A stretch of DNA of 64,000 nt from Escherichia phage FP43, in the sequence record MN648445. One strand, given 5' to 3'. Positions 1 through 64,000 of the stretch are shown here, piece after piece. Within the stretch, counting starts at the first letter, position 1, and every line of letters starts with the position of its first letter. The position numbers were made by a program, and so were the translations under genes. The notes beneath the pieces are model-generated. The model worked only from the letters and a program-made list of their open reading frames with translations, was not told the DNA's origin and did no database searches.

Positions 1-834
1 TGGGTTTGCGATAATTGATATCTGTCTAAAACCCTTGTTACCAGGCAAAGCTGCCTCAGGGAAATAAACAGAATCAAAATATGCTTTAAACCGCATCGTA
101 TTGGCTTTAACACGGTAAATCAAACCGTAGTCATCTTGTTGCCAAGTTAAGTTATTTTCATATCCCCAACGGGTGGGGTCTTCTTTAATTTCTTCCGGCC
201 ATGGAACTACAAGATATTCATTAGTGCAACGGTTAATTGACACATCGGCAGGAATCTCATAAAGATATTCCCAAATGTATCCATCACCGGTTTCGATAAC
301 CCCATTAGCATCGCCTCTACCTTCAGGAGGAGACATAGAACGAACAGACGGGGTCCATTTACCACCCAATTTAAGACATTCATCTTTATTATCTAAAGAT
401 TCTATTGAACAGAGCCCTACGTCAGGGACATCTAAACAACGGTAAATTAACCAACCGGCTCCAACTTCTGTCGCGTTGTACGGAGCAGTATTACATGCGA
501 CTATATCGTTAATTCTAAACGTGTAAGGGTCTGGATATCGCACATCTCCCCAATCACGTCTAGGAATAACAGAATCTAACATTGAAGGTAAAACTTTAAC
601 GGTACCCATCATATGGGTCCACATATCAGTAACACCAAGAACAGAATCTGTAGGATAAGGTGGGGCGAAGCCCACCTCATTTTCATTTGACGCCCAAGGC
701 TCTGAACGTCCAAACGTAATATAAATGGAGTTCTTATCATCTCCATCCCCAACTGAATTATAAAAATTCAGCATTTTCTCTGTTCTAAATTTTGATGTAA
801 CTATTGCACGATAGATAACACTTGAATCATTCAT
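1..834 (-). CDS. 8: Baseplate wedge protein gp8, N-terminal part (3' end lies beyond window start)
   Basis: Minus-strand ATG at 834 overlapping gp7 stop; N-terminus reads MNDSS...; immediately downstream of gp7 as in T4; no stop before window edge. Confidence 0.75.
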   Translation of the reverse strand, partial: MNDSSVIYRAIVTSKFRTEKMLNFYNSVGDGDDKNSIYITFGRSEPWASNENEVGFAPPYPTDSVLGVTDMWTHMMGTVKVLPSMLDSVIPRRDWGDVRYPDPYTFRINDIVACNTAPYNATEVGAGWLIYRCLDVPDVGLCSIESLDNKDECLKLGGKWTPSVRSMSPPEGRGDANGVIETGDGYIWEYLYEIPADVSINRCTNEYLVVPWPEEIKEDPTRWGYENNLTWQQDDYGLIYRVKANTMRFKAYFDSVYFPEAALPGNKGFRQISIIANP

Positions 835-3800
835 CTAATTTAACCTGTGGTGGATTCACGGGGTCTCTTGGATTTCCTACATTATCGATTAACCGTTGTT
901 CAACCAAATCTCTAAATCTAGAGAATGTTGTTCCGGACGCATCAAATAATGGGCTCATCAGTTTACGTCGTTCCGATGGAAGTTGACCTTGAAATATGGA
1001 GTTATTGTTTTCAGCGTTATAATCTTCAGGCAATGGATAATCTTGTCCAGCCATAGGGCCTATTTCATATATCGCTTTACCTGTAATAGGGTCAAACTCA
1101 ACATTTCCTTGTGGGTCTAATTTAGCCACTCGGTCTGCATATTTAGTCGGTAATCCAGAATCCCACTTATAGTTTTTGTATTTATTAATAATGGTTTCAA
1201 CATGTTTAAGTGTTAATCCGGTGTTAATAAACATTGTGAGAAGGGTAATTGCGATAAATCCAAATCCAACCGGATGAACAAAACGTAATACGTCTGATTT
1301 CCAACGAGATGATGGAAGTTTAGATTTAATCTTCATTACGTAGTATGCTCTACCACGATTTATGTAATCGATGTTGTTCTGAGAAAGCTCTTTACCTTTA
1401 ATACCACGAACAATTTCACCTTCAAAACCCGGGAGTCTTTCAGCTTTAACTTCCTGTCCTTGGATTAAACGACCTAAGAGGTTGTGAATTGTTACAGTCC
1501 ATTGTAATTTACCTTTAGAGTAACTTCTCTCGATATACGTCACATTACAACGTCCTGTAGCGGTGTATATGGTTTGTCCGACCAAATCTTCTGTCAACGA
1601 ATCAGATTCAATGATGATATCATATTCGGTCCCGGAACTAGATTCAATTTCAATTTCAACATCTTCGTTATAAAGCACTTTAAACAAGAATTTATATGAC
1701 GCTTCAGTTCCTTTAGTTGAATAGAAGTCATAACTTCTTGATTCAAAGAAACGAGACACTAAATCGCGTTTTTCGGCGTTTAAGTAAATGTTTCGTTTAT
1801 AAATCTCAGACCATAAATATTCCCACGCATGTTCTTCTCGCGGATATTGATTTTTAATAAGATTCAAAAGGTTGTTATAATGGGTCCCATAACCGTCAGA
1901 AAGATACTGAATATAAGCCTCGCAGAATGCTTCGAAGTTTGTATTATCTAAAAGATAAGACTCCGGCATCATTGTAGTGAGCAATGGTCGTAAATCTGGG
2001 TCCGCAATGCCGTTCTCTTCTACAGGAGCCCATGTGGTATCTTTTTCTTGGTTTTGTAACGATGCCGTTAAGAATATATTAGTAGGCTTCCAAATTATAG
2101 AAACATTATCTCTAACACGATAACTAAAATCATAATAAGAAATAATCTCACCTGATGATTTATAGAAAATCATGCCGGATGCATATTTTTTAAATCCGGT
2201 GAAATCCACGTTAGGCATCACTATTGTACAGTCACCGTCCTTCCAATATTCATGAACTTCACGGTCTGAAGAACTAAGTGGATGATTCTCAATAACCTTA
2301 GTGTAAAGTAAATCAGAATAAATTACAACGGCCTTGTCTGAGTTATTAATCCAACAACGAGTACCAGACTTTCTAGAATAACTAAAGAATGGCTCAGCAT
2401 AGTATTCCATCGGTTGAGGAGTGAACGATTCCCATTGAGAGTCTTCAGTTGAAATAAATGCCATCATATGATAATGTTTATCAGCCAACCATTCGCGAGG
2501 ATACTCATATTTAACAGCACCGATTAAACCGTACTTGATTTGTGTTTTTGGGTCATCAACAATATCCGATTCTAGAAATTTAAAATTACTAGATGAAATA
2601 GATAACTCAACACCATCAGTAGACATACTGGTGTACCCAGGTTCAATACGACGGCGTTCTTCTTCAGTATTACCAAACACACGTTTAAATGTGCCAGCAT
2701 CATGGTCTAGAACGTAAACGCCCTTATCAGCAGAATCAACAATAGGAGTGGTCCTCGGGTCGTCATTAAGATTAACAACTTCGCCGATAATCAGTGCAAA
2801 TATTTTACCGCCAACAGAATCCATTTTATAGCAAACTGCCTTAGGGTTACCTGTGATGTTAAATGTTTCTTGTTCAAACAAACGTTCGGAATATGTCGGA
2901 GATAACGGGTCTGAATCAATAGGGGCATTACTAGTTTTAATAAAACGAACTTTATCTCGAGCAGCAACGTATACATAATCGTCGTTGCAAACGATAGCTT
3001 CTGCAATACGTGATACGTTAGCAGGTAATGATGCGTAGTTACCAAATATTTCTACATCAAATCCTAAATTTAACTGGTCACCAATTTTAGCAAATGTTAT
3101 ATCTTGAGAACTAAATCTCACATCATCAGCAGACCAACGAACGTCAGTTGATTTACGGCCGTAAAATAATTTATCATACCCAAGAACATACGTGGTATAA
3201 CCTGTCTGGTAATACACTGTTCTTGATACAGGGTACCCTACACGGTCATTAAACAATTTAACCGATTTCCAGGTTTGTCCCTTATCATTAGAGACTTTAA
3301 CCACAGGCTGATACCGTTCAAACAAATAAAGAATTCCTTCAGATTCCATCAAATAAACACGGTTTATATCATGACACACCTGTTGAATCGAACCTTGAAT
3401 TTCATGATACTCATTTTCGCCAATAATGAAATTTTTAATAGATGAAATATCCGCATAAGCAGGGCTAAATTGGAACGATTCATTCATTAGAGCTGCCATT
3501 ATAGTGTCGTTATTAAAATCGACATAAGCCGTGTTGTTATTTGTAAATTTTTCTCTAATAAAAGTGTTAGCCAATTGCATTTCAATCATATGTTGAAATG
3601 TATACGCGTTAGTCTGAAATGATTCAAATATTTCGGTGTATACCCAATCGGATCTCTCGAAGCCTTCAGCGGCAGTTGATACACGAATAATATAAGAAGT
3701 TAATGGGTCTAAGCTACTTTCGAACCAGTTGCTATTAGGAGTATATCCTAAATTTATCCATCTGTAGCTGGCAGGAGGAATTATTTCCCCGTCTGCCGTT

Positions 3801-3925
3801 TTAGTCTCAGCGATTTCTACGAAATAGTAGAAATTAGCACCAACGTCATCCCAGCGTATTTGAACTTGGTTAGCGGACAACTTGGATATTCTGAGACTTG
3901 TGACTGCTGGCGCTTTTACTGTCAT
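827..3925 (-). CDS. 7: Baseplate wedge initiator gp7
   Basis: 1032-aa ORF, same length and map position as T4 gp7. Confidence 0.9.
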   Translation of the reverse strand: MTVKAPAVTSLRISKLSANQVQIRWDDVGANFYYFVEIAETKTADGEIIPPASYRWINLGYTPNSNWFESSLDPLTSYIIRVSTAAEGFERSDWVYTEIFESFQTNAYTFQHMIEMQLANTFIREKFTNNNTAYVDFNNDTIMAALMNESFQFSPAYADISSIKNFIIGENEYHEIQGSIQQVCHDINRVYLMESEGILYLFERYQPVVKVSNDKGQTWKSVKLFNDRVGYPVSRTVYYQTGYTTYVLGYDKLFYGRKSTDVRWSADDVRFSSQDITFAKIGDQLNLGFDVEIFGNYASLPANVSRIAEAIVCNDDYVYVAARDKVRFIKTSNAPIDSDPLSPTYSERLFEQETFNITGNPKAVCYKMDSVGGKIFALIIGEVVNLNDDPRTTPIVDSADKGVYVLDHDAGTFKRVFGNTEEERRRIEPGYTSMSTDGVELSISSSNFKFLESDIVDDPKTQIKYGLIGAVKYEYPREWLADKHYHMMAFISTEDSQWESFTPQPMEYYAEPFFSYSRKSGTRCWINNSDKAVVIYSDLLYTKVIENHPLSSSDREVHEYWKDGDCTIVMPNVDFTGFKKYASGMIFYKSSGEIISYYDFSYRVRDNVSIIWKPTNIFLTASLQNQEKDTTWAPVEENGIADPDLRPLLTTMMPESYLLDNTNFEAFCEAYIQYLSDGYGTHYNNLLNLIKNQYPREEHAWEYLWSEIYKRNIYLNAEKRDLVSRFFESRSYDFYSTKGTEASYKFLFKVLYNEDVEIEIESSSGTEYDIIIESDSLTEDLVGQTIYTATGRCNVTYIERSYSKGKLQWTVTIHNLLGRLIQGQEVKAERLPGFEGEIVRGIKGKELSQNNIDYINRGRAYYVMKIKSKLPSSRWKSDVLRFVHPVGFGFIAITLLTMFINTGLTLKHVETIINKYKNYKWDSGLPTKYADRVAKLDPQGNVEFDPITGKAIYEIGPMAGQDYPLPEDYNAENNNSIFQGQLPSERRKLMSPLFDASGTTFSRFRDLVEQRLIDNVGNPRDPVNPPQVKLDE

Positions 3926-5895
3926 TGTGAAATAGGCTCCAAATCTATAGTTAAGTACTGAGGACGTAAGTCATTTTCGAATACGATTAACGAACCATCC
4001 TTTGTAAAAATAATATCATCTGCAGGGTCGGAATAAAGTTCAATTGTTTGAACTTCAAAACGGTCTGAAGTGAGGTCAATTTTAGCAATGTTCCAATAAA
4101 TCGAATCGGCAGGATAATTCACTTCACCAATTGAATAGTATTTGTTTCGTCCGTCAGTAACAGTAAGTTTATTAAAATCATTACCTGTATAAGGTTGTAT
4201 ATTTTCGTTTTCAACAACATCACCGTCTGCAAATGGACCAATAATAACTTGACCTATGCCACGGTCATTACGGTCAGAAGATACTATGCGAACACCGTAT
4301 TTAATAGTTTCGTTTGCATTTTCTGGATTAGGTCTGTGCGAATCAAACGAGAATATATTAGATTCCATCGATCTATCTTTAATCTGATTATTGTATTTAA
4401 TACCGGCCTCAGGCGTTTTATAGAAGTTTTGTACTTCGCGAACCATTTGAATAGTAGCTGAAGAACCAATAATAGAAATATCTGCATCATCGACATAAGT
4501 TAGCATTTTAGATTTTGCAAACGATGAGTTAAAAATTTCTACATCTTCAATATAATATCGGTCAATTTTATTAATAATTTGCCCTTCAAGATATTGTTCT
4601 GATTCTTGGAGTTTATTCAACGCGTATGTAACTTTGATATTCATTTTGATAAACAAATAATCAGGCGAAATAACAACAGGTGTAATAGTCCCTAAGTTAT
4701 AATCATTTAAATAGTTTTTGATATCATCACGTTGAACAGAAGTCAAATACAATCCAGATTTAGGCTTAGCAGCAATATATGCGTACCCTGGTTTAGATGA
4801 ATCTGTGAATGTTTGAACCGCTTGAATAATAGAACCAAACCGCTCAGAAACGAATGTGTCATAGTCGGAAGCGGTTACACAACGTTGTTGAGTTTCGCGT
4901 TTAATTGTGCCTAATTCGCGGATACGTTCAATATCTTCAGGGTCACCACCGCCATCGGCCCCGACAAAGTCCGGGTTATTGCTAGGGTTCTCATTAATAC
5001 CGATTACAGTGATATTAGCTAATGTATCAGCATAAGAAAATCCTACAGCACCGTTAGCATCTGCGCCATTAGTAGAAATATACTCAATTACGATTTTAGA
5101 ACCCTGAACAGGTTTAAGACCACCAATATAGTTAGATGTTAATGCACCTTCTGATGTGTTAATAGAGATTTCGCCTTCACCAAAATAAAATTCGGTGTTC
5201 CCATCAACTGTTTCACGCATATAATAGATTGTTGACGTAGAACCAGCGTGAACCATCGACTTACGAGTCCAGTTAATCCATTCTGCTCCGTCAACATACA
5301 ACTTAACCAAATTACGGTCAATATTCTTATCACGAATAATGATAGGTTTTAATCTATCAAATGTTAATTCAGTGCGAACAATACGACCCTGAGCTAATCG
5401 AAGACGTGGGAAATATTGGTTATTTTTGTCTTTAACTACAATGACATCTTCAGTAGAAACAAAGTTATACGGGTTAACAGAAGTATCTTTAGCGTATGCT
5501 AAGAAACGAGTGCCACGTGGAATGGTGATATAGTTTCTATTTAATGCATCTGTACATGTGAGCATAATTTCTGTTTGTGCTGCTGATTTAGATGAAGGCA
5601 GATATCCGTTATCTTGAGCCGCTTGTACAACAGAACTACGCAAGTTTGCAGTACGCATAAAACTTTCATACACTGCACTATTACTGAACTGCTGGATGTA
5701 AAGAGTGTTATATGCTAAAAGGTCGCACAATACGTTTAAGCGTGAACCTTCAAAATCATAATCAAGAAATTCATTCTGTCCATTGAGCCATTCGATAATG
5801 TTTTGTTTTATTTCGGCAAATGTGCCCCCGATAAAAATCTCGGGAATAGCATTCGCTGTTCGTGTTAATTGATAATTTACAGGAGTGTTTGCCAT
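3922..5895 (-). CDS. 6: Baseplate wedge protein gp6
   Basis: ORF trimmed to internal ATG with AGGA RBS; N-terminus MANTPVNYQLTRTANAIPEIF... recognised as T4 gp6; about 658 aa. Confidence 0.88.
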   Translation of the reverse strand: MANTPVNYQLTRTANAIPEIFIGGTFAEIKQNIIEWLNGQNEFLDYDFEGSRLNVLCDLLAYNTLYIQQFSNSAVYESFMRTANLRSSVVQAAQDNGYLPSSKSAAQTEIMLTCTDALNRNYITIPRGTRFLAYAKDTSVNPYNFVSTEDVIVVKDKNNQYFPRLRLAQGRIVRTELTFDRLKPIIIRDKNIDRNLVKLYVDGAEWINWTRKSMVHAGSTSTIYYMRETVDGNTEFYFGEGEISINTSEGALTSNYIGGLKPVQGSKIVIEYISTNGADANGAVGFSYADTLANITVIGINENPSNNPDFVGADGGGDPEDIERIRELGTIKRETQQRCVTASDYDTFVSERFGSIIQAVQTFTDSSKPGYAYIAAKPKSGLYLTSVQRDDIKNYLNDYNLGTITPVVISPDYLFIKMNIKVTYALNKLQESEQYLEGQIINKIDRYYIEDVEIFNSSFAKSKMLTYVDDADISIIGSSATIQMVREVQNFYKTPEAGIKYNNQIKDRSMESNIFSFDSHRPNPENANETIKYGVRIVSSDRNDRGIGQVIIGPFADGDVVENENIQPYTGNDFNKLTVTDGRNKYYSIGEVNYPADSIYWNIAKIDLTSDRFEVQTIELYSDPADDIIFTKDGSLIVFENDLRPQYLTIDLEPISQ

Positions 5896-5903
5896 TTTAA
5901 TTC

Positions 5904-6197
5904 CTATTTTATAAAGACTTTTGACGAGGCCTGAGAAACAGTATCCCCGCATGAAATTGGGTCAGCCATTTGAACGGCCTTTTTACCGGTGACGTATACT
6001 TTAGATGTACGAGGTTCAGTAACACCTCCATGAGTCTCGTATGGTTTTTTAATTTCTGTATGAGGTGTTATTTGGTCTCCTGCCACAAGAACAGGAATAC
6101 CACCGGTGAATACTTTAGATTGAGAAGCGTTAATTACCGTAGGAGGCCATGCTTCATGACCTGTTGTAACGCACTGGTCGTAACTTAAGCCAGACAT
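5904..6197 (-). CDS. 5.4: gp5.4 PAAR-type tail-spike tip protein
   Basis: 97-aa product starting [17 protein letters not shown]...; size and position between gp5 and gp6 as in T4. Confidence 0.8.
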
Positions 6198-6199
6198 TT

Positions 6200-6715
6200 T
6201 TATGGCCTCATATAAACATAGTTTCGTAATTGTTGTGCCCATTTGCTCCAATTTCCTACTATAGTTTTTGTATAAACCTTAGTAAGAGTTTTTTGTACTG
6301 GAGCCGGTGGAGGTTCTGTACCAGAGTCACTTCCTGTGCCGCCTGATGAACTTTCTTCTTGGTAGTTATAAATCATTTCAACCGTATAACTAAACACTTT
6401 ACGAAGATTCTGAGGAGCTCTCCACAAATATAACTGTGTGGACTCATCTTTTGGTAAATCATCCCATGAAGATGCGGTTTCAAAATCATCATTTAATCGG
6501 TATTTCAATGCGTCCGAAGAAAAGCTAAACACACTTTCATATGTTCCATATAAACGATTACCATCTACCGTAATGCCTTGTGTCGGTTCATAATCTGTTA
6601 TATTTATTGACACTAAAGTTTCGGTTGTTTCTAACTGTGGAGTAAAAAGGACGTCAATAGACGCCCCTTCCATGTCTTCTCCTAAGTCGGTATTTAAAGG
6701 AAGTATTTGTGCCAT
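6200..6715 (-). CDS. 5.1: gp5.1-like conserved hypothetical protein
   Basis: 171-aa ORF between gp5 and gp5.4, syntenic with T4 5.1. Confidence 0.55.
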
Positions 6716-6718
6716 ATA

Positions 6719-8452
6719 TTACCCAATATCAATACGAGATCCGTCAACAGTGTATTGCCCTGAAGCTACTGAGCTCATTGTAGACATTGTTTCTGCCCAA
6801 TCCCCGGCAACAGTCATATCAACATTACCATTAACAGTCCATTTAACGTTTCCGTTGACGGTGTAATCATGATTCCCTTCGACCTGAGTTTTAGCATCAC
6901 CTTTAACAAGAATATCTGCATTTCCGTCAACAACTATTTTGATATTACCCTTAACGTAAAGAGTTCCATCGCCTTCAACAGTTTTAGATTGGTTACCACG
7001 AATAAAGATTGTGTCATTGCCGTCTATTTGATGGAGGCGGTCTGCCATGTTATAATATATTTCATTAGCACCAACGTTAACAAGCTTATCGCCAGAAATC
7101 AAAAAGTTCCCATCGCCATTAGTGATGTCAAAAAGGTCTTCTACAGTTTTACGAGTACGACGGCCGGATGGAGAAACTTCCTCATATGACCCTGTTGGAT
7201 GAACTAAGCGATAACGTTCATTACCTGGAGTATCGTCAAATTCTTGGATATGACCACTTTCTGTTTCCATAGCATGAACGTATGGATACTCACCACGATA
7301 ACTTGATTCCGGTTCTTTAAAAAGGATGCGTGAATCTAATGGAACAGGAGGACCAGCCGGGTCTTCTGGATCGGTATTTCTAGTAACTAAATCGGCACCA
7401 ACTCCTGGTGAAGGCGGCGTTTTAACAGGAACACCATATGATTCCATGTTACCGGTTAAAATAATTGTTGTTACACGTGAAGCGCGTCCTTTAGTCTGTT
7501 GGAACCATAATGAATCGCGTCCAGATTTGTATGCAGTTTTCCAATCGCCTGTGGCCATTGCTTTAAGCATAGTATTGAATTTTGCTACACCACCAACACC
7601 CATTTGGAAGCACATGTTTTCTAATGCCATTTGACGAGATCTGTTCATTTTAGCATAAACAGGACCTACTTTAGAATTAGAACGAATATCTTTCTGCATC
7701 TTAGCAAGGTCTTTCTCAAATAACGCTGTTGCTTCTTCTAATGTAATAGTTCCCGGATTTCCTGTTACTTCACGCCCTACTTGATCAGATAACAATTTAT
7801 TAATTCGAGACATATCTCGGGTTTTTTCCATTACGATAAGGTGTCCAATACCTACTGTAGGATACCCGAGATGGTCCCAATACACTTTATCACGAAGTCC
7901 TTCGTCACGACGTAACATTTCTGTTATTGTAAAATTAGGGTCATCATCTTCCGGAATATTTGCTAAATCTGTATCATCTGGGTTTATACCGTAATCCAAG
8001 TTGTTATCTTGAATTACGTTAGAGTTTGAATAATAACCAGCTTCACCGCCTTGGTTTAATACGTTCGTATCATTACCTAAACGCCGTGGATACTGGCCTG
8101 TCGGGTCTGAAAAACCTTCAAGTCTATTAGGCTTTTCACGTACAATCCCACCGTATGTACCAAGTACAATCCCATTTGTTTTCCATTTGTCTAAGAAATG
8201 ACCATATACTCGAGTTCCTTCAACAGGACCTGTAACAGAACCACCAATACCTGACATTGATGCAGACGTAATAGGTTGAATAACAGTCATCCATGGAAGT
8301 TTTTCTGTAGGAATACCTTGTACGTCACCTTGTGCTCTCTGTGCTGGATGAAGACCAACGACTCGAACTCGAACTCGCCCTTGTTTTAATGGGTCCATTC
8401 TGTCCTCGACAACACCCACGAACCAATTAAGGCTACTGCTAATCATTTCCAT
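6719..8452 (-). CDS. 5: Baseplate hub subunit and tail lysozyme gp5
   Basis: 577-aa ORF; internal T4-lysozyme-like segment (TVGIGHLIV..., ALENMCFQMGVGGVAKF) and C-terminal VxGxxxV beta-helix repeats. Confidence 0.9.
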   Translation of the reverse strand: MEMISSSLNWFVGVVEDRMDPLKQGRVRVRVVGLHPAQRAQGDVQGIPTEKLPWMTVIQPITSASMSGIGGSVTGPVEGTRVYGHFLDKWKTNGIVLGTYGGIVREKPNRLEGFSDPTGQYPRRLGNDTNVLNQGGEAGYYSNSNVIQDNNLDYGINPDDTDLANIPEDDDPNFTITEMLRRDEGLRDKVYWDHLGYPTVGIGHLIVMEKTRDMSRINKLLSDQVGREVTGNPGTITLEEATALFEKDLAKMQKDIRSNSKVGPVYAKMNRSRQMALENMCFQMGVGGVAKFNTMLKAMATGDWKTAYKSGRDSLWFQQTKGRASRVTTIILTGNMESYGVPVKTPPSPGVGADLVTRNTDPEDPAGPPVPLDSRILFKEPESSYRGEYPYVHAMETESGHIQEFDDTPGNERYRLVHPTGSYEEVSPSGRRTRKTVEDLFDITNGDGNFLISGDKLVNVGANEIYYNMADRLHQIDGNDTIFIRGNQSKTVEGDGTLYVKGNIKIVVDGNADILVKGDAKTQVEGNHDYTVNGNVKWTVNGNVDMTVAGDWAETMSTMSSVASGQYTVDGSRIDIG

Positions 8453-9027
8453 TATGCAATCTCCATCTCACGAATCAAATCAGTAATAAACGAGTTTATA
8501 TCTTCTTTTGCAACAATTTTTATTTTACGAAGTTTTTCATTATCTAATACTGCTGCTTCATAAGTATCTACTGCAGCTAAAGGACCTTTATATTGCGGAT
8601 ACTTACGAGCTTCATCACCTTTATCATACCACACTAAAGGCTCATCCGGATATGAAACTAAATTGTAAAATTTCTCACGGTTCTCGTTAATATGGTAAAG
8701 AATTTGGTCTCCGCCAGCATTTGCATATTTCTGAATAGAAGCTTGATACGCTGCTTCCTGAGATGTAATCCAACCATAATACGGGTCGTAGTTATCGTTG
8801 CACATCAAAAGAACCCAGTATAATTGCGGGTTGCCATAAATGATATTCGCTAGTTCTTCAGGACGCGGAGAGCCTTTAATGTAATAAGAACGTAATCTAT
8901 AATTGGCAGCAACACGCTTAAAGTACTCTTTATAGTTACGAAATATGTCTGTCATAGGAATAGTAGGTGCATTCTTATCAACTGTTTTAGCACTATATCC
9001 TATTGGGTCGAAGAATGTAAATAACAA
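8452..9027 (-). CDS. 53: Baseplate wedge protein gp53
   Basis: 191-aa ORF directly upstream of gp5 on same strand; size and synteny as T4 gp53. Confidence 0.75.
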   Translation of the reverse strand: MLFTFFDPIGYSAKTVDKNAPTIPMTDIFRNYKEYFKRVAANYRLRSYYIKGSPRPEELANIIYGNPQLYWVLLMCNDNYDPYYGWITSQEAAYQASIQKYANAGGDQILYHINENREKFYNLVSYPDEPLVWYDKGDEARKYPQYKGPLAAVDTYEAAVLDNEKLRKIKIVAKEDINSFITDLIREMEIA

Positions 9028-9054
9028 GATAGTCTCCTTCCAATATGAAATTGG

Positions 9055-9062
9055 TATAAATA
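9055..9062 (+). promoter_or_regulatory. Late promoter (TATAAATA) for gene 4
   Basis: Exact T4 late-promoter octamer 26 nt upstream of the gene 4 ATG. Confidence 0.65.
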
Positions 9063-9069
9063 ATAATAC

Positions 9070-9077
9070 TATTTATA
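9070..9077 (-). promoter_or_regulatory. Late promoter (TATAAATA) for gene 53 operon, divergent from the gene 4 promoter
   Basis: Reverse complement of TATTTATA at 9070..9077 is TATAAATA, about 43 nt upstream of the gp53 start. Confidence 0.6.
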
Positions 9078-9088
9078 AGGAGGACAAC

Positions 9089-9538
9089 ATGGCCTACTCT
9101 GGTAAATGGGTCCCAAAAAATTTAAAAAAATACCGTGGAGACCATACCAAAATAACGTATCGTTCAAACTGGGAAAAATTCTTTTTCGAATGGTTGGATA
9201 AAAATCCAGAAATTATTGCATGGGGTAGTGAAACAGCAGTAATTCCATATTTTTGTAATGCTGAAGGTAAGAAACGTCGATACTATATGGACATATGGAT
9301 GAAAGATGCATCAGGTCAAGAGTTCTTTGTAGAAATAAAACCAAAGAAAGAAACTCAGCCACCTATTAAACCGGTGAATCTTACAACTGCGGCTAAGAAA
9401 CGTTATATGAATGAAATCTACACATGGTCTGTGAACTGTGACAAATGGAAAGCTGCCTCAGCTGTTGCTGAAAAGAGAAATATAAAATTTCGAGTTCTAA
9501 CCGAAGATGGTCTTAGAAAACTCGGATACAAGGGGTAA
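9089..9538 (+). CDS. 4: Head completion protein gp4
   Basis: ATG at 9089 gives 150 aa ([15 protein letters not shown]...), the T4 gp4 size; GGAGG RBS. Confidence 0.85.
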
Positions 9539-9540
9539 TT

Positions 9541-10362
9541 ATGAGTATATTCCAAATTATATCTGAAGGCGTACAAGCCCCTAAGATTGCTCAGTCTATG
9601 AATGAAAGAAAATGGATTGAGATAGGATTAGAATACAAGAAAGCTAAAGAGAAAGGAATCACTGCAAAAGCATTTGCAGAATCAAAAGGAATAAAATACT
9701 CGTCGTTTACATCTGCAATGTCTAGATATGCATCATCTATTAAGACTGCACAGAAAATTGAAACGCTTGAATCTAAACCTAAAAATAAACTTAATAAGCA
9801 AGAACGTCAACTTCTGATGATAAACTCGTTTCGCAGTTCAATACGAGAAAAGATTAGAAATGAAGGCGCAGCAGTAAACAACAAATCATCTAAGTGGTTT
9901 GTTGAAACAATTAAGAAAAGTGTAAAAGGTCATAAAGTAGTCAAGCCTACGCCAGGCAAAATTTATACTTACGTGTATGATGCTAAACATAAAGATACTC
10001 TGCCGTATTGGGACAGATATCCTTTGATTATTTATTTAGGATTAGGTAAACATAATTTGATGTACGGGTTAAACTTGCACTATATCCCTCCTAAAGCACG
10101 TCAACAGTTTCTTGAAGAATTGCTGAAGCAATATGCTAGCACAACTACTATTACTAATAACACAAAGTTGAAGATAGACTGGAGCAAGGTGAAAGGATTT
10201 CAAGGTGCTGACAAAATGATTAAAGCATACCTACCAGGCCACATTAGAGGAACAATAACAGAAATCGCTCCTAAAGACTGGGCTAACATAATCATGTTAC
10301 CTACTCAGCAGTTTATGTCAAAAGGAAAACGTTTCTCTGCGAATACTGTTTGGAAATCTTAA
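9541..10362 (+). CDS. 2: DNA end protector protein gp2
   Basis: 273-aa ORF following gene 4; size and synteny as T4 gp2. Confidence 0.8.
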
Positions 10363-10458
10363 TTCTATTCTCTTCCGTTCTTCTGATATTCTGTTGAACC
10401 GGATTAATGGAAGAGACCTAAAACCATTATACTGCATTTTTATTAAAGCGTTTTTGAG

Positions 10459-11049
10459 GTGCTTATGACTCGTCCAGCGAGACAGATTTTTAACCAAACA
10501 AATATAACAAACTTTGTTGTGGATATCCCGGATAGTACACGAACTTCAGGTTTTGTGCTCAATGCCCAAACGGCTCCACTGCCAGGTGTGAGAATTCCTG
10601 TTGTTGAAACTGTGACAGGCACAATGGGGCTAGGTCGTGCAATGCGTGCAGGCACCACATTTGAATATGACCCTTTTATTGTACGATTTATAGTTGATGA
10701 AGACATGACGTCCTGGATGAACATGTATAAATGGATGCTCAGCACTAATAACTATATAACCGGACATAATACGGCACATGCCGATGGTCCTGAGTTTGTT
10801 ACTTTGCACATTTTAAACAACAATAAGACCGAAGTAGTTTTGACTGCGAATTTCTATAAACCATGGATTTCCGATCTGAGCGAAATTGAATTTAGTTACA
10901 CCGAAGACTCTGACCCTGCCGTTACGTGCGTAGCAACTATTCACTATGCGTATATGACGATAGAAAAGGATGGTGAAGTCATTGTATCTCAACAACCACG
11001 TCAAGCAGTCGAATCTAAATCCATTTCTAGACACCCTTCCTTGCGTTAA
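10459..11049 (+). CDS. 3: Tail completion and sheath stabiliser gp3 (start uncertain)
   Basis: 196-aa ORF in the 2-3-1 position of T4. Confidence 0.65.
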   Translation: MLMTRPARQIFNQTNITNFVVDIPDSTRTSGFVLNAQTAPLPGVRIPVVETVTGTMGLGRAMRAGTTFEYDPFIVRFIVDEDMTSWMNMYKWMLSTNNYITGHNTAHADGPEFVTLHILNNNKTEVVLTANFYKPWISDLSEIEFSYTEDSDPAVTCVATIHYAYMTIEKDGEVIVSQQPRQAVESKSISRHPSLR

Positions 11050-11102
11050 TCGCTTCTAGCTCCGTATGTTATAATCACTCATAAATTATATGAGGAAAAC
11101 CT

Positions 11103-11837
11103 ATGGAGCTAATCTTTTTAAGTGGCATCAAACGTAGTGGTAAAGACACTACTGCTGATTACATCAATTCAAACTTTAAATCCGTAAAATACCAATTAGC
11201 ATATCCAATTAAAGACGCTCTAGCAATAGCCTGGGGACGTAGGCATGCTGAAAATCCTGATGTATTCACAGAGTTGAAATACGAATACTTTGAAGGCATT
11301 GGATACGACCGTGAAACACCATTAAATCTCAATAAGTTGGATGTTATTGAATTATTGGAAGAAGCGCTAATTTATTTGCAAAGTCAATATTTACCGATTA
11401 ATAATGTTAAAGTATTATCATCGTTAGAAGGTGGATATTCATATCTAGATATTAAACCATATGAAGCCCTGCGTGAAGCTATAAATAATATCAACGACAC
11501 ATGGTCAATCCGCCGTCTTATGCAAGCCCTCGGTACGGATGTTGTCGTTAATTTATTTGACCGTATGTATTGGGTTAAGCTTTTTGCATTAAACTATATG
11601 GATTATATTGGAAGTGATTTCGATTACTATGTTGTAACAGATACACGTCAAGTCCATGAAATGGAAACCGCTAGAGCGATGGGTGCTACAGTTATTCATG
11701 TGGTTCGCTCTGGTACGGAATCCACCGATAAACATATTACAGAAGCTGGGTTGCCTATTGAAGAAGGCGATTTAGTTATTACAAACGACGGCTCTTTAGA
11801 AGAGCTTTATTCTAAAATTGAAACAATCTTAAGGTAA
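11103..11837 (+). CDS. 1: Deoxynucleoside monophosphate kinase
   Basis: 244-aa ORF with N-terminal P-loop-like GIKRSGKDT; synteny 3-1-57A. Confidence 0.85.
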   Translation: MELIFLSGIKRSGKDTTADYINSNFKSVKYQLAYPIKDALAIAWGRRHAENPDVFTELKYEYFEGIGYDRETPLNLNKLDVIELLEEALIYLQSQYLPINNVKVLSSLEGGYSYLDIKPYEALREAINNINDTWSIRRLMQALGTDVVVNLFDRMYWVKLFALNYMDYIGSDFDYYVVTDTRQVHEMETARAMGATVIHVVRSGTESTDKHITEAGLPIEEGDLVITNDGSLEELYSKIETILR

Positions 11838-11841
11838 TAAA

Positions 11842-12527
<686 letters not shown>

Positions 12528-12539
12528 TTTCACAAAACA

Positions 12540-12576
12540 GTTTACATAAGGATGATGGTGTGTTACTATCATCCTA
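12540..12576 (+). promoter_or_regulatory. Early-type promoter (GTTTAC -35, TACTAT -10) with flanking inverted repeat
   Basis: GTTTAC 12540..12545, -10 at 12564..12569, arms AGGATGAT/ATCATCCT. Confidence 0.6.
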
Positions 12577-12603
12577 TCAAATAAATGACCTCAAGGAAAT
12601 AAA

Positions 12604-12891
12604 ATGAAAACCTATAAAGAATTTATATCACCTGTTGCTAACGTTTCTACTCTGACTGAAGCAACCCTTACTTCCGAAGTTATTAAAGCAAATAAAGGAC
12701 GTGAGGGTAAACCAATGATTAGTCTGGTTGATGGTGAAGAAGTAAAAGGTACTGTTTACTTAGGGGATGGATGGTCTGCTAAGAAAGATGGCGCTACTGT
12801 TGTTATCTCTCCGGCCGAAGAGACCGCACTGTTTAAAGCTAAGCATATTTCTGTAGCTCAGCTTAAAATTATTGCAAAAACTCTTCTGTAA
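12604..12891 (+). CDS. Internal-protein-like capsid-targeted protein
   Basis: N-terminus MKTYKEFI matches the capsid-targeting leader of T4 internal proteins; ipI position after 57B. Confidence 0.6.
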   Translation: MKTYKEFISPVANVSTLTEATLTSEVIKANKGREGKPMISLVDGEEVKGTVYLGDGWSAKKDGATVVISPAEETALFKAKHISVAQLKIIAKTLL

Positions 12892-12894
12892 GTA

Positions 12895-12933
12895 GTTTAC
12901 ATGCTGATAGGACTATGTTATAGTAGTCCTATC
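12895..12933 (+). promoter_or_regulatory. Early promoter cassette with perfect 10-bp inverted repeat around -10
   Basis: GTTTAC 12895..12900; TATAGT 12919..12924; arms GATAGGACTA (12906..12915) and TAGTCCTATC (12924..12933). Confidence 0.65.
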
Positions 12934-12959
12934 AGATCAACAACCAAACGGAAAAACAA

Positions 12960-13223
12960 ATGAAAACCTATAAAGAATTTATCGCTGAATCTCAATCTTC
13001 TACTCTGTCAGAGAACTACGAATCATTCTCTTACAACAACGACCATGCAATGTTCTACGACCGAAACATCGGTACTTACGTCCATGTATGGGGTGTTAAA
13101 GATGGTAATGTAGTTGTTAAGAAAAACTCTAAAGAAGGCAACGGACGAGGCCAGGTAAAAATTACCAGCAAGAAAGCTATCCAAGCTTACGTCGATTATG
13201 TTAAACGCGAAGCTGGTATTTAA
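12960..13223 (+). CDS. Internal-protein-like capsid-targeted protein (second copy)
   Basis: N-terminus MKTYKEFIAE; tandem with 12604..12891. Confidence 0.6.
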   Translation: MKTYKEFIAESQSSTLSENYESFSYNNDHAMFYDRNIGTYVHVWGVKDGNVVVKKNSKEGNGRGQVKITSKKAIQAYVDYVKREAGI

Positions 13224-13225
13224 TA

Positions 13226-13264
13226 GTTTACATGCCGATAGGACTATGTTATAGTAGTCCTATC
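13226..13264 (+). promoter_or_regulatory. Early promoter cassette, same family as 12895
   Basis: GTTTAC 13226..13231, TATAGT 13250..13255, GATAGGACTA/TAGTCCTATC arms. Confidence 0.65.
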
Positions 13265-13293
13265 AAAACAAAATGATTAAATGGAGAAATAAA

Positions 13294-13479
13294 ATGAAAC
13301 GCGCTGAACTGATTCGTAATGTTGCTGTAGTAATTGCTTCAATGGCTTTTAGTTTTTCGATGTTTGTAGGATTCATTTGTGGACTACTGACAACAACTGA
13401 AAATTCTATCTCATTGGTAGTAGCATTTCTAATCGGTTTAATCGCTATTGTTATGGATAAAATTGCAAAAGGTGAGTAA
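13294..13479 (+). CDS. Small hydrophobic (membrane) protein
   Basis: 61-aa ORF with two hydrophobic stretches; RBS GGAG upstream. Confidence 0.4.
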   Translation: MKRAELIRNVAVVIASMAFSFSMFVGFICGLLTTTENSISLVVAFLIGLIAIVMDKIAKGE

Positions 13480-13480
13480 A

Positions 13481-13843
13481 ATGAAATATCACGTATATGC
13501 GGATTTTGAAGCAAATCCTTCTAAAGACCCGGATTGTCGTTTATTCCGTAATCCGTTTGATTCAGCAGCTCAAGCATGGGCCTGGATTAAAACTTGTACT
13601 CCTTCTTACACTTTCTTTGAAGTGGTAGATGATAACGGTGTTTTGCATCCAGAACCTACAGAAACTATTAATTTCCTTCTGTTTGCTGGTTACGACTGTT
13701 ATCCTCTTGGCGGTATTGATGATCTTGTTGCTACAGGAAAAACTGTTGAAGCTCTTCGCGAAATTTATAAAAACGCGGAAGAAAATTTTGACTGGTATCA
13801 TATTGTTGATGCTCATACCTTTGAAGTGGTGGAACATTCATGA
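13481..13843 (+). CDS. Hypothetical protein
   Basis: 120-aa ORF from ATG 13481 with RBS; no recognised motif. Confidence 0.45.
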   Translation: MKYHVYADFEANPSKDPDCRLFRNPFDSAAQAWAWIKTCTPSYTFFEVVDDNGVLHPEPTETINFLLFAGYDCYPLGGIDDLVATGKTVEALREIYKNAEENFDWYHIVDAHTFEVVEHS

Positions 13844-14130
13844 TTCTTTATGCTAAGGTAAAATCCGTTGAGAATGGATATGAAAGCGATCAACGTGCAG
13901 CTAAAGCACTAGTTGATGACTACGGTATTCTGACCCACTTTGAAGTTGAAAAGGTTTATATTGACCGTTCATCTTCACAGGTTAAATTACTCTGGGAAGA
14001 CCGTAAATTTAATAGCGTGAACTTTGATTTCTTTATTGAAACAGAAAAAGGCCCTCTTGAATATGATATTTTCAAGAATCCTTTGAAATTACGTTGCATT
14101 GAATATAATTACATTAATATGGTACGGTGA
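13840..14130 (+). CDS. Hypothetical protein
   Basis: 96-aa ORF with start overlapping upstream stop. Confidence 0.4.
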   Translation: MILYAKVKSVENGYESDQRAAKALVDDYGILTHFEVEKVYIDRSSSQVKLLWEDRKFNSVNFDFFIETEKGPLEYDIFKNPLKLRCIEYNYINMVR

Positions 14131-14134
14131 GTAA

Positions 14135-14650
14135 ATGAATATTTGTTTAGGCAGTACAATTCCTAAGGGTTACGTAATTGATGTCACTACTTGGGAAAAT
14201 GACGGCGACAACTATAAAACCAAAACATTATTTGGTGTGGAAGAGCATGAGCTCCAACAGTTTAAATATCTCTTGAAGAAATTTAAGAGTCGTCATTCCA
14301 GCACTAAAGCCGAACGTTACTGCGGTAATACGCCATTCGGTCGTTGCTCGCTTTTAATCTATGAATACTTGGTTGAAGGACTGTTCTCAGACCAACTCCA
14401 ACCGGAATTTATTAAAAAGGTCTTTGGCATCGAAGTAGACCTTGGTGATAAATCTGAAGAAGACGAAGCCCGCGTATTCGACCTGTTCTTTGTGAAAGGC
14501 GATGAGATATCTCAAGGACTTATTGATATTCTTGGCTATGCTTCTGAATACTATGATTACGATTTCTTGCGTGTAGTTGAACGTGTCGAATTTGCTTATA
14601 TTGAAGAAGAAATTGTTTTGCCAACTGTTAAAATGATTGATTTGCTTTAA
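14135..14650 (+). CDS. Hypothetical protein
   Basis: 171-aa ORF in same orientation as flanking genes. Confidence 0.45.
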   Translation: MNICLGSTIPKGYVIDVTTWENDGDNYKTKTLFGVEEHELQQFKYLLKKFKSRHSSTKAERYCGNTPFGRCSLLIYEYLVEGLFSDQLQPEFIKKVFGIEVDLGDKSEEDEARVFDLFFVKGDEISQGLIDILGYASEYYDYDFLRVVERVEFAYIEEEIVLPTVKMIDLL

Positions 14651-14729
14651 GAATTATGTGTTATTATTAATTCATACCCTCTATTACCAAAGGTGCTCTA
14701 AAGTGCCTTTCATAATAGAAAGTTATTAA

Positions 14730-14804
14730 GGCCCTGTAGCTCAATGGGAGAGCTGTCAGCTCATAACTGATAGGTAGCTGGATCGAAACCAGCCAGGGTC
14801 ACCA
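14730..14804 (+). tRNA. tRNA with CAU anticodon (elongator Met, or Ile2 if C34 is modified)
   Basis: Hand-folded cloverleaf: acceptor GGCCCTG/CAGGGTC, D-arm GCTC/GAGC, anticodon stem GTCAG/CTGAT with loop CTCATAA, T-arm GCTGG/CCAGC, encoded CCA. Confidence 0.7.
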
Positions 14805-14807
14805 ATT

Positions 14808-14884
<77 letters not shown>

Positions 14885-14902
14885 ACTTCAAGTGAGGAAA
14901 AT

Positions 14903-15247
14903 ATGAAAGGCAATGTTTATCTGGTAGTTCATGATTTAACGTTTTATTTTAACGAACGTGAAACAGTTATTTCCGATAGGTTAATTAATTCGCTGTATCA
15001 GCATGCTGATTATGTTTATTTTCAAAATGAATTCGGACATTGGAAGTTTCTTAAAAACCGTTCTGGGTTAACTAGTTTTGAATACTTTGACCGTAAAGAC
15101 CTTTTAAACGAAATTCCATTACAACATCGGTTCCAGAAACGCGAATCATTATATTATTGCCGTCATATACCAAACGCAGAATGTGCCTATGAAGCGATTA
15201 ATCTATGGCGTCGGCGTCGAGAGCAAATTGATGATATGCCAAAATAA
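14903..15247 (+). CDS. Hypothetical protein
   Basis: 114-aa ORF from ATG 14903 with GAGGAAAA RBS directly after tRNA-Arg. Confidence 0.45.
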   Translation: MKGNVYLVVHDLTFYFNERETVISDRLINSLYQHADYVYFQNEFGHWKFLKNRSGLTSFEYFDRKDLLNEIPLQHRFQKRESLYYCRHIPNAECAYEAINLWRRRREQIDDMPK

Positions 15248-15249
15248 GA

Positions 15250-15549
15250 AGCCGGGTCGCTACCGGCAAGTCGTCGGACTGATGTTCCCTGAGTAGGGAC
15301 TGGTCTTAATAAATCTTTATGATTCGTTAATATCCCCTTACATCACAGCAGAAACGGCGCACAGAATTATCGATTCGAGGAAATATCTTTGCCGTAAGCC
15401 GAGTAGCGTTTTTGACGGGACGTTCGGATATGGTAGAGATATGGCCTTTTAAAAATATTGAGTAGCGTCAACTGCTTAATAACCGGGTTCGAATCCCGGC
15501 GTTTCGTACAAACACTTACCTAGTAGGTGGAAACCCCGACAAGGTATAT
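15250..15549 (+). ncRNA. Candidate small stable RNA(s) downstream of the tRNAs
   Basis: About 300 nt without a convincing ORF; several hairpins and a T-arm-like GGGTTCGAATCCCGG; ends at a strong terminator; T4 has small RNAs C and D in its tRNA region. Confidence 0.3.
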
Positions 15550-15579
15550 AGCCCCTTCCGAAAGGTTGGGGCTTTTTTT
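15550..15579 (+). terminator. Rho-independent terminator
   Basis: AGCCCC-loop-GGGGCT stem followed by T7. Confidence 0.75.
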
Positions 15580-15580
15580 G

Positions 15581-15588
15581 TATAAATA
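15581..15588 (+). promoter_or_regulatory. Late promoter (TATAAATA)
   Basis: Exact octamer about 35 nt upstream of the 15624 ORF. Confidence 0.6.
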
Positions 15589-15623
15589 TAGTAAACAATA
15601 AACCTACTTTCTAAGGACCATCA

Positions 15624-16250
15624 ATGTATACTTTTAATGAATTTTTAGCCGAAACGGAAGTAATCACCGAAGCCGGTGTACGTATGACAAAAGAGAAATG
15701 GCAAGCTGCTTACGATGCTATTTCTGGTACAAAAACTAGTACAGAGTTTTTCAAAAACGTTCAAGCCATGTACGGTATCGACACTTCCAGCCAAAAAGAA
15801 TATTACAGAGCTTCTAAAGCATTCAAAGATATTGTTAGTGGTGGTGTTTCTGCTAAATCTGGTTCGCCTAAAGTAAAACCTGCTCCTACCACTCCTAAAC
15901 CTGCGACCCCTAAAGCAGTAGCAAAACCTGAGCCTAAGCCGGAAGTAAAAGCAACTCCTAAAGCTCCTGCTCTTAAGTTTGATACTTCTAGCCTGGAAAA
16001 AAAATATAAACAACTATCTTCGCTTGTTCGTGATATTGAATCTGATACATCTTCACTCGTTCGTGAATTCAATAGTCTTCGTAATGGCCAACATATCAAC
16101 AACCTTGATACCCCAGACCTTTATCGTCTTTATTTGACTATCGAAGGTTTGAAGTATACTCAACCACTTCATGATGAGATTAAAGAAAAACTTCGACAAG
16201 CAGGTCGTTTGGCTGCTGACGCTGCTCAGTATGCAAAAACTCGTAAGTAA
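15624..16250 (+). CDS. Internal-protein-like protein with Pro/Lys-rich linker
   Basis: N-terminus MYTFNEFLAE resembles the capsid-targeting leader; low-complexity PKVKPAPTTPKPATPKAVAKPEPKPEVKATPKAP; late promoter upstream. Confidence 0.55.
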   Translation: MYTFNEFLAETEVITEAGVRMTKEKWQAAYDAISGTKTSTEFFKNVQAMYGIDTSSQKEYYRASKAFKDIVSGGVSAKSGSPKVKPAPTTPKPATPKAVAKPEPKPEVKATPKAPALKFDTSSLEKKYKQLSSLVRDIESDTSSLVREFNSLRNGQHINNLDTPDLYRLYLTIEGLKYTQPLHDEIKEKLRQAGRLAADAAQYAKTRK

Positions 16251-16253
16251 AGA

Positions 16254-16273
16254 ATGGGGACTTCGGTCCCCAT
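16254..16273 (+). terminator. UUCG-tetraloop hairpin at gene end (terminator or stability element; no U-tract)
   Basis: ATGGGGAC-TTCG-GTCCCCAT perfect 8-bp stem. Confidence 0.4.
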
Positions 16274-16302
16274 TAGGGGGTCTATAACTTACTGAAAAAG
16301 TT

Positions 16303-16340
16303 GTTTACTTCTTCCCTAGATGTGTTACTATAGAACCTAT
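16303..16340 (+). promoter_or_regulatory. Early-type promoter
   Basis: GTTTAC 16303..16308, spacer, TACTAT. Confidence 0.5.
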
Positions 16341-16361
16341 CAACAACATGAGGAAAATGTT

Positions 16362-16865
16362 ATGAGTCTTTACACTGAACTGAATAAAAAATCTGAAGAA
16401 TCTGCTGAAACTATTTTTAAAAACGTGCAAAAGCGTATTTTAGAAAAGATGTATAACGCTGCATCTAAAGGTGAAAAATCTTGCCAGTTTCCGATGAGGT
16501 GTTCTTCTGATTTATGCGCAAATACTATTGAATGGTTGGAAAGTGAAGGTCTTACAGTAGAGAAAAACCCGGCGACTTCTATTGACAGTGAATCATATAT
16601 TAGTATTTCTTGGGATAAATCAAGGGTAGAAGAGAAAGATGGTGATTGGGTTGTAGATGTTAAAACTTCTGATGGTGGACGTTCTGTTGAAGTTTCAGCT
16701 GTAGTTAAAGGTACCCACGAACAAAGGACTTGGGGTTGGGGTGGTGAAGAAAAAGAAATTGTTCTTAGTGTGATTGCCAGGTCAACTAGTAATAAAATTG
16801 CACAAAGCATCATTGACGCTGCAATTGCTGAAGCAGAAAAAATTTGCAAAATTAAAAATAAATGA
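16362..16865 (+). CDS. Hypothetical protein
   Basis: 167-aa ORF from ATG 16362 with GAGGAAAA RBS. Confidence 0.45.
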   Translation: MSLYTELNKKSEESAETIFKNVQKRILEKMYNAASKGEKSCQFPMRCSSDLCANTIEWLESEGLTVEKNPATSIDSESYISISWDKSRVEEKDGDWVVDVKTSDGGRSVEVSAVVKGTHEQRTWGWGGEEKEIVLSVIARSTSNKIAQSIIDAAIAEAEKICKIKNK

Positions 16866-16924
16866 TGTACAAACACCAAGGACGGTGTTACTATAGACTT
16901 ATCAACTACAGAGGAGTAAACAAA

Positions 16925-17089
16925 ATGACTACTTTAATTATTTGGTTCGATGAAAATGAAGAAACATACTGTGTGAATATTGGTGAAAGTCCAATGCCTG
17001 AATTTGAATCCTCGGATAAAAACTCTGTTGTATCTTGGGCTGAAGGTTATAAAGCAGCTAAAGGTGACGTTGAAATAATTTACATCTAA
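16925..17089 (+). CDS. Small hypothetical protein
   Basis: 54-aa ORF with GAGGAG RBS. Confidence 0.35.
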   Translation: MTTLIIWFDENEETYCVNIGESPMPEFESSDKNSVVSWAEGYKAAKGDVEIIYI

Positions 17090-17135
17090 GTAAGTTTATG
17101 TTATAGTAATCACATCAAATAAAGAGGAAAACAAA

Positions 17136-17363
17136 ATGGCTAAAGTTAGTATTGATGTAGTTGATTATGAATACACCGAAGAAGTTATTCGCAACCGACA
17201 CCCTGAAGTTCGTATCGATTCAGTCCAAGATTCCAAGTTCTGGACAACTGAGCTTAATCTGAGTGGTCCTTATGAAGCTGTTAAGAAGTTCATGGTTGAA
17301 GAATACTGTGAAGGCATGCACCCCGAAGACGCAAAGTTTTATGTCAATTTGATTAAAAAATAA
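17136..17363 (+). CDS. Hypothetical protein
   Basis: 75-aa ORF with GAGGAAAA RBS. Confidence 0.4.
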   Translation: MAKVSIDVVDYEYTEEVIRNRHPEVRIDSVQDSKFWTTELNLSGPYEAVKKFMVEEYCEGMHPEDAKFYVNLIKK

Positions 17364-17399
17364 TTTACAAACTCTTGAGAGCAGAGTATAATGCTCTCG
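17363..17399 (+). promoter_or_regulatory. Early promoter cassette (TATAAT flanked by GAGAGCA/TGCTCTC); near-identical copy at 47266
   Basis: ATTTAC -35, TATAAT 17387..17392; the 45-bp cassette recurs at 47266..47312. Confidence 0.6.
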
Positions 17400-17433
17400 T
17401 TGGATAATAAACCACCAATTGAAAGGTAATAAT

Positions 17434-18027
17434 ATGAACACATTGAAGAAACTTGTTGAATTCATCCGCACTAAACTGGGTACTGCTATGGCTAAAAATC
17501 TGACTGTAGAAGAACAGTATAACGCAGCTGCAGATAAGTTGATTACCCAAATCAAAGAACTAAAAACGGCTTCTGTTAAATCTATTAACGAAGAAAAACG
17601 TATTCGCGAACTTGTTAATGAAAAGAACAAGCAAGCCGCTTCTAAGGAACGTGAAATTCGTAAGCTCCTGGCTGAAGGACAAGATGTTACCATGCATGCT
17701 AAGCTTGGACTTCTGTATCGTCGAACTGCCGAACAACTTAATACAAAAGCTGACGGGTATGCCGCTATGCGAATTGAAATTGCTCGTAAGGTGGTTGAAC
17801 TTGACGATGCTCGTCAGAACCTGGCAATCAAACTCGAATACATTCGTGAAACTCGAGCAGCCAATGCCCTTGGTATCTCTACCGCTGACGATGTAATTGA
17901 AATCGCTGCACTGACTAAGGTTGATATCGAAGACACTCTGACTCGTGTTGAAACGTTCAATGGCACTCCAGCTGGTGTCGAAACCACTTCTGCTGATGTA
18001 CAAGAATATATTAACTCTTTGAAATAA
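17434..18027 (+). CDS. Coiled-coil protein, function unknown
   Basis: 197-aa ORF, Ala/Glu/Lys-rich heptad-like sequence. Confidence 0.45.
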
Positions 18028-18036
18028 AATAATACG

Positions 18037-18059
18037 GAGGACTCCGGTCCTCCTTTTGG
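18037..18059 (+). terminator. Rho-independent terminator
   Basis: GGAGGAC-TCCG-GTCCTCC stem followed by TTTTGG. Confidence 0.7.
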
Positions 18060-18076
18060 ATAATAAAGGAGTTAAC

Positions 18077-18679
18077 ATGCGAAACCAAAATAATGATATT
18101 GACTCAATGTTCGAAGAGTTCCGAGATAAGGTAAATCCACCTACGTCTTTAGTTGATTCATTACGATATGTTGCAACCGGACGTAAATGGTACTGGTCGT
18201 CTTCTTATGAGACCACCGAGAAAACGGCTAGCCATAGCAGAAAATCTTTATTAGCCCCAGGTATTATGATTCATGATATCGGAGCTATTGCTAAACTAGT
18301 TGCAGACCATGATATTAGATTCACTGATTTCGTTGCTCCTACGTGGTCTGTTTGTTGTTTAAACACTGAATGGGAATATATCAGCGAACGCTCTGAAGAT
18401 TATTATGGTTTTAGAGATAAGCTTCTGAGGTCTAATATGTTTTATATCGATACAGAAGTTCTAGTCGATAATAAAAAATATTACTTTACGTTAATCATCG
18501 ATTCTGAAACTATGTATGAAGGCAAGCCTTTGCTTAAAAGAGTTGATGCTTTAAGTGCTATTGATGCGCTTTATGAAACTATGGTTGTTAGTCCTAATTT
18601 CACTAACAATTTAATCCTTGAGCAATTTATTATGGAATGTAGAGAATATGTCAAAGCCAACCCTATACATGCCAAGTAA
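18077..18679 (+). CDS. Hypothetical protein with EQFIMECR motif near C-terminus
   Basis: About 200 aa from ATG 18077 with AAAGGAG RBS. Confidence 0.45.
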   Translation: MRNQNNDIDSMFEEFRDKVNPPTSLVDSLRYVATGRKWYWSSSYETTEKTASHSRKSLLAPGIMIHDIGAIAKLVADHDIRFTDFVAPTWSVCCLNTEWEYISERSEDYYGFRDKLLRSNMFYIDTEVLVDNKKYYFTLIIDSETMYEGKPLLKRVDALSAIDALYETMVVSPNFTNNLILEQFIMECREYVKANPIHAK

Positions 18680-19043
18680 GCCCTGGGCGTATGAATACAA
18701 GCGTAAATTAATCCCAAATGAAGTACTATTTGGCCCTATTTTAGCTTTAGCATTTTTAATCTTTATGATTATAGGAGCTGTTTTAGATTCTAGTGAAGTT
18801 ATATCGTCTGATGCAGCATTTTCATTAATGTTCGTCGCACCACTTATTGTACCGTTTTTATTAATGCCTATTAATTGGGTGGGATATTGGCACCAAGGCC
18901 GTCATCACAGAGCCCGATTAAGAGAATGGAAAGTTCAGTGCGCAAAAGCCCAAGCTCAGTATGATGAAGCTGTTAAAAAGTATGAATATGAAGAAGCTAT
19001 GGAATTCGTTAAGGAAATAAGATGCAAAAGCCTCAACTCTTAA
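18648..19043 (+). CDS. Membrane protein (start uncertain)
   Basis: Two hydrophobic helices (ILALAFLIFMIIGAVL, LMFVAPLIVPFLLMPI). Confidence 0.4.
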   Translation: MSKPTLYMPSKPWAYEYKRKLIPNEVLFGPILALAFLIFMIIGAVLDSSEVISSDAAFSLMFVAPLIVPFLLMPINWVGYWHQGRHHRARLREWKVQCAKAQAQYDEAVKKYEYEEAMEFVKEIRCKSLNS

Positions 19044-19381
19044 CCGTATGGCCTTCTCTTGGTGAGAACATTCTAATTTTTATTATGAGTATTGGCATGG
19101 GATTTGCCTTTGGATTAGTTGGATTTCTTATTGACGGCGTTGTGTTAGGATTTATAGGGAACACTGGTGGATTCACAGACCAATGGCAGGACTTACGGTA
19201 TACCCAAGCCTTTGCATCCATCGCATCATTTTGTACTGTAGTCTATTTTTACTACGATTTTATAAACCACAACAAGAAAAATAAAAAGGTTTACGCTTCT
19301 CAAATGATTAGTTATAATGAACTCCTAGCTAGACGTGAAAATGAAACAATCGAAAACTTTATTAAGGAATGTAGAAAATGA
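19022..19381 (+). CDS. Membrane protein, C-terminal NFIKECR motif
   Basis: 119 aa, hydrophobic N-terminal half, C-terminus ...NETIENFIKECRK. Confidence 0.45.
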   Translation: MQKPQLLTVWPSLGENILIFIMSIGMGFAFGLVGFLIDGVVLGFIGNTGGFTDQWQDLRYTQAFASIASFCTVVYFYYDFINHNKKNKKVYASQMISYNELLARRENETIENFIKECRK

Positions 19382-19683
19382 GTAAGATTATTGAAATTAA
19401 AGTACCAGAGTTTAATGATGCCAAATCCGCTTCAGATGCAATTTATAAACTTCTGAATCAAGCTGAACGTATCGAAGAAGAAGCAACAAAGATCGCAGAC
19501 CAATATGCCGTATCATTTTCTGTAGGTGATTATGGTAGCGGTCGTACTTATTATCCTAAGGGTGAAATCGTATCCCAGTGGATGAAAGATGAAATTGAAA
19601 ATAATGGCGGCGATGTTAAGCGTGAAGGTAATGGATACGTTATTACTGAAGGTGCTTGGGTTTCGTCTTCTGCGTTGTGCTAA
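19378..19683 (+). CDS. Small protein, WVSSS-Cys C-terminal family, copy 1
   Basis: 101 aa ending ...GAWVSSSALC. Confidence 0.5.
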   Translation: MSKIIEIKVPEFNDAKSASDAIYKLLNQAERIEEEATKIADQYAVSFSVGDYGSGRTYYPKGEIVSQWMKDEIENNGGDVKREGNGYVITEGAWVSSSALC

Positions 19684-19692
19684 GGAATCATT

Positions 19693-19965
19693 ATGTCTAA
19701 AGAACAAACCGAACTGGCTGAAGCTGTAGCAAAAATCTATGCCGCTATTGAGGCTGCCAAAGAAATTGCTGATAAACAAAACACAACATTCAACTTGTAC
19801 CCAGCTTATGGTATGGGTGGAACCTATCATTCACCCGGACATCTTAAAGCCGATCTTGAACGTTGTACAAAAAACGGTTATGCCGAATGGGCTGACGTTT
19901 ACCAATACGACTACAACCTGAGCCTCGAAACTGGTGGTTGGGTCGCATCTTCTCACACTTGCTAA
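19693..19965 (+). CDS. Small protein, WVSSS-Cys C-terminal family, copy 2
   Basis: 90 aa ending ...GGWVASSHTC. Confidence 0.5.
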   Translation: MSKEQTELAEAVAKIYAAIEAAKEIADKQNTTFNLYPAYGMGGTYHSPGHLKADLERCTKNGYAEWADVYQYDYNLSLETGGWVASSHTC

Positions 19966-19974
19966 GGAAACAAT

Positions 19975-20172
19975 ATGTCTCGTGAATTAGATTGTGCTGT
20001 ACGTACGGCAGTAGCTGCTCTGGAAAACCTGTTCCAAATTGCAACAGAAGAACGCGAAGAAGTTACATTATGGATTGAAGATAACGCAGGTCTGAATCTC
20101 CAGGACGCGATCTCATTATCCCACAATAGTATCACTGTTCAAGGCTGGGTATCATCTAGTTATTCTTGCTAA
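19975..20172 (+). CDS. Small protein, WVSSS-Cys C-terminal family, copy 3
   Basis: 65 aa ending ...QGWVSSSYSC. Confidence 0.5.
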   Translation: MSRELDCAVRTAVAALENLFQIATEEREEVTLWIEDNAGLNLQDAISLSHNSITVQGWVSSSYSC

Positions 20173-20176
20173 AACA

Positions 20177-20214
20177 GTTTACAACAAGATAGGGCTATGT
20201 TATAGTAGTCCTAT
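20177..20214 (+). promoter_or_regulatory. Early promoter cassette (GATAGG.CTA / TAGTCCTATC family)
   Basis: GTTTAC 20177..20182, TATAGT 20201..20206. Confidence 0.6.
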
Positions 20215-20234
20215 CAAAACAAATGGAGTCCACA

Positions 20235-20474
20235 ATGATTTATTACGAAAGTATCGGAACCAAAGTGGTTGGTAAAACCATTACTCGTGAAAAGTTTGCA
20301 AAGATATTCGATATGCGTTATAAAAAATCTGAACACAAAGGCATCCGATTCGAAGATGCGCACTGTACAATTTGCCCTTATAATGAAGACATAAACGGTA
20401 CAATCGTTCCATTGGTAGAGGCTTCACATGATGACCTCTGGGATGAATATAATATCGCATGTCGTGAAATTTAA
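20235..20474 (+). CDS. Hypothetical protein
   Basis: 79-aa ORF from ATG 20235 with GGAG RBS. Confidence 0.4.
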   Translation: MIYYESIGTKVVGKTITREKFAKIFDMRYKKSEHKGIRFEDAHCTICPYNEDINGTIVPLVEASHDDLWDEYNIACREI

Positions 20475-20502
20475 GTTAATGAATTAATCCGAGGAAAATA
20501 TT

Positions 20503-21459
20503 ATGATGTTAGTTATTGGTTCTCGTGCACTTCACTATCACGGTCTTATTGATTCTAGCGCTATTAAAAATAGTGATTGGGACTTTATTGCGGACCAAGG
20601 TTCTTGGAATGCATTCAAAAATCAAATGATGGGTGTATATGTTCACCAAGATAACCCTGATGTCCAAGTTTTCAAATGCTTCCATAATGGACGCGAAACT
20701 CATTTTGAAGCATACATCGTTCCGGCTATCACTAACGTTCGCGAACTAGTCGGTGAACTCACTCCTGAAGATTTCACGTCTTCTTATGACCTTTTAAAAT
20801 ACGCCAAGAAAAATTTGACTAAAGACCGTTTGAACGGGTTTTACTGGGCAACTCCTGAGATATGTCTTGCAATTAAGATGTCTCATCGTTTCAAGAAAAA
20901 TAATCCATTCTTTTTAAAGACTATGAACCATATTCAGTATCTTCGTGGTAAAGGTGTTACACTGAACGATGAACTTACTGAAATTATGCTGAAACGCCAG
21001 AAAGAAACCTTGAATTATGCTCACCCAGTTCTTGACACTTCTAAAAGTGCGTTCTTTAAAGATGACATCTATACATATGACCATGATACTATTCATGAAG
21101 CCATTGCACTAACAGACCGTCCAGCGTATACATTTTATATGAAAGATGGTTCTGAAGTCATGACCTCACGCGAGAAGTTCGAATCATTACCAGAAATGGT
21201 CAAATTGGCCGGCGTATACGAAGAATCATGTGTACTAGCGTTAGAACGTTCTCAGATTCCTAATAACTTTGAAATCCATCCACGTGATAGTTTTATGATG
21301 GCCCTTGAAAAGGTCTGTACATCAATCACATCAGGATGGTTCCGTGAGTTCGCTTGGGAAAATTATAGCAAAGTAGTAAGTATGTACCAAAGCTTAGGAC
21401 ACGACGATTACGTCAAGCGTTTCAAACAAAACTTTCATATGGTAAAACCTTTCAAATAA
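20503..21459 (+). CDS. Hypothetical protein, possible nucleotidyltransferase fold
   Basis: 318 aa; N-terminal VIGSRALHYHGLIDSSAIKNSDWDF resembles the GS...D-x-D minimal NTase motif (weak). Confidence 0.45.
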   Translation: MMLVIGSRALHYHGLIDSSAIKNSDWDFIADQGSWNAFKNQMMGVYVHQDNPDVQVFKCFHNGRETHFEAYIVPAITNVRELVGELTPEDFTSSYDLLKYAKKNLTKDRLNGFYWATPEICLAIKMSHRFKKNNPFFLKTMNHIQYLRGKGVTLNDELTEIMLKRQKETLNYAHPVLDTSKSAFFKDDIYTYDHDTIHEAIALTDRPAYTFYMKDGSEVMTSREKFESLPEMVKLAGVYEESCVLALERSQIPNNFEIHPRDSFMMALEKVCTSITSGWFREFAWENYSKVVSMYQSLGHDDYVKRFKQNFHMVKPFK

Positions 21460-21471
21460 TTTCACAAAACA

Positions 21472-21510
21472 GTTTACAAGGTCTGTAGTTGTTGATACTA
21501 TAGACCTATC
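21472..21510 (+). promoter_or_regulatory. Early-type promoter cassette
   Basis: GTTTAC 21472..21477, TACTATAGACCTATC downstream. Confidence 0.5.
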
Positions 21511-21539
21511 AAAACAAATGAGTGAATGGAGATATAAAA

Positions 21540-21740
21540 ATGACTACTTTGAATAAACGTTTCGGTAAAGCTAAACCTGGTTGTGCAGCAGAACGTCGTT
21601 ATGTTTTCGCTCAGTTAGAAGATGTAGAGTATCAGATTAATCAAGTTCACATTACTGGTATCGAGCCTATGTGTGGCCTTGAAGCTCTTCGTGAAGTTCG
21701 TGATGGGTATCGTCGTGACATCGAAGAAATGTCAAAATAA
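21540..21740 (+). CDS. Small hypothetical protein
   Basis: 66-aa ORF. Confidence 0.35.
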   Translation: MTTLNKRFGKAKPGCAAERRYVFAQLEDVEYQINQVHITGIEPMCGLEALREVRDGYRRDIEEMSK

Positions 21741-21741
21741 G

Positions 21742-21779
21742 TGTACAAACTGATAGGACTATGTTATAGTAGTCCTATT
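21742..21779 (+). promoter_or_regulatory. Early promoter cassette (TGTACA -35 variant, GATAGGACTA/TAGTCCTAT arms)
   Basis: TGTACA 21742..21747, TATAGT 21765..21770. Confidence 0.55.
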
Positions 21780-21798
21780 AAAACATGAGGAGAATATT

Positions 21799-22104
21799 AT
21801 GAAATTAGGCGAAACCAACCGAATTGGTCTTTTAACAATATTTGTATCACTTTTTTACGCAGCTCTTTCTGTTGCAGTATTACAAAAGGCTTACAGTATG
21901 GATGGTGTTCCTGGTTTTGTATTCTTATCGCCGTTTTTGCTATTCGTTGGAGCATTGTTATTATATGCCACGACTAGTTTCGACCATAACGTCTGGGTCA
22001 ATTATAAATGTAAATTGTCTGAAGAAGAACACGCAGAAGCTCGTAAAAAAGCTATTGAATCTACCAATCTAGAAAATTTCATTAAAGAATGTCGAGGAAA
22101 ATAA
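21799..22104 (+). CDS. Membrane protein, C-terminal NFIKECR motif
   Basis: 101 aa, two hydrophobic helices, ends ...STNLENFIKECRGK. Confidence 0.5.
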   Translation: MKLGETNRIGLLTIFVSLFYAALSVAVLQKAYSMDGVPGFVFLSPFLLFVGALLLYATTSFDHNVWVNYKCKLSEEEHAEARKKAIESTNLENFIKECRGK

Positions 22105-22105
22105 T

Positions 22106-22792
22106 ATGAATAGTTCTAAAGTGTTTAATAGTCAAGCTCGTGCAGTAGGTGGTTTTGCTCATGCGATTAAAAATGACCAGATTAAAAACGAGCCTATGTT
22201 CTTTAATTGCGATTTGAATTTTGCTTTTGATAACGGCGGTCCAATTACTCGTAGCTTTATCCAAAATCTCCCTGACGATTGGAAAGACTCAGATGTAGTA
22301 TTTGATTCACGAGTCCATATGCTGATGCCTGGTTGGTACCCTGCTATCCCAGGTTATCACCATGATGATGTACCACGCCCGGATATTCCGGTTGGTCAAC
22401 ATTTTATTACTGCAGGACAACCTGACTATGACAATCCTCGCTATTTGTCTGAACATATTCTTGGTCTTGTTAACGCTGATGTGTGTCCTACTCATTTTGC
22501 AACAGGAACTGCAGAGTTCAGTCAGATTCCTGATGGCGAACTTATCTATCGCCAGTGGCACAAAGAAGTCCTCGAAAAAATTGAAAAAGGTGAACTAGAG
22601 AAATGGGAAGCTCCAGATCGTACTCTTCTTCAGTTTGATTGGCAAACATGGCACACTGGTTCTCGTGCAATTAGTAATGGATGGCGTTGGTTCGGACGTG
22701 TATCTCGTAATACAGACCGAGTTAAAAAGATTACCAATGAAATTCGTGTCAATGCTCAAGTTTATCTGGAATTCCCTATGGAAGGCTGGTAA
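22106..22792 (+). CDS. Hypothetical protein (very tentative 2OG-Fe(II)-oxygenase-like motifs)
   Basis: 228 aa; HHDD ... H ... R-x-S pattern only. Confidence 0.4.
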   Translation: MNSSKVFNSQARAVGGFAHAIKNDQIKNEPMFFNCDLNFAFDNGGPITRSFIQNLPDDWKDSDVVFDSRVHMLMPGWYPAIPGYHHDDVPRPDIPVGQHFITAGQPDYDNPRYLSEHILGLVNADVCPTHFATGTAEFSQIPDGELIYRQWHKEVLEKIEKGELEKWEAPDRTLLQFDWQTWHTGSRAISNGWRWFGRVSRNTDRVKKITNEIRVNAQVYLEFPMEGW

Positions 22793-23283
22793 TGATTAAC
22801 AAAACATATTGGTCTAATATAGACGATGGCAACGAAGGTATTTCGTACTATTCAGTGGATTGGACAGGATGTCCATCCTACTTAGTGAAACGTATTTGCC
22901 AAGAATTTAAAATCGACCAGCCAGCAGGTATTATCGTGAACAGATACATTAATGGATATCAACCTATCGATGAAGTAATACGAACAACTCAAGCTGAGCT
23001 TGAAAAGTTTTTCAATAAGTGCCAATGGATAACAGGATGGATTATATTTGTACCGTCGGTATGGTTTTTCAGTACTAAGGTGAGTTCTTTCGGTTTTGTT
23101 GATATTATTGCTATCTTATTAGCATCTAGTATCGTAAGTGTTGTTGGTGGCATCATTGGCGGCGGTACCGCCGCCATCATTATTAATCTTATTAAAAGTA
23201 GTTTACAAGAACATAAAGACAAGATAAAAGCCAAGAATAATGAAGTTGAACGTTTTATTACCGAATGCAGGAATTTGAGATGA
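22792..23283 (+). CDS. Membrane protein, C-terminal RFITECR motif
   Basis: 163 aa, Gly-rich hydrophobic segment, ends ...NNEVERFITECRNLR. Confidence 0.5.
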   Translation: MINKTYWSNIDDGNEGISYYSVDWTGCPSYLVKRICQEFKIDQPAGIIVNRYINGYQPIDEVIRTTQAELEKFFNKCQWITGWIIFVPSVWFFSTKVSSFGFVDIIAILLASSIVSVVGGIIGGGTAAIIINLIKSSLQEHKDKIKAKNNEVERFITECRNLR

Positions 23284-23516
23284 GTATAGCAATTTACATT
23301 AAATCAGAATCATGTGATAGTTATCTGTACACATATGATAAAGATGTGTCAGAAGAAAAAATCAAAGACGACCTTAATACGGACCTTGATATGTTCTGTC
23401 CTATTGCAGATTACAAACTTGCGGTCTCTAATAGTGAAAGTCCATCTAAAGAAACGCGCATTGAAGAATTTATGTCTGAATTAATGGCCAAATCATGGGA
23501 CCGAGATGATGAGTAA
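23280..23516 (+). CDS. Small acidic hypothetical protein
   Basis: 78-aa ORF with ATGA overlap to upstream stop. Confidence 0.4.
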   Translation: MSIAIYIKSESCDSYLYTYDKDVSEEKIKDDLNTDLDMFCPIADYKLAVSNSESPSKETRIEEFMSELMAKSWDRDDE

Positions 23517-23964
23517 GAAAAATAAAGTGAAAGAGCTATCAGCCGGTATTATTTTCCTTACCGAAGATAAAGAATTATTCATGGGGCGTGTAACTGGTTC
23601 TCGTCCTAAAGGTGCATTAACTCATCGGTGGGATATTCCTAAAGGCCGTGTCGAACCTGGCGAATCTCCTATTGAAGCCGCTATTCGTGAATGCGAAGAA
23701 GAAACTGGGTTTACACAATATGACCCTGCCTTCCTGAAAGACCTAGGTGAACATCATTACTCAGACAATAAGAATATTCATCTGTTCCTATATACCATCC
23801 CTGTAGAGCACGAGCAATTCAGAAACAGTGTTTGTAATTCCTATCATACATTCCAAGACGGACGACATATTCCTGAATTTGATGCATTCGCTTTAATTAA
23901 ACCTTCTCAATGGGAATATGTAATGGGCAAATCGTTATATAAGGTGCTCACTACCCTCCTATAA
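23506..23964 (+). CDS. nudE: Nudix hydrolase NudE
   Basis: 152 aa with Nudix box GRVEPGESPIEAAIRECEEETG; directly upstream of e as in T4. Confidence 0.8.
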   Translation: MMSKKNKVKELSAGIIFLTEDKELFMGRVTGSRPKGALTHRWDIPKGRVEPGESPIEAAIRECEEETGFTQYDPAFLKDLGEHHYSDNKNIHLFLYTIPVEHEQFRNSVCNSYHTFQDGRHIPEFDAFALIKPSQWEYVMGKSLYKVLTTLL

Positions 23965-23970
23965 GTAATA

Positions 23971-23998
23971 AATACCTCCTATAAACGTGGGAGGTATT
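23971..23998 (+). promoter_or_regulatory. Stem-loop sequestering the Shine-Dalgarno of gene e
   Basis: 9-bp stem AATACCTCC / GGAGGTATT with 10-nt loop TATAAACGTG; ATG at 23999 follows immediately. Confidence 0.65.
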
Positions 23999-24487
23999 AT
24001 GAATATATTTGAAATGCTTCGTAATGACGAAGGTCTTAGACTGACTTTATACAAAGACACTGAAGGCTTTTGGACGATTGGCATAGGCCATTTAGTAACA
24101 AAGAACCCGTCTTTAGCCGTAGCTAAAGCTGAACTTGACAGAATGATCGGTCGTAAATGCAACGGTACAATTACCCTTGATGAGGCTGAAAAGCTATTTA
24201 ATGAAGACGTTGATAAAGCTGTCCGCGGAATCTTGGGTAATGCTAAACTTAAACCGGTATATGATTCTTTAGATGCAGTTCGTCGGTGTGCATTGGTCAA
24301 TATGGTCTTCCAAATGGGTGTAGCAGGAGTCGCCGGTTTTACTAATTCTCTTCGTATGCTTAAACAGAAACGTTGGGATGAAGCGGCAGTAAATCTAGCT
24401 CAATCTAAATGGTATCGTCAGACACCTAATCGCGCGAAACGCGTAATCTCAACATTTAAAACAGGAACTTGGAAAGCGTATATATGA
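23999..24487 (+). CDS. e: Endolysin (T4-type lysozyme)
   Basis: [32 protein letters not shown]...; near-identical in pattern to T4 lysozyme as recalled. Confidence 0.92.
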
Positions 24488-24765
24488 AAACATATAGTGA
24501 ATTTTTATCAGAATCTATTCTTAACGAAGCTACTGACACATTTGCAACTAAGCTAGGTGCAGCTTTGGTTGAAGCTGAAAGTCTATTAGCACGTATTTCT
24601 GAACTTGCTAGTAAGATAGATACTCGCAAATTTGAACGTACCAGCGATATCGCTAAGCTTGAAGCCTTGTTGCGTATGTGCGATAAACCAGAAGAAATCG
24701 CTAAGAACGGCTCGCTGATGAAACAACGTCTTGAAAAATATATTTCAGGCGCTTCAGAAAAATAG
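24484..24765 (+). CDS. Internal-protein-like capsid-targeted protein
   Basis: N-terminus [10 protein letters not shown]; ATGA overlap with e stop; ipII/ipIII neighbourhood of T4. Confidence 0.6.
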
Positions 24766-24766
24766 T

Positions 24767-24818
24767 GTTTACTTCCTCCAAGGGTTTTGATACTATACAT
24801 TCATCAACTACTTGGAGG
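24767..24818 (+). promoter_or_regulatory. Early promoter cassette whose 3' arm contains the denV Shine-Dalgarno
   Basis: GTTTAC 24767..24772, TACTAT 24791..24796; perfect 8-bp arms CCTCCAAG (24775..24782) and CTTGGAGG (24811..24818). Confidence 0.6.
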
Positions 24819-24823
24819 AAATT

Positions 24824-25237
24824 ATGACTCGTATCAATTTAACACTTGTTTCTGAACTGTCCGACCAACATCTTATGGCTGAGTATCGTGAATTACCACG
24901 CGTATTTGGTGCAGTCCGTAAACATGTTCAAAACGGTAAACGTGTAAAGGATTTTAAAATCTCTCCAACATTTATCTTAGGCACAGGTCACGTAACATTC
25001 TTTTACGACAAACTCGAATTTTTACGTTTACGTCAAATCGAGCTAATCGTTGAATGTTTGAAACGTGGTTTCAAAATCAAGGACACGACAGTCCAGGATA
25101 TTTCCGACATCCCTGCCGAATTTCGTAATAATTATGTCCCGTCCGAAGCGTCCATTGCGATAAGTCAAGCACGCTTAGATGAAAAAATTGCTCAACGTCC
25201 GACTTGGTACAAATACTATGGTAAATCAATTTACTAA
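24824..25237 (+). CDS. denV: Endonuclease V (pyrimidine-dimer DNA glycosylase)
   Basis: [35 protein letters not shown]...; 137 aa; recognised T4 denV pattern. Confidence 0.9.
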
Positions 25238-25244
25238 GGAAAAA

Positions 25245-25574
25245 ATGAAAACATATCAAGAGTTTATCACTGAAGTTACATTATCTGCGGAACAGAAAGC
25301 TGCTATCGAAGAAAGTAAAAATCCCAAAGTAACATATAAAGTAAATAGTAAAGGCGTTTTTGATGGCTTGGTTCAAGACCCTGAATTGAAAAAAGCTCTT
25401 TCTAAAACTAATGCGTACTTTGCTCCTAAATTTAACACAGCAGGTGTACTTATTGGATTGGATGTATTCAACTCTAAAGGTGTTCTATCTAATGCCTTTG
25501 GCTATGCCGCTAACAAAATTACCAAAGCCGCATGGGAATCCAATACCAAACAAGCTCAAAAGCCTAGAGTATAA
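25245..25574 (+). CDS. Internal-protein-like capsid-targeted protein
   Basis: N-terminus MKTYQEFITE, exact match to the recalled T4 leader MKTYQEFIAE with one substitution. Confidence 0.65.
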   Translation: MKTYQEFITEVTLSAEQKAAIEESKNPKVTYKVNSKGVFDGLVQDPELKKALSKTNAYFAPKFNTAGVLIGLDVFNSKGVLSNAFGYAANKITKAAWESNTKQAQKPRV

Positions 25575-25746
25575 TTCTTGTCTAATAAAGGGAAACGCAA
25601 CCTCTCCTTATGAACGTCGAGTCCTCTGAGTGATGTACCTTTTCCAACCTGTAATAAGGTCGAGCGCAATGCGGTAATGGGTTTACATAGCGAGTCGAAG
25701 GACCTAACATGTGCCACGGAATGGCCCAAACCTTAAGAGAAATAAT

Positions 25747-26286
25747 ATGAGAACATTTTTAACTGGACCTTATCTATCCCTGATGAATGCTTTTACACAC
25801 CATTCTGATGCTAGAGTAGAAGAAATTTGTAAGAACGGTTATATCCCACCATTTGAAGACGTACTCAAGCAGTACTGTACACTTCGTTTAGACGGCGGCA
25901 GACAATCAGGTAAATCAATTGCTGTGACTAACTTTGCTGCTAATTGGCTGTATGATGGTGGAACAGTTATTGTTCTTTCTAATACTTCAGCTTATGCTAA
26001 AATTTCTGCTGGCAACATTGAAAAAGAATTTTCTCGTTATTCTAGCGACAATATTCGATTCCGTTTATTTACTGATTCTGTCCGTAGTTTTATTGGCAAT
26101 GAAGGTTCTAAATTCCGTGGATTAACGCTTTCTCGTATTCTGTATATAATTGACGAGCCTATTAAAGCTCCTGATATGGATAAGATTTACAATGTCCATA
26201 TTAAAACAGTACAGTACTGCTGCAAAAGCAAATATTGCATCGGCGGTAATGCTCGTCCTCAATTTTTTGTGATTGGAATGCAATGA
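25747..26286 (+). CDS. Hypothetical protein
   Basis: 179-aa ORF; weak P-loop-like GGRQSGKS. Confidence 0.45.
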   Translation: MRTFLTGPYLSLMNAFTHHSDARVEEICKNGYIPPFEDVLKQYCTLRLDGGRQSGKSIAVTNFAANWLYDGGTVIVLSNTSAYAKISAGNIEKEFSRYSSDNIRFRLFTDSVRSFIGNEGSKFRGLTLSRILYIIDEPIKAPDMDKIYNVHIKTVQYCCKSKYCIGGNARPQFFVIGMQ

Positions 26287-26591
26287 TGACCACTATTGAA
26301 GTTTTTGAATATTGTTATAACAGCCCAGTATGCAATAAAAGGGCTCTTGTAGAAAATTACGAGATTTACCATTTTAAACCTAAACGATACCGTTTGACTA
26401 AAGGTCCGTTCGCAGGGCAGCAGGTTCTTTGTACTGCTCCTAATGCACGGTTGATGACTAGTATTCCGCATTTCAAAATGGAATTTATTGATGGGCCATT
26501 TAAGGGATTAATCACTCAAAGTTTAATGGCGTTTAATTCTGACCCATTTTTGATTAAAGAAAAAACTTGGATAAATTTATTTTCTAATTGA
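26283..26591 (+). CDS. Hypothetical protein
   Basis: 102-aa ORF with ATGA overlap. Confidence 0.4.
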   Translation: MMTTIEVFEYCYNSPVCNKRALVENYEIYHFKPKRYRLTKGPFAGQQVLCTAPNARLMTSIPHFKMEFIDGPFKGLITQSLMAFNSDPFLIKEKTWINLFSN

Positions 26592-26597
26592 GGTTAT

Positions 26598-26960
26598 ATG
26601 AAAGCATATCAAATTCTTGAAGGTGCACATAAAGGCACTATTTATTTTGAAGACGGTACTCAAGCCCGGATTATCGTCTCTAAGACTTTTAAAGAAGACG
26701 CTATTGTAGACCCGGAAATTTTCTACGGTTTGAATGCCCGTGAAATTGAAATTGAACATCAACCTAAAGTTAAAATTGAAGGTGGTCAACACCTGAACGT
26801 TAATGTTCTGCGTCGTGAAACTCTGGAAGATGCAGTTAAGCATCCAGAAAAATATCCGCAGTTGACCATTCGTGTATCCGGTTATGCAGTTCGCTTTAAC
26901 TCTCTGACTCCAGAACAGCAGCGCGACGTTATCGCTCGTACCTTTACTGAGAGTCTATAA
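26598..26960 (+). CDS. Autonomous glycyl-radical cofactor (GrcA/YfiD-like; T4 Y06I-like)
   Basis: 120 aa; C-terminus [28 protein letters not shown] carries the RVSGY glycyl-radical motif. Confidence 0.75.
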
Positions 26961-27184
26961 TGGCTAAATTGATTATAGAAGGGTCTAAAGATGTGCTAAA
27001 TGCTTTCGCAGAATGGTTTAGTAATTCAGGCGAGCAATCATTCACTGAAGCATTTAGAATGGGTGATATTACTGGAAAATATCCGACAACCGATATCACT
27101 GTACGTGGATATGGTATTAATGAGCCTATCCAATTGGTCGAATATGACCTTGCCACCGATGAGGAAATTCCTTATGTCGATTGA
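26960..27184 (+). CDS. Small hypothetical protein
   Basis: 74-aa ORF with ATGA overlap. Confidence 0.4.
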   Translation: MAKLIIEGSKDVLNAFAEWFSNSGEQSFTEAFRMGDITGKYPTTDITVRGYGINEPIQLVEYDLATDEEIPYVD

Positions 27185-27419
27185 AGACATCAAAGGCTAC
27201 AAGCCGCATACCGATGATAAAATCGGTAAAGTGAACGCTATTAAAGATGCAGAAGTTCGATTAGGGCTTATTTTCGATGCCTTGGCGGAAGAAGCGTTGT
27301 CTGCGAATACTCCTGAAGCTTTGACAGCTTTGTCCCAATTGAACTGTGCTAAAGAACGCCTAAAGGAAGCTAGTATGTGGGCTTGTCGTGCGGTATTTCA
27401 ACCAGAGGAAAAATACTAA
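27174..27419 (+). CDS. Small hypothetical protein
   Basis: 81-aa ORF from internal ATG 27174. Confidence 0.4.
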
Positions 27420-27718
27420 TGGCTCAAATCCTATCAGGCTTTGGAACTCATTATGAAGCATCTCGACGCATAACTGAAAACAATCCTTTTGGCCTTGTTC
27501 CGAAGCACAAGAAAATTCAAAGCCTTGATGACTTTGAGAACCGCCTATGGGCCCTCTTTAATGAGTACAAGGCATATCTGAAAGAAGACGCTGACGATTG
27601 TCTTGAAGAAGATGAGATTGCGTATTACGAACAACGCCTTGAACAGCTCAAGAACTTCCACCAGGTTCGTGACGAAGTATCTAAAGCAGTTAAAAAGTTA
27701 ATTCCTTTCAAAGAGTAG
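27419..27718 (+). CDS. Hypothetical protein
   Basis: 99-aa ORF; denV-regB interval where T4 carries the vs.x genes. Confidence 0.45.
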
Positions 27719-27766
27719 TTTACTTCTCCTCTAGTTGTGTTACTATAGACCTGTCAACTAGAGGAG
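27718..27766 (+). promoter_or_regulatory. Early promoter cassette with perfect 12-bp inverted repeat; 3' arm contains the regB Shine-Dalgarno
   Basis: GTTTAC 27718..27723, TACTAT 27741..27746, arms CTCCTCTAGTTG (27726..27737) and CAACTAGAGGAG (27755..27766). Confidence 0.65.
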
Positions 27767-27774
27767 AAATCAAA

Positions 27775-28233
27775 ATGACTATCAATTCGGAAGTTTTTAT
27801 CCGCCGTAATAAACTCCGTCGAATCTTTGAAACGGAGTTCCGCAAAATAAATGCCGGTATAAAAGATGCTGCAAAGTCTCTTGGACTACCAGGCTTTCAT
27901 ATCAAGTATTCTCAACATCTCTTAGATCGTGCCATCCAGAGAGAAATAGATGAGAATTACGTTTTTGAATTATTTCATAAAGTAAAAAATCATGTTAAAG
28001 AAGTTGCAGAATTTTTATCAATGCCGGCACGTCCAGATGTTGATGAAGATTTTGTCGAAGGTGTCGAATATCGCCCAGGCCGTTTAGAAATAACTGACGG
28101 AAATCTTTGGTTAGGACTTACAGTCTGTCGCGAAAATCCAGCATTCAAAATGAAGACTCTTCAATGCAGAATGGCTATTATTAACAGTAAACGACTACCA
28201 GGAAAAGCTTCTAAAGCAGTGATTAAAATCTAG
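27775..28233 (+). CDS. regB: Endoribonuclease RegB
   Basis: 152 aa, MTINSEVFIRRNKLRR...; recognised T4 RegB pattern. Confidence 0.85.
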   Translation: MTINSEVFIRRNKLRRIFETEFRKINAGIKDAAKSLGLPGFHIKYSQHLLDRAIQREIDENYVFELFHKVKNHVKEVAEFLSMPARPDVDEDFVEGVEYRPGRLEITDGNLWLGLTVCRENPAFKMKTLQCRMAIINSKRLPGKASKAVIKI

Positions 28234-28241
28234 AGGTAAAC

Positions 28242-28784
28242 ATGAGAAAAGCACTACTCGCTGGTCTATTTGCTCTTTCGTTATCAGCACATAGCTCCGA
28301 GCATACTTTTAGTAATGTCCAACTCGATAACTTGAATTATGCTTATCAGTTTGGGGAACAGTTTTCTAAGGACGGAAAATTTAAAACGCATGAAAATATG
28401 CATAAGAAAGGACTTGGATACATAATGGCCGCAATACTATGGCAAGAATCTTCCGCCGGTATTAATCTTAAAGATAAGAAAGGTCACCATGCGTATGGAA
28501 TGTTCCAAAACTATCTACCAACAATGAGGGCAAGAATTAACCAGCTTGGTTATAATATGACTGATGCCCAAATTAAGAAAATGCTATCTAAGCGGTCTAA
28601 TTCAGCAAGATGGGCTTATATCGAATTTTCTTATTGGTTAAATATACATAACGGGGATATAAGAAAAGCTATATCCTCATATAATGCGGGATGGAAGACA
28701 AGTGCTGGAAGTAAATATGCTTCTGAAGTCCTAGAAAAGGCTAATTACCTTAAATCAAATAAACTACTGGAAATAAAAGAATGA
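28242..28784 (+). CDS. Secreted protein (vs.1 position), possible transglycosylase-like
   Basis: 180 aa with signal peptide MRKALLAGLFALSLSAHS; weak E-S motif LWQESSAG. Confidence 0.45.
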   Translation: MRKALLAGLFALSLSAHSSEHTFSNVQLDNLNYAYQFGEQFSKDGKFKTHENMHKKGLGYIMAAILWQESSAGINLKDKKGHHAYGMFQNYLPTMRARINQLGYNMTDAQIKKMLSKRSNSARWAYIEFSYWLNIHNGDIRKAISSYNAGWKTSAGSKYASEVLEKANYLKSNKLLEIKE

Positions 28785-29128
28785 CCAAAATGTTAGCTTT
28801 AATAGTTGGCTTGGTTTCATTTAACGCTCTTGCTAATACTACATATACTGATGTAACGGAGTATACAAACAGAACGGCGTCTGATTATTGTGGTAAAAGT
28901 CAAGAGTGTAAAGTAGATTTTTCACAAAAATTGTTATATGCGTATAAAGACGGAGAAAAAGATGGGGCGTCTAGTAGGTTCAAGGCGTCTACCTTAATTA
29001 AAAGATACTATAAAAAATGGCAAATATTAGAATGCTCGGTGGCGGAACCTAAAGATAAGGCAGCATGCAATTCTATGGTGGACCGTCTAGTTGACTCTTA
29101 TACTAGAGGACTTGTAGCAAGTGATTAA
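28781..29128 (+). CDS. vs: Vs-like secreted protein
   Basis: 115 aa with signal peptide MTKMLALIVGLVSFNALA; size and position as T4 vs. Confidence 0.5.
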   Translation: MTKMLALIVGLVSFNALANTTYTDVTEYTNRTASDYCGKSQECKVDFSQKLLYAYKDGEKDGASSRFKASTLIKRYYKKWQILECSVAEPKDKAACNSMVDRLVDSYTRGLVASD

Positions 29129-29588
29129 AAACTATATCAAGGGCGATATTGTCGCCCTGTTTTCTAAAGGTAATAATATTGCTCATGGGTGCAATTGTTT
29201 TCATACAATGGGTGCCGGTGTAGCAGGTCAATTGGCAAAGGCTTATCCAAAAATTTTAGAAGCCGATAAACTTCAAACCGAATTCGGAGACGAGTCTAAA
29301 CTCGGGACTTATTCGGTTTATGAAAAATATTTTAAGACCCATAAAGCTTATTGCTTTAATCTTTATACACAGTTTGAGCCGGGACCTAATTTTGAGTACT
29401 CTGCTTTAATGAATTGTATAATAGAATTAAATGAATTCGGAAAAAATAAGATAACAAAGCCTGTAATTTATATGCCAAGAATTGGTGCAGGTATTGGTGG
29501 TGGAAACTGGGATGTCATCGAAGAGATTTTAGATACGTATTCCACTAAACTAGAAATTGTGATTGTTGATTGGGAACCATTGTTATGA
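29121..29588 (+). CDS. Hypothetical protein (weak macro-domain-like Gly motif)
   Basis: 155 aa; GCNCFHTMGAGVAGQLA and later GAGIGGGNW. Confidence 0.35.
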   Translation: MIKNYIKGDIVALFSKGNNIAHGCNCFHTMGAGVAGQLAKAYPKILEADKLQTEFGDESKLGTYSVYEKYFKTHKAYCFNLYTQFEPGPNFEYSALMNCIIELNEFGKNKITKPVIYMPRIGAGIGGGNWDVIEEILDTYSTKLEIVIVDWEPLL

Positions 29589-29797
29589 ATGTGCATTATC
29601 CTCACCCGTATGACCCAAAGAATAAAGCAGTTATTATTCGTGAATGGGAAGAAATTCGTCAGACTAAGTGTCCTATTAACACCCCTCACGATGTTGAACG
29701 TCGTTATCATGGACGCTTTATGGAATATACCTTTATTGATAAGAAAGGTCGTAAAAAGCATGTCGAAGAATATTGCATGCAGGTCAAATGGTTATGA
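29585..29797 (+). CDS. Small hypothetical protein
   Basis: 70-aa ORF from ATG 29585. Confidence 0.35.
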   Translation: MNVHYPHPYDPKNKAVIIREWEEIRQTKCPINTPHDVERRYHGRFMEYTFIDKKGRKKHVEEYCMQVKWL

Positions 29798-30000
29798 GTC
29801 AAACAAAAATTATTAAAGGCGCTAAATGCGAAAAGTGTGAATGGCCTGTAGTATTTGCTCTATGCAATGACGAAATGGCCTGTGATTTTGATTATTGGTG
29901 TTACTGTTCAAACAAAGGTTGTAGCAATCATAAAGGTGAAGGGTTTTACTCAGGATTTTACCCTTACCCAGATTTCGTTAAAGAAGGTGAACCTAAATGA
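29794..30000 (+). CDS. Small Cys-rich hypothetical protein
   Basis: 68 aa with CEKCEW...CDFDYWCYCSNKGC. Confidence 0.4.
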   Translation: MSQTKIIKGAKCEKCEWPVVFALCNDEMACDFDYWCYCSNKGCSNHKGEGFYSGFYPYPDFVKEGEPK

Positions 30001-30179
30001 AATTGACTAAAGAAGAGAAAACTAAACTGTTCGAACTTATCCATGACCTATTGGATGAGCAAGCAGCCACCAATGCGTACGATGAATATGCTCCTTTAAC
30101 AGATGAAGAATATCAAGCATTGTTGGAATCATTTGACAGGAAAGAACAAGAACTCATTGACTACGTGAATTCACTATAA
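29997..30179 (+). CDS. Small acidic hypothetical protein
   Basis: 60-aa ORF with ATGA overlap. Confidence 0.35.
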   Translation: MKLTKEEKTKLFELIHDLLDEQAATNAYDEYAPLTDEEYQALLESFDRKEQELIDYVNSL

Positions 30180-30188
30180 GGGACTCTT

Positions 30189-30770
30189 ATGGCTAGTTTA
30201 ATTTTTACCTATGCCGCTATGAACGCTGGTAAGTCTGCTTCATTACTTACTGCCGCACATAACTATAAAGAACGTGGCATGGGTGTATTAGTTCTTAAAC
30301 CGGCTATTGATACTCGTGATTCAAAAGGTGAAATAGTCTCTCGTATTGGTATTCGTCAGGATGCCAATATAATTACAAAAGACATGGATATCTTTGAATT
30401 CTATAAATGGGCTGCAGCACAAAAGGATATTCACTGCGTATTTGTTGACGAAGCTCAGTTCTTAACTACTGAAAAGGTGTATCAACTTAGTCGTATTGTT
30501 GACGTATACAATGTGCCGGTAATGGCATATGGACTACGAACAGATTTTAAAGGTAATCTATTTGAAGGTTCTCAAGCATTAATGGCTATTGCCGATAAGC
30601 TTGTTGAACTTAAAGGTGTCTGTCATTGTGGTAAAAAAGCCACGATGGTAGCTAGAGTCACGGAAGATGGACTTCCAATTACAGATGGCAGTCAAATTGA
30701 AATTGGTGATACCGATAGATATGTGTCATTATGCCGGAAGCATTGGAATGATTTGACAGGGTTGTTATAA
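30189..30770 (+). CDS. tk: Thymidine kinase
   Basis: 193 aa; P-loop AAMNAGKSASLL; C-terminal Cys cluster; T4 Tk size. Confidence 0.88.
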   Translation: MASLIFTYAAMNAGKSASLLTAAHNYKERGMGVLVLKPAIDTRDSKGEIVSRIGIRQDANIITKDMDIFEFYKWAAAQKDIHCVFVDEAQFLTTEKVYQLSRIVDVYNVPVMAYGLRTDFKGNLFEGSQALMAIADKLVELKGVCHCGKKATMVARVTEDGLPITDGSQIEIGDTDRYVSLCRKHWNDLTGLL

Positions 30771-30797
30771 ATACTAATATCTAACCAAGAGGTATAT

Positions 30798-31010
30798 ATG
30801 CAGCAATTAAACGAAAGACAACTTCGTAATCTTACTGTAACCCAATTGGATGAAATCCGAAGAGAATTAGGACATTCTATTTCTCATTTAAACGAGGATA
30901 TCCGTCAAACTGGTTCTAAAGCTGATTATACACGCAAGCGCAAGCTGGAAAAATACCTCACAGATGTTAAGGCCGTCCAAAGGCGAAAAATAAATACTGG
31001 CCAAAATTAA
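30798..31010 (+). CDS. Hypothetical protein (tk-rI interval)
   Basis: 70-aa basic ORF. Confidence 0.45.
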
Positions 31011-31022
31011 CAGGAGGCCTAT

Positions 31023-31325
31023 ATGGCCTTAAGAGCGATAGCTGTCATAGCGATGCTGGGGTTTTTTGCAGCAACAACTCCTATCGTTGGTACTGCACAT
31101 ATTGACCCATATTTTGATAACTTTATGGAATCAGGGATTAAAAACGTATATACTTTGTTTGAAATTCAAAATGTCGAGAATTCTGAAAAATTCTATAAGT
31201 ATATGGCAAAGCATTACAAAAATAGCCCCTGTGATGATGCATTTGAATGTCATGAACAAGGCATAAAAACTGCCAGACAATTTGCTGAGTTCATGAAAAT
31301 AAAATTAGAGCCTACATCTATCTAA
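31023..31325 (+). CDS. rI: Lysis-inhibition regulator RI
   Basis: 100 aa with signal-anchor MALRAIAVIAMLGFFA; pattern matches recalled T4 RI. Confidence 0.8.
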   Translation: MALRAIAVIAMLGFFAATTPIVGTAHIDPYFDNFMESGIKNVYTLFEIQNVENSEKFYKYMAKHYKNSPCDDAFECHEQGIKTARQFAEFMKIKLEPTSI

Positions 31326-31331
31326 TTTACT

Positions 31332-31360
31332 AGCCCCTTCCTTATGGTTGGGGCTTTTTG
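31332..31360 (+). terminator. Rho-independent terminator
   Basis: AGCCCC-loop-GGGGCT followed by TTTTT. Confidence 0.75.
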
Positions 31361-31370
31361 GCGTCTATCA

Positions 31371-31420
31371 GTTTACTTCTCCTCAGGTTGTGTTATAGTA
31401 GTCCTTACTTACTAGAGGAG
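31371..31420 (+). promoter_or_regulatory. Early promoter cassette; CTCCTC near -35 pairs with GAGGAG RBS downstream
   Basis: GTTTAC 31371..31376, TATAGT 31394..31399. Confidence 0.55.
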
Positions 31421-31426
31421 AACGTT

Positions 31427-31606
31427 ATGACACGTAAAGAAAAGATTTCTAAGTTGATGTTTTTGATTGAAGAGTACGCTAATGCGGTATCTGATTGGGA
31501 AAATGCTCATGGTTGCGAAGATGGAGACATCGACATTAACAGAGCTATGAAAAAGATGGCCGACGCCCACACTGAATTGCAAATGTATGTTAACGAGATT
31601 ATGTGA
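31427..31606 (+). CDS. Small hypothetical protein
   Basis: 59-aa ORF from ATG 31427. Confidence 0.4.
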   Translation: MTRKEKISKLMFLIEEYANAVSDWENAHGCEDGDIDINRAMKKMADAHTELQMYVNEIM

Positions 31607-31613
31607 GGATATT

Positions 31614-31820
31614 ATGCTTTACGATTATACTGGAAAATCTGAAGACGGTGTGCTTGAACTTTTACCTGAAAGCGCTGAAGATGATGATATGGTGGCAATG
31701 TTTTGTAAAAATGGTCCTGGGGATAAGGGATGGATTTATCTTCGCCAAGAAAATGACCTAATTGTTTTAGACCCAAAACAAGTTGAAGAACTTTATCAAC
31801 ATTTAAAACACAATCGGTAG
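31614..31820 (+). CDS. Small acidic hypothetical protein
   Basis: 68-aa ORF. Confidence 0.4.
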   Translation: MLYDYTGKSEDGVLELLPESAEDDDMVAMFCKNGPGDKGWIYLRQENDLIVLDPKQVEELYQHLKHNR

Positions 31821-31858
31821 TTTACATCTCGGTAGGATTATGTTATAGTAGTCCTACC
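31820..31858 (+). promoter_or_regulatory. Early promoter cassette (GGTAGGATTA / TAGTCCTACC arms)
   Basis: GTTTAC 31820..31825, TATAGT 31844..31849. Confidence 0.6.
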
Positions 31859-31877
31859 AAAACAAACGGAGAACAAA

Positions 31878-31988
31878 ATGAAACTTTTGCTTATCGCTTA
31901 TGTTGTAGTACAATACAATTATCCGATGTTTACTTATAACATGGTAAACGGCATAGTGAATCTTATTGAAACGAGTATGGTAAAATGA
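31878..31988 (+). CDS. Small hydrophobic peptide
   Basis: 36-aa ORF MKLLLIAYVVVQ... with GGAG RBS; below the ORF-track size cutoff. Confidence 0.3.
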   Translation: MKLLLIAYVVVQYNYPMFTYNMVNGIVNLIETSMVK

Positions 31989-32164
31989 CCCGTGAACAAG
32001 CTAATAAATTGATGGACCTTATCCGTGACTTGCGTGAAGCCGATACTGATTTAAATGATGTAGCTTATCACGCAGTAAATGATAGCGGAGACTTCTATGA
32101 AAAGCAAGTTGATGCTCGTCAGAACGATTTGGTGAATTTTGTTGAAACTTTAATTGGTGAATAA
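31985..32164 (+). CDS. Small hypothetical protein
   Basis: 59-aa ORF with ATGA overlap; below the ORF-track size cutoff. Confidence 0.35.
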   Translation: MTREQANKLMDLIRDLREADTDLNDVAYHAVNDSGDFYEKQVDARQNDLVNFVETLIGE

Positions 32165-32165
32165 T

Positions 32166-32702
32166 ATGAAAACTGTAATTGAAACAACTGAAATGTTCGG
32201 TGACTTGACTATCGAAAAACTCGGTAATACCTATCTTTTCACTCAAGAAGATGATAGTATTACTATTCTTCCTATGGAACTGGAAGAGATTTTATCTTAT
32301 GCTCCTTCAGGATTTAATAGCGTAACTAGTATTGGCAACGAGCTACAAGTTCATTTTTATCGCGGGGAACGTGGTGCTAATATCGAAACTGAAGATATGT
32401 GTCTTTCTATTGATAATTGGAAAACATTCGTTGATAAGGTTAAAGAATTCTTGAATTCTGAAACACCTGAAACACCCGAAAAGGCTAAACTTCAATGGGG
32501 TAAAGGACGTGGTGCTTTTATTATTAATCCGGTAGCTCTAAACTATACCACGACGTTGGATGTACGGAATTCTTATGAAGATGGTGATGTCGTAACTATT
32601 CGTCAAATTGATGATTTACGTTCACATATTACTACGTTTACCAAAGACGAAGCTGTTGCTCTTAAAGCTTATCTTGATTCTGTTATCCCGACTTTGAAAT
32701 AA
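32166..32702 (+). CDS. Hypothetical protein
   Basis: 178-aa ORF from ATG 32166. Confidence 0.45.
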   Translation: MKTVIETTEMFGDLTIEKLGNTYLFTQEDDSITILPMELEEILSYAPSGFNSVTSIGNELQVHFYRGERGANIETEDMCLSIDNWKTFVDKVKEFLNSETPETPEKAKLQWGKGRGAFIINPVALNYTTTLDVRNSYEDGDVVTIRQIDDLRSHITTFTKDEAVALKAYLDSVIPTLK

Positions 32703-32711
32703 GGAATTATT

Positions 32712-33185
32712 ATGATTATCAATGAAAACTCTTGGCACTTTAAAATTTATGCCGCGTTCAATAGTACATGGAATCGTCCGAAAACGTTGTGTGCTTATTT
32801 TTGGAAAACGTTAATCCCGGTATTGGCTGTTTCAATTATTGGATTTGCGATTTTAGCAGCAGTCACAATCATTGGCCAGGAAATTTTAACTAAATTCTTT
32901 GTTTTTAGCAGTCTATGGACATTAGTTCCAACCTCAATTGGTGTAGGCATTTTAATTGTAGCAGTCATGGCTTTTATTGCTACCGGGTTAGTAATTGGTC
33001 CGTCTTGGTTGTTAGACAAATATAACGACAGAAAATATTATAAAGAAATTGAGCTCATTGCGCAAAACCAAGAACGAATTAAAAATGGACTTGAGCCTAT
33101 TGAACGTAAGAAATCATTAATAGGTGAATACCTTAAAGCTCGTAAAGAAAAAGTCTGTCCTACTCTTGAATATAAGGCTAAATGA
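32712..33185 (+). CDS. Membrane protein
   Basis: 157 aa with about three hydrophobic helices. Confidence 0.5.
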   Translation: MIINENSWHFKIYAAFNSTWNRPKTLCAYFWKTLIPVLAVSIIGFAILAAVTIIGQEILTKFFVFSSLWTLVPTSIGVGILIVAVMAFIATGLVIGPSWLLDKYNDRKYYKEIELIAQNQERIKNGLEPIERKKSLIGEYLKARKEKVCPTLEYKAK

Positions 33186-34171
33186 TGAAAACAATTATGA
33201 AAGGCTACTTTGGTAGCCACCTTTATGGAACGTCTACTCCTGAATCTGACGTCGATTTTAAAGAAATTTATGTCCCTCATGCTCGTGATATCTTGACCGG
33301 TAACGTTAAAGAACACATGAGCAAGAACACGAATAACACATCTTCTAAGAACACAAAGGACGACGTGGACCATGAGTTATATAGTCTCAAATATTTCTTT
33401 AAACTAGCTGCAGATGGTGAAACCGTCGCATTAGATATGCTTCACACTCCACAAAGTCTAGTAGTTAAATCTGATTTGCCTGATGTATGGAAGTATATTC
33501 AAGATAACAGGTCTCGTTTCTATACCACTAACATGAAATCTTATTTAGGGTATGTCCGTAAGCAAGCTTCTAAATACGGTGTCAAGGGTTCTCGACTGGC
33601 TGTTCTTCGTCAAGCCCTTAAACGTTCTAATGAATGGGGACAATACTTTGATAATGGTGCAGTAATTCGTTTATCACATATGAAGAATGTTCTGCCTGTG
33701 GGTGAATTTGCTTCATGGGTTGAAACCGAAAACGAGAAAACAGGTAAGCAAACATTCTATAATCTGTTAGACCGTAAATTCCAAGATACGTTAACCAATA
33801 AAGAGTTCAATGCCATCCTGGTTAAACTGGAAGAGAACTACGGTGAACGTGCTCGTAAGGCAGAAGCCAACGAAGGTATTGACTGGAAAGCATTGAGTCA
33901 TGCATGTCGTGGTGGACTTCAATTATTGGAAATTTACAAAACCGGCGACCTGGTTTACCCACTTCAGGATGCTCCATTTATTCTCGATGTTAAGCTTGGT
34001 AAACATACGTTTAAAACTGTACAAGAATTCCTAGAAGATATTGTTGACCAAGTTGAACATGCGTCAGAACAAGCTGCCAAGAATGGTATGCAACAAAAAG
34101 TAGATATGAGTTTCTGGGATGATTTCCTTGAGCAAGTCTATCTCGAAAATCATAATTCTTACTATAAATAA
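33182..34171 (+). CDS. Putative nucleotidyltransferase-fold protein
   Basis: 329 aa; N-terminal GSHLYGTSTPESDVDF fits the GS...D-x-D minimal NTase motif. Confidence 0.5.
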   Translation: MMKTIMKGYFGSHLYGTSTPESDVDFKEIYVPHARDILTGNVKEHMSKNTNNTSSKNTKDDVDHELYSLKYFFKLAADGETVALDMLHTPQSLVVKSDLPDVWKYIQDNRSRFYTTNMKSYLGYVRKQASKYGVKGSRLAVLRQALKRSNEWGQYFDNGAVIRLSHMKNVLPVGEFASWVETENEKTGKQTFYNLLDRKFQDTLTNKEFNAILVKLEENYGERARKAEANEGIDWKALSHACRGGLQLLEIYKTGDLVYPLQDAPFILDVKLGKHTFKTVQEFLEDIVDQVEHASEQAAKNGMQQKVDMSFWDDFLEQVYLENHNSYYK

Positions 34172-34202
34172 GTAGATAAATAACCCTTAACTTGAGGTAA
34201 AT

Positions 34203-34463
34203 ATGAAAAAATTAGCAATTGGTTTATTCGCAGTAATGATGGCATTCTCTGTTGGTGCTACCACAGGAGCTGGTGGTGACCAGTCTTCTGGGCCTTCCAA
34301 TGGTTCGGTAAATGCATCACATTCTCAGGGTATTGAGAACATTAAATCAAGCTATATTAATAGCACAGCCGGACAAGCAACTGAAGCATGGTCAAAGGGT
34401 CGAGTAGTTACACGCTCCGTATTCTGTGATATGCCTAATTATGTTGCTAAGTGCGATAAGTAA
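34203..34463 (+). CDS. Small secreted protein
   Basis: 86 aa with signal peptide MKKLAIGLFAVMMAFSVGA; Gly/Ser-rich; followed by hairpin. Confidence 0.5.
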   Translation: MKKLAIGLFAVMMAFSVGATTGAGGDQSSGPSNGSVNASHSQGIENIKSSYINSTAGQATEAWSKGRVVTRSVFCDMPNYVAKCDK

Positions 34464-34467
34464 ATGT

Positions 34468-34487
34468 GGGGACCTTCGGGTCCCTTT
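34468..34487 (+). terminator. UUCG-tetraloop terminator hairpin
   Basis: GGGACC-TTCG-GGTCCC followed by TTT. Confidence 0.6.
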
Positions 34488-34515
34488 AGGGGGTCAAAAT
34501 ATTTTTAAAAAGTAG

Positions 34516-34552
34516 TGTACATGCTTTTAGGATATGTTATTATAGACCTATC
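34516..34552 (+). promoter_or_regulatory. Early-type promoter cassette
   Basis: TGTACA -35 variant, TATTAT -10, TAGACCTATC downstream. Confidence 0.5.
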
Positions 34553-34571
34553 AAAACAAGAGGAGAATAAA

Positions 34572-35552
34572 ATGTTCAACGTTCAAATCAAAAAAGGTAT
34601 CTATCGTAATAACGAAATCTCTGGTTCTTATGTTGCCACAAAGACCTGGTTCCCGGCAAAGCTTAATCCTGAATGTTCCCACTTAGGTGATGGTAAAATT
34701 TTCGTTATGATTGATGGTTCTGAACGTGGAGTATGGGTCTTCAAATCAGACATCGTAATGGAAGGAGTTGAGACATCACCAGTTGCAGTTGTTGAAAGCA
34801 CTGAAGATATGAAAACTCGTATCAACAAACGCTTTAAAGTAATGAACATGATGACGAATGGCATTATCGATGGCAAAATTCGTTCACTCATTATTTCAGG
34901 TGCAGCTGGTATTGGTAAGACGTATTCTCTGGATAAAGCACTTAATAATGCTAATGATAATGGTTTCATCAAATACAAAAGCATTAATGGTAAAATCTCT
35001 GGTATTGGCCTTTACGAACAACTTTGGCTCAACCGTGATGCAGACAGCGTTCTCTTAATCGACGACGTTGACGTATTCTCAGATATGGACATCCTGAACC
35101 TTCTTAAAGCAGCATTAGATACCGGTGATAAACGCAAAGTTTGTTGGAGCACTGCATCATCTTATCTTGATGATAAGGGTATCGATAAAGAATTTGAGTT
35201 TGAAGGTACTATCGTTTTCATTACAAACGTTGATATCGATAAAGAGTTAGAACGTGGTTCGAAACTTGCTCCTCACCTTCAAGCTTTAGTATCTCGTTCA
35301 GTATATCTCGATCTTGGAGTACACTCTAATGAAGAGATTATGGTTCGAGTTGAAGATGTAATATTATCTACTGACATGATGCAGAAACGTGGCTTGACTG
35401 ATGCTGAAACGTATAAAGCATTGTCCTGGATGAAGGCTAATGTATCTCGTCTTCGCAATGTATCATTACGTACGGCTCTTTATGTAGCAGATTTTATTTC
35501 AACCGATAAAGATGGTTGGGAGGAAATCTCCGAAGTAACTTTACTGAAATAA
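34572..35552 (+). CDS. P-loop ATPase (AAA-like), function unknown
   Basis: 326 aa; Walker A GAAGIGKTYS and Walker-B-like VLLIDDVD. Confidence 0.55.
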   Translation: MFNVQIKKGIYRNNEISGSYVATKTWFPAKLNPECSHLGDGKIFVMIDGSERGVWVFKSDIVMEGVETSPVAVVESTEDMKTRINKRFKVMNMMTNGIIDGKIRSLIISGAAGIGKTYSLDKALNNANDNGFIKYKSINGKISGIGLYEQLWLNRDADSVLLIDDVDVFSDMDILNLLKAALDTGDKRKVCWSTASSYLDDKGIDKEFEFEGTIVFITNVDIDKELERGSKLAPHLQALVSRSVYLDLGVHSNEEIMVRVEDVILSTDMMQKRGLTDAETYKALSWMKANVSRLRNVSLRTALYVADFISTDKDGWEEISEVTLLK

Positions 35553-35690
35553 GCTTATAGGAAGTCCTGAGGTAACAAAAGCCATAAAGATGAATAATCA
35601 TATGGCTTACCTCAAAGAAGGACACCAGGAACTTACTGAGGGCATAGAAATATTTAAAAATAATGATGTACAAATCAAAGAGGATATGTT

Positions 35691-35978
35691 ATGGATTTTA
35701 TGCAAAAAATTAAAGCCGCAGTCGAACTCTATGCTCATCGTATGGTTAGTTCTACAATGCAATATAGCGAGGAGGTTCGCCAGGACTCTTCCTTGAAAGG
35801 AAAAACTAAAGCCTTAATTACCTTAGATCGTTTGCAAAAGAATGCCATAGAGATGCTCCAGTACGACAAGGGTGTATATAAGAAAGAACAGGAAGAGAAA
35901 CTTAAATCTGAAAAATTACAAAAAATCCCGAAGTCTGTTTGGTTCAGTGGAAAAAATACCGAAAAAAGTTTCTTTTAG
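35691..35978 (+). CDS. Hypothetical protein
   Basis: 95-aa ORF with GAGGA RBS; overlaps a short upstream ORF. Confidence 0.4.
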   Translation: MDFMQKIKAAVELYAHRMVSSTMQYSEEVRQDSSLKGKTKALITLDRLQKNAIEMLQYDKGVYKKEQEEKLKSEKLQKIPKSVWFSGKNTEKSFF

Positions 35979-35980
35979 TT

Positions 35981-36020
35981 GTTTACAAGGTCTATGGTTG
36001 TGTTATTATAGACCTATCAA
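35981..36020 (+). promoter_or_regulatory. Early promoter cassette (AGGTCTAT / ATAGACCT arms)
   Basis: GTTTAC 35981..35986, TATTAT 36004..36009. Confidence 0.55.
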
Positions 36021-36036
36021 CTACTGGAGGTAAAAC

Positions 36037-36564
36037 ATGAACGCTAAAGATATTTTCAACCTGGTAAATTATAACGACGGTAAATTTAAATCTGAAGCAC
36101 AAAGCAAGTTCTTTAATGACGTTGCTTATGGTAATGAGATTACCGTGGACGGAGGTCAGATTTTCAAATCTCGCTGGAATTGGATTGTTATCATAGATTC
36201 AGTTGGAATTGTGGAAGTCTACAAAAACACTAACAAAAAACGTACATTATTCTGGTCTCGTGAAACTAACGAACAGTACAAAAAGGATAAAGCATCTCGT
36301 TTATCCAAAGTAACCCAGGAAGATATCGAGTTTATCAAGAAAAATATCGAGATGTACGAAAATTTAATCGCTGAAGACCAGGCAGTACTCGATAAGTTTG
36401 ATGAAATTAAAGCTTCTCGTGAAATCCCTGACTTCATGAAAGAAACAGTAAACGAACGATACGCTCTCACTTCAGAACGTATTGCAAACTATACAAAACA
36501 GAAAGCAGAACGTATTAGTACTCTTCGGAAATTTGAAGAACGTTTAAAGACGGTTCACGCATAA
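36037..36564 (+). CDS. Hypothetical protein
   Basis: 175-aa ORF with GGAGG RBS. Confidence 0.45.
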   Translation: MNAKDIFNLVNYNDGKFKSEAQSKFFNDVAYGNEITVDGGQIFKSRWNWIVIIDSVGIVEVYKNTNKKRTLFWSRETNEQYKKDKASRLSKVTQEDIEFIKKNIEMYENLIAEDQAVLDKFDEIKASREIPDFMKETVNERYALTSERIANYTKQKAERISTLRKFEERLKTVHA

Positions 36565-36566
36565 AC

Positions 36567-36591
36567 GCTTTACCCAAGGACGGGTTATAAT
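36567..36591 (+). promoter_or_regulatory. Middle-type promoter (MotA-box-like GCTTTA about 13 nt upstream of TATAAT)
   Basis: GCTTTA 36567..36572, TATAAT 36586..36591. Confidence 0.45.
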
Positions 36592-36626
36592 GGTTTTGAG
36601 TTCCAATTCAATCTGAGGAAATAGTT

Positions 36627-37622
36627 ATGAGCATTACATCTGATGCGGTAAAACATGAAATTAACGGTTTATGTGCTTCACAGATTAAAGTGTGGTTTAA
36701 AGACCATAACGATCGCAGAGCACTTAATTATGAGCAAATTGCTATCCAAGTTCATCAATTACTGACTAGTAAATTTGATTTTCATATGCCGTCTGAAATC
36801 TATACTAATCTGCCGCGAGCACTTATTAAAGCGTGTAAAGGTTATGGAAAATCAATGGCTGATGGAATCTTCAGCGCGCTGAATAAACTTAACGTTCTGT
36901 CGATGATTAACTCTAACAATATCCTGCGTAATCTAGGACGTACTGATTTGTTCGGTCGTGAACAGTGTAAAATGCCTTTGAAATGGATTGTTGCTCATCT
37001 TAACGAGAACCAAACACGTTTTATGGCCGTAACAGCACGTTTACAAATGGGCCTAGATCGTCAGATGAACTTTAAAACTCATCCACGTTATTCAGGTTCA
37101 ACAGACTTTTATAAATGTGAGCTTCAAAAGGTTGGTGGTAAAACTGTCTTAGTAGTTCGTGTAACGTTTGAAGGACGACGTCAAGGATATTTTGACATAA
37201 TCGGCTCTGGTCTTAAACATTGTGGATTTATCGACGAAGTTGATATCAAGCGAGACGGCATTGGATACCGTATTGGGTATGTTTGTACTCTTAAAGAAGA
37301 GATTTCAGGACCAGCTCCAGGTCTAAAAGACGTTAGATATAAAGACGAGCTCGTTGAAGAAATAAAAGAAGTTGAATATGATATCAACCAAGAAGATGCT
37401 CTTAAAGACCTTATTGATGAACTGAACCAAGATGTTATTCCTGTTCAGAAATTTGAATCAAAACATGCTGAGCAAATCAAATACTTTGAAGCTTTGATTA
37501 ACGAACTTAATGTAACTATTCAACAGACTGACGATGAAATCTCACGATTAGCAGGCTTAAACGGTAAAAATAAAACAGAACGAGCTAATCTTATTCAAGT
37601 AGTAAAACTTCTTAAGGAATGA
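36627..37622 (+). CDS. Hypothetical protein with C-terminal coiled coil (member 1 of three tandem genes of similar size)
   Basis: 331-aa ORF; C-terminal heptad-like helix. Confidence 0.5.
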   Translation: MSITSDAVKHEINGLCASQIKVWFKDHNDRRALNYEQIAIQVHQLLTSKFDFHMPSEIYTNLPRALIKACKGYGKSMADGIFSALNKLNVLSMINSNNILRNLGRTDLFGREQCKMPLKWIVAHLNENQTRFMAVTARLQMGLDRQMNFKTHPRYSGSTDFYKCELQKVGGKTVLVVRVTFEGRRQGYFDIIGSGLKHCGFIDEVDIKRDGIGYRIGYVCTLKEEISGPAPGLKDVRYKDELVEEIKEVEYDINQEDALKDLIDELNQDVIPVQKFESKHAEQIKYFEALINELNVTIQQTDDEISRLAGLNGKNKTERANLIQVVKLLKE

Positions 37623-37651
37623 TGTACAACCAAGGATGGTTGGAGTATAAT
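37623..37651 (+). promoter_or_regulatory. Early promoter cassette CAACCAAGGATGGTTGGAGTATAAT
   Basis: TGTACA -35, hairpin CAACCA-AGGA-TGGTTG in spacer, TATAAT 37646..37651; near-identical copy at 38643. Confidence 0.6.
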
Positions 37652-37677
37652 AAATTTTTCAACATGAGGAATATAAA

Positions 37678-38637
37678 ATGGCTTTTATTACACGTAGAGA
37701 ACTTATCAAAGAATTTACCTCGAACGCATATACTCCAGGACCTAATCCTATCCGTATGCCTGTAAAGACTCCTGAAGAGATTGAGGAAATCTGTTCATAT
37801 TATGGGATTACTTCTCGTATGTTTACCCAATTTGAATGCGTTACTAACACACCCGTTAAAGAGTTCATTAAAAATGGTGAGTTCAGCCGTTTATTGGCCA
37901 AACAGAAACTTCGTAATTTTTGTATTGGCGGTGAAGGTCAATATTTCGCTAAGCAGTTCCGGAATAACCTTAACAATCTGATGGCCATTGCTTCTCGTAT
38001 TCGTCCTCAAGCAATTAACATGAAACATTTGAAATATACTTACGATAAGTTAGAAATCATGGTTATCAGTGAGAACGAGTTCACTCTTACGTATAAACCT
38101 AAGAATGATAACGTTGCTCGTGTATTCCACCAAGCGTTGGAAGTTTTAGGTGATAATATCCACCAGATTAAAGCAATTTATTCTCGTGAGCTTAATATTA
38201 TCGACCCTATCAAGAATAAGGGCCATATCGCTATCCAGGCTCGTGTATCTATTAGTAAAAAGGTTCCTGCACCATGGTGGCACAAAGACTCTGAATATTA
38301 TCAAAATCTTAAAAAGGAAAATGCATTGTTTGAAGGCAATATTACAGCAACACCAGTCGGTAATGCAGAGGTTCTAGGCGCATATTCTCCAGCACAATCT
38401 GGTATGTTTAAAGGTTTGCCAAATGTGTGCAAACTGTCGACAGTAAAACTAAACGTTTCTAATGACCTTCTTCCTGCCGAAGACTACCATTATAATCAAA
38501 TCAAGGCCACTGTAGACCAACTATCCGTTGAACTTGATAAAGCACAAGCTAAGCTTCGTGATGCTCAACAGGTGGTGACCAATCTCCAGTTGCAGTACTC
38601 TAAACTTTTTAACGCAATGAATGCATTAAAATCATAA
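37678..38637 (+). CDS. Hypothetical protein with C-terminal coiled coil (member 2)
   Basis: 319-aa ORF. Confidence 0.5.
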   Translation: MAFITRRELIKEFTSNAYTPGPNPIRMPVKTPEEIEEICSYYGITSRMFTQFECVTNTPVKEFIKNGEFSRLLAKQKLRNFCIGGEGQYFAKQFRNNLNNLMAIASRIRPQAINMKHLKYTYDKLEIMVISENEFTLTYKPKNDNVARVFHQALEVLGDNIHQIKAIYSRELNIIDPIKNKGHIAIQARVSISKKVPAPWWHKDSEYYQNLKKENALFEGNITATPVGNAEVLGAYSPAQSGMFKGLPNVCKLSTVKLNVSNDLLPAEDYHYNQIKATVDQLSVELDKAQAKLRDAQQVVTNLQLQYSKLFNAMNALKS

Positions 38638-38642
38638 ATCAG

Positions 38643-38671
38643 TTTACAACCAAGGATGGTTGGAGTATAAT
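38643..38671 (+). promoter_or_regulatory. Early promoter cassette, duplicate of 37623
   Basis: GTTTAC 38643..38648, identical spacer hairpin, TATAAT 38666..38671. Confidence 0.6.
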
Positions 38672-38699
38672 GAACCTATCTTAACGAGAGGAAAATATT

Positions 38700-39647
38700 A
38701 TGACACGTTCACATTACATTGAATACTTTGCCGGTCTTATCGCTAACGCTCACGCTCAACGTGCTATTGGTGCTTGGACTGATGTTCCACATAAAGGTGT
38801 GGTTTATAGTATTCTTCGTGATTTTCTTACATACACAGGCCAAGAAAATCATATCTGTAAAGATACTCAGAATGCGTATTCTCATTCATTAGGGACCCTG
38901 CTTCAATGGTTCAAACGTTCTCGTTTATTATCTTCTACTGTAGCTCGTGATAACATCAAAAACTTTATGAAGCCGAGCTTTATTAAATCTGTGACATCTA
39001 AAACCGATTTGGTTGAATTCACTATTGTTAATGATGTTAAAAAGACTCATTTGGCTGATTGGTTATCTACCATTCCTGAAACTAAATTTGCTGATAAATT
39101 TGCTTATGAATTCAATAACCAAGTGAATATGCTTTTTAAACATTCTCGTAAATTATTCACGGGCGGTGATGGTCGTACAAATAAAGTTCATGTTAAAGAT
39201 TGGGTTACTGCAGTATTCAAACCAACAGGTAATGGTAACGCATCATTGTCAATTGATATCCAGGTTCCTTATTACTACTCACGTAATCTCGGTACCATGA
39301 AAGCCGAAGAAATTAATAAGCACAACAAAACTATTCGTTCGTTGTCTTATAAACTTATTACATTGTTAGAGACTATGGATGTTGTTGAAACGTTCGACGA
39401 ATCCGAAGATAACGGTTCAATGTTATACAGTTCTCGCACCCGAATTAAGCTGAAGAACCCTAACGAGTATAAACTTAAGACTATTAAAGAACCTAAAGTA
39501 GAAAAAGTTGACAACTTGAGCGAAGAACGTGAATATCTCAAATCTCGTCTGAAAGAAGTCGAAGCCCAGATTAAAGAACAGACTAAATCGTTAAAAGCTC
39601 TGAATGCGAAAGCGGACGGTTTACGAAATGCCATTGAGGTGTTATAA
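38700..39647 (+). CDS. Hypothetical protein with C-terminal coiled coil (member 3)
   Basis: 315-aa ORF. Confidence 0.5.
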   Translation: MTRSHYIEYFAGLIANAHAQRAIGAWTDVPHKGVVYSILRDFLTYTGQENHICKDTQNAYSHSLGTLLQWFKRSRLLSSTVARDNIKNFMKPSFIKSVTSKTDLVEFTIVNDVKKTHLADWLSTIPETKFADKFAYEFNNQVNMLFKHSRKLFTGGDGRTNKVHVKDWVTAVFKPTGNGNASLSIDIQVPYYYSRNLGTMKAEEINKHNKTIRSLSYKLITLLETMDVVETFDESEDNGSMLYSSRTRIKLKNPNEYKLKTIKEPKVEKVDNLSEEREYLKSRLKEVEAQIKEQTKSLKALNAKADGLRNAIEVL

Positions 39648-39952
39648 TGAACCTACGTCTTCTAGAGGATATTGATATGAGCACTAATCATGGCTTAGTT
39701 AAGTTTATTGATGATAGTTCAAAGATTGAATTTGTCCAGCGAGATAAAATTCATGGTGAAGAAGAGTTCGTTCCTCCAGCATGGAACGAAATAATGAAAA
39801 TGGTTGAACGACGTGAAAATGCTGCCAAATCGGCAGCAAAACATCCGTGTCCGGAATGTGGAACTATCCAAGTCCAACTGGTTAACTGGACCAGTGATAA
39901 CTTGAAATTGAAATGCCGTAAATGCTTCCACAAATTTGAGAGAACATTATAA
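39647..39952 (+). CDS. Small zinc-ribbon protein
   Basis: 101 aa with CPECG ... CRKC. Confidence 0.45.
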   Translation: MNLRLLEDIDMSTNHGLVKFIDDSSKIEFVQRDKIHGEEEFVPPAWNEIMKMVERRENAAKSAAKHPCPECGTIQVQLVNWTSDNLKLKCRKCFHKFERTL

Positions 39953-40365
39953 TGAGATATAGCCTTCGTTGTTTTATTGCAGCTTTAGTTTTTGCCATTA
40001 TTCCATTCATTTGGAACAGCCAGAATACTTACATGGAAACTAAAGTAATTCCTGTGGAGGTAGTGGAATTAATCTCAGGCCAATCTACAGGAAAATATTC
40101 TAAATTAGAATTTATTGCAGTCTATAAAGACGAGCAAGGACGAGTTTTTGACAGACGTGTATCACCGTCGTTTTATACGCTTCTGAATAAAGGTGATACG
40201 ATAGCTATAGAAATTCGTGAGATGGATATCAAACAAACTACTAAAGATAACTTGATTTGGTTCTTTGGTACAGTGTTGTTGGTTTCTATCTGTATCACAG
40301 GTTTTATTACATGTATTGTATTTGGCATTGCATATTTAATCGATGAAAGGAAAAATAATGTTTAA
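39952..40365 (+). CDS. Membrane protein
   Basis: 137 aa with N- and C-terminal hydrophobic helices. Confidence 0.45.
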   Translation: MRYSLRCFIAALVFAIIPFIWNSQNTYMETKVIPVEVVELISGQSTGKYSKLEFIAVYKDEQGRVFDRRVSPSFYTLLNKGDTIAIEIREMDIKQTTKDNLIWFFGTVLLVSICITGFITCIVFGIAYLIDERKNNV

Positions 40366-40621
40366 AGTGTACGGGTATGACTCTACTATTCATAAATGCA
40401 TTTATTGTGATAATGCGAAACGATTGCTGACTGTTAAGAAACAGCCGTTCGAATTCATTAATGTTATGCCAGAAAAAGGTGTTTTTGATGATGAGAAAAT
40501 TGCTGAGCTTCTGGTTAAGCTTGGACGTGAATCACAAGTTGGATTGACTATGCCTCAAGTATTTGCTCCTGATGGAAGTCACATTGGTGGATTTGACCAA
40601 CTGCGAGAATATTTTAAATGA
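40358..40621 (+). CDS. nrdC: Glutaredoxin/thioredoxin NrdC
   Basis: 87 aa MFKVYGYDSTIHKCIYCDNAKRLL...; CxxC active site; recognised T4 NrdC pattern. Confidence 0.85.
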   Translation: MFKVYGYDSTIHKCIYCDNAKRLLTVKKQPFEFINVMPEKGVFDDEKIAELLVKLGRESQVGLTMPQVFAPDGSHIGGFDQLREYFK

Positions 40622-40914
40622 GTATTGATTTAACTTTCCCTGGCCCTTATGACCAGGGTGAATTAGAAGCTTTATTATATCAAGAAATGTGCTCTCGTGC
40701 CAAGAACGATATTCAGTATGCTATCGATAATCCATGGGGCGAATTTCGAGTAATGATGGGTAATCGAATCATCGGTGTCCAATGGCGATTCGTTGGCCTT
40801 GAGCCTGAGGACTATGAAGAAAACGAGCACGGTGACTGGATTCCTGTTGGTGAATATCACTGGGAATACGGTGGTCCTGATTTTGAAGTCTCTTGTTCAT
40901 GGGTAGAACAATAA
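40618..40914 (+). CDS. Hypothetical protein
   Basis: 98-aa ORF. Confidence 0.4.
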   Translation: MSIDLTFPGPYDQGELEALLYQEMCSRAKNDIQYAIDNPWGEFRVMMGNRIIGVQWRFVGLEPEDYEENEHGDWIPVGEYHWEYGGPDFEVSCSWVEQ

Positions 40915-40932
40915 CCTGCGAGAAAATTTTAA

Positions 40933-41289
40933 ATGACATATTCATTAAATCTTAAAGATTTCCAGGATGTATACGAAGTTTGTGCCAATGAACTTGGTCC
41001 TGATGCTCCAACTATTATTGAAGTTTTAAATGTGCTCCCTTCATCATTAGCTTACGAAGCCAAATCATGGGGTTGGAACGACACTGTAGTTCGTGATGAC
41101 CTTTACGTCCTGATGAACGATATGATGGTTAAAAAGGCAGAACCGGTTGCACCAATGGTTACCATTACCGTTGAAGAATATAATCGCCTGCAAGCCATTG
41201 AAGAGCTTCTGTGGAACATTGAATGTGACCTGCCGTCAGGGCTAGAATCCTGGATTGATTATGAAGAGCTCAATAAACTCCGGGGTTAA
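40933..41289 (+). CDS. Hypothetical protein
   Basis: 118-aa ORF. Confidence 0.4.
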   Translation: MTYSLNLKDFQDVYEVCANELGPDAPTIIEVLNVLPSSLAYEAKSWGWNDTVVRDDLYVLMNDMMVKKAEPVAPMVTITVEEYNRLQAIEELLWNIECDLPSGLESWIDYEELNKLRG

Positions 41290-41417
41290 ACCGTGGTATT
41301 CTGCTCGATGGGAGACTGTCGAGCCAGACGTCGAAACGGTTTACAACGACGAAGAACCATGTTATGATGAACCTTCAATAAATGAATTAATTGATATGGA
41401 AATGGGAAGAGATTATT

Positions 41418-41588
41418 ATGCAAGTTAAATTATTGTACCGTTTATTAAAAAATGGCAAGCATGATTGGTATTTGCTTATTAAAACCGATCCGAATTTTTT
41501 CTCTGGACAACCGTTTACAGTTCGTCCTACTAAACGTCAGCTTCGCAAAGCTAAACGTTCTCATCGTAACTTTTATAGAGAATATTGA
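41418..41588 (+). CDS. Small basic hypothetical protein
   Basis: 56-aa ORF from ATG 41418. Confidence 0.35.
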   Translation: MQVKLLYRLLKNGKHDWYLLIKTDPNFFSGQPFTVRPTKRQLRKAKRSHRNFYREY

Positions 41589-41589
41589 T

Positions 41590-42003
41590 ATGAATATTTC
41601 TGAAACTCGCGGTAAATGGTTCAAGATTGTTAAAGAAGACGAAGAACTACAAGTCAAGTTTCCTGAATTAAAGAAAGGAACAATCATCAAGGTAATTGGT
41701 ACTACTACCGAAGATGGTTATGGCGACCATGGCATTATCGAAGTGATGTTGAACACAGGTGAGAAACTTTGCATCTATGACCGTGATACTTCTCTTTGGT
41801 GCTTCTGGGAATCCCATTCAATAGATGAACTCGAAGAAATTGACCAAGTAGTTTGTGATGGTGGACTTGGTGAATTCGAAGGTGAACGTATTTCTTATGC
41901 TTTAGCTAAATTAGCTTGTCAAGAAAATAATGACGGTTATGAAGGTAATCTGATGCAAGCCGCAGCGGAATACATTGAATATTTAGAAAGACGTTTAAGT
42001 TAA
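41590..42003 (+). CDS. Hypothetical protein (T4 pin position; not verified)
   Basis: 137-aa ORF from ATG 41590; followed by weak hairpin. Confidence 0.4.
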   Translation: MNISETRGKWFKIVKEDEELQVKFPELKKGTIIKVIGTTTEDGYGDHGIIEVMLNTGEKLCIYDRDTSLWCFWESHSIDELEEIDQVVCDGGLGEFEGERISYALAKLACQENNDGYEGNLMQAAAEYIEYLERRLS

Positions 42004-42038
42004 TAAATACCCTTATCTATTTAAGGTAAGGGTTTATT

Positions 42039-42512
42039 ATGTTATTATCTGGCAAATTATACAAAGAAGAAAAACAAAAATTTTATGATGCACAGAACGG
42101 TAAGTGTCCTATTTGCCACCGTGAATTAGACCCTGATGTTCAAGGTAACCATCTTGACCACGACCATGAATTAAACGGGCCAAAAGCTGGTAAGGTTCGT
42201 GGTTTACTATGTAACCTGTGCAATGCAGCAGAAGGTCAAATGAAGCATAAGTTCAACCGTTCTGGTCTTAAAGGTCAAAACGTTGATTACCTCGAATGGC
42301 TTGAAGCTCTTCTTGCTTATTTGAAACAAGACTATTCTGATAATAATGTCCATCCTAATTTTGTTCCAGACAAAACTAAAGAGTTCTCAAGACTAGGTAA
42401 AGAGGAAATGATGACCGAGATGCTTCAAAGAGGATTTGAATATAATGAATCTGATACTAAAACACAATTAATAGCTTCATTCAAAAAGCAGCTTAGAAAG
42501 AGTTTAAAATGA
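42039..42512 (+). CDS. 49: Endonuclease VII (Holliday-junction resolvase)
   Basis: 157 aa MLLSGKLYKEEKQKFYDAQNGKCPICHREL...HLDHDH...; recognised T4 gp49 pattern. Confidence 0.88.
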   Translation: MLLSGKLYKEEKQKFYDAQNGKCPICHRELDPDVQGNHLDHDHELNGPKAGKVRGLLCNLCNAAEGQMKHKFNRSGLKGQNVDYLEWLEALLAYLKQDYSDNNVHPNFVPDKTKEFSRLGKEEMMTEMLQRGFEYNESDTKTQLIASFKKQLRKSLK

Positions 42513-44326
42513 AAATTGAAAAAGAAATTGAAGGATTAATTTATAAAACTAATAAAGATCTTTTGAACGAGAATGCTAATAAAGATTCTCGTGTTTTTCC
42601 AACTCAACGGGACCTTATGGCTGGTATTGTGTCTAAGCACATTGCCAAAAATATGGTCCCGTCTTTTATTATGAATGCGCATGAAAGCGGAATCATTCAT
42701 ATGCATGATATTGATTATTCTCCTGCTCTTCCATTTACTAATTGTTGTTTAGTCGATTTAAAGGGGATGCTTGAGAACGGATTTAAATTAGGCAATGCTC
42801 AAATTGAAACGCCTAAATCGATTGGTGTTGCTACTGCAATTATGGCACAAATTACTGCACAGGTTGCTTCACATCAATACGGCGGAACGACTTTTGCTAA
42901 TGTAGATAAAGTACTTTCTCCTTATGTTAAACGTACATACGCTAAACATGTTGAAGATGCAGAAAAATGGCAAATCGCTGATGCGTTGAATTATGCTCAA
43001 TCTAAAACAGAAAAAGACGTATACGATGCATTCCAAGCTTATGAATATGAAGTAAATACTCTTTTTAGTTCAAACGGGCAAACGCCTTTTGTAACAATTA
43101 CATTTGGTACGGGAACCGATTGGACCGAACGAATGATTCAGAAGGCAATTCTTAAAAACCGCATTAAAGGTCTTGGTCGTGATGGAATAACTCCTATTTT
43201 TCCTAAACTTGTTATGTTTGTTGAAGAAGGTGTTAATCTTTATAAAGATGATCCAAACTATGATATTAAACAACTTGCGTTAGAATGTGCAAGCAAAAGA
43301 ATGTATCCTGACATTATTTCGGTTAAGAATAATAAAGCTATTACCGGTTCTTCAGTTCCGGTTTCTCCAATGGGTTGCCGTAGTTTCTTGAGCGTATGGA
43401 AAGATTCGACTGGTAATGAAATTCTTGATGGACGTAATAATCTTGGTGTTGTAACACTGAATCTTCCTCGCATCGCGTTAGATTCTTATATTGGAACACA
43501 GTTCAATGAACAGAAATTTGTTGAGCTATTTAATGAACGAATGGATCTGTGCTTTGAAGCCTTGATGTGCAGAATTAGTTCTTTAAAGGGCGTTAAAGCG
43601 ACTGTTGCTCCTATTCTTTACCAAGAAGGTGCATTCGGGGTTCGTCTTAAACCTGACGACGATATAATTGAGATATTTAAAAACGGTAGAAGTTCAGTGT
43701 CTTTAGGATACATTGGTATTCATGAATTGAATATTCTTGTTGGTCGTGATATTGGACAAGAAATTTTAACTAAAATGAATGCTCATCTTAAACAGTGGAC
43801 CGAAAGAACTGGATTTGCTTTTAGCTTATATTCTACTCCTGCTGAAAACCTTTGTTATCGCTTCTGTAAACTTGATACAGAAAAATATGGAAGTGTAAAA
43901 GATGTCACTGATAAAGGCTGGTACACTAACAGTTTCCATGTTTCAGTAGAAGAAAATATTACTCCGTTTGAAAAAATTTCTCGTGAAGCGCCATATCATT
44001 TCATTGCGACAGGTGGTCACATTTCTTATGTTGAACTTCCTGATATGAAAAATAACTTAAAAGGACTTGAGGCTGTCTGGGATTATGCTGCACAACATTT
44101 AGATTATTTTGGTGTTAATATGCCAGTGGATAAATGTTTTACATGCGGAAGTACTCATGAAATGACTCCTACTGAAAACGGATTTGTTTGTTCAGTTTGT
44201 GGAGAAACTGATCCTAAAAAGATGAACACCATAAGAAGAACATGCGGTTATTTGGGAAATCCGAACGAGCGCGGATTTAATCTAGGCAAAAATAAAGAAA
44301 TCATGCATAGGGTTAAACACCAATGA
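42509..44326 (+). CDS. nrdD: Anaerobic ribonucleoside-triphosphate reductase NrdD
   Basis: 605 aa, contiguous with no intron; C-terminal glycyl-radical motif RRTCGY. Confidence 0.88.
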   Translation: MKIEKEIEGLIYKTNKDLLNENANKDSRVFPTQRDLMAGIVSKHIAKNMVPSFIMNAHESGIIHMHDIDYSPALPFTNCCLVDLKGMLENGFKLGNAQIETPKSIGVATAIMAQITAQVASHQYGGTTFANVDKVLSPYVKRTYAKHVEDAEKWQIADALNYAQSKTEKDVYDAFQAYEYEVNTLFSSNGQTPFVTITFGTGTDWTERMIQKAILKNRIKGLGRDGITPIFPKLVMFVEEGVNLYKDDPNYDIKQLALECASKRMYPDIISVKNNKAITGSSVPVSPMGCRSFLSVWKDSTGNEILDGRNNLGVVTLNLPRIALDSYIGTQFNEQKFVELFNERMDLCFEALMCRISSLKGVKATVAPILYQEGAFGVRLKPDDDIIEIFKNGRSSVSLGYIGIHELNILVGRDIGQEILTKMNAHLKQWTERTGFAFSLYSTPAENLCYRFCKLDTEKYGSVKDVTDKGWYTNSFHVSVEENITPFEKISREAPYHFIATGGHISYVELPDMKNNLKGLEAVWDYAAQHLDYFGVNMPVDKCFTCGSTHEMTPTENGFVCSVCGETDPKKMNTIRRTCGYLGNPNERGFNLGKNKEIMHRVKHQ

Positions 44327-44793
44327 ATTATGATAGATTTTATCCTTGCGATTTTGTGAATGGCCCTGGTTGTAGGGTCGTTCTTTTCGTTACAGGGTGT
44401 TTGCATAAATGCGAAGGGTGTTATAATAAATCAACATGGAATGCTAGAAATGGTGTTCCATTCACTGGTGAAACACTAGAACAATTAATTGAATGTTTGA
44501 ATAATGATTATATAGAAGGATTGACTATAACTGGAGGAGACCCTCTCTATCCTGATAACCGAGATGTTATTCATTGCATTGTCCAAACAGTAAAAAATCT
44601 TTATCCCAGTAAAAGCATTTGGTTGTGGACAGGATACAAGTTTGAAGATATTAAACAACTAGAAATGCTTAAATATGTTGATGTTATTATTGATGGGAAG
44701 TATGAGAAAAATCTTCCGACCAAAAAGCTGTGGCGAGGATCAGATAATCAGCGACTTTGGTCAAATACCGATGGGGTGTGGAAACATGATTAA
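44323..44793 (+). CDS. nrdG: Anaerobic RNR activating radical-SAM protein NrdG
   Basis: 156 aa with CLHKCEGC (Cx3Cx2C) motif. Confidence 0.85.
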   Translation: MNYDRFYPCDFVNGPGCRVVLFVTGCLHKCEGCYNKSTWNARNGVPFTGETLEQLIECLNNDYIEGLTITGGDPLYPDNRDVIHCIVQTVKNLYPSKSIWLWTGYKFEDIKQLEMLKYVDVIIDGKYEKNLPTKKLWRGSDNQRLWSNTDGVWKHD

Positions 44794-44903
44794 ATTGAAT
44801 TACATTATGGATACTATAAATGATATGATTTTTCGTTTTGGTCCAGAATTTTATTCACAATATAGTTTAATGATTATCAATGCTTAGTTAATTAAGGGTA
44901 AAT

Positions 44904-45119
44904 ATGTACAAATTTCGTAAAGGTTTAGCTGATTTTCTTACAACTGTAACGTTCTTTTTGTTTATGGCAGTTGGAGCTATTTTTCTTATTCCTTTTACTG
45001 GTGTATTTTTCGTGATTAGTTTAATTTCTCCAGAAAAAGGTTTATCCTCCAGCGAATTCAATGAACGTTTGGACAAAATTACTAATAAACTGAATTCTGT
45101 TCTTGATAAAAAGGCTTAA
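44904..45119 (+). CDS. Small membrane protein
   Basis: 71 aa with two hydrophobic helices. Confidence 0.4.
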   Translation: MYKFRKGLADFLTTVTFFLFMAVGAIFLIPFTGVFFVISLISPEKGLSSSEFNERLDKITNKLNSVLDKKA

Positions 45120-45121
45120 TT

Positions 45122-45439
45122 ATGATTAGTTTTGAGCGGTATGTGGTAGAGAGTTGGAAGGGTTTTGATATGTTCGGTAATGACTATTATTTTTACGAAT
45201 GTAATCTAAATCCTAGTTTTTGGGCTGGACGTGAACGAGATCTAGAAGAAATTAATGCTCGTGCCGAATTGTTAGGTGAATTGCCTACGGTTTATTTTAC
45301 CTTTGATGCATCTGGATTTGTTATCCAGGTTTATTTTCCTGAAGAAAACTCTGGTGAGGATTCTGTTAATCCTCCTTATTGGGCTTACCAAGGAATTATT
45401 TCTCGTGGAACAAAACTCGAACTTAAAGAACAAGATTGA
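45122..45439 (+). CDS. Hypothetical protein
   Basis: 105-aa ORF. Confidence 0.45.
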   Translation: MISFERYVVESWKGFDMFGNDYYFYECNLNPSFWAGRERDLEEINARAELLGELPTVYFTFDASGFVIQVYFPEENSGEDSVNPPYWAYQGIISRGTKLELKEQD

Positions 45440-45728
45440 AATCTATGGCATCCCTGAAGAAGTAGGACGTTGTCCAGGATGTTATGCTGTTACAAAACTT
45501 TTAAAGGATCTCAATGCTCCTTATACATTTTATAAAGTCCTCACTAATAATGGTAAGATTGAATATGACCGTCCTTTAATCGTATCTCTTGCTAAACGTG
45601 CAGGATTCACTTCACTTAATATTCGTTATCCTGTCATATTTTTAAATGATAAGAAACAAAAGAATATTGCAGAGTTTAAAAAGTCCTTGATTTCATTAGG
45701 ATATGACTCTGATATCATAGAAGATTGA
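45405..45728 (+). CDS. nrdH: Glutaredoxin-like protein (nrdH-like); start codon uncertain (GTG at 45405 assumed)
   Basis: CPGC thioredoxin-fold motif in ...KIEIYGIPEEVGRCPGCYAV...; no in-frame ATG near the N-terminus. Confidence 0.55.
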   Translation: MEQNSNLKNKIEIYGIPEEVGRCPGCYAVTKLLKDLNAPYTFYKVLTNNGKIEYDRPLIVSLAKRAGFTSLNIRYPVIFLNDKKQKNIAEFKKSLISLGYDSDIIED

Positions 45729-45837
45729 CCAGGTGCCGCCTGGTCTTCTTTATCTCATTTCTAATATAATCCATTGGAATCTTCACTTCACTATCTCCTT
45801 GTGCCCCTCTCAACTCAAAAATATTTTTCATAAAACA

Positions 45838-45866
45838 GTTTACATCCTCGATAGATATGTTAAGAT
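45838..45866 (+). promoter_or_regulatory. Early-type promoter
   Basis: GTTTAC 45838..45843, TAAGAT at 17-nt spacing. Confidence 0.4.
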
Positions 45867-45894
45867 TAAACCATCTGCTATAGAGGAAAACAAA

Positions 45895-46077
45895 ATGACA
45901 ATTGAAGATAAAGAAATTAAGGTTGACCAGTACTATTCTGTCAACGGTAATGCAGTACAGATAACCAGAGTTTCAAGCCTGGATGTTTGGTACCGTTCAA
46001 TCAAATATTCGGAAATTGGTGAAATGCTTTGTGACCGTGGTATCTTCTGTTCAATTGCAAAGGAAATTAAACCATGA
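45895..46077 (+). CDS. Small hypothetical protein
   Basis: 60-aa ORF with GAGGAAAA RBS. Confidence 0.4.
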   Translation: MTIEDKEIKVDQYYSVNGNAVQITRVSSLDVWYRSIKYSEIGEMLCDRGIFCSIAKEIKP

Positions 46078-46322
46078 TTAGTTTAGACTCAAAGAAAGTT
46101 GTTCTAACCCTTAAAGTTAATGACGAGCGACTGGTATTCATTACCATTTCCGATTTGCATGTTGAAATTGCTAATGGCGTTCGTACTTATCAAACGTCTA
46201 AAACTCATTGGGACTATATCCCAATGTTGACGCTTACTCAGCGTTTAGAATCAATCGGACTTAAAGACCTTTCAGTAAGTGAAGTGAATTTTATCAAACG
46301 CATTGTATCAATCAACCTCTGA
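46074..46322 (+). CDS. Hypothetical protein
   Basis: 82-aa ORF with ATGA overlap. Confidence 0.4.
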   Translation: MISLDSKKVVLTLKVNDERLVFITISDLHVEIANGVRTYQTSKTHWDYIPMLTLTQRLESIGLKDLSVSEVNFIKRIVSINL

Positions 46323-46329
46323 GGTACTT

Positions 46330-46623
46330 ATGGGTAAAACATATCGTCGTAAAGATTTGAAAGTTCGCGATTACGACTATTTTGGTAAGCGTAAAGCTCC
46401 TGACGGTGTTAGCCACAAAGACATGGTTGAAAACATCTTCCGCTCAGATAAATGGAAACGTATGAAAGGTGTTGATTCTGAAGTCAAGAATGAAATGAAT
46501 CGACAACTCCGCAAAGAAGTTCGTAAGTTGAAAAAAGATGTTTACAGTAAAGAAGAGTATGATTATAATACTTCTCATACTGAAGCCAAACGTAAAGCTA
46601 ACGAATGTTATCGTTACAGTTGA
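46330..46623 (+). CDS. Basic hypothetical protein
   Basis: 97-aa Lys/Arg-rich ORF. Confidence 0.4.
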   Translation: MGKTYRRKDLKVRDYDYFGKRKAPDGVSHKDMVENIFRSDKWKRMKGVDSEVKNEMNRQLRKEVRKLKKDVYSKEEYDYNTSHTEAKRKANECYRYS

Positions 46624-46630
46624 GGAAATT

Positions 46631-46765
46631 ATGAATATTAAACGAATGCTTTTTAAGCAAGGATTATATACTTTAAATGTTAATCCAAAGGGTGATACAA
46701 CTAAATGGTCTGTAAATGACTGGATTAAGTTCATCGATGAAAATGGGGCGTGGAACACAAAATGA
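46631..46765 (+). CDS. Small hypothetical protein
   Basis: 44-aa ORF with GAGGAAA RBS. Confidence 0.3.
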   Translation: MNIKRMLFKQGLYTLNVNPKGDTTKWSVNDWIKFIDENGAWNTK

Positions 46766-46962
46766 ATCCTGAATCTATGTTATCGCAAAAGCTTCGTGAA
46801 GAACGTGCAGAATTCTTTGCCAATATGAAACTCAACGGCGTTGAGGATGAAGACTTCTTACGCTGGTTCTGGATTTACAAATACAAAGAATGCCAGCACG
46901 CTGTACTATTGACTTGTGCAGCTATGTACGAAGGCTGGAAAGGCGCTAAAAAGTTCGGTTAA
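46762..46962 (+). CDS. Small hypothetical protein
   Basis: 66-aa ORF with ATGA overlap. Confidence 0.35.
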   Translation: MNPESMLSQKLREERAEFFANMKLNGVEDEDFLRWFWIYKYKECQHAVLLTCAAMYEGWKGAKKFG

Positions 46963-46965
46963 TAA

Positions 46966-47003
46966 TGTACAACGATAGGAAGACATGTTATTATCTTCCT
47001 ATC
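46966..47003 (+). promoter_or_regulatory. Early promoter cassette (GATAGGAAGA / TCTTCCTATC arms)
   Basis: TGTACA 46966..46971, TATTAT 46989..46994. Confidence 0.55.
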
Positions 47004-47025
47004 GTCTTAAAATGAGGAAAATATC

Positions 47026-47265
47026 ATGGCCCAAGAATTAGATTTTATCAAATTCAAAAAACACCTCGACGTTAAAATTGGGAATTCAATTGTTAGGATT
47101 GAGTATGACATTTTAACAGATGCTATTACTGTTAGTTGTGATGGAAATAGTTTCAGCTTCGATACAACCGAAAACAAATACCCAATCTATAAAGGCATCT
47201 TTGATATGGGTGTTGATATTACTCCACGTGATACAAATTACTTACTTTTCATGCTTAAAAAATAA
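47026..47265 (+). CDS. Hypothetical protein
   Basis: 79-aa ORF with GAGGAAAA RBS. Confidence 0.4.
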   Translation: MAQELDFIKFKKHLDVKIGNSIVRIEYDILTDAITVSCDGNSFSFDTTENKYPIYKGIFDMGVDITPRDTNYLLFMLKK

Positions 47266-47301
47266 TATACAAACTCTTGAGAGATGAGTATAATTCTCTC
47301 G
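47266..47301 (+). promoter_or_regulatory. Early promoter cassette, near-identical to 17363..17399
   Basis: ACAAACTCTTGAGAG..GAGTATAAT..CTCTCGTTGGATAATAA shared with 17363 copy; TATAAT 47289..47294. Confidence 0.6.
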
Positions 47302-47331
47302 TTGGATAATAAAATAACCGAGGAAAATAAT

Positions 47332-47664
47332 ATGTCTACTAAAATCAAAAACGTAGTTAATTCTTTCGCTTTCGATAAAGTTGTTGCTCTTCTGGAATCC
47401 GGCAATATTGTTACTCCTCAAGTTCTTGACGCGTGGGAATTCCGTCTTTATGAAATCATGCAAAAACACGACCAGAAAATTGGACGTAATTCTATTCGTG
47501 AAATTCTAGTACAATATATTCTTTCTGAATTTGACGTTGCTGCATTTGGTGTTGAATCTAAAGCTTATCAGAAACATGAAATCTCTGAAAAGACTATCCG
47601 TCGTATGAAAAATCAACGTAAGAAAAAATTCGTTGACCTTAAAATTGTTAAGGCGGTAAAATGA
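47332..47664 (+). CDS. Hypothetical protein
   Basis: 110-aa ORF from ATG 47332. Confidence 0.45.
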   Translation: MSTKIKNVVNSFAFDKVVALLESGNIVTPQVLDAWEFRLYEIMQKHDQKIGRNSIREILVQYILSEFDVAAFGVESKAYQKHEISEKTIRRMKNQRKKKFVDLKIVKAVK

Positions 47665-47888
47665 GCGTATTAACAGAAACTTTGATTAATGACCTGCGTC
47701 TAGCTGGTTACGAAGTTGGTACAAATAGCCTAGGTCTTCCTCAGATTGAAGGTCCTGGATTTATTCTAGAATACGAATTCAAACAATGGTGGTTATATGC
47801 TACGGTTGACGATGCGTTGAATATTGATTTCGTTGACCAATTTGATTCGCTGGATGCTGCCTTATTTGCAGCAAAGGAACTAGAATGA
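47661..47888 (+). CDS. Hypothetical protein
   Basis: 75-aa ORF with ATGA overlap. Confidence 0.4.
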   Translation: MSVLTETLINDLRLAGYEVGTNSLGLPQIEGPGFILEYEFKQWWLYATVDDALNIDFVDQFDSLDAALFAAKELE

Positions 47889-48154
47889 AATTAACTCGAA
47901 TCAGTATAACTGAAGAAAAGCTGGGCGAATTTTACGTCGACAACTTTATGAAAGTTACGTATTTTCCATTTGTTAAAGGTGTCGGTTTTTGGGAACCTCA
48001 TGTATCTCAATTAAACGAAGGCGACTATAACGAAACACATGAGAACTTTTTAGATTTTCTTTATGGAGCTGGATTAACCGAGCTTTATATTGATATACAT
48101 GAGTTCAAACGTTTAATGGAAAAAGTATTCCAGGCGTATTGTTTGCTCCGATAG
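47885..48154 (+). CDS. Hypothetical protein
   Basis: 89-aa ORF with ATGA overlap. Confidence 0.4.
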   Translation: MKLTRISITEEKLGEFYVDNFMKVTYFPFVKGVGFWEPHVSQLNEGDYNETHENFLDFLYGAGLTELYIDIHEFKRLMEKVFQAYCLLR

Positions 48155-48161
48155 TATCTCG

Positions 48162-48206
48162 TGCTTTAAGATAGGTCTCTAAATATTATGATATAATAGA
48201 CCTATG
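48162..48206 (+). promoter_or_regulatory. Promoter region for gene 55 (MotA-box-like TGCTTTA plus TATTAT/TATAAT, with ATAGGTCT / AGACCTAT inverted repeat)
   Basis: TGCTTTA 48162..48168; A/T-rich -10 candidates 48184..48198. Confidence 0.45.
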
Positions 48207-48226
48207 AATTGAGCCAAGAGGTACTT

Positions 48227-48784
48227 ATGACTGAACAAAAACCTAAAAATAACTATGTGAATAATAAAGAGCTTCTCGCCGCTATAATCGAGTGGAAAAA
48301 GGAGCTCTTAAATAATAAAGACCCAAACAAAATTATTCGTCAGAATGATACCATCGGTTTAGCAATTATGCTTATCGCCGAAGGCCTGTCCAAACGTTTC
48401 AACTTTTCAGGATATACCCAGTCTTGGAAGCAGGAGATGATTGCAGATGGGATTGAAGCCTCTATTAAGGGACTTCATAATTTCGACGAAACTAAGTACA
48501 ATAACCCACATGCATACATAACTCGAGCTTGTTTTAATGCTTTTGTCCAACGTATCAAAAAAGAACGTAAGGAAGTTGCAAAGAAATATAGTTACTTCGT
48601 TCATAATGTCTACGACAGTCATGACGATGATATGGTAGCGTTGGTAGATGAAACGTTTATTCAAGACATCTACGATAAAATGACGCATTATGAAGAATCC
48701 GCTTATAAAGCTCCTGGGGCTGAAAAGAAGGAAGTTGTTAGCGATTCGCCTAGTTTGGATTTTTTATATGAGGATGACAATTGA
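48227..48784 (+). CDS. 55: Late-transcription sigma factor gp55
   Basis: 185 aa, [27 protein letters not shown]...; recognised T4 gp55 pattern. Confidence 0.88.
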
Positions 48785-48983
48785 CATCTCTAACTACTTA
48801 GAAGAACCTTTTGACGAAGCAATCCCTTATTTGGTAAAACTGTTGGGTCGTGAATTTAAAATTAATTTTGACATCGACCCTTTGAACCCACATGACGTGT
48901 CATTTTCGATAAATGGGACTCCAGTTGAGTACGAGTTCTGTATTGAAGAGGATGGACGTTTTTATTTTAATTTAATGAGATAA
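48768..48983 (+). CDS. Small hypothetical protein
   Basis: 71-aa ORF overlapping the end of gene 55. Confidence 0.35.
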
Positions 48984-48984
48984 T

Positions 48985-49308
48985 ATGACTACCGAGATTA
49001 TTGAAAATAAAGAAGCAGAAGATGCAGTAGCTAAAATGCTACAAGAAATCCAAAAGAAAAATGAAGCTGAAGCACGTAAAAAATCCGAAAAGATTCTTAA
49101 AAAGAATCGTTTTGAACTAAACCGTCTTTATGCACATGCTCAAGAAGCAGCAATTCAAAACAACTTCGAAGCTTACGAATATGCTATTAAGAAATCTCGG
49201 GATATTCTACGACAACCATATAATGACAAGTTAATTAAAATCCAGTGGATTACTACTCGTCAGGCTATTGAGGACATCATTAATGGCGCTAGTTCAAACA
49301 AAGTTTAA
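48985..49308 (+). CDS. Hypothetical protein
   Basis: 107-aa Lys/Glu-rich ORF. Confidence 0.4.
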   Translation: MTTEIIENKEAEDAVAKMLQEIQKKNEAEARKKSEKILKKNRFELNRLYAHAQEAAIQNNFEAYEYAIKKSRDILRQPYNDKLIKIQWITTRQAIEDIINGASSNKV

Positions 49309-49489
49309 ACGTCTGAAGCTGAACGCAGGGTTCTCCCTTAAATTGGGAGGTCCTCTTTGTGTTAAAATTTCTGAAAAGGAATATCACGACGGTTCTATTA
49401 CAGAAATTTGTCCGCCTATTGTAAAGGCAGACCCAAAACAACTCGTGTGGGTCGATTCATTTCAAGTTAAGAAATGGTGGAAACGATGA
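49283..49489 (+). CDS. Small hypothetical protein
   Basis: 68-aa ORF from ATG 49283. Confidence 0.35.
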   Translation: MALVQTKFKRLKLNAGFSLKLGGPLCVKISEKEYHDGSITEICPPIVKADPKQLVWVDSFQVKKWWKR

Positions 49490-49528
49490 GAGAAATTGAT
49501 TTAGGCATTTTCTGAGAGGTGCTTATGC

Positions 49529-49702
49529 ATGACGAACATCCCGACTTCTGAAAATTTCGATAAAATCCGTAAAGGCAAAGCAGAAAGAATGAGACGTTTT
49601 AAAGAGTCTTATGATAAAGCTAAAGCCGAAGGAACTATTACATACAAGCCCATTCGATTTAAAAGTTCAAATGAGCCTCTGTACGGTGTACTATGTGGAT
49701 AG
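49529..49702 (+). CDS. Small basic hypothetical protein
   Basis: 57-aa ORF (MTNIPTSENFDKIRKGK...) with GAGAGG RBS, ending at a strong terminator; below the ORF-track cutoff. Confidence 0.4.
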   Translation: MTNIPTSENFDKIRKGKAERMRRFKESYDKAKAEGTITYKPIRFKSSNEPLYGVLCG

Positions 49703-49727
49703 GAACTCTTCGGAGTTCCTTTTTTTG
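49702..49727 (+). terminator. Rho-independent terminator
   Basis: GGAACTC-TTCG-GAGTTCC followed by T7. Confidence 0.8.
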
Positions 49728-49772
49728 CTTTATAAACGGATGATAAAATGAATTAACTAATGAGGAAATAAT

Positions 49773-50792
49773 ATGAAAATTTTGCACTTAGGCGACTTCC
49801 ATATCGGAGTCAAACAAGACGACCCATGGGTTCAAGATATTCAACGTGATGGTATTCGACAAGCAATTGAATACTCTAAGAAACACGGGATTAAAACTTG
49901 GATTCAGTACGGTGATTGGTTTGACGTCCGTAAAGCAATAACACATCGTACAATGGAATTCAATCGTGAAATCGTTGATATGATTTCTAAAGCAGGCATT
50001 CACGTTCATGTCACGATAGGAAACCATGACATGGCGTTTAAGAATACAATAACACCTAACACTGTTTCTGAATTGTTAACTCAATTTGAAAACTTTACTA
50101 TTTACGAGCATCCAACTACTGTAGATTTTGACGGATGTCTGATTGATATCGTTCCATGGATGTGTGAAGAAAATACAGGTGAAATCTTAGAGCACATCAA
50201 GACTTCTTCTGCTGCGTATTGTGTTGGTCACTGGGAACTGAACGGTTTTTATTTCTATAAAGGAATGAAGTCCCATGGGCTTGAACCTGATTTCTTAAAG
50301 ACCTATAAACAAGTCTGGTCCGGCCACTTCCACACAATCTCTGAAGCTGCTAACGTCAAATATATTGGGACACCATGGACCCTTACTGCAGGTGACGAGA
50401 ACGACCCACGTGGATTCTGGGTATTCGACACTGATGTTGAACGTATGGAATTTATTCCTAATGAAACAACATGGCATCGACGAATCACTTATCCGTTTAA
50501 AGGCAAAATCAATTATTCTGATTATACTAATCTAGCCGTACGTGTTATAGTATCAGAAATTGATTCAGAGTTGACTAAATTTGAATCTGAACTTGAAAAA
50601 GTAGTTCACTCTCTTCGTATGGTTTCTAAAGTTGATAACAGTGTTGAATCTGATGACGACCAGGAAATCGAGATTAAATCACTTCAAGATATCATTAAAG
50701 AATATATTGACGCGATTCCAGATATCTCAGACGAAGACAGAGAAGCGCTGGTCAAATATTCCAACGAACTTTATATTGAGGCAACACAATGA
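49773..50792 (+). CDS. 47: Recombination endonuclease subunit gp47 (Mre11-like)
   Basis: 339 aa; phosphoesterase motifs GDFH and GNHD; T4 gp47 size. Confidence 0.88.
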   Translation: MKILHLGDFHIGVKQDDPWVQDIQRDGIRQAIEYSKKHGIKTWIQYGDWFDVRKAITHRTMEFNREIVDMISKAGIHVHVTIGNHDMAFKNTITPNTVSELLTQFENFTIYEHPTTVDFDGCLIDIVPWMCEENTGEILEHIKTSSAAYCVGHWELNGFYFYKGMKSHGLEPDFLKTYKQVWSGHFHTISEAANVKYIGTPWTLTAGDENDPRGFWVFDTDVERMEFIPNETTWHRRITYPFKGKINYSDYTNLAVRVIVSEIDSELTKFESELEKVVHSLRMVSKVDNSVESDDDQEIEIKSLQDIIKEYIDAIPDISDEDREALVKYSNELYIEATQ

Positions 50793-51046
50793 CTTTAGAT
50801 GAATTTAACAATGCTGGGCTAGGGCTTGAAGTTGAAATAGACGTTAAAGATGATGATGGATTCGAGAACACTATCAAGTATTGGATTGAGCCATTACGCG
50901 TTGAAGGCAATGAAGTTAAAGCCGTTCATGTCTGTACCGACTGGGCTATTGAATTTAGCTTTAATATAATGGACAACGATACTCCTAGCTCTATTCTTAA
51001 AATGGCTGAAGCGTGTATTGAGGATGCGTATAATGACGAAGACTGA
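50789..51046 (+). CDS. Hypothetical acidic protein
   Basis: 85-aa ORF between 47 and 46. Confidence 0.4.
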   Translation: MTLDEFNNAGLGLEVEIDVKDDDGFENTIKYWIEPLRVEGNEVKAVHVCTDWAIEFSFNIMDNDTPSSILKMAEACIEDAYNDED

Positions 51047-51272
51047 CTATGAAATCCATCGTCACGAATTTAGTATTGGCGACGGTTATATTGGTATCGT
51101 TGAATGGACTGAGAATTACGAGGAATCAACTCCTCGTTTCTTTGGAACAATGTATGTTATCTGTGAGTACGCACCAGGTGTTGTTATGTATGCAGAACTA
51201 GATGAATATTTTGCTGATAGGGATGACATGTTAAAATATGTAGAGGACTTCATTCGAAGAGAATACATATGA
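51033..51272 (+). CDS. Hypothetical protein
   Basis: 79-aa ORF from ATG 51033. Confidence 0.4.
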   Translation: MTKTDYEIHRHEFSIGDGYIGIVEWTENYEESTPRFFGTMYVICEYAPGVVMYAELDEYFADRDDMLKYVEDFIRREYI

Positions 51273-52957
51273 AATCATTTAAATTAAATCGTGTTCGTTA
51301 TCAAAACATCATGTCGGTAGGTGGGAATCCTATTGATATCCAATTAGATAAAGTCCAAAAGACATTAATCACTGGTAAAAATGGTGGTGGTAAATCTACG
51401 ATGTTAGAAGCCATTACTTTCGGACTTTTCGGTAAACCATTTCGTGATGTTAAGAAAGGACAAATCATTAATAGCACGAACAAGAAAGAGCTCTTAGTTG
51501 AGCTTTGGATGGAATTCGATGATAAAAAATACTTCATTAAACGAGGCCAAAAGCCCAATATTTTCGAAATCTCCGTTGACGGTGTTCGTCTTGATGAATC
51601 TGCCAGCAGTCGCGACTTCCAAGAAGAATTTGAACGTAGCATCGGAATGTCATACGCGTCTTTTAAACAGATCGTTGTGCTTGGGACGGCAGGGTATACC
51701 CCTTTCATGGCTCTTAGCACCCCTGCTCGTAGAAAACTTGTCGAAGACCTTTTAGAAGTAGGCACACTCGCTGAAATGGATAAAATCAATAAGTCTCAAG
51801 TTCGAGAACTTAATTCCCAGGGACAAGTTCTCGATGCTAAGAAAGATGGTGTTATCCAACAAATTAAGATTTATAACGAGAATATCGAACGTCAAAAGAA
51901 ATTATCTGGCGATAATGTAGCGCGTCTACAGAATATGTATGACGACCTGGCTAAAGAAGCTCGGTCATTAAAAGCAGAAATCGAAGAAGCTAATGAGCGA
52001 CTACTTAATATCGTTCTTGATGAAGACCCTACTGAGGCATTCAATAAGATAGGACAAGAAGCATTCTTGATTAAATCTAAAATTGACTCATATAACAAAG
52101 TTATTAAGATGTATCATGATGGCGGTACATGTCCTACTTGCGCATCACAGTTGCACCAGGGTGATCCTATTGTCTCTAAGATTACCGATAAGCTTCATGA
52201 ATGTAATCACTCATTCGAGCAACTTACCTGCCACAGAGATAATCTGAGTGTCCTAGTGGACGAATATAGAGCTAATGTTAAGACTAAGCAGGACCTTGCA
52301 TCTGATATTCGTACCAAGAAACAAGCAATGATTGCCACTATTGATAAAGCTAAGAAAGTTAAAGCTGCAATAGAGCAAGCCTCGGCAGAATTTATCGACC
52401 ATGCCGATGAGATAGCTTTGCTTCAAAAAGAACTTGATAAAATCATTAAAACAAAATCAGATATCGTTCTTGAAAAATACCATCGTGGTATTATCACAGA
52501 TATGTTAAAAGATTCTGGTATTAAAGGTGCTATCATTAAAAAATATGTGCCTCTGTTCAACAAGCAGATTAACCATTATCTTAAAATCATGGAAGCCGAT
52601 TACGTGTTTTCTATTGATGAAGAATTCAATGAATCTATAAAATCACGTGGTCGTGAAGAGTTCAGTTATGCTTCATTTAGTCAAGGTGAAAAAGCACGTA
52701 TCGATATTGCACTGTTGTTTACATGGCGAGATATTGCTGAAAAGGTCTCTGGTGTTAAAATCAACACGTTGATTCTTGATGAGGTTTTTGACGGCGCTGT
52801 AGATTCTGAAGCTGTTAAGGCTATAGATACCATTCTTGGAAGTTTACAAAATACTAACGTGTTCATTATCTCTCATCGAGACCATGACCCTCAACGTTAT
52901 GGACAACATCTTCAGATGAGTAAAGTTGGACGATTTACTGTAATGACTGTTTCATAA
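51269..52957 (+). CDS. 46: Recombination endonuclease subunit gp46 (Rad50-like ATPase)
   Basis: 562 aa; Walker A GKNGGGKST; central coiled coil; T4 gp46 size. Confidence 0.88.
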   Translation: MKSFKLNRVRYQNIMSVGGNPIDIQLDKVQKTLITGKNGGGKSTMLEAITFGLFGKPFRDVKKGQIINSTNKKELLVELWMEFDDKKYFIKRGQKPNIFEISVDGVRLDESASSRDFQEEFERSIGMSYASFKQIVVLGTAGYTPFMALSTPARRKLVEDLLEVGTLAEMDKINKSQVRELNSQGQVLDAKKDGVIQQIKIYNENIERQKKLSGDNVARLQNMYDDLAKEARSLKAEIEEANERLLNIVLDEDPTEAFNKIGQEAFLIKSKIDSYNKVIKMYHDGGTCPTCASQLHQGDPIVSKITDKLHECNHSFEQLTCHRDNLSVLVDEYRANVKTKQDLASDIRTKKQAMIATIDKAKKVKAAIEQASAEFIDHADEIALLQKELDKIIKTKSDIVLEKYHRGIITDMLKDSGIKGAIIKKYVPLFNKQINHYLKIMEADYVFSIDEEFNESIKSRGREEFSYASFSQGEKARIDIALLFTWRDIAEKVSGVKINTLILDEVFDGAVDSEAVKAIDTILGSLQNTNVFIISHRDHDPQRYGQHLQMSKVGRFTVMTVS

Positions 52958-52959
52958 AC

Positions 52960-52983
52960 GCTTTAACACGATGTGGTTATAAT
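52960..52983 (+). promoter_or_regulatory. Middle-type promoter (MotA-box-like GCTTTA, 12 nt, TATAAT) with GATGTGGT / ACCACATC repeat
   Basis: GCTTTA 52960..52965, TATAAT 52978..52983. Confidence 0.5.
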
Positions 52984-53011
52984 GACCACATCAAATTAAA
53001 TGGAGAACAAC

Positions 53012-53200
53012 ATGGAGTATTCAACCGGACAACATCTTCTTGTTGTCCCTGAAATTAAAAAATATGTTTTGACCAATACGTTTTCAGGTGAAGAACATAT
53101 TGTTACTGAACAAATGCTCAAATCTGCTTTTAAAGATGAGTATAATAAAATAATGTCTAATCGCAATTCCGCATGGACAGTTACTGACTTCTACGAATAA
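53012..53200 (+). CDS. 45.2: gp45.2-like small protein
   Basis: 62-aa ORF from second ATG, in the T4 45.2 position. Confidence 0.55.
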   Translation: MEYSTGQHLLVVPEIKKYVLTNTFSGEEHIVTEQMLKSAFKDEYNKIMSNRNSAWTVTDFYE

Positions 53201-53212
53201 GAGAGAAATAAT

Positions 53213-53629
53213 ATGTTTACTACTGCTAAAGGTTTCACTGCTGCTGATCTGAAAGTTACTTCTATCCGTACTGACGCTAACCCGCATAACCATAATCGTG
53301 TTCGTAAAGCATGGGTCCTGCATTGTGATGACGCAAGTGCTAAAAAGCTTCAATCTTTGCCACAAGAAACTCGTTTTATGATTTATGGTTTTATTGATAA
53401 CGATGTATCTGATATGTGGATTCATCTGATGCGTAAGCACTATAAAGATTCTATTGAAGCCGGTGGAAAAATCGTTCTTGATAAAGATGGTTCTGAGCGT
53501 CTGGAAGATTTCTACTGTGTTGATGCCGACGAACAATTAATTGCAGCTGGCGAAATTGTTGCTTCTAAAATTCCAGAATATATTGAATCACTGCCTGAAG
53601 CTATTAAAAAGCAGATGGTTGCTGCATAA
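53213..53629 (+). CDS. rpbA: RNA-polymerase-binding protein RpbA
   Basis: 138-aa ORF directly upstream of gene 45 as in T4. Confidence 0.6.
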   Translation: MFTTAKGFTAADLKVTSIRTDANPHNHNRVRKAWVLHCDDASAKKLQSLPQETRFMIYGFIDNDVSDMWIHLMRKHYKDSIEAGGKIVLDKDGSERLEDFYCVDADEQLIAAGEIVASKIPEYIESLPEAIKKQMVAA

Positions 53630-53671
53630 TAAATTTGTTATAAACTTTGAATTGTCTTGAAAGGAAATAAA

Positions 53672-54358
53672 ATGAAACTGTCTAAAGATACTATCGCTAT
53701 TCTGAAAAACTTTGCCTCTATTAACTCCGGTATTCTGCTGAGTCAAGGTAAATTTATTATGACCCGTGCAGTTAATGGCACCACTTATGCGGAAGCAAAT
53801 ATCTCTGATGAAATTGATTTTGACGTAGCACTTTATGATTTGAATAGCTTCTTAAGCATTTTGAGTCTAGTGTCTGACGATGCTGAAATTTCAATGCACA
53901 CTGATGGCAATATTAAAATTGCAGATACACGTTCCACAGTTTATTGGCCTGCTGCCGACAAGAGCACTATTGTTTTTCCTAATAAGCCAATTCAATTCCC
54001 GGTGGCTTCTGTGATTACTGAAATTAAAGCTGAAGACCTTCAACAATTGCTTCGAGTTTCACGTGGTCTCCAGATTGATACAATTGCTATTACAAATAAA
54101 GATGGTAAAATTGTTATCAATGGTTACAATAAAGTTGAAGATTCTGGACTAACTCGTCCTAAGTATTCTTTGACTCTTACCGATTATGACGGTTCTAACA
54201 ACTTTAACTTCGTAATCAATATGGCTAATATGAAAATCCAGCCAGGTAACTATAAAGTAATGTTGTGGGGAGCTGGTGATAAAGTTGCAGCCAAGTTTGA
54301 AAGCTCTCAAGTAAGTTATGTTATTGCGATGGAAGCCGATTCTACTCACGACTTCTAA
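53672..54358 (+). CDS. 45: Sliding clamp gp45
   Basis: 228 aa, MKLSKDTIAILKNFASINSGILLSQGKFIM...; matches RB69/T4 gp45 as recalled. Confidence 0.9.
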   Translation: MKLSKDTIAILKNFASINSGILLSQGKFIMTRAVNGTTYAEANISDEIDFDVALYDLNSFLSILSLVSDDAEISMHTDGNIKIADTRSTVYWPAADKSTIVFPNKPIQFPVASVITEIKAEDLQQLLRVSRGLQIDTIAITNKDGKIVINGYNKVEDSGLTRPKYSLTLTDYDGSNNFNFVINMANMKIQPGNYKVMLWGAGDKVAAKFESSQVSYVIAMEADSTHDF

Positions 54359-54364
54359 GTCAAA

Positions 54365-54388
54365 GCTTTACGTTTAATGTAGTACGAT
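54365..54388 (+). promoter_or_regulatory. Middle-type promoter upstream of gene 44
   Basis: GCTTTA 54365..54370, 12 nt, TACGAT. Confidence 0.45.
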
Positions 54389-54433
54389 TATGGAGGAGAA
54401 ATCCTCCAGTTTAATGATAATGAGGAAAATTAC

Positions 54434-55396
54434 ATGATTACTATCAATTCCAAAGAGCACATTCTAGAACAGAAATATCGTCCTTCTTCCATTGACGAAT
54501 GTATTCTGCCTGCGTATGACCATGAAACATTCAAGTCTTTAGTATCTAAAGGAAAACTTCCTCATATTATTTTACACTCTCCATCTCCTGGTACCGGTAA
54601 AACAACCGTGGCAAAAGCATTATGTAATGATATCAATGCCGAAATGATGTTCGTCAACGGTTCTGATTGTAAGATTGATTTTGTGCGTGGTCCGTTAACT
54701 GCATTCGCTCGTTCAGTCTCAATGGAAGGCAAGCCTAAAGTTATTGTTATTGATGAATTTGACCGTAGTGGCCTCGCCGAATCACAACGTCACCTTCGTA
54801 CATTCATGGAAGAATTCTCTAGTAACTGCTCTATTATTATCACTGCTAACAATATTGATGGAATTATTGAACCATTACGTAGCCGTTGTCGAGTTATCGA
54901 ATTCGGACGTCCGACTGAAGAAGATAAAATCTCGATGATGAAGAAAATGATTCATCGTATGGTTGAAATCTGTAAGAACGAAAATATCGAAATCGCTGAT
55001 ATGAAAGTTGTTGCAGCTCTGGTTAAAAAGAATTTCCCGGACTTTCGTCGTACAATTGGCCAATTAGACCAGTACTCGTCTAAAGGTGTTCTTGATGCAG
55101 GTATTCTGTCTATCGTAACTAATGACCGTGGCACAGTCTCTGATGTTATCGAAGCAATGAAGAACAAAGATATCAAACAACTTCGTGCATTAGCTCCAAA
55201 ATATGCTGCAGATTATTCATGGTTCATCGATAAATTAGTTTCAGAATGTTATGACCAAGTTGCACCTGGTAAAAGTATTATTTCGCTTTACGAAATTGCA
55301 GGCGAAAATAATAAGTTTCATGGACTAGCAAGTAATATTGAATTACATGTTATGTATATGCTTCTTCAACTGACCTGCGAACTGACTTGGAAATAA
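54434..55396 (+). CDS. 44: Clamp-loader ATPase subunit gp44
   Basis: 320 aa; Walker [10 protein letters not shown]; T4 gp44 size. Confidence 0.9.
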
Positions 55397-55397
55397 T

Positions 55398-55961
55398 ATG
55401 AACTTATTCGATGATGACGTCCAGCTTAACGAGCACCAAATTGCATGGAAGTCTAATGACGCTGATGCGATTCAAAAATGTGCTGATATGTTTAAAGAAA
55501 AACCTGAGAATGAATTCTTTAAAATCATTAATGCTATTAATGAAAAGAAATCTATGTCAATTGCTCAGGTCGACTACTCAAAATTTATGGTTGAGAACTC
55601 ATTATCCCAGTTCCCAGAATGTATGCCAGCCGTTTACATGATGAACTTAGTCGGTTCTGAATTAAGTGATGAAGCGCACTTCAACTATATGATGGCGGCA
55701 ATTCCGCGTGGTCGTCGATTCTCTAAATGGGCTAAACTAGTCGAAGACACTTCAGAGTTACTAGTTATCAAACTGTTGATGAAACATTACACAATCAACA
55801 TGAATGATGCTACCGAGTATAAGCGGCTCCTTGAAAAAAATAACAAGTTGCCAATAGTCCTTAAAGAACTGAAGGCCATGGTCACTGATGAATTTCTCAA
55901 AGAAGTTACTAAAAACGTAAAAGAACAAAAACAATTTAAAAAATTAGCATTGGAATGGTAA
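55398..55961 (+). CDS. 62: Clamp-loader subunit gp62
   Basis: 187 aa; size and position as T4 gp62. Confidence 0.85.
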
Positions 55962-55963
55962 AA

Positions 55964-56332
55964 ATGATTGAAATTAAATTGAAGAACCCTGAAGATTTTC
56001 TGAAAGTCAAAGAGACTTTGACCCGTATGGGCATCGCTAATAACAAGGATAAAGTCCTTTACCAGTCTTGTCATATCCTCCAAAAGCAAGGTAAATATTA
56101 CATCGTCCACTTTAAAGAAATGCTGCGTATGGACGGACGTCAGGTTGATATTGATGGTGAAGACTATCAGCGACGTGATTCGATTGCTCAGTTGCTTGAA
56201 GACTGGGGATTAATTGTTATTGAAGACTCTGCTCGTGAAGATCTGTTTGGCCTGACTAATAACTTCCGTGTTATCTCTTTTAAACAGAAAGATGACTGGA
56301 CTTTGAAAGCAAAATATACAATTGGTAATTAA
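55964..56332 (+). CDS. regA: Translational repressor RegA
   Basis: 122 aa from ATG 55964, MIEIKLKNPEDFLKVKETLTRMGIANNKD... Confidence 0.85.
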   Translation: MIEIKLKNPEDFLKVKETLTRMGIANNKDKVLYQSCHILQKQGKYYIVHFKEMLRMDGRQVDIDGEDYQRRDSIAQLLEDWGLIVIEDSAREDLFGLTNNFRVISFKQKDDWTLKAKYTIGN

Positions 56333-56335
56333 AGC

Positions 56336-56355
56336 AATGGGACTTCGGTCCCATT
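56336..56355 (+). promoter_or_regulatory. UUCG-tetraloop hairpin between regA and gene 43
   Basis: AATGGGAC-TTCG-GTCCCATT 8-bp stem, followed by TATAAT at 56361..56366. Confidence 0.5.
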
Positions 56356-56413
56356 TGGAGTATAATAAGTTCATCAACAAACAAAAGACAATAACTCGTC
56401 TAAAGGAAATTAA

Positions 56414-59125
56414 ATGAAAGAATTTTACTTAACGGTTGAACAGATTGGTGATTCAATTTTTGAACGTTACATCGATTCTAATGGCCGTGAACGTACTCGT
56501 GAAGTAGAGTATAAGCCATCGTTGTTTGCACATTGTCCTGAAAGTCAGGCTACGAAATATTACGATATCTATGGTAAACCTTGTACTCGTAAATTATTCG
56601 CTAACATGCGTGATGCCTCCCAATGGATTAAACGCATGGAAGATATCGGACTTGAAGCACTTGGCATGGACGATTTCAAATTGGCGTATTTGTCTGACAC
56701 TTATAACTATGAAATCAAATACGACCATACAAAAATTCGTGTGGCTAACTTCGACATCGAAGTAACATCTCCGGACGGGTTCCCTGAGCCGTCACAAGCA
56801 AAACATCCGATTGATGCTATCACCCATTATGACTCAATTGATGACAGGTTTTATGTATTTGACCTTTTGAATTCTCCATACGGTAATGTAGAAGAATGGT
56901 CTATCGAAATTGCGGCTAAGCTTCAAGAACAAGGTGGTGATGAAGTTCCATCCGAAATTATCGATAAAATCATTTATATGCCGTTCGATAACGAAAAAGA
57001 ATTGTTAATGGAATATCTCAACTTCTGGCAACAGAAAACTCCTGTCATTTTGACTGGATGGAACGTTGAGTCATTTGATATTCCATATGTGTATAACAGA
57101 ATCAAGAATATTTTTGGTGAATCTACTGCGAAACGTTTATCACCACATCGTAAAACTCGTGTTAAAGTTATCGAAAACATGTATGGTTCTCGTGAAATCA
57201 TTACATTGTTCGGTATCTCTGTTCTTGATTACATTGACCTTTACAAAAAATTCTCTTTTACCAATCAACCGTCGTATTCTCTGGATTACATTTCAGAATT
57301 TGAATTGAACGTTGGTAAACTGAAATATGACGGCCCTATTTCTAAGCTTCGTGAAAGCAATCACCAACGATATATTTCTTATAACATCATCGACGTGTAT
57401 CGTGTATTGCAAATTGATGCTAAGCGCCAGTTCATCAACTTGAGTTTGGACATGGGTTATTATGCTAAGATACAGATTCAATCTGTGTTCAGCCCAATTA
57501 AAACATGGGATGCTATTATTTTTAATAGCCTTAAAGAGCAGAACAAGGTGATTCCACAAGGTCGTTCTCACCCGGTTCAACCTTATCCCGGTGCTTTTGT
57601 TAAGGAACCTATTCCAAATCGATACAAATATGTAATGAGTTTCGACCTTACATCTCTGTATCCAAGTATTATTCGCCAAGTGAATATTAGCCCAGAAACA
57701 ATAGCAGGAACGTTTAAAGTAGCTCCACTGCATGATTATATTAACGCAATCGCTGAACGTCCTTCAGATGTGTACAGTTGTTCTCCTAACGGCATGATGT
57801 ATTATAAAGACCGTGATGGTGTAGTTCCAACTGAAATCACTAAGGTCTTTAATCAACGTAAAGAACATAAAGGTTACATGCTTGCGGCTCAACGTAATGG
57901 TGAAATAATTAAAGAGGCGTTGCATAATCCTAATCTTTCTGTTGACGAACCATTAGATGTTGATTATCGTTTCGACTTCAGCGATGAGATTAAAGAAAAG
58001 ATTAAAAAGTTGTCTGCTAAATCTCTTAATGAAATGTTGTTTAGAGCTCAACGTACTGAAGTTGCAGGTATGACTGCACAAATTAACCGTAAATTGCTCA
58101 TCAACTCGCTTTATGGTGCACTTGGAAACGTTTGGTTCCGTTATTACGATTTGCGTAATGCTACTGCAATCACAACATTTGGTCAAATGGCTTTACAGTG
58201 GATTGAACGTAAAGTTAATGAATACCTGAATGAAGTTTGTGGTACAGAAGGCGAAGCTTTCGTTCTTTATGGTGATACAGACTCTATTTACGTATCTGCT
58301 GATAAAATTATCGATAAGGTTGGTGAATCTAAATTCCGTGATACCAACCATTGGGTAGACTTCTTAGATAAGTTTGCTCGTGAACGTATGGAACCGGCTA
58401 TTGATAGAGGTTTCCGTGAAATGTGTGAATACATGAATAATAAGCAACATTTGATGTTCATGGACCGAGAAGCTATTGCTGGTCCTCCGCTCGGTTCTAA
58501 AGGTATTGGTGGATTCTGGACTGGTAAGAAACGTTATGCATTAAACGTGTGGGATATGGAAGGAACTAGATACGCTGAGCCTAAACTCAAAATCATGGGT
58601 CTAGAGACTCAGAAATCTTCGACCCCTAAAGCAGTACAGAAAGCTCTTAAAGAATGTATTCGTCGTATGCTTCAAGAAGGTGAAGAATCATTACAAGAAT
58701 ATTTTAAAGAGTTTGAAAAAGAATTCCGTCAATTGAATTATATTAGCATCGCGTCAGTATCTTCTGCGAATAACATTGCTAAATACGACGTTGGTGGATT
58801 CCCTGGTCCTAAATGCCCGTTCCATATTCGTGGAATTCTGACATATAACAGAGCTATCAAAGGTAATATTGATGCTCCACAAGTTGTAGAAGGCGAAAAG
58901 GTATACGTTCTGCCTTTACGTGATGGAAACCCGTTCGGTGATAAATGTATCGCATGGCCTTCTGGTACTGAAATCACAGATTTAATTAAAGACGACGTAC
59001 TTCATTGGATGGACTACACTGTTCTCCTTGAGAAGACATTTATTAAACCACTTGAAGGATTCACATCAGCAGCGAAACTCGATTACGAGAAGAAAGCATC
59101 TCTGTTCGATATGTTCGATTTTTGA
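56414..59125 (+). CDS. 43: DNA polymerase gp43 (family B)
   Basis: 903 aa; exo motif FDIEV, polymerase motif YGDTDS; N-terminus MKEFYLTVEQIGDSIFERYIDSNGRERT... matches RB69 gp43 as recalled. Confidence 0.93.
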   Translation: MKEFYLTVEQIGDSIFERYIDSNGRERTREVEYKPSLFAHCPESQATKYYDIYGKPCTRKLFANMRDASQWIKRMEDIGLEALGMDDFKLAYLSDTYNYEIKYDHTKIRVANFDIEVTSPDGFPEPSQAKHPIDAITHYDSIDDRFYVFDLLNSPYGNVEEWSIEIAAKLQEQGGDEVPSEIIDKIIYMPFDNEKELLMEYLNFWQQKTPVILTGWNVESFDIPYVYNRIKNIFGESTAKRLSPHRKTRVKVIENMYGSREIITLFGISVLDYIDLYKKFSFTNQPSYSLDYISEFELNVGKLKYDGPISKLRESNHQRYISYNIIDVYRVLQIDAKRQFINLSLDMGYYAKIQIQSVFSPIKTWDAIIFNSLKEQNKVIPQGRSHPVQPYPGAFVKEPIPNRYKYVMSFDLTSLYPSIIRQVNISPETIAGTFKVAPLHDYINAIAERPSDVYSCSPNGMMYYKDRDGVVPTEITKVFNQRKEHKGYMLAAQRNGEIIKEALHNPNLSVDEPLDVDYRFDFSDEIKEKIKKLSAKSLNEMLFRAQRTEVAGMTAQINRKLLINSLYGALGNVWFRYYDLRNATAITTFGQMALQWIERKVNEYLNEVCGTEGEAFVLYGDTDSIYVSADKIIDKVGESKFRDTNHWVDFLDKFARERMEPAIDRGFREMCEYMNNKQHLMFMDREAIAGPPLGSKGIGGFWTGKKRYALNVWDMEGTRYAEPKLKIMGLETQKSSTPKAVQKALKECIRRMLQEGEESLQEYFKEFEKEFRQLNYISIASVSSANNIAKYDVGGFPGPKCPFHIRGILTYNRAIKGNIDAPQVVEGEKVYVLPLRDGNPFGDKCIAWPSGTEITDLIKDDVLHWMDYTVLLEKTFIKPLEGFTSAAKLDYEKKASLFDMFDF

Positions 59126-59165
59126 TATAATGCCATGGACGGTAAACTAATTAAATGAGAGAAAT

Positions 59166-59801
59166 ATGAAAACTACACCAATCACTATCGCTATTGACGC
59201 AATCGTAAAACAAGCTTCATCTCTTGCCACTATGGCTAAAGTAATTAGTCAAAACTCTGCCCGATATAATGCTATTCTTGAAACTCTTCGTCGCCCTGGA
59301 CTGAGTAATTATGAAAGCCGAGTAATTATTACAGGTGTTGGTAAGAACGCTAATATCGCAACTAAAGCTTCCGAGACTTTTGCTTCACTAGGTATTCCTA
59401 GCATGTATTTGAACACCGGGCATTATTCTCATGGCGACGCAGGATTTATTGCACCTAATGATGTATTAGTTCACATCAGTCGTTCTGGTAAGACTGAAGA
59501 AATGATAGGTGTTGCTAAACATCTTCGTATGATTCGTCCTCAGGTTAAACAGATTCTGTTACATTGTAACCCTGACATTCCGCAAGAATACGAAGCTCTT
59601 TTTGATTATACGTTCTGTACAGGCATCGCGGTAGAGGTTGATGAGAATTCTCTGGCTCCGACCATGTCCACTACATTGTTGTTAGCGCTTATCGATACGT
59701 TTGCTATCAACCTTTCGTCTGAACGTGGATTTACCTCTAATGACTTCCTTAAGTTCCACCCTGGTGGTGCACTAGGTGCCATGTTACGAGGCGAACAATG
59801 A
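59166..59801 (+). CDS. SIS-domain sugar-phosphate isomerase (GmhA/KdsD-like)
   Basis: 211 aa; GVGKNANIATKASETF and C-terminal HPGGALG typical of SIS isomerases. Confidence 0.65.
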   Translation: MKTTPITIAIDAIVKQASSLATMAKVISQNSARYNAILETLRRPGLSNYESRVIITGVGKNANIATKASETFASLGIPSMYLNTGHYSHGDAGFIAPNDVLVHISRSGKTEEMIGVAKHLRMIRPQVKQILLHCNPDIPQEYEALFDYTFCTGIAVEVDENSLAPTMSTTLLLALIDTFAINLSSERGFTSNDFLKFHPGGALGAMLRGEQ

Positions 59802-59941
59802 AAGCAATAACAATAGGACTTTTACTATTGATGCTTGTCATGACTATCTACTGGAGCTTAACGGCTCCAGTAATGATTCCGACTCTTATAATCGGATGGA
59901 TTATGATTGGACTACAAGCAAAGTATGAATGCTTTAACTAG
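59798..59941 (+). CDS. 47-aa two-helix membrane peptide
   Basis: MKAITIGLLLLMLVMTIYWSLTAPVMIPTLIIGWIMIGL...; ATGA overlap with isomerase stop; below ORF-track cutoff. Confidence 0.35.
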   Translation: MKAITIGLLLLMLVMTIYWSLTAPVMIPTLIIGWIMIGLQAKYECFN

Positions 59942-59982
59942 AATAGTGTACGATACACCTACTTACCAATGAGGACCACAAC

Positions 59983-61668
59983 ATGAAAAAAGCTGTTATT
60001 CTTGGTGCTGGACTGGCAACTCGTTTGTATCCAATAACGCACCATATTCCTAAGGTGCTTGTTAACTATAAACAAGACACTATTCTGAGCAATTTGTATA
60101 CAATTTATTCTGACCTTGGCGCAGATGAAATTATTGTAGTAGTTCATTCAAAATTTGCTGAAACTGTTCGAGCTTATTGCGAGCAAGAAGGGTTCAATGT
60201 GACTATTCGTACAGTTGATGAAGCGTATGGTTCTGCTTATGCTCTTGCTAAATTATACAAAGATTTAGATGGCCATAACGTAATTGTTAACTGGTGTGAT
60301 ATTATTCCTGACTTTGGTTCATGGTCTTGGAATGTTAACGCAATCTATGTTAAGGGTGATGAATGTCGATATAATTTCGATGGTGAAAATATCACTAACG
60401 TAGGTTCAACAGGTGGTAATGTTGTAGGAATTTATCAGTTCAAAGACTGGGAATTCTACATGGGTTCTACTGATGAGGAAATTCACGAATACTGCAAAGG
60501 TCGTGATTTCGTAGAATTCCTTTACGGCAGTGCATTCAATAAATCAGAGCTTATGAATCTAATTGATTTAGGTGATATGCCTAAACTTGAAAAGGCTCAT
60601 GAAGTTCGTGAACTGAATCGTAGTTTTAATGCAGTTGAAATTGGCGAAGAAACTGTAACTAAATTCGCGTTAACCGAACAAGGTCGAGCTCTTCAAAAAG
60701 ATGAGATTTCATGGTATTTGAAAGTGAAATCAGATTCAGTTCCTCAGTTAGTTTCGGTAAATGAAAATAATTTTGAAATGGAACGTATTAAAGGTAAGCC
60801 GGCATTTGAATATATTAAATCCAAATCAAGTCTTGCTCGTCCACAAATTGTTGATGCAATTTTAGATGCACTGAAATTCAGCACGGACACTTATTTTGTA
60901 AGTCCTGAAACTGTTCGCCGTGATTTCACTAAAGAGTTCTATACGAAAGTTATTGATCGTTGTGAAAGCATTCAGCCATTGATTGATTCATTTGGTAAAA
61001 TCACACATGTGAACTACACTAAGATTGGACGTCTGAAGCCAATGTTGAAACAAGCTTTAGAACATCTTATTCGTTATCATAACCGTTCTCAGGGACAGTA
61101 CTCTGTTATTCATGGTGACCCGAACTTCAGTAATACTATGATTACCGATAACGGCGAAGTCAAGTTTATCGACCCTCGTGGATATTTTGGTGAAACCAAG
61201 ATTTACGGGCCAAAATTGTATGATGAAGCTAAAGTGCTTTATGCTGTTTCAGGTTATGATGAATTCAATGCTAATCCGACCTGGGGTCAGTTTACTATTG
61301 ATGAAACAACTTGTAATGTGACTATTAACATCAATCCATTAGTTTACAAATATGGAAAGATGAGTTCGTTTAACGAGTATCATCATTTGGCAGTAGCAAT
61401 TATCTGGATTGCATTAGGTGGTTATTTCAAGAATAATCCACTTAAAGCGGTTGCCGCATATTATAAAGGTATGGAACTTCTGACTAAGCAATTACGTAAC
61501 ATGGGCCGTGTACTTCAAGACGGCTCTATTAGTTATGACGTAGCAGAACCTGTAACGGCTACTCTGATTACAAAAAATCCTGGTAAATGGGTACTAACTG
61601 ATAAAGAAACTGGTGTTTCCTATCGTCCAATCGGCGGCGATATCACTCATCAATGGGAACGAATCTAA
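59983..61668 (+). CDS. Bifunctional sugar-1-phosphate nucleotidyltransferase / sugar kinase
   Basis: 561 aa; N-terminal MKKAVILGAGLATRLYP (RmlA/GlmU-like); C-terminal HGDPNFSN ... IDPRG (APH/choline-kinase-like). Confidence 0.65.
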   Translation: MKKAVILGAGLATRLYPITHHIPKVLVNYKQDTILSNLYTIYSDLGADEIIVVVHSKFAETVRAYCEQEGFNVTIRTVDEAYGSAYALAKLYKDLDGHNVIVNWCDIIPDFGSWSWNVNAIYVKGDECRYNFDGENITNVGSTGGNVVGIYQFKDWEFYMGSTDEEIHEYCKGRDFVEFLYGSAFNKSELMNLIDLGDMPKLEKAHEVRELNRSFNAVEIGEETVTKFALTEQGRALQKDEISWYLKVKSDSVPQLVSVNENNFEMERIKGKPAFEYIKSKSSLARPQIVDAILDALKFSTDTYFVSPETVRRDFTKEFYTKVIDRCESIQPLIDSFGKITHVNYTKIGRLKPMLKQALEHLIRYHNRSQGQYSVIHGDPNFSNTMITDNGEVKFIDPRGYFGETKIYGPKLYDEAKVLYAVSGYDEFNANPTWGQFTIDETTCNVTININPLVYKYGKMSSFNEYHHLAVAIIWIALGGYFKNNPLKAVAAYYKGMELLTKQLRNMGRVLQDGSISYDVAEPVTATLITKNPGKWVLTDKETGVSYRPIGGDITHQWERI

Positions 61669-62054
61669 TGCACCGTGTAGAAAACATGCTTAATCTTTGT
61701 TTTGATGTCGATGATTGTATAACAGAGTGGAATAACAATCGTGATTACGTGAACTTCAAACCAGACGTCGAAATGGTGTCTGCCATTAATGCCCTGTATG
61801 ATGCAGGGCATACCATAACGCTTTACACTGCCCGTGGTATGAAGTCGGTAGGTCCTGGTCGTATAGCAATTGACATTCTCCCAAGTCTGATTCAGAACTT
61901 GGAAAACATTGGTTTGAAGTACCATAATTTGCTAACACATAAACCAGTATATGATTGGATTATCGACGACAAAGCTATGCGTCCTGACGAATTCAAAGCT
62001 CTTATGAATAAAGGCGAATTCGAAACATTTAAATCATATAAACCAAATCTATAA
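61668..62054 (+). CDS. HAD-superfamily phosphatase (small, KdsC/GmhB-like)
   Basis: 128 aa; motif I FDVDDCIT, motif II ITLYTAR, Lys in HKP, motif IV IIDD. Confidence 0.6.
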   Translation: MHRVENMLNLCFDVDDCITEWNNNRDYVNFKPDVEMVSAINALYDAGHTITLYTARGMKSVGPGRIAIDILPSLIQNLENIGLKYHNLLTHKPVYDWIIDDKAMRPDEFKALMNKGEFETFKSYKPNL

Positions 62055-62100
62055 TAATTTAAGTAAGACCTGCAAAAACCATCGCATCAATTAACGCGAG

Positions 62101-63273
62101 ATGCAAAAAAAAATGAATACTTTTAAAATCGGAACGAATTTTGATTTAGCTCTTCTTGATAAAATCGTAGAGCTCAATAAAACCTATCCTAATAGCTTGA
62201 TAAACGAAGTATATGGCTCTACAAGAGAAATGGCTTTTGTAGCAGCCAGACCTGATTTTAGGCTTCCTGACGTTGACAAAAAGATGTTAGAAGATTACGT
62301 TAAACGTTGTAACGAATTAGGTATTTGCTTTAACTATACACTCAACACGATAAATCCTGGTTCAAAAAGAGAACTAGTTGAGTGGAAGAAGAAAGCTATT
62401 CAGGATTATGTTCAGTATCTTTGGTCAATAGGCGTATGGCGTATTACTATCGCTAACCCTGTTGTTATGGAAATTGTTCGTGAAGTCAATAAAGATATTG
62501 AGATTGAAGTTTCAACAATTCTACATGTTGATGCTGTAACTCAAATCAAATACTTGCATGACCAATATAACATCAAAAAGGTCTGTTGCGGAATTCATAA
62601 GAACCGTTCAGTTTCTTTCCTGAAGCGTGCAGCAGAGTTTTGCAATAAGAACAATATAATATTTGAAGTTCTTGTAAATGAGTTCTGTTCTAATGCTGGT
62701 AAAGGGTATACAACACATTGTAGCTATCGTGACTCTTGCTATATTTTCCATAGTACTGATGTTACCGCTGATGATGCTAAATCCTTAAATGGATATCCTA
62801 TGCAGCACTGTATTAAAGCTCGTGATACAGACCCATTTAACTGGTTGAGAACTCGTTTTGTTCGTCCTCAAGATTTGAAACTTTATAATGATATTGGTAT
62901 CACTCAATTTAAAGTTTCAGGACGTACAGGTAGCACAGACTACATTTTGAAAGTTCTTGAAGCATACGCTTCTGAAAAGTTTGAAGGTAATTTGTTAGAA
63001 CTGTGGAAGCCTTTAGAGACTATTTTCACTCTTGAAAATGAGACTGAGTTTTCACATACAGTAAATATTGAAACCTCTTTGTTAGATGGCTTTTTAGAAA
63101 AAAGGTGGTTCAGACATCCAGATTTTGATTGTGCTAATGAAATCTGTGGGTCAACGTGTACATATTGTGAAAGGTATTATAAACGTCAATTATCTAAAAA
63201 CGGGTTAGCAGAAAACTCCATATCTATTATTGATATAACTAACTCTGATGACGCTTTGAGGTACCCGGAATGA
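62101..63273 (+). CDS. U32-family protein (peptidase U32 / prephenate-dependent hydroxylase fold)
   Basis: 390 aa; blocks align by eye to U32 proteins: IANPVVMEIVRE, IIFEVLVNEFC, KVSGRTGSTDY (cf. KIEGRTKSFYY), plus C-terminal Cys cluster. Confidence 0.6.
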   Translation: MQKKMNTFKIGTNFDLALLDKIVELNKTYPNSLINEVYGSTREMAFVAARPDFRLPDVDKKMLEDYVKRCNELGICFNYTLNTINPGSKRELVEWKKKAIQDYVQYLWSIGVWRITIANPVVMEIVREVNKDIEIEVSTILHVDAVTQIKYLHDQYNIKKVCCGIHKNRSVSFLKRAAEFCNKNNIIFEVLVNEFCSNAGKGYTTHCSYRDSCYIFHSTDVTADDAKSLNGYPMQHCIKARDTDPFNWLRTRFVRPQDLKLYNDIGITQFKVSGRTGSTDYILKVLEAYASEKFEGNLLELWKPLETIFTLENETEFSHTVNIETSLLDGFLEKRWFRHPDFDCANEICGSTCTYCERYYKRQLSKNGLAENSISIIDITNSDDALRYPE

Positions 63274-63509
63274 TTTCTAGAAAAAGTTTTAATTATAAAC
63301 TTAACGAAGAGATTTTGACTATGAAACTGAACACTAACGAACAAATTCTTAAAAAGGCCCTTATGGGCCTGTTTGAAACCAAAGCGGCTAAAGTGATTAA
63401 AGAACCTGTTCAATTGGAATACTACACTGATGCATTCCTTCATAGTGTTCTTGGAAGTATAGATTCTGAAGCTTTACGTTATATCAACATTGTCAAGAAA
63501 TTCAAATAA
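63270..63509 (+). CDS. Hypothetical protein
   Basis: 79-aa ORF with ATGA overlap. Confidence 0.4.
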   Translation: MISRKSFNYKLNEEILTMKLNTNEQILKKALMGLFETKAAKVIKEPVQLEYYTDAFLHSVLGSIDSEALRYINIVKKFK

Positions 63510-63532
63510 GCTTTACGAATTGAGTATATAAT
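63510..63532 (+). promoter_or_regulatory. Middle-type promoter upstream of the TS-family gene
   Basis: GCTTTA 63510..63515, 11 nt, TATAAT 63527..63532. Confidence 0.45.
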
Positions 63533-63568
63533 AAATTGTATTGAGGTAAACATGGAAAATATAACACA

Positions 63569-64000
63569 ATGAAATATATCAAAGCCGCAGATTTTCAAGC
63601 CGCATTTAAAGCAGTCAATCGTGAAATTTTAGAAAACCCCGAATTCGTAACTGATTCTCGTATTGGACGTTGTAATGAAATCGGGTCCATGACAGTAGTT
63701 GTTGACAATCCATCATCATTCAAAATGACCGACCCACGTATTAACCGCATCTCTTATGAATATGCCGAAGACTTCTGGAAGTTTATGATTTCTGGTGGTA
63801 CTGATGCAGAAGAAGCGTTTAAGGCATATCCTAATGTCGCTAAATTCATTTCTAAACCAAAATCAGATGCTTTGCCTGCGAACTTCAACACTTTCTACGG
63901 TCCTCGCATTGTGGCCCAATTACCAGCTCTTCTAAAAGAACTTAAAGAGAAACCTAACTCTCGAAGAGTTGTGTTCCAAATTCTAGAAAGTTCTGATCAG
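63569..64000 (+). CDS. 42: Thymidylate-synthase-family pyrimidine hydroxymethylase (gene 42 position), N-terminal part; 3' end beyond window
   Basis: TS-like blocks AEDFWKFMISGG and KPNSRRVV (cf. PDSRR); position next to gene 43 as for T4 gene 42; N-terminus diverges from T4 gp42 as recalled. Confidence 0.55.
   Translation, partial: MKYIKAADFQAAFKAVNREILENPEFVTDSRIGRCNEIGSMTVVVDNPSSFKMTDPRINRISYEYAEDFWKFMISGGTDAEEAFKAYPNVAKFISKPKSDALPANFNTFYGPRIVAQLPALLKELKEKPNSRRVVFQILESSDQ

Follow-up and report, generated by a model that had tools for sequence, protein, structure and literature searches.

An RB69-like ipI locus that probably carries, beside IPI, a second and rare internal protein as a mobile module with a captured leader

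The stretch of DNA analysed here (hereafter the window) comprises 64,000 nucleotides of Escherichia phage FP43 (sequence record MN648445). Over 12000-13600 the window shares 98.2% identity with Escherichia phage 55 and with NicPhage; it belongs to Mosigvirus, i.e. to the RB69-like phages of T4 type. All genes described below lie on the plus strand. The genes for gp3 (10459-11049), gp1, a dNMP kinase (11103-11837), and 57A (11842-12072) are followed by 57B (12072-12527), whose product matches the Pfam family Acb1, an anti-CBASS 2H-phosphoesterase, over residues 8-149 (2.7e-58); in the record of phage Mizar the counterpart of 57B is labelled Acb1-like. Next come two small open reading frames, ORF1 (ipI, 95 aa, 12604-12891) and ORF2 (87 aa, 12960-13223). 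Both start with MKTYKEFI, as the sequence-only reading of this DNA had noticed. They are followed by a gene for a trna.4-like small membrane protein without leader (13294-13479; phrog_1692, 2e-32), then by trna.3-like and trna.2-like genes and by tRNAs.

Both flanks of the two ORFs are conserved, since 57B and trna.4 (tRNA.4 in RB69) occupy the same positions in T4 and RB69. T4 carries 57B-ipI-trna.4 at the same place; judged by gene order, the segment 12604-13223 is therefore the classic ipI hyperplastic locus, arranged as gene 1-57A-57B/Acb1-ipI-(ORF2)-trna.4. Variable internal protein (IP) loci with a common capsid-targeting sequence (CTS) and promoter cassettes are a textbook feature of T-even phages, and hypervariability of this locus has long been known. 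Such an arrangement of internal-protein genes was reportedly described already by Repoila et al. in 1994. The IP loci of that work are explicitly tied to PeSL elements by both PMC2839356 and PMC4122927, and more than 30 variants of CTS-bearing internal proteins are attributed to Comeau et al. 2007 where that study is cited in PMC2839356.

The proposal that each ORF has a promoter cassette of its own was borne out. A 48-nt unit precedes both ORF1 (cassette 1, 12538-12585) and ORF2 (cassette 2, 12893-12940), and a third copy precedes the trna.4-like gene (cassette 3, 13224-13271), all on the plus strand. Cassettes 2 and 3 are 94% identical (45/48), cassettes 1 and 2 only 65%. Since cassette 3 lies in front of the trna.4-like gene, for which it would serve as promoter, ORF2 is enclosed by two near-identical units. 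A promoter scan found in every cassette the hexamer TTTACA, separated by 17 nt from TA(T/C)(A/T)(G/A)T with TG extension. In cassette 1, the -35 element TTTACA (12541-12546) is combined with the TG-extended -10 element TACTAT (12564-12569; consensus match 9/12). The corresponding elements of cassette 2 are found at 12896-12901 and 12919-12924 (TATAGT with TG, 10/12), and cassette 3 has TTTACA-17-TATAGT with TG, again 10/12. Two of these three promoters are the best-scoring sites of the scan, and by consensus match all three are predicted to be strong sigma-70-type early promoters. A strict regex scan for more PeSL-like promoters returned 5 sites; it was too strict and was left out of the analysis.

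Each cassette also has the potential to form a stem-loop. Predicted structures span 12549-12575 in cassette 1 (-15.4 kcal/mol) and 12904-12935 in cassette 2, where the stem is a perfect one of 12 bp (-20.8 kcal/mol); that of cassette 3 reaches -16.6 kcal/mol. The stem arms are AGGATGATGG/ACTATCATCCT in cassette 1; cassettes 2 and 3 have GATAGGACTA/TAGTCCTATC. Stem sequences differ again in the ipI cassette of T4 and in one Mizar cassette, yet all of them pair, so that pairing is conserved and sequence is not. Stems are not followed by a T-run, and a scan of 11800-14200 revealed no intrinsic-terminator-like site.

By their sequence features, cassettes 1-3 match the published PeSL-like shuffling elements (Arbiol et al. 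2010; Comeau et al. 2014; PMC2839356, PMC4122927). Common to both are repeats of about 50 nt in which an early promoter is combined with a stem-loop; they stand on either side of ORFans in hyperplastic regions, and recombination breakpoints among related genomes coincide with them. In contrast to RB49-type PeSLs, the stem-loop described here is not placed next to the promoter but overlaps the spacer and the -10 element, and the cassettes have neither a G4...C4 tract nor a T-run 3' of the stem.

As judged from its protein sequence, ORF1 is almost certainly IPI. Its residues 20-95 match the Pfam family IPI_T4 (PF11634) over profile positions 1-76 of 76 (3.2e-50; 168.4 bits against a cut-off of 25), and the protein also matches phrog_4363, "internal virion protein" (9e-48). 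The same residues align end to end with the solved mature T4 IPI* (PDB 2JUB_A, 1-76; 8e-42), with 71 of 76 positions identical (93.4%). The only L/I/V-x-E motif of ORF1, L17-T18-E19, stands immediately before A20, with which the solved mature protein begins (ATLTSEV). A gp21 cut predicted after this motif would divide the precursor into a propeptide of 19 aa (MKTYKEFISPVANVSTLTE; 12604-12660, plus strand) and, following the 2JUB alignment, mature IPI* of 76 aa (12661-12888, plus strand; 8.0 kDa, pI 9.0).

T4 IPI (Ip1; PF11634; 2JUB) and ORF1 have in common a precursor of 95 aa, a mature protein of 76 aa, the cleavage point and the slot after 57B. The leader of the T4 precursor is MKTFKEFTSTTTPVSTITE, directly followed by ATLTSEV, so that it has I-T-E19 where ORF1 has L-T-E19. 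The two proteins differ in the middle of the propeptide (ISPVANVSTLTE in ORF1 against TSTTTPVSTITE in T4) and by five substitutions in the mature part. DNA of RB69-like phages carries arabinosyl, not glucosyl, modification. The phage bearing ORF1 differs from T4 in this respect, and the spectrum of enzymes that it meets may differ as well.

IPI is present in 288 phage records, and RB69 IPI differs from ORF1 by one residue. The RB69 protein reportedly keeps GmrSD-type enzymes from restricting RB69 (PMC6024577), and T4 Ip1, Ip2 and Ip3 are each a specific inhibitor of a distinct GmrSD variant (PMC12373910). Following T4 and RB69 literature, from which the mechanism is taken (the identity of ORF1 being our own result), the precursor would attach through its 19-residue propeptide to the scaffolding core of the prohead, gp21, the prohead protease, would cleave after L-T-E19, and the 76-residue IPI* would be kept in the head, injected together with DNA and block a GmrSD-type type IV restriction enzyme. 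Since protection against GmrSD is reported for the almost identical RB69 IPI, ORF1 is by its sequence an already characterised anti-restriction protein and nothing new. Both ORFs had been described as internal-protein-like and as candidate injected anti-defence effectors. For ORF1, the former term is an understatement (an IPI orthologue with a Pfam match of 3e-50 and 93% identity to IPI*), and the latter does not apply, the factor being known rather than a candidate. For ORF2, both descriptions appear justified at the level of sequence, as set out below.

Sequence comparisons indicate that ORF2 is a real but rare gene. ORF2-type proteins were detected in 35 of 50,697 phage records: 28 of them are full-length proteins with leader, 95-100% identical and all from Mosigvirus, and the other 7, from Dhakavirus, show 63% identity over residues 15-82. 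Carriers of ORF2 in Mosigvirus include NicPhage (OY726582), JK45, ST0 and O157 typing phage 3. Among 5.8 billion proteins ORF2 is represented by two 90% clusters. When 1.84 billion representatives were searched exhaustively with a profile, 6 matches were obtained, including three new remote relatives of 47-88 aa; one of the 6, a 3562-aa protein aligned over 26 residues, was judged spurious. Using tblastn, relatives with 25-45% identity were retrieved from T4-like phages of five host genera, Klebsiella, Aeromonas, Citrobacter, Pectobacterium and Shewanella. The body of ORF2 (residues 19-87) matches phrog_13302, a family without assigned function, at 2e-36, and the same PHROG is matched by 8 of 8 relatives.

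We considered whether ORF2, instead of being a gene, could be a frame left open by chance between two promoter repeats. It is short (87 aa), has no Pfam family and is always annotated as hypothetical, without a name in any of the database sources (historical names ip4-ip14 lie outside this comparison); its sole match in a PDB sequence search was a chance ankyrin-repeat (E 0.3). Conservation data effectively refute this explanation, to which we give practically no weight: ORF2 has homologues with 63% identity in a further genus and with 25-45% identity in five additional host genera, all within one PHROG family, its AlphaFold model is confident (pLDDT 91) from six sequences, and its body hardly varies among 14 natural variants. 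Neither ORF2 nor its relatives occur in supplements of two accessory-gene papers by Silas et al., and no virion proteomics or phenotype for ORF2 was found in literature.

The leader of ORF2 was previously read as a T4 capsid-targeting sequence, and this reading stands: the targeting and cleavage residues are present, and both ORFs lie in the canonical internal-protein locus. MKTYKEFIAE, followed by SQSSTLSE, is identical with MKTYQEFIAE of T4 IPII/IPIII at 9 of 10 positions; the only difference from the first 10 residues of IPIII is K for Q at position 5, and Q occurs there in some natural ORF2 variants. At the DNA level, positions 12597-12626 and 12953-12982 share 93% identity along 30 nt. 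The loose pattern MK[TM][YF]x[EDN]F has four occurrences in the window, each of them opening a small plus-strand ORF, compared with 0.005 expected (200 shuffles), and the strict leader pattern did not occur in any of 200 shuffles. The predicted ORF2 propeptide (MKTYKEFIAESQSSTLSE; 18 aa, 12960-13013, plus strand) contains two gp21-type sites, I8-A-E10 and L16-S-E18. A scan of IMG/VR for degenerate leader DNA gave many environmental contigs among the matches listed, whose T4-like nature is putative.

Work on IPIII showed that its first 10 residues are enough for foreign proteins to be packaged; residues 4 and 7 have a role in targeting, residues 8 and 10 one in processing, and gp21 cleaves after L/I-x-E (PMC9026906). 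T4 IPII/IPIII (Ip2, Ip3) and other CTS-bearing internal proteins share with ORF2 the MKTY(Q/K)EFIAE sequence, the I-A-E10 site, small size, basic character and location in an IP locus. Differences consist in the ORF2 body, which falls into phrog_13302, in the missing name, and in the second cleavage motif at 16-18, which resembles the long propeptide of IPI type. Another common trait is a body unrelated to those of other internal proteins.

Further, we compared the locus with related genomes by blastn. Colinearity with Mizar extends over 12000-12989, breaking off precisely where leader codon 10 ends, and is restored at 13283; the bodies in between are unrelated. At the position of ORF2, Mizar has a different 102-aa leader protein, annotated as Ip7 in some records and present in 284 records. 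RB69 has an Ip7-type gene before ipI and nothing after it, and thus lacks exactly the unit from cassette 2 to cassette 3. With IME08, the ORF2 body and the downstream cassette are common (13040-13296 at 70%). Breakpoints of insertion, deletion and replacement in these three comparisons fall in cassettes and at leader codon 10, indicating that the ORF2 module is a cassette-to-cassette unit and that leader codons represent an extra homology arm. After 57B, identical cassette 1 is found in RB69 and Mizar whatever gene comes next, and cassette 2 is always located 5' of the second gene, irrespective of the body.

These breakpoints match the published model of PeSL shuffling (PMC2839356, PMC4122927), according to which recombination in cassettes, and here also in the common first 10 codons, would swap bodies between phages. 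Genes of Ip7 / RB69ORF156c type illustrate such an exchange. Like ORF2, they occupy variable slots beside ipI and carry leader and cassettes, and in Mizar one of them replaces ORF2 directly. Their body is unrelated to that of ORF2, they are ten times commoner (284 versus 28 records), and their placement varies, being before ipI in RB69 and after ipI in Mizar.

We examined where the body of ORF2 occurs without this leader. The IME08 homologue, unannotated in its record, begins with MKTLNINSFFYN and is situated between gene 52 and motA. Relatives are likewise found between gene 52 and motA in Pectobacterium PM2, between gene 39 and rIIA in Aeromonas phage 25, between the exonuclease gene and the topoisomerase large-subunit gene in Citrobacter Ci1, and among small hypothetical genes in Klebsiella pzk-kv8. 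All five are leaderless, as is every relative outside the Mosigvirus clade, those of Dhakavirus included, and upstream in-frame extension of these five relatives uncovered no leader. Copies from IME08, pzk-kv8 and Aeromonas phage 25 have a clear early promoter of GTTTAC...TATTATAGAC/TACTATAG type within 90 nt upstream.

In the alignment, leaderless proteins begin where mature ORF2 would begin, and all share the core H-[AV]-M-[MF]-[FY]...Y-[VI]-H-[VI]-W-G...V-V-K-x-N...KK. Leaderless proteins of phrog_13302 (for example IME341 gp015, Aeromonas phage 25 PHG25p005nc and Klebsiella phage pzk-kv8 gp267) resemble ORF2 in domain, core, small size and an early promoter cassette at the 5' side. They differ from it by lacking the capsid-targeting leader and by residing in other early regions (gene 52-motA, gene 39-rIIA). 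Their delivery would presumably proceed by immediate-early expression, that of ORF2 by injection.

Predicted mature ORF2 (69 aa, 13014-13220, plus strand; 7.9 kDa, pI 9.4) was modelled by AlphaFold2 with the leader removed and with 6 sequences including leaderless relatives (pLDDT 91.4, pTM 0.79). The model consists of five beta-strands and a C-terminal helix. A full-length model from a 3-sequence alignment reached pLDDT of 45.8 and was discarded. In BFVD, the ORF2 model matches its own family alone, and Foldseek search of PDB gave no significant match, IPI* being absent among the matches. Some likeness to AcrIF13 (PDB 7FI4), with 7% identity and about half of AcrIF13 covered, was ascribed to common topology and not to homology: it was not recovered by Foldseek, polo-box and LolA-like folds score similarly, and no functional conclusion was drawn from it. 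AcrIF13 is an acidic DNA mimic (pI 4.17) with a larger three-layer fold (PMC8857482), and mature ORF2 is basic (pI 9.4), without the acidic surface of a DNA mimic.

The leaderless form occurs in several genera and the form with leader in one clade of near-identical sequences, so that single recent capture is the parsimonious explanation. By this sequence comparison, ORF2 is most likely an early ORFan that captured its leader once and recently. The fusion point is ambiguous between residues 10 and 16, because STL(S/T)E resembles both the end of the IPI propeptide (15-nt match) and the native N-terminus of leaderless proteins, TLN... In the resulting protein, the leader of 18 residues, with Y4, F7 and two gp21 sites, is joined to a 69-residue beta5-alpha domain of phrog_13302.

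Capture of the leader raises the question whether it is used. Breakpoints lie exactly at the leader, so its acquisition could have been passive, and relatives function without it. ORF2 might then be an early cytoplasmic protein that is not usefully packaged, the leader being a neutral scar of recombination at the homology of promoter, ribosome-binding site and first codons. Its only promoter of its own is of early type, and its Shine-Dalgarno sequence is weak. Neither IP gene has a TATAAATA late promoter of its own, the nearest one on the same strand being inside gene 1 at 11480. We rejected the notion that the missing late promoter argues against packaging: the same early-type cassette, without late consensus, is found upstream of T4 ipI, and T4 IPI is packaged nonetheless, at roughly 300 copies per head (PMC9026906).

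Natural variation also makes a neutral scar improbable. In 14 natural ORF2 variants, M1, K2, T3, Y4, E6, F7, I8, E10, L16 and E18 are invariant, whereas positions 5, 9, 12-15 and 17 vary. Variable positions thus amount to 7 of 18 in the leader compared with 3 of 69 in the body (Fisher p = 4e-4), and nowhere in the protein is variation greater than in the spacer. A neutral scar should decay evenly; instead, ten leader residues are invariant and 7 of the 8 others vary. Invariant determinants with a varying spacer are the pattern expected of a selected propeptide. Moreover, ORF2 differs only at position 5 from the ten residues of IPIII that are sufficient for packaging (PMC9026906).

The leader of ORF2 thus looks functional, and at sequence level the reading of ORF2 as a candidate injected effector is well supported, since no residue with an experimentally defined role in targeting or cleavage is missing or varies. 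Cleavage at E18 would release 69 residues (7.9 kDa, pI 9.4) with N19 as the predicted mature N-terminus (NYESFSYNNDHAMFYDR). We infer that ORF2 is probably packaged, trimmed to about 7.9 kDa and injected.

Since no fold links ORF2 to known inhibitors, assignment of its function is based on context. ORF2 adjoins IPI, which is directed against GmrSD, with anti-CBASS Acb1 close upstream; it has an intact injection tag, it is a rare and swappable accessory gene, and its relatives stand behind promoters of immediate-early type. By analogy, ORF2 may be a protein that inhibits host defence at the very onset of infection, which we propose tentatively, somewhat short of an even chance. Following the example of Ip1-3, its most plausible target would be another variant of modification-dependent nuclease.

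An injected protein may also serve a purpose other than anti-defence, such as DNA condensation or charge neutralisation, head assembly (compare IPIII) or host take-over (compare Alt). Mature ORF2 is basic (pI 9.4) and has no fold-level tie to any known inhibitor, and T4 internal proteins were first seen as basic DNA-associated proteins, with assembly defects in IPIII mutants (PMC9026906). In addition, NicPhage, which carries IPI and identical ORF2, is sensitive to BrxU (PMC13390438), i.e. ORF2 does not protect its bearer from this enzyme. On the contrary, all T4 internal proteins with assigned function (Ip1-3) are specific GmrSD inhibitors (PMC12373910). Occurrence of the leader form in 28 of 50,697 records and its exchange for Ip7 among close relatives fit an accessory gene of an arms race better than a structural need, and the strong early promoters of leaderless relatives would lead to synthesis of these proteins before any head is being assembled. 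We therefore regard such other roles of a packaged ORF2 as rather unlikely, and the inhibitor of host defence as the preferred reading.

Taken as a whole, the sequence evidence probably describes an RB69-like ipI locus with IPI and a second, rare internal protein, a mobile module with captured leader. What is new in it is modest: ORF2 is an unnamed IP variant, its body family is otherwise leaderless, and breakpoints show how tag and body were joined. With ORF2, the set of injected proteins gains an uncharacterised member. Because T4 Ip1-3 are highly specific inhibitors of different GmrSD enzymes, any further body could plausibly serve to probe for a new variant of defence. In phage therapy, such variable cassettes are likely determinants of host range.

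The presence of the same small domain with and without leader in related phages illustrates a route by which an early cytoplasmic protein of T4-type phages can become one that is loaded beforehand and injected, and this pairing offers a simple rule for finding more such pairs. A more specific version of our proposal, which we consider doubtful but worth stating, is that ORF2 is an injected inhibitor of some E. coli or Shigella defence, for example of a type IV/GmrSD variant attacking arabinosylated Mosigvirus DNA, and that phrog_13302 is an anti-defence family delivered in two ways. If so, members of this family would reach the host either by immediate-early expression (leaderless form) or pre-made in the capsid (leader form), and ORF2 would represent conversion of an early gene into an injected effector, caught in the act, by means of promoter-cassette recombination.

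The product of gene 57B (12072-12527, + strand) is clearly an anti-CBASS phosphodiesterase of the Acb1 family (Pfam match at 2.7e-58), so that an anti-CBASS enzyme, the anti-GmrSD inhibitor IPI and ORF2, the unnamed leader-bearing internal-protein variant, adjoin one another. NicPhage (OY726582) has mature IPI and ORF2 both identical to those of FP43 at its ipI locus. This phage is reported to be sensitive to BrxU, an enzyme of the GmrSD family, and BrxU is neutralised by neither IPI nor ORF2 in the reported assay.

Two other leader-bearing ORFs constitute a second IP locus of the window, located at the position of T4 ipII/ipIII. The third ORF (24484-24765, + strand, 93 aa) is placed between lysozyme gene e and denV, its own ATG overlapping the end of e. 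It carries a 15-residue leader (motifs L-S-E10 and L-N-E15) followed by ATD.... Its RB69 homologue is RB69p127, "internal head protein", whose leader MKTYMNFYQNLSLNE is more diverged. denV is directly followed by the fourth ORF (25245-25574, + strand, 109 aa; MKTYQEFITE|VTLSAEQ...), a homologue of RB69ORF123c (MKTYQEFIAA...). Bodies of T4 IPII and IPIII are unrelated to those of both ORFs.

Leaderless relatives of ORF2 were found in other phages. In IME08 (HM071924; L002 2495-2716), a leaderless homologue, unannotated in the record, lies between gene 52 and motA. Its promoter/RBS cassette GTGTTATTATAGACCTATCAAAACAACAGAGTGAAATGGAGATACAAAATGAA has a second copy about 320 nt upstream, before orf245, and this duplication is a further example of ORFans bounded by cassettes. 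Pectobacterium phage PM2 possesses a member of the same family, phrog_13302, namely PM2_284 (L129 2049-2192), with an annotated length of only 47 aa. Because in-frame sequence upstream of it, NVFHFTRADSVNLSH, aligns to the N-terminus of the family and is devoid of a start codon, this gene looks 5'-truncated or frameshifted.

Stem-loops of the three cassettes (12549-12575, 12904-12935 and 13237-13264) were compared with that upstream of T4 ipI (L004) and with L003 (about 2780-2815). Pairing is kept while the stem sequence differs among cassettes and phages (AGGATGAT.., GATAGGACTA, GATGAGGTA, GATAGGGT), suggesting that the hairpin itself is under selection. Since it overlaps the -10 element, this hairpin would be confined to single-stranded DNA or to RNA whose synthesis began farther upstream. 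The sole consensus late promoter upstream of 57A, 57B, ipI and ORF2 on the + strand, TATAAATA, is situated at 11480 inside gene 1. Late supply of internal proteins may be provided by read-through from 11480 across the cassette stem-loops, or by lasting early-made protein.

In IMG/VR, a DNA pattern for the leader identified at least 128 distinct ORFs that begin with MKT(F/Y)(Q/K)EF(I/M/L)xE (L006-L125). Their bodies are very diverse, including ART-like ones (MKTFQEFIAEAKRLKF..YHGTS...; L043, L059, L064, L077, L085) and an RlpA/DPBB-like one (L067). As many of these ORFs come from environmental contigs with no obvious coliphage character, the predicted capsid-targeting tag may be in use far outside the T-even group.

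Follow-up and report, generated by a model that had tools for sequence, protein, structure and literature searches.

Introduction

What kind of element is repeated, always in the same orientation, in front of the small genes of Escherichia phage FP43? A preliminary description of 64,000 nucleotides of its genome (record MN648445; this whole stretch is referred to below as the window) reported about 20 sites between positions 12895 and 31858 in which a -10 element lies between inverted-repeat arms, and likened them to promoter-early stem-loops (PeSLs), regarded as mobile regulatory cassettes. Genome comparison places the stretch at 96-97% identity to Mosigvirus genomes, and the + strand is the early-gene direction in the window. 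We judge it likely, with a probability of about 0.75, that the cassettes are PeSL-type composites (early promoter, hairpin and recombination point) of a Mosigvirus, an RB69-like T4-type phage. Elements of this kind both turn on small early genes and serve gene shuffling as crossover points. The kind is already known (Arbiol 2010; Comeau 2014), and the FP43 cassettes, though real, were thus mostly explained beforehand.

A one-stranded family of early promoters

Scanned with a two-block weight matrix, the window has 24 T4-type early promoters; they run from 12540 to 46965, and every one is on the + strand (the listing has 25 rows, 17363 and 17364 being one promoter, and 37622 was taken from a pattern list). 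On the - strand the matrix found none, and in shuffles 0-2. From its upstream end, each promoter has an A-rich block and the -35 element GTTTAC(A), then an extended -10, TGnTAtAgT, after 17 nt of spacer when counting starts at TTTACA; the discriminator/start block, (A/G)nnCCTATCAA, is conserved as well, and a Shine-Dalgarno (SD) sequence plus ATG follows 25-60 nt downstream of each site. Orthologous sites in RB69 had earlier been predicted as early promoters (Nolan 2006), with 21 of 22 equivalent sites matching those predictions. Our own scan of T4 found the same architecture at ipI, trna.4, ipII, ipIII, denV, regB and nrdC.8. The T4-type consensus, the single strand and the RB69 predictions together bear out the likeness to PeSL early-promoter cassettes. 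Host sigma-70 RNA polymerase would read each of these promoters; transcription would begin some 7 nt past the -10, on an A or a G, and drive the small ORF 25-60 nt downstream.

Five sites had been singled out as sharing nearly the same core. All five were recovered on the + strand, within 2 nt of the positions first given: 12906-12938 (two mismatches), 13237-13269 (none), 20188-20220 (one), 21752-21784 (one) and 31831-31863 (three), where 100 shuffles give an expectation of 0.00. Their likeness spans only some 50 nt, bounded by the -35 on one side and roughly +8 on the other; beyond it the copies have unrelated flanks. The promoter family is real, although the figure of about 20 sites in 12895-31858 did not hold: this range contains 14 promoters, plus one weak site at 23292, and about ten hairpins, roughly half the number of sites first given.

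Hairpins built on the promoter

The hairpins come in two forms. Class A arms lie on either side of the -10, while in class B the arm in the promoter spacer is an anti-Shine-Dalgarno sequence. The 5' arm sits in the spacer at about 14 of the 24 promoters (~60%); about a third have no promoter-overlapping hairpin, so the hairpin is not obligatory. Within 12895-31858, nine -10-spanning hairpins (12895, 13226, 17363, 20177, 21472, 21741, 24767, 27718 and 31820) beat their shuffles, with z of -3.6 to -5.8 and 0 of 200 shuffles as good; 31371 was marginal (z -1.5), and the test found none at 16303, 17078 or 19289. Across the promoters of the window, z lies between -2.7 and -5.8 at 11 sites. The hairpins are intergenic and stable (dG -14 to -21 kcal/mol).

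Class A begins at ipI (12540..12575, ATG 12604; this and all sites below are on the + strand), where the -35 GTTTAC is at 12540-12545, the -10 TACTAT at 12564-12569 and the arms at 12549-12560 and 12564-12575 (dG -15.4, z -2.74); the orthologue is RB69 Pe:77187. The five-copy family follows. Its first member, 12895..12935, precedes an internal-protein (IP)-like ORF (ATG 12960) and has the -10 TATAGT at 12919-12924 between arms 12904-12916 and 12923-12935 (dG -20.9, z -5.42). The second, 13226..13264, carries the exact core before a trna.4-like ORF (ATG 13294), with its -10 at 13250-13255, arms at 13237-13247 and 13254-13264 (dG -16.6, z -5.81) and a predicted transcription start near A13262. 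At 20177..20215, before an ORF135c-like gene (ATG 20235; z -4.01), arms 20188-20198 and 20205-20215 include one G·U (GGGCT/AGTCC). The site at 21741..21780, before an ORF133c-like gene (ATG 21799; z -4.49), has a variant -35, GTGTAC/TGTACA, and arms 21751-21762 and 21769-21780. The last, 31820..31858, lies before an ORF107c-like gene (ATG 31878; z -4.80); its arms, 31831-31841 and 31848-31858, contain one U·G and a compensatory change from A-U to G-C. In this family the loop holds TATA and the 3' arm GT, so that a -10 lying between the arms, as first described, is roughly right. The selected stem-loop overlaps the -10, which is among the two commonest positions in the PeSLs of Arbiol 2010.

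The remaining class A stems differ. That of e.6 (17363..17398, ATG 17434; -10 TATAAT 17387-17392; z -3.91), GAGAGCA/TGCTCTC, is unrelated to the five-copy family. Others are AGGTCTGTAGT/ACTATAGACCT at 21472..21507, before ORF 21540-21740 (z -3.57), AGGTCTATGGT/ATTATAGACCT at nrdC.8 (35981..36015, ATG 36037; z -2.06), whose T4 orthologue has a class B hairpin whereas that of FP43 is class A, and ACGATAGGAAGACA/TATCTTCCTATCGT at 46965..47005 (ATG 47026; z -4.25).

The promoters without a significant -10-spanning hairpin include two with a stem-loop further upstream. At 16303 (16253..16338, -10 16326-16331) there is no internal hairpin (z -0.61), and upstream of its -35, at 16253-16274, stands a GC-rich hairpin with a UUCG tetraloop, defining a stem-loop-upstream subclass; a second copy of the UUCG element, at 34468-34485, precedes promoter 34515 (34468..34550, -10 34538-34543), again with no internal hairpin (z -0.19). 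No -10-spanning hairpin was found at frd.3 (17078..17114, ATG 17136; z +1.27) or at a weaker early-promoter-like site within a coding region (19289..19325; z +0.19), the orthologue of RB69 Pe:70143, and that at 16865..16901 (ATG 16925) is not significant. The promoter at 37622..37658 (ATG 37678), from the pattern list, shares a 26-nt spacer/-10 block, ACAACCAAGGATGGTTGGAGTATAAT, with that of nrdC.3 (38642..38678, ATG 38700), which has a small hairpin inside the spacer only (z -0.11). Hairpins are not significant at the early-promoter-like sites 39619..39655 and 41339..41375, the latter orthologous to RB69 Pe:48639, and marginal around the -10 at 46540..46581 (z -1.58).

Selection on pairing

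The pairing is under selection. With near-identical copies collapsed beforehand, each spacer pairs with its own downstream sequence at -10.3 kcal/mol, against -6.5±0.7 kcal/mol for permuted partners, and none of 2000 permutations was as low (p<1/2000); the arm sequences of different sites are unrelated. Pairing holds in 94.5% of cells among 38 unique family members, picked without regard to the 5' arm; within the five-copy family its apparent conservation may be inflated, since gene conversion may homogenise copies. Paired positions covary; pair 13/38, for instance, is AU in 20 members, GC in 10 and GU in 5. Interior mismatches, counted in related and non-independent sequences, are G·U in 26 cases and A·C in 2, which points to a structure in the sense-strand RNA.

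Transcripts of the cassette's own promoter would begin downstream of the 5' arm, so the hairpin could form only in RNA reading through from an upstream promoter. The otherwise free promoter spacer, in about 60% of the cassettes, would have evolved complementarity to the sequence past the -10. In class A the 3' arm is the conserved discriminator/+1 block, and the hairpin would stand between two cistrons of the read-through RNA, where it would most likely act as an attenuator or pause, or as a 3'-end stabiliser for the upstream cistron. This effect, like the start sites, the read-through and the folding in vivo, is predicted from sequence.

Proposed masking of ribosome sites in class B

Class B stems enclose loops of 17-30 nt and carry the SD within an arm. 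At denV (24767..24820, ATG 24824; dG -18.9, z -5.65) the spacer arm TTCCTCCAAG at 24773-24782 pairs with CTTGGAGGAA at 24811-24820, SD included, and T4 denV has an analogous pairing, CTCCTGTAG/CTACAGGAG. At regB (27718..27768, ATG 27775; dG -21.4, z -5.53) the spacer arm TTCTCCTCTAGTTG at 27724-27737 pairs with CAACTAGAGGAGAA at 27755-27768, including the SD GGAG. Across phages the regB leader helix exists in several sequence versions, with 6 of 14 pairs altered on both sides. Its covariation score is 0.332 versus 0.130, with 0 of 500 shuffles as high, for arms registered manually on the CTCC/GGAG anchors; an unguided MAFFT/RNAalifold run on the regB leaders found no consensus structure. Two further sites are marginal: 31371..31422 (ATG 31427; TTCTCCTC 31377-31384 / GAGGAGAA 31415-31422; z -1.54), which has a terminator-like hairpin with a T-run directly upstream (31332-31355), and 45838..45887 (ATG 45895; TCCTCGATAG 45845-45854 / CTATAGAGGA 45878-45887; z -2.01).

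In class B, the ribosome sites of denV, regB and others would be masked in read-through mRNA and open in promoter-proximal mRNA. T4 provides established cases of an SD-masking hairpin combined with an internal promoter (e, soc, 49 and I-TevI), and RegB is blocked by RNA structure (PMC3014915). It is proposed that, with its ribosome site masked, class B read-through mRNA would go untranslated and its GGAG would be shielded from RegB.

Cassettes as probable recombination points

The cassettes are found where insertions or deletions separate sister genomes, the crossover lying within the cassette, in keeping with the mobility first attributed to them. Cassette intervals make up 5.9% of the region and hold 15 of its 51 synteny breakpoints (p=1.6e-7); a breakpoint occurs at 14 of 20 gene starts with a cassette versus 13 of 46 without (p=0.0019). 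At four junctions read base by base, two window cassettes correspond each time to one chimeric cassette in the sister genome. Four PeSL-bounded cassettes of the window, three of them single ORFs, are thereby replaced in sister genomes by one chimeric cassette, with the crossover within the promoter. APCEc01 lacks the cassette ORF whose left boundary is site 12895, and G53 lacks that bounded on the left by 16865. Site 21472 is the left boundary of a single-ORF cassette; L003, L004 and L005 lack ORF 21540-21740 and have one chimeric cassette there. In L002, L004 and L005 a synteny breakpoint falls exactly at site 13226, and in AV114 about 1 kb between 37622 and 38642 is deleted by a crossover within the shared block ACAACCAAGGATGGTTGGAGTATAAT. 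A further breakpoint, at 46972, falls in the cassette of site 46965. Since cassettes of 40-70 bp recur in one orientation between small genes, it is proposed that homologous recombination between them deletes, inserts and swaps single-gene cassettes.

Alternative explanations

The original PeSL reading joins the promoter to a genuine terminator, the stem-loop stopping or strongly attenuating upstream polymerase so that the small gene is expressed from its own promoter only. The FP43 hairpins are indeed intergenic and stable (-14 to -21 kcal/mol), with selection acting on the sense strand, and the separate GC-rich hairpin just upstream of 16303, 34515 and 31371 suggests that it is interchangeable with the internal one. 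In RB49, the PeSL211/210 stem-loop placed between promoter and lacZ cut expression about as much as rrnB T1 (Arbiol 2010, PMC2839356), although termination is not separable there from translational or stability effects, and the polyG/polyC stem assayed is unlike the AT-rich stems of FP43. No U-tract follows the hairpin at any cassette; CAAAAC stands in its place, and a terminator scan flagged none of these hairpins, whereas the canonical terminator-like sites elsewhere in the region are GC-rich with a short loop and a T-tail. The hairpins are therefore not terminator-like by sequence, nor canonical terminators, and the published role cannot be read from the FP43 sequence. The 17-30 nt loops of class B and their inclusion of the SD fit translation control better. 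Termination is thus an unlikely reading.

An element acting in DNA is considerably less probable still. An inverted repeat enclosing the -10 might be bound as an operator by a dimeric protein of phage or host, such as an early-promoter shut-off factor, or might extrude as a cruciform, thereby controlling the promoter or attracting endonuclease VII; how early promoters are shut off is not understood (PMC2988021, PMC3014915). Conservation of the GATAGGAC...GTCCTATC arms reaches an Acinetobacter T4-like phage and one of the Vequintavirinae, but the 3' arm is conserved because it is the promoter's discriminator/+1 consensus CCTATCAA, which is also present in hairpin-less promoters. Promoters of one genome use unrelated arms (GAGAGCA, AGGTCTAT, AGGATGAT, GATAGGAAGA), which no single sequence-specific protein could read; a cruciform or palindromic operator would penalise G·U and A·C equally, whereas on the + strand these mismatches number 26 and 2, and class B arms stand 17-30 nt apart and end in the SD. 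It is very improbable that the repeats have no separate function, as incidental palindromes in duplicated strong promoters, or are an autonomous MITE-like mobile element. The cassette is present in 5-9 copies per Mosigvirus genome among 270 phage records, and nothing but the cassette is shared with an unrelated phage subfamily. Incidental palindromes are however opposed by the permutation test on collapsed copies and by compensatory changes inside and between families. As for a MITE-like element, copy edges match promoter elements rather than terminal repeats or target-site duplications, each junction is a homologous crossover within shared sequence and not an insertion, and every copy points the same way, with an SD plus ATG shortly downstream.

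Comparison with known systems

The PeSL-type composite reading can be set beside known examples. The PeSLs of RB49 and phi1 combine an early promoter with an AT-rich block, the SD/ATG of a small ORF and a stem-loop, the last mostly between -35 and -10 or overlapping the -10 (Arbiol 2010, PMC2839356). FP43 has the same composite build, one-orientation clusters in hyperplastic regions, G-T pairs in the stems and single-ORF insertions/deletions between sister phages with the crossover inside the element. The promoter differs, being the T4 consensus (GTTTAC ... TAtAgT) in FP43 and near-perfect TTGACA/TATAAT in RB49/phi1, as do the stems, which are AT-rich on the discriminator block CCTATC in the former and polyG/polyC in the latter. 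The RB49/phi1 elements also differ in having been through promoter, terminator and mini-circle assays. The PeSLs of T4/PST and KVP40/nt-1 resemble those of FP43 in their association with indels in hyperplastic regions and, for PST/T4, in the promoter consensus TTTACW N17 TAYWAT (Comeau 2014, PMC4122927). According to a figure legend in that work, the PST stem-loops lie directly upstream of the promoter; on our own scan most stems in FP43 and T4 instead overlap the -10 or span from spacer to SD, and only 16303, 34515 and 31371 have a PST-like upstream stem-loop.

Sites 12540, 12895 and 13226 flank two IP-like genes, one of them a presence/absence cassette. In T-even phages, promoter/inverted-repeat elements with T4 early promoters and weaker AT-rich stem-loops reportedly flank the IP genes in the same way, and are said to have been proposed by Repoila et al. 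in 1994 to mediate IP shuffling. Unlike these, the FP43 element also occurs far outside the IP locus (20177, 21741, 31820). A stable intergenic hairpin on the sense strand after a stop codon is also a feature of intrinsic (Rho-independent) terminators and of intercistronic stabiliser hairpins such as REP and malE-malF, and a stabiliser role in FP43 is possible.

Class B shares the logic of T4 e, soc, 49 and I-TevI, whose inhibitory helix has its 5' strand ahead of an internal promoter, leaving the long transcript masked and the short one translated (PMC3014915). In those T4 genes the internal promoter is late and the switch is between early and late expression (PMC3014915), whereas in FP43 each gene has its own early promoter in that place, and the spacer of this promoter supplies the 5' strand. 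A known e-type hairpin is also present in the window, at 23970-23998.

Relation to promoter-early stem-loops

Promoter-early stem-loops (PeSLs) were named in 2010 for phages RB49 and phi1, as composite promoter/stem-loop cassettes mediating modular shuffling; their stems lie mostly between the -35 and -10 elements or overlap the -10, and G-T pairs were noted (Arbiol et al. 2010, PMC2839356). The description was widened in 2014 to T4/PST and KVP40/nt-1 (Comeau et al. 2014, PMC4122927). As related by Arbiol et al. (PMC2839356), Repoila et al. (1994) had described PeSL-like elements flanking the internal-protein (IP) genes of T-even phages, these being T4 early promoters with AT-rich stems. Sites 12540, 12895 and 13226 of the window are exactly such elements, to judge from that account.

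The cassettes considered here each consist of a T4-type early promoter, often with a hairpin that has its 5' arm in the promoter spacer. They are named by the start of the -35 element. On the evidence of sequence they are the Mosigvirus instance of this known kind of element. The preliminary description had proposed PeSL-like mobile regulatory cassettes, and this interpretation is correct: promoter, stem-loop, position and recombination junctions, all the features that define a PeSL at the sequence level, are present. Current understanding is not overturned, PeSLs having been known since 2010 and similar elements at IP loci since 1994, according to Arbiol et al. What is added is a catalogue of coordinates, statistics for selection of the stem in sense RNA, a division between hairpins that flank the -10 and hairpins that mask the Shine-Dalgarno sequence (SD), and junctions resolved at the level of the base.

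Early promoters and their genomic setting

Mosigvirus coliphages (RB69-like, T4-type) are 95-97% identical to the window over 90-99% of length, in 10-kb and 25-kb stretches around the cassettes. An assignment to the JS98 type was dropped, as JS98 covers just 7% of the region and database records put the close relatives in Mosigvirus. From the annotated relatives compared (G53, APCEc01, Shf125875, SF, AV114 and RB69), the gene order across 11-48 kb runs from 1/57A/57B through IP and tRNA loci to e, denV, regB, tk and nrdC.x, and on to gene 55, all on the + strand. The interval between 57B and gene 55 is rich in small hypothetical ORFs, and its counterpart in T4 is the classic block of early, non-essential genes termed the 'hyperplastic region'.

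A shared core of 33 nt, as previously proposed, was found in five + strand copies at 12906, 13237, 20188, 21752 and 31831, with 0-3 mismatches and 0.00 copies expected by chance. The likeness between them is limited to about 50 nt, from the -35 through to about +8, and the flanks are unrelated. A motif search with a two-block weight matrix, trained on the obvious promoter sites, identified 24 sites between 12540 and 46965, all on the + strand, with none on the - strand and 0-2 in shuffled sequences. The earlier figure of about 20 sites within 12895-31858 does not hold, being roughly twice too high; that range contains 14 promoters and one weak site.

The promoters follow the consensus t.a.aAAa.aGTTTACA ... 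TGTTAtaaT with an AT-rich block in front, as expected of PeSL promoters, and the order of elements is an A-rich block, GTTTACA, a spacer, TGnTAtAgT and a conserved (A/G)nnCCTATCAA. An SD and ATG lie 25-60 nt downstream of every site, giving the intergenic position by which PeSLs are defined. A scan for generic sigma-70 promoters showed no overall enrichment (73 sites vs 64.5±8 in shuffles), since AT-rich DNA yields many chance matches and only the family-specific matrix is informative; the strongest TG-bearing matches in that scan are nevertheless the cassette promoters. In RB69, 21 of 22 sites coincide with early promoters predicted by Nolan et al. (2006). The cassette promoters are thus predicted T4-type early promoters.

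Architecture of the hairpins

RNA folding revealed a hairpin spanning the -10 at 11 sites (z -2.7 to -5.8, with 0-1 of 200 shuffles as good), whilst four further sites were marginal and five lacked a hairpin signal; overall, the hairpin is weak or absent at about 8 of the 24 promoters. Inverted-repeat arms around the -10, as originally noted, are borne out at ten cassettes, which folding places in class A: 12540, 12895, 13226, 17363, 20177, 21472, 21741, 31820, 35981 and 46965, all on the + strand. Here the stem is 7-14 bp, with the 5' arm in the spacer and a 3' arm that begins within or right after the -10 and spans the conserved discriminator/+1 block. The class A 3' strands contain neither an SD nor an AUG.

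Class B comprises the + strand cassettes 24767 (denV) and 27718 (regB) and the weaker 31371 and 45838, as recognised by folding and arm pairing. Here the spacer opens with 8-14 nt (TTCTCCTC...) of anti-Shine-Dalgarno sequence, which pair with the downstream gene's SD; the loop between them, of 17-30 nt, contains the -10 and the presumed start site. The 3' strands, at 24811-24820, 27755-27768, 31415-31422 and 45878-45887, include GGAGG, GAGGAG or GAGGA.

Promoters 16303, 34515 and 31371, which have no strong internal hairpin, carry a separate GC-rich hairpin just 5' of the -35. Folding, permutation, covariation and these upstream hairpins together place a stable stem-loop within or beside the promoter, as in PeSLs. 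A second repeated intergenic element was observed at 16253-16282 and 34468-34495 (two copies vs 0 expected). It consists of a hairpin, GC-rich and capped by a UUCG tetraloop (GGGGAC(C)TTCGG(G)TCCC), and then TTAGGGGGTC. The two copies are the upstream hairpins of 16303 and 34515, lying 20-30 nt before the -35 of these promoters, which have no internal hairpin. The 5' arm could face competition from the trailing GGGGGTC for pairing with the 3' arm.

Taking the transcription start as about 7 nt after the -10, the 5' arm sits in the spacer, 10-30 nt upstream of +1. Because the arm precedes this presumed start, the geometry would confine the structure to RNA initiated at an upstream promoter.

Selection on base pairing

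The inverted repeats might be incidental, or they might be protein operators or cruciforms acting in DNA. The former was addressed by a permutation test in which near-identical copies were collapsed and each spacer was paired with its own or with another site's downstream sequence. Own pairs had a mean of -10.3 kcal/mol, a value reached in none of 2000 permutations (p<1/2000), vs -6.5±0.7 for permuted pairs, so that incidental palindromes can be rejected. The arm sequences are unrelated between sites (GAGAGCA, AGGTCTAT, AGGATGAT and GATAGGAAGA).

Evidence against an operator or cruciform comes from the family of the five-copy core (cassettes 12895, 13226, 20177, 21741 and 31820). A set of 38 unique sequences was assembled, with selection resting only on the -10 and on GTCCTA in the 3' arm. 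The sources were the window together with five sister genomes, contigs of IMG/VR (an exact-pattern scan returned 14 stretches), one Acinetobacter phage of the T4-like kind and one member of the Vequintavirinae. In the proposed helix 94.5% of cells are paired, vs 28-64% in slid controls, and pair 13/38 varies, being A-U in 20, G-C in 10 and G·U in five. The interior mismatches comprise 26 G·U and two A·C, a count taken over related sequences and hence not 26 independent events. A single transition in a Watson-Crick pair is equally likely a priori to give G·U or A·C. The observed departure from this equal chance shows that the structure is one of the + strand, in sense RNA, and argues against a palindromic protein site or a cruciform. 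The comparative evidence thus indicates that selection acts on the stem in sense-strand RNA; from its geometry, only read-through transcripts should be able to form this stem.

That the stem sequence is conserved over a long range is explained by the promoter itself, whose discriminator/+1 consensus supplies the 3' arm; the 5' arm follows the 3' arm. Promoters that have no hairpin also carry this consensus. A rare A·C mismatch occurs in the RB69 copy upstream of trna.4 (record coordinate 76445), where GATAAG stands in place of GATAGG and the hairpin is weaker, at -11.1 rather than -16.6 kcal/mol.

Predicted masking of ribosome-binding sites in class B

In the regB promoter and leader, the helix from spacer to SD is kept across phages with a RegB identity of 56-98% to the window's protein, with at least four gene-specific extensions (TAGTTG/CAACTA, TTGACT/AGTTAA, TTTATG/CATAAA and TGTAAG/CTTACA). 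When the arms were anchored by hand, six of 14 pairs were altered on both sides, and the covariation score was 0.332 vs 0.130 in shuffles, none of 500 being as high. Unguided MAFFT and RNAalifold gave no consensus structure for the regB leaders, because arms of unequal length were mis-registered; the hand-anchored alignment leans towards the structure. At the regB promoter of two T4-like IMG/VR contigs (L035 and L036), both classes occur together: the outer stem (TTTCCTT/AAGGAGA) is of class B and encloses a class A hairpin, GGGCCAT/ATGGCCC, which surrounds the -10.

The denV pairing is CTCCTGTAG/CTACAGGAG in T4 vs TTCCTCCAAG/CTTGGAGGAA in the window, and the nrdC.8 promoter, of class A in the window, is of class B in T4. 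Conservation therefore applies to a hairpin initiated in the spacer, rather than to its particular target. The denV and regB stems are predicted to mask the ribosome site of read-through RNA, and a sense-RNA stem combined with SD masking offers a concrete model for the insulation of early genes from upstream transcription.

The T4 genes e, soc, 49 and I-TevI are controlled by helices that mask the SD and have their 5' strand upstream of an internal late promoter, and GGAG can be shielded from RegB by RNA structure, most middle RNAs being resistant (PMC3014915). Class B shares with this family the SD in the 3' strand of a helix. The internal promoter of the family is, however, late (gp55, TATAAATA), whereas that of class B is of the early type (GTTTAC N17-18 TAnnnT); TATAAATA motifs are present elsewhere in the window. 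By analogy, class B would work like the e/soc/49/I-TevI family and yet is a variant of it, because its promoters are early-type. No account of an SD-masking helix with an early internal promoter was found in the literature searched, although one may exist. In the window, gene e (lysozyme, ATG 23999) has the known SD-sequestering hairpin, AATACCTCC...GGGAGGTATT, at 23970-23998, the established analogue of class B; its loop holds a late-promoter-like TATAAA.

Transcription termination

The cassette hairpins do not have the form of an intrinsic terminator (GC-rich stem, short loop and U run), and none appeared in the output of a terminator scan. They are followed by CAAAAC, with no T-run after any of them. 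The better of the canonical terminator-like sites in the region, such as 18036-18053, are GC-rich, with short loops and T-tails. For PeSLs, the evidence for a terminator function comes from a lacZ assay of a single RB49 stem, of polyG/polyC (PMC2839356), and the literature searched yielded no usable T4 or RB69 transcript-end map with 3' ends at these hairpins. As the hairpins have no U-tract, an attenuator role is not deducible from canonical rules; the AT-rich stems of class A may serve in transcription attenuation, in 3'-end stabilisation of the upstream cistron or in some other role.

Recombination at cassettes

When the window was aligned to five Mosigvirus genomes over 12.0-48.9 kb, 15 of 51 distinct synteny breakpoints fell within cassette intervals covering 5.9% of the sequence (p=1.6e-7). 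The association holds when gene starts are compared: 14 of 20 starts preceded by a cassette have a breakpoint, vs 13 of the 46 other starts (Fisher p=0.0019).

Four junctions, each involving a pair of cassettes, were resolved to the base. Between 12895 and 13226, APCEc01 lacks the IP-like ORF 12960-13223; between 21472 and 21741, three genomes lack ORF 21540-21740; between 37622 and 38642, AV114 lacks about 1 kb; and between 16865 and 17078, G53 lacks ORF 16925-17089. In all four cases the other genome has one chimeric cassette that joins the first cassette's left flank to the second's right flank, and the crossover lies within shared promoter sequence. Insertions, deletions and replacements between relatives thus have their crossover inside the element, as is characteristic of PeSLs, and RB49 and phi1 display the same single-chimeric-cassette junction pattern (Arbiol et al.). 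A MITE or other transposable element was rejected, the copies having the -35 and +8 as their edges, rather than terminal repeats or target-site duplications, and a single orientation, and the junctions being homologous crossovers.

One window thus displays both the wiring and the rewiring of accessory early genes in T4-type phages. Every small gene is predicted to have its own strong promoter, and the 40-70 bp cassette would serve as a homology patch for the loss, gain or swap of single genes, IP genes included. Some internal-protein genes are known to counter host defences. The tandem IP-like genes 12604-12891 and 12960-13223 both start MKTYKEFI, the conserved leader of T4 internal head proteins. 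As the second, which is bounded by cassettes, is missing in APCEc01, IP content varies by cassette gain and loss. For annotation, a cassette in a Mosigvirus genome flags a true gene start and a likely cassette boundary.

Right after denV, the variable segment 25237-25708 is occupied by differing extra ORFs in the sister genomes (ipII-like and others), and the G53 annotation has an over-long 'denV' of 226 aa. No recognisable early-promoter cassette is found at this breakpoint, so some shuffling bypasses cassettes.

Distribution across phages

Cassettes of the five-copy type occur in 270 phage records. Mosigvirus genomes have 5-9 copies each (nine in RB69), and many Tequatrovirus genomes have a single one. 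T4 has class A hairpins at ipI, trna.4, ipII, ipIII and others. The Acinetobacter phage Acj61 (Twarogvirinae), from another host genus, has five copies (4330, 20003, 22627, 32375 and 34018) of the form GATAGGAC...GGTCCTATC with a -10 of TATAAT, in which inner stem pairing is kept via U·G.

The rV5-like phages are unrelated to T4-type phages. In the Vequintavirinae UPEC06 and A73, similarity is confined to a cassette of about 70 bp; the flanking ORFs are unrelated and had no match among the compared loci. The UPEC06 copy (2501-2549 of the compared locus) is identical at 45 of 49 nt, with the stem intact, and lies between small ORFs of an rV5-like phage. The rV5 paper does not mention the cassette. 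The UPEC06 and A73 copy could be the product of horizontal transfer of a bare cassette or of convergence.

A possible isoform switch

A more tentative suggestion, which we hold to be rather doubtful, is that the spacer-embedded 5' arm acts as a general switch between read-through and own-promoter isoforms of T4-type early genes. Each cassette-bearing gene would then give two forms of mRNA. The short own-promoter form would have an open leader and be translated, later to be cut by RegB at GGAG, whilst the read-through form would have a closed leader and be translationally silent, RegB-resistant and perhaps more stable. The unit, of 50-70 bp, would stay portable because the promoter's own discriminator/+1 consensus pins the 3' arm, and it would have spread to, or converged in, Acinetobacter T4-like phages and Vequintavirinae. 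Such a switch, if real, would help to explain both the RegB resistance of 'middle' read-through RNAs and the restriction of regB and denV expression to the first minutes of infection.

Other features of the region

In an Rfam search of 11000-49000 no cassette matched a curated covariance model, and two tRNAs alone reached gathering score. Two tRNA genes lie at 14730-14881, between the IP/trna.x genes and the following ORFs; the counterpart position in sister genomes is annotated with tRNA-Met and tRNA-Arg, the latter being replaced by tRNA-Asn in AV114. Within an e.2-like ORF there is a perfect GC-rich palindrome, TGGCGGCGGTACCGCCGCCA, at 23157-23176, in surroundings of 37% GC and with no T-run after it.

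Follow-up and report, generated by a model that had tools for sequence, protein, structure and literature searches.

A probable T4-type internal head protein with a lysine- and proline-rich linker, encoded beside the tRNA genes of a Mosigvirus phage

Introduction

The internal proteins (IPs) of phage T4 enter the host cytoplasm ahead of all other phage proteins. Ip1, Ip2 and Ip3 have only the leader in common; all three inhibit GmrSD enzymes, which are type IV restriction enzymes, and each of them acts on a distinct one (PMC12373910). IPIII is active in the host cytoplasm even when it does not carry the capsid-targeting sequence, or CTS (PMC9391042). Genetic work on the T4 IPIII leader has assigned residues 4 and 7 to targeting and residues 8 and 10 to processing, and the gp21 prohead protease cuts after L/I-x-Glu (PMC9026906). 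The compactness of T4 IPI* has been suggested to ease its folded passage through the portal, which is about 30 Å wide (PMC9026906), and solid-state NMR of T4 showed that only the lysines of the internal proteins contact the phosphates of the DNA (PMC3012670). DNA of the RB69 type, which carries arabinosyl-hmC, is attacked by enzymes of the GmrSD type (PMC6024577).

A second described system that bears on the locus is the PeSL (promoter-early stem-loop) junction, which is known from hyperplastic regions of T4-like phages and for which the early-promoter consensus in T4 and PST is TTTACW-N17-TAYWAT (PMC4122927). Here we analyze a stretch of 64,000 nucleotides from Escherichia phage FP43 (sequence record MN648445), referred to below as the window, and describe one of its genes, the product of which is probably an internal head protein of the T4 type.

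Results

Genomic setting of the gene

The window is DNA of an RB69/JS09-like T-even phage (Mosigvirus). The protein of 208 residues that is the subject of this study (Table 1) is 98-100% identical to proteins of phages CEV1, AV116, JK42, ST0, JS09 and HX01; ST0 is classified as Mosigvirus JS09, and its copy of the gene is 99% identical. Gene order near the coding sequence is that of the T4 map along the direction of transcription, with 4, 2, 3, 1, 57A, 57B, ipI and tRNA.4-.2, and it continues in T4-like order through the tRNAs, the stable RNAs, the e.x genes, nudE, e and denV. Genes for tRNA-Met and tRNA-Arg at 14730-14884 lie upstream of a stretch at 15250-15525 that has more than 90% identity to T4 rnaD and rnaC, and these positions place the coding sequence directly 3′ of the tRNA/stable-RNA unit and 5′ of the e.8/e.6 block. 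In T4, the interval between rnaC and e.8 is a non-coding gap of 285 bp and the gene for the 208-residue protein is absent.

The stable-RNA unit ends in an intrinsic terminator whose hairpin has a predicted energy of -16.6 kcal/mol (z = -3.15), with 0 of 200 shuffled sequences equally stable. The terminator hairpin is kept 5′ of the homologous gene in ST0, JS98, teqhad and UGJNEcP3. It directly abuts the late-promoter box of the gene, and a single base stands between the two.

Table 1. Positions of the gene, its signals, its predicted protein segments and the other IP-type open reading frames in the window
Feature	Position	Strand	Basis or remark
Intrinsic terminator, AGCCCC..GAAA..GGGGCT with T7 tract	15550..15579	+	Ends upstream tRNA/rnaD-rnaC stable-RNA unit
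T4-type late promoter box, TATAAATA	15581..15588	+	Sequence; position conserved among homologous loci
Shine-Dalgarno sequence, AAGGA	15613..15617	+	Sequence; 6 nt 5′ of ATG 15624
CDS, predicted internal head protein precursor, 208 aa	15624..16250	+	ORF list; phrog_2280 match
Predicted propeptide, residues 1-16, MYTFNEFLAETEVITE	15624..15671	+	Capsid-targeting sequence; L/I-x-E motifs LAE10 and ITE16
N-terminal three-helix domain, residues 17-74	15672..15845	+	Constant module of the family; pLDDT 82-89
Disordered Pro/Lys/Ala-rich linker, residues 75-118	15846..15977	+	pLDDT <50 at residues 74-111
C-terminal three-helix domain, type A (FDTSSL...), residues 119-208	15978..16247	+	pLDDT >90
Hairpin of 9 bp with UUCG tetraloop	16253..16274	+	3 nt after stop codon; without U-tract
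Early-promoter-like element, GTTTACT...TACTAT, spacer of 16-17 nt	16303..16331	+	Would serve next gene, ATG 16362
IPI orthologue, 87% identical to T4 IPI	12604-12888		
IP-type ORF	12960-13223		
IP-type ORF	24484-24765		phrog_3499, 'internal head protein'
IP-type ORF	25245-25574		

Late promoter and 3′ hairpin

The first-pass annotation of this DNA had given the gene a late promoter, and we agree: an exact TATAAATA box lies 43 nt 5′ of the start codon, and its position is kept in 10 homologous loci. The number of copies was rejected as a measure of significance, since base composition alone predicts 6.3 copies per strand in such AT-rich DNA and the + strand of the window has five, so that the copy at 15581 is not significant when counted alone. 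The late-promoter reading rests instead on the conserved position of the box. Of the 10 homologous loci, which come from eight genera, six have the exact box and four a box that is off by a single base, and it stands 38-46 nt from the start codon in every one of them.

The same annotation placed a UUCG hairpin at the end of the gene, where we also find it. The hairpin is predicted at -15.5 kcal/mol (z = -2.35 against shuffled sequences) and is kept in five genera with two compensatory pairs, being present in Mosigvirus, Dhakavirus, Winklervirus and a Klebsiella phage. Because no U-tract follows, it is not a canonical intrinsic terminator; a terminator scan flags the opposite strand only, and we rejected this function for it. 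Most likely it is an RNA 3′-end or stability element and, at the same time, the stem-loop of a PeSL-like junction, and it is better read as such a stem-loop than as a terminator. Downstream of the hairpin and the early-promoter-like element, the next gene begins with the Shine-Dalgarno sequence GAGGAA and its ATG. The early-promoter-like element, which resembles the PeSL promoter consensus and scores under the threshold of a generic sigma-70 scan, would mark where the late gene cassette ends on its 3′ side.

A conserved GGGGGTYTA box lies 3′ of the UUCG hairpin, and we found no description of such a box for PeSLs. As a PeSL box repeated in the window, TAGGGGGTYTA was tried and rejected, as its two copies compare with 0.94 expected and are not an enrichment.

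Leader and protease motif

The first ten residues, MYTFNEFLAE, had been noted at first reading as resembling a capsid-targeting leader. They are identical to the T4 IPII/IPIII leader MKTYQEFIAE at six of ten positions and similar at nine. We scored all Met positions in the six frames of the window that begin an open frame of at least 40 aa (n = 690; mean -1.7, SD 7.3) against the T4 leader, and MYTFNEFLAE, with a BLOSUM62 score of 33 (z ~4.7), ranked fifth among the 690. All four leaders with higher scores belong to other IP-type ORFs (those starting at 12604, 12960, 24484 and 25245), and the best non-IP Met position, next below, reached a score of 20. The residues that are critical in T4 are present as Phe4 (aromatic), Phe7, Leu8 and Glu10, so that the resemblance extends to the known T4 determinants, and leaders across the family keep an aromatic residue at position 4 and Phe or Ile at position 7. 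Residue 2 is Tyr and not Lys as in T4; it varies among K, L, I and Y in the family.

Similarity to the T4 proteins was found in this leader only. We detected no sequence or profile similarity between the 208-residue protein and the mature parts of T4 IPI, IPII and IPIII. In BLASTP and hhalign comparisons with T4 IPIII and IPII the leader alone aligned, with an hhalign probability of about 1%, and remote homology to IPIII or IPII was rejected.

Two protease motifs lie in the leader region. Glu16 is invariant in an alignment of 11 sequences, where it stands within (I/L/V)-x-E-(A/S), and some members of the same alignment have a deletion at LAE10. In a set of about 50 relatives, no protease motif is better conserved than (I/L/V)-x-Glu16↓Ala (the arrow marks the predicted cut), and an L/I-x-E motif occurs within the first ~20 residues in 28 of 28 full-length relatives. 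From the invariance of Glu16 and the loss of LAE10 in some members we infer a propeptide of 16 residues, so that the conserved predicted cleavage is probably after Glu16 (ITE↓A) and not only after Glu10. Beyond the leader the only L/I-x-E motif is IKE188, which is not conserved. With so few internal sites, the mature chain should persist as an IP does and not be shredded as a scaffold protein is.

Domain architecture and linker

An AlphaFold2 model built on an alignment of 29 sequences divides the chain into three parts behind a leader that is disordered at residues 1-18. The helices of the N-terminal domain fall within residues 23-72, and W26, G51, Y60 and A66 are invariant or nearly so; identity in this domain is 81% to Dhakavirus and 45% to Karamvirus. 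The helices of the C-terminal domain span residues 122-153, 164-177 and 180-207, in agreement with the helical C-terminal domain that had been proposed for the protein. The Pro/Lys-rich linker of the first-pass annotation is likewise present between the leader-side part and the helical C-terminal part, but its length is about 39-44 residues and not the 35 given there. Two domains and an extended linker are unlike the compact T4 IPI*, and this is a point against reading the protein as an IP.

The core of the linker, GSPKVKPAPTTPKPATPKAVAKPEPKPEVKATPKAPALK, contains 11 Pro, 9 Lys and no Arg and has a net charge of +7. Among the 29 aligned relatives the linker ranges from 24 to 53 aa, with 14-30% Pro, 17-26% Lys and zero or one Arg, and its net charge is +3 to +10 in all of them. 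Identity between the linkers of relatives is only about 30%, and a composition that stays constant despite this divergence and the variable length points to selection on a physical property. Given that the linker is basic through lysine only and that it is lysines which contact DNA phosphates in T4, it is reasonable to suppose, by analogy, that the linker serves as a tether that tracks along DNA. The mature protein would have a mass of 21.3 kDa, a pI of 9.73 and 25 Lys, compared with 20.4 kDa, 9.65 and 25 Lys for T4 IPIII*.

A widespread and modular family

The 208-residue protein matches phrog_2280 with E = 2.1e-58 over residues 1-203 and all 178 positions of the profile. This is a PHROGs family without an assigned function, examples of which are JS98 orf135, RB32ORF133c and P0064, and in Pfam, NCBIfam and PHROGs the protein matched no family of known function, apart from compositional noise. 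Homologues were found in 138 phage records in one search and in 512 records, those of a 157-residue form, in another, and the two together put the family in over 600 sequenced T-even genomes. When 5.8 billion proteins were searched with a profile, 51 clusters of the family came back, and an HMM search run exhaustively over 1.8 billion representatives gave only 21 family matches; judging by the source names given, these come from T4-like phages. Many of the T-even genomes with a member belong to phages isolated on pathogenic or clinical strains of E. coli, Klebsiella, Enterobacter, Shigella and Yersinia.

The close to moderate homologues, in Mosigvirus, Dhakavirus (JS98 orf135), Winklervirus (CHI14), Karamvirus (PG7), Yersinia phage fHe-Yen9-01 and Klebsiella phages, all lie just 3′ of the tRNA cluster, and in most T-even genera the slot between the tRNA/rnaC cluster and e.8 holds a member of the family. 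Slot, leader and linker are shared by the members in Mosigvirus, Dhakavirus, Winklervirus, Karamvirus, Kanagawavirus, Jiaodavirus, fHe-Yen9-01 and many Tequatrovirus phages.

The domains on either side of the linker are exchanged. Members in Kanagawavirus and Jiaodavirus keep the leader, the N-terminal domain and the linker and have an unrelated C-terminal domain, which we call type B; others combine a different N-terminal domain with a C-terminal domain of type A or type B, and still others join the family N-terminal domain to a third C-terminal domain. The distant recombinants are P0054-P0064. RB69 carries a divergent member in the slot, the intact form of which (P0064) has 188 aa, and in the RB69 reference the P0064-type gene is split into ORF149c and ORF148c. 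Many Tequatrovirus phages (teqhad, RB32, RB51, wV7, HY01 and others; the 512 records) have the 157-residue member in the same slot, with an N-terminal domain that differs from that of the 208-residue protein, whereas the allele described here has the longer family N-terminal domain and a type A C-terminal domain. The locus is a hyperplastic one that behaves as known IP loci do, with replacement of alleles between phages and swaps of the C-terminal domain.

In all rows that we inspected, including 60 of 60 sampled from the 512 Tequatrovirus records, the product is annotated as a hypothetical protein. In the literature that we searched we found no virion proteomics or genetic study of the phrog_2280 family and no paper naming it; the family has probably gone unstudied because T4 does not have the gene.

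Discussion

Reading the gene as one for an internal head protein

In our view this is likely to be a gene for an internal head protein of the T4 type. At the level of sequence this is supported throughout: the gene has the promoter, the leader and the protease motif, and the three-part architecture, the conservation, the synteny, the modularity and the assembly machinery of a phage of the same species go with them. The window does not extend to the genes for the protease and the scaffold, and we read their presence from ST0, which has genes for the gp20 portal, gp67, gp68, the gp21 protease, the gp22 scaffold, gp23 and gp24. ST0 gp23 contains FLTE↓AEIGG, which we take to be the T4 gp23 cleavage site, and the same protease specificity is accordingly expected.

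For packaging, the position of cleavage, injection, contact of the linker with DNA and an anti-defence role, we infer the following course. Transcription would be late, from the gene's own TATAAATA promoter, and the N-terminal capsid-targeting sequence of the precursor would dock onto the gp22 scaffolding core during prohead assembly. A gp21-type prohead protease would then cut after L/I-x-Glu, most likely at Glu16 (ITE↓AG) and possibly also at Glu10, and would leave a mature protein of about 21 kDa with a pI of 9.7 free inside the head. DNA would be packaged around this protein, with the lysine-only Pro/Lys/Ala linker probably lying along the DNA phosphates. At infection the mature protein would be ejected with the DNA into the host cytoplasm, where its helical domains could be at work ahead of all phage gene expression, with a host defence as the most plausible target.

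It could be argued that the protein is instead an accessory of the prohead core or of assembly, comparable to gp67 and gp68 or to IPIII in its morphogenetic role. The leader would still bring it to the core, but it would work there in head assembly or DNA condensation, neutralizing charge in a histone-like manner, and would not be an injected effector. A basic, lysine-rich linker of conserved composition would suit such a function, as would C-terminal helices that resemble coiled coils and could oligomerize, and in size, pI and lysines the protein is near IPIII*, which co-purifies with gp22 and is linked to head morphogenesis. We nevertheless consider this unlikely, as the gene's absence from T4 and its divergent or chimeric alleles in relatives follow the pattern of an accessory gene for interaction with the host, the chain does not have the multiple internal cleavage motifs of core proteins, and the gene co-occurs with that for IPIII in JS98, AnYang and S143_2 and so is no simple IPIII substitute. 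The idea of a functional substitute for IPIII had drawn on the IPIII*-like size, pI and lysine count and on the window, in which no IPIII homologue was found. It was rejected, since the three phages just named carry both genes.

A late protein that stays unpackaged in the cytoplasm, for instance a DNA-binding or regulatory factor, would have only an incidental resemblance to CTS-bearing proteins. A late promoter by itself does not imply a virion protein, and position 2 of the leader departs from the T4 consensus. Against this, members in which the N- and C-terminal domains have diverged or been swapped still have the leader and its L/I-x-E↓A motif, so that selection appears to act on the leader itself, and leaders of this kind occur in the window on IP-type ORFs only; we regard a cytoplasmic protein as improbable. 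Least credible of all is that the Pro/Lys region is a rigid, TonB-like spacer, in a protein that spans the envelope or lies in the periplasm, or the histone H1-like tail of a nucleoid protein: the matches to the proline-rich region of TonB (NF008084, 17.3 bits, E = 0.0034) and to PspC are weak, compositional and confined to the low-complexity stretch (residues 80-122 for TonB), their scores are far under the curated cut-offs of 315 and 500 bits, the protein has no TonB C-terminal domain, and reading the 208-residue sequence revealed no signal peptide or transmembrane segment, so that TonB homology (17.3 bits against a cut-off of 315) is effectively refuted.

Possible function after injection

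If the protein is a T4-type IP, an anti-defence role, by analogy with the T4 proteins, is our best guess for its function, although we would put it at somewhat less than an even chance; a structural or DNA-condensing role is the main alternative. The exchange of C-terminal domains between genera fits an effector in an arms race. Searches by fold returned generic helical hairpins only and support no particular activity: Foldseek against the PDB gave no match below E = 1, a structure search of BFVD returned only the protein's own family, and a sequence-profile search of the PDB found designed coiled coils only. Nor did these structure and profile searches reveal anything that resembles IPI* or a known inhibitor in structure.

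A broader proposal, which we put forward tentatively and regard as less likely than not, is that phrog_2280 represents an unrecognized and widespread class of modular effectors injected by T-even phages. Its members would have a constant leader, an N-terminal helical module, a lysine/proline tether riding on the DNA and interchangeable C-terminal "warheads" (types A, B and others) directed against different first-line defences, with possible targets such as nucleases that attack arabinosyl-hmC or glucosyl-hmC DNA. Such a class would have been missed because the gene is not in T4.

Significance

The phrog_2280 protein is most likely an unannotated addition to the known CTS-targeted internal proteins of T-even phages, with an unusual architecture, bipartite, modular and built around a linker, and with a very wide distribution. 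Packaging would follow a mechanism that is already known. Another CTS-bearing family would add defined candidates for anti-defence effectors and host-range determinants, and it would improve annotation, as all inspected copies carry the label "hypothetical protein". Its leader would also provide another natural CTS variant for protein-packaging technology of the T4 style.

Comparison with PeSL cassettes and T4 internal proteins

PeSL cassettes (Arbiol 2010; Comeau 2014, PMC4122927) resemble the 3′ side of this locus, where a stem-loop directly after the gene is followed by a putative promoter of the early type and then by the Shine-Dalgarno sequence and start codon of another ORF, and they too lie in hyperplastic regions where ORFs are exchanged. 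The locus differs from them in that the preceding gene is probably late and has a terminator and a late promoter on its 5′ side, and the spacer of its early-promoter-like element was counted as 16-17 nt, compared with N17 in the PeSL consensus.

With T4 IPI, IPII and IPIII the 208-residue protein has in common the capsid-targeting leader, the L/I-x-E motif and the late promoter. As with them, its gene is not one of the core set and sits in a hyperplastic region where phages exchange alleles, and like IPIII* its mature form would be a basic protein of nearly equal size, pI and lysine count. The predicted propeptide of 16 residues is nearer to that of T4 IPI (19 residues) than to those of IPII and IPIII (10 residues). 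In contrast to the T4 genes, which lie at the ipI locus or the e/denV locus, the gene described here occupies the interval between rnaC and e.8, and whereas T4 IPI* is a single compact domain, the 208-residue protein consists of a helical domain, a P/K/A linker and a helical C-terminal domain that can be swapped.

Additional ORFs with a capsid-targeting sequence in the window

We found that, besides the target gene, four more ORFs in the window carry the N-terminal capsid-targeting sequence (CTS). PHROGs lists phrog_13302 and phrog_3966 as unknown function, and therefore two of these four ORFs are also unannotated as internal proteins.

Positions of the features discussed in the window and in related phages
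Feature	Record	Position	Strand	Remarks
IPI orthologue	window	12604-12888	+	CTS; phrog_4363; 87% identity to T4 IPI
87-aa ORF	window	12960-13223	+	CTS, MKTYKEFIAE; phrog_13302
tRNA-Arg	window	14808-14884
130-aa ORF, TTG start	window	14855-15247	+	between tRNA-Arg and rnaD
rnaD/rnaC-like stretch	window	15250-15525	+
(T)AGGGGGTYTA box	window	16274-16284	+	after 3' hairpin
93-aa ORF after gene e	window	24484-24765	+	CTS; phrog_3499, internal head protein
109-aa ORF after denV	window	25245-25574	+	CTS, MKTYQEFITE; phrog_3966
RB69ORF149c/ORF148c	RB69, NC_004928 (L008)	11429-11991	-
194-aa phrog_2280 member	Klebsiella phage PKO111, NC_031095 (L010)	1495-2079		type B
Tandem phrog_2280 members or fragments (two)	Yersinia phage fHe-Yen9-01, NC_055716	74291-74500; 74513-75079

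Related loci in other phages

In phrog_2280, the family of the target protein, RB69ORF149c and ORF148c overlap and are jointly the counterpart of a single intact 188-aa RB69-type member (P0064). At these ORFs the reading frame of the RB69 reference is shifted; this reflects either an error in sequencing or a genuine pseudogene. The PKO111 member, which has the type B C-terminal domain, is unannotated in the RefSeq record and adjoins a 170-aa 'vertex head subunit' ORF. This ORF resembles a gp24 N-terminus joined to unrelated sequence, suggesting an assembly or annotation problem. In fHe-Yen9-01, a Tequatrovirus-type N-terminal module lies just downstream of a full-length 189-aa member.

RNA elements flanking the target gene

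The box that follows the 3' hairpin of the target gene is conserved at this place in four genera (the window and homologous loci L001, L005, L006 and L007), and no repeat of it was found elsewhere within the window. Its GGGGGU could pair with GUCCCC of the hairpin 3' arm, forming an alternative hairpin mutually exclusive with the 3' hairpin.

Upstream of the target gene, one stretch shares >90% identity with rnaD (species 2) and rnaC (species 1), two stable RNAs of T4; within it lies a T-arm like that of a tRNA, GGTTCGAATCC. No Rfam family matched this stretch, and ARAGORN made no call on it. The 5' end of the preceding TTG-start ORF overlaps tRNA-Arg, and an internal Met, rather than the TTG, is probably the true start. 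The positional counterpart of this ORF in RB69 is RB69ORF150c (345 nt).
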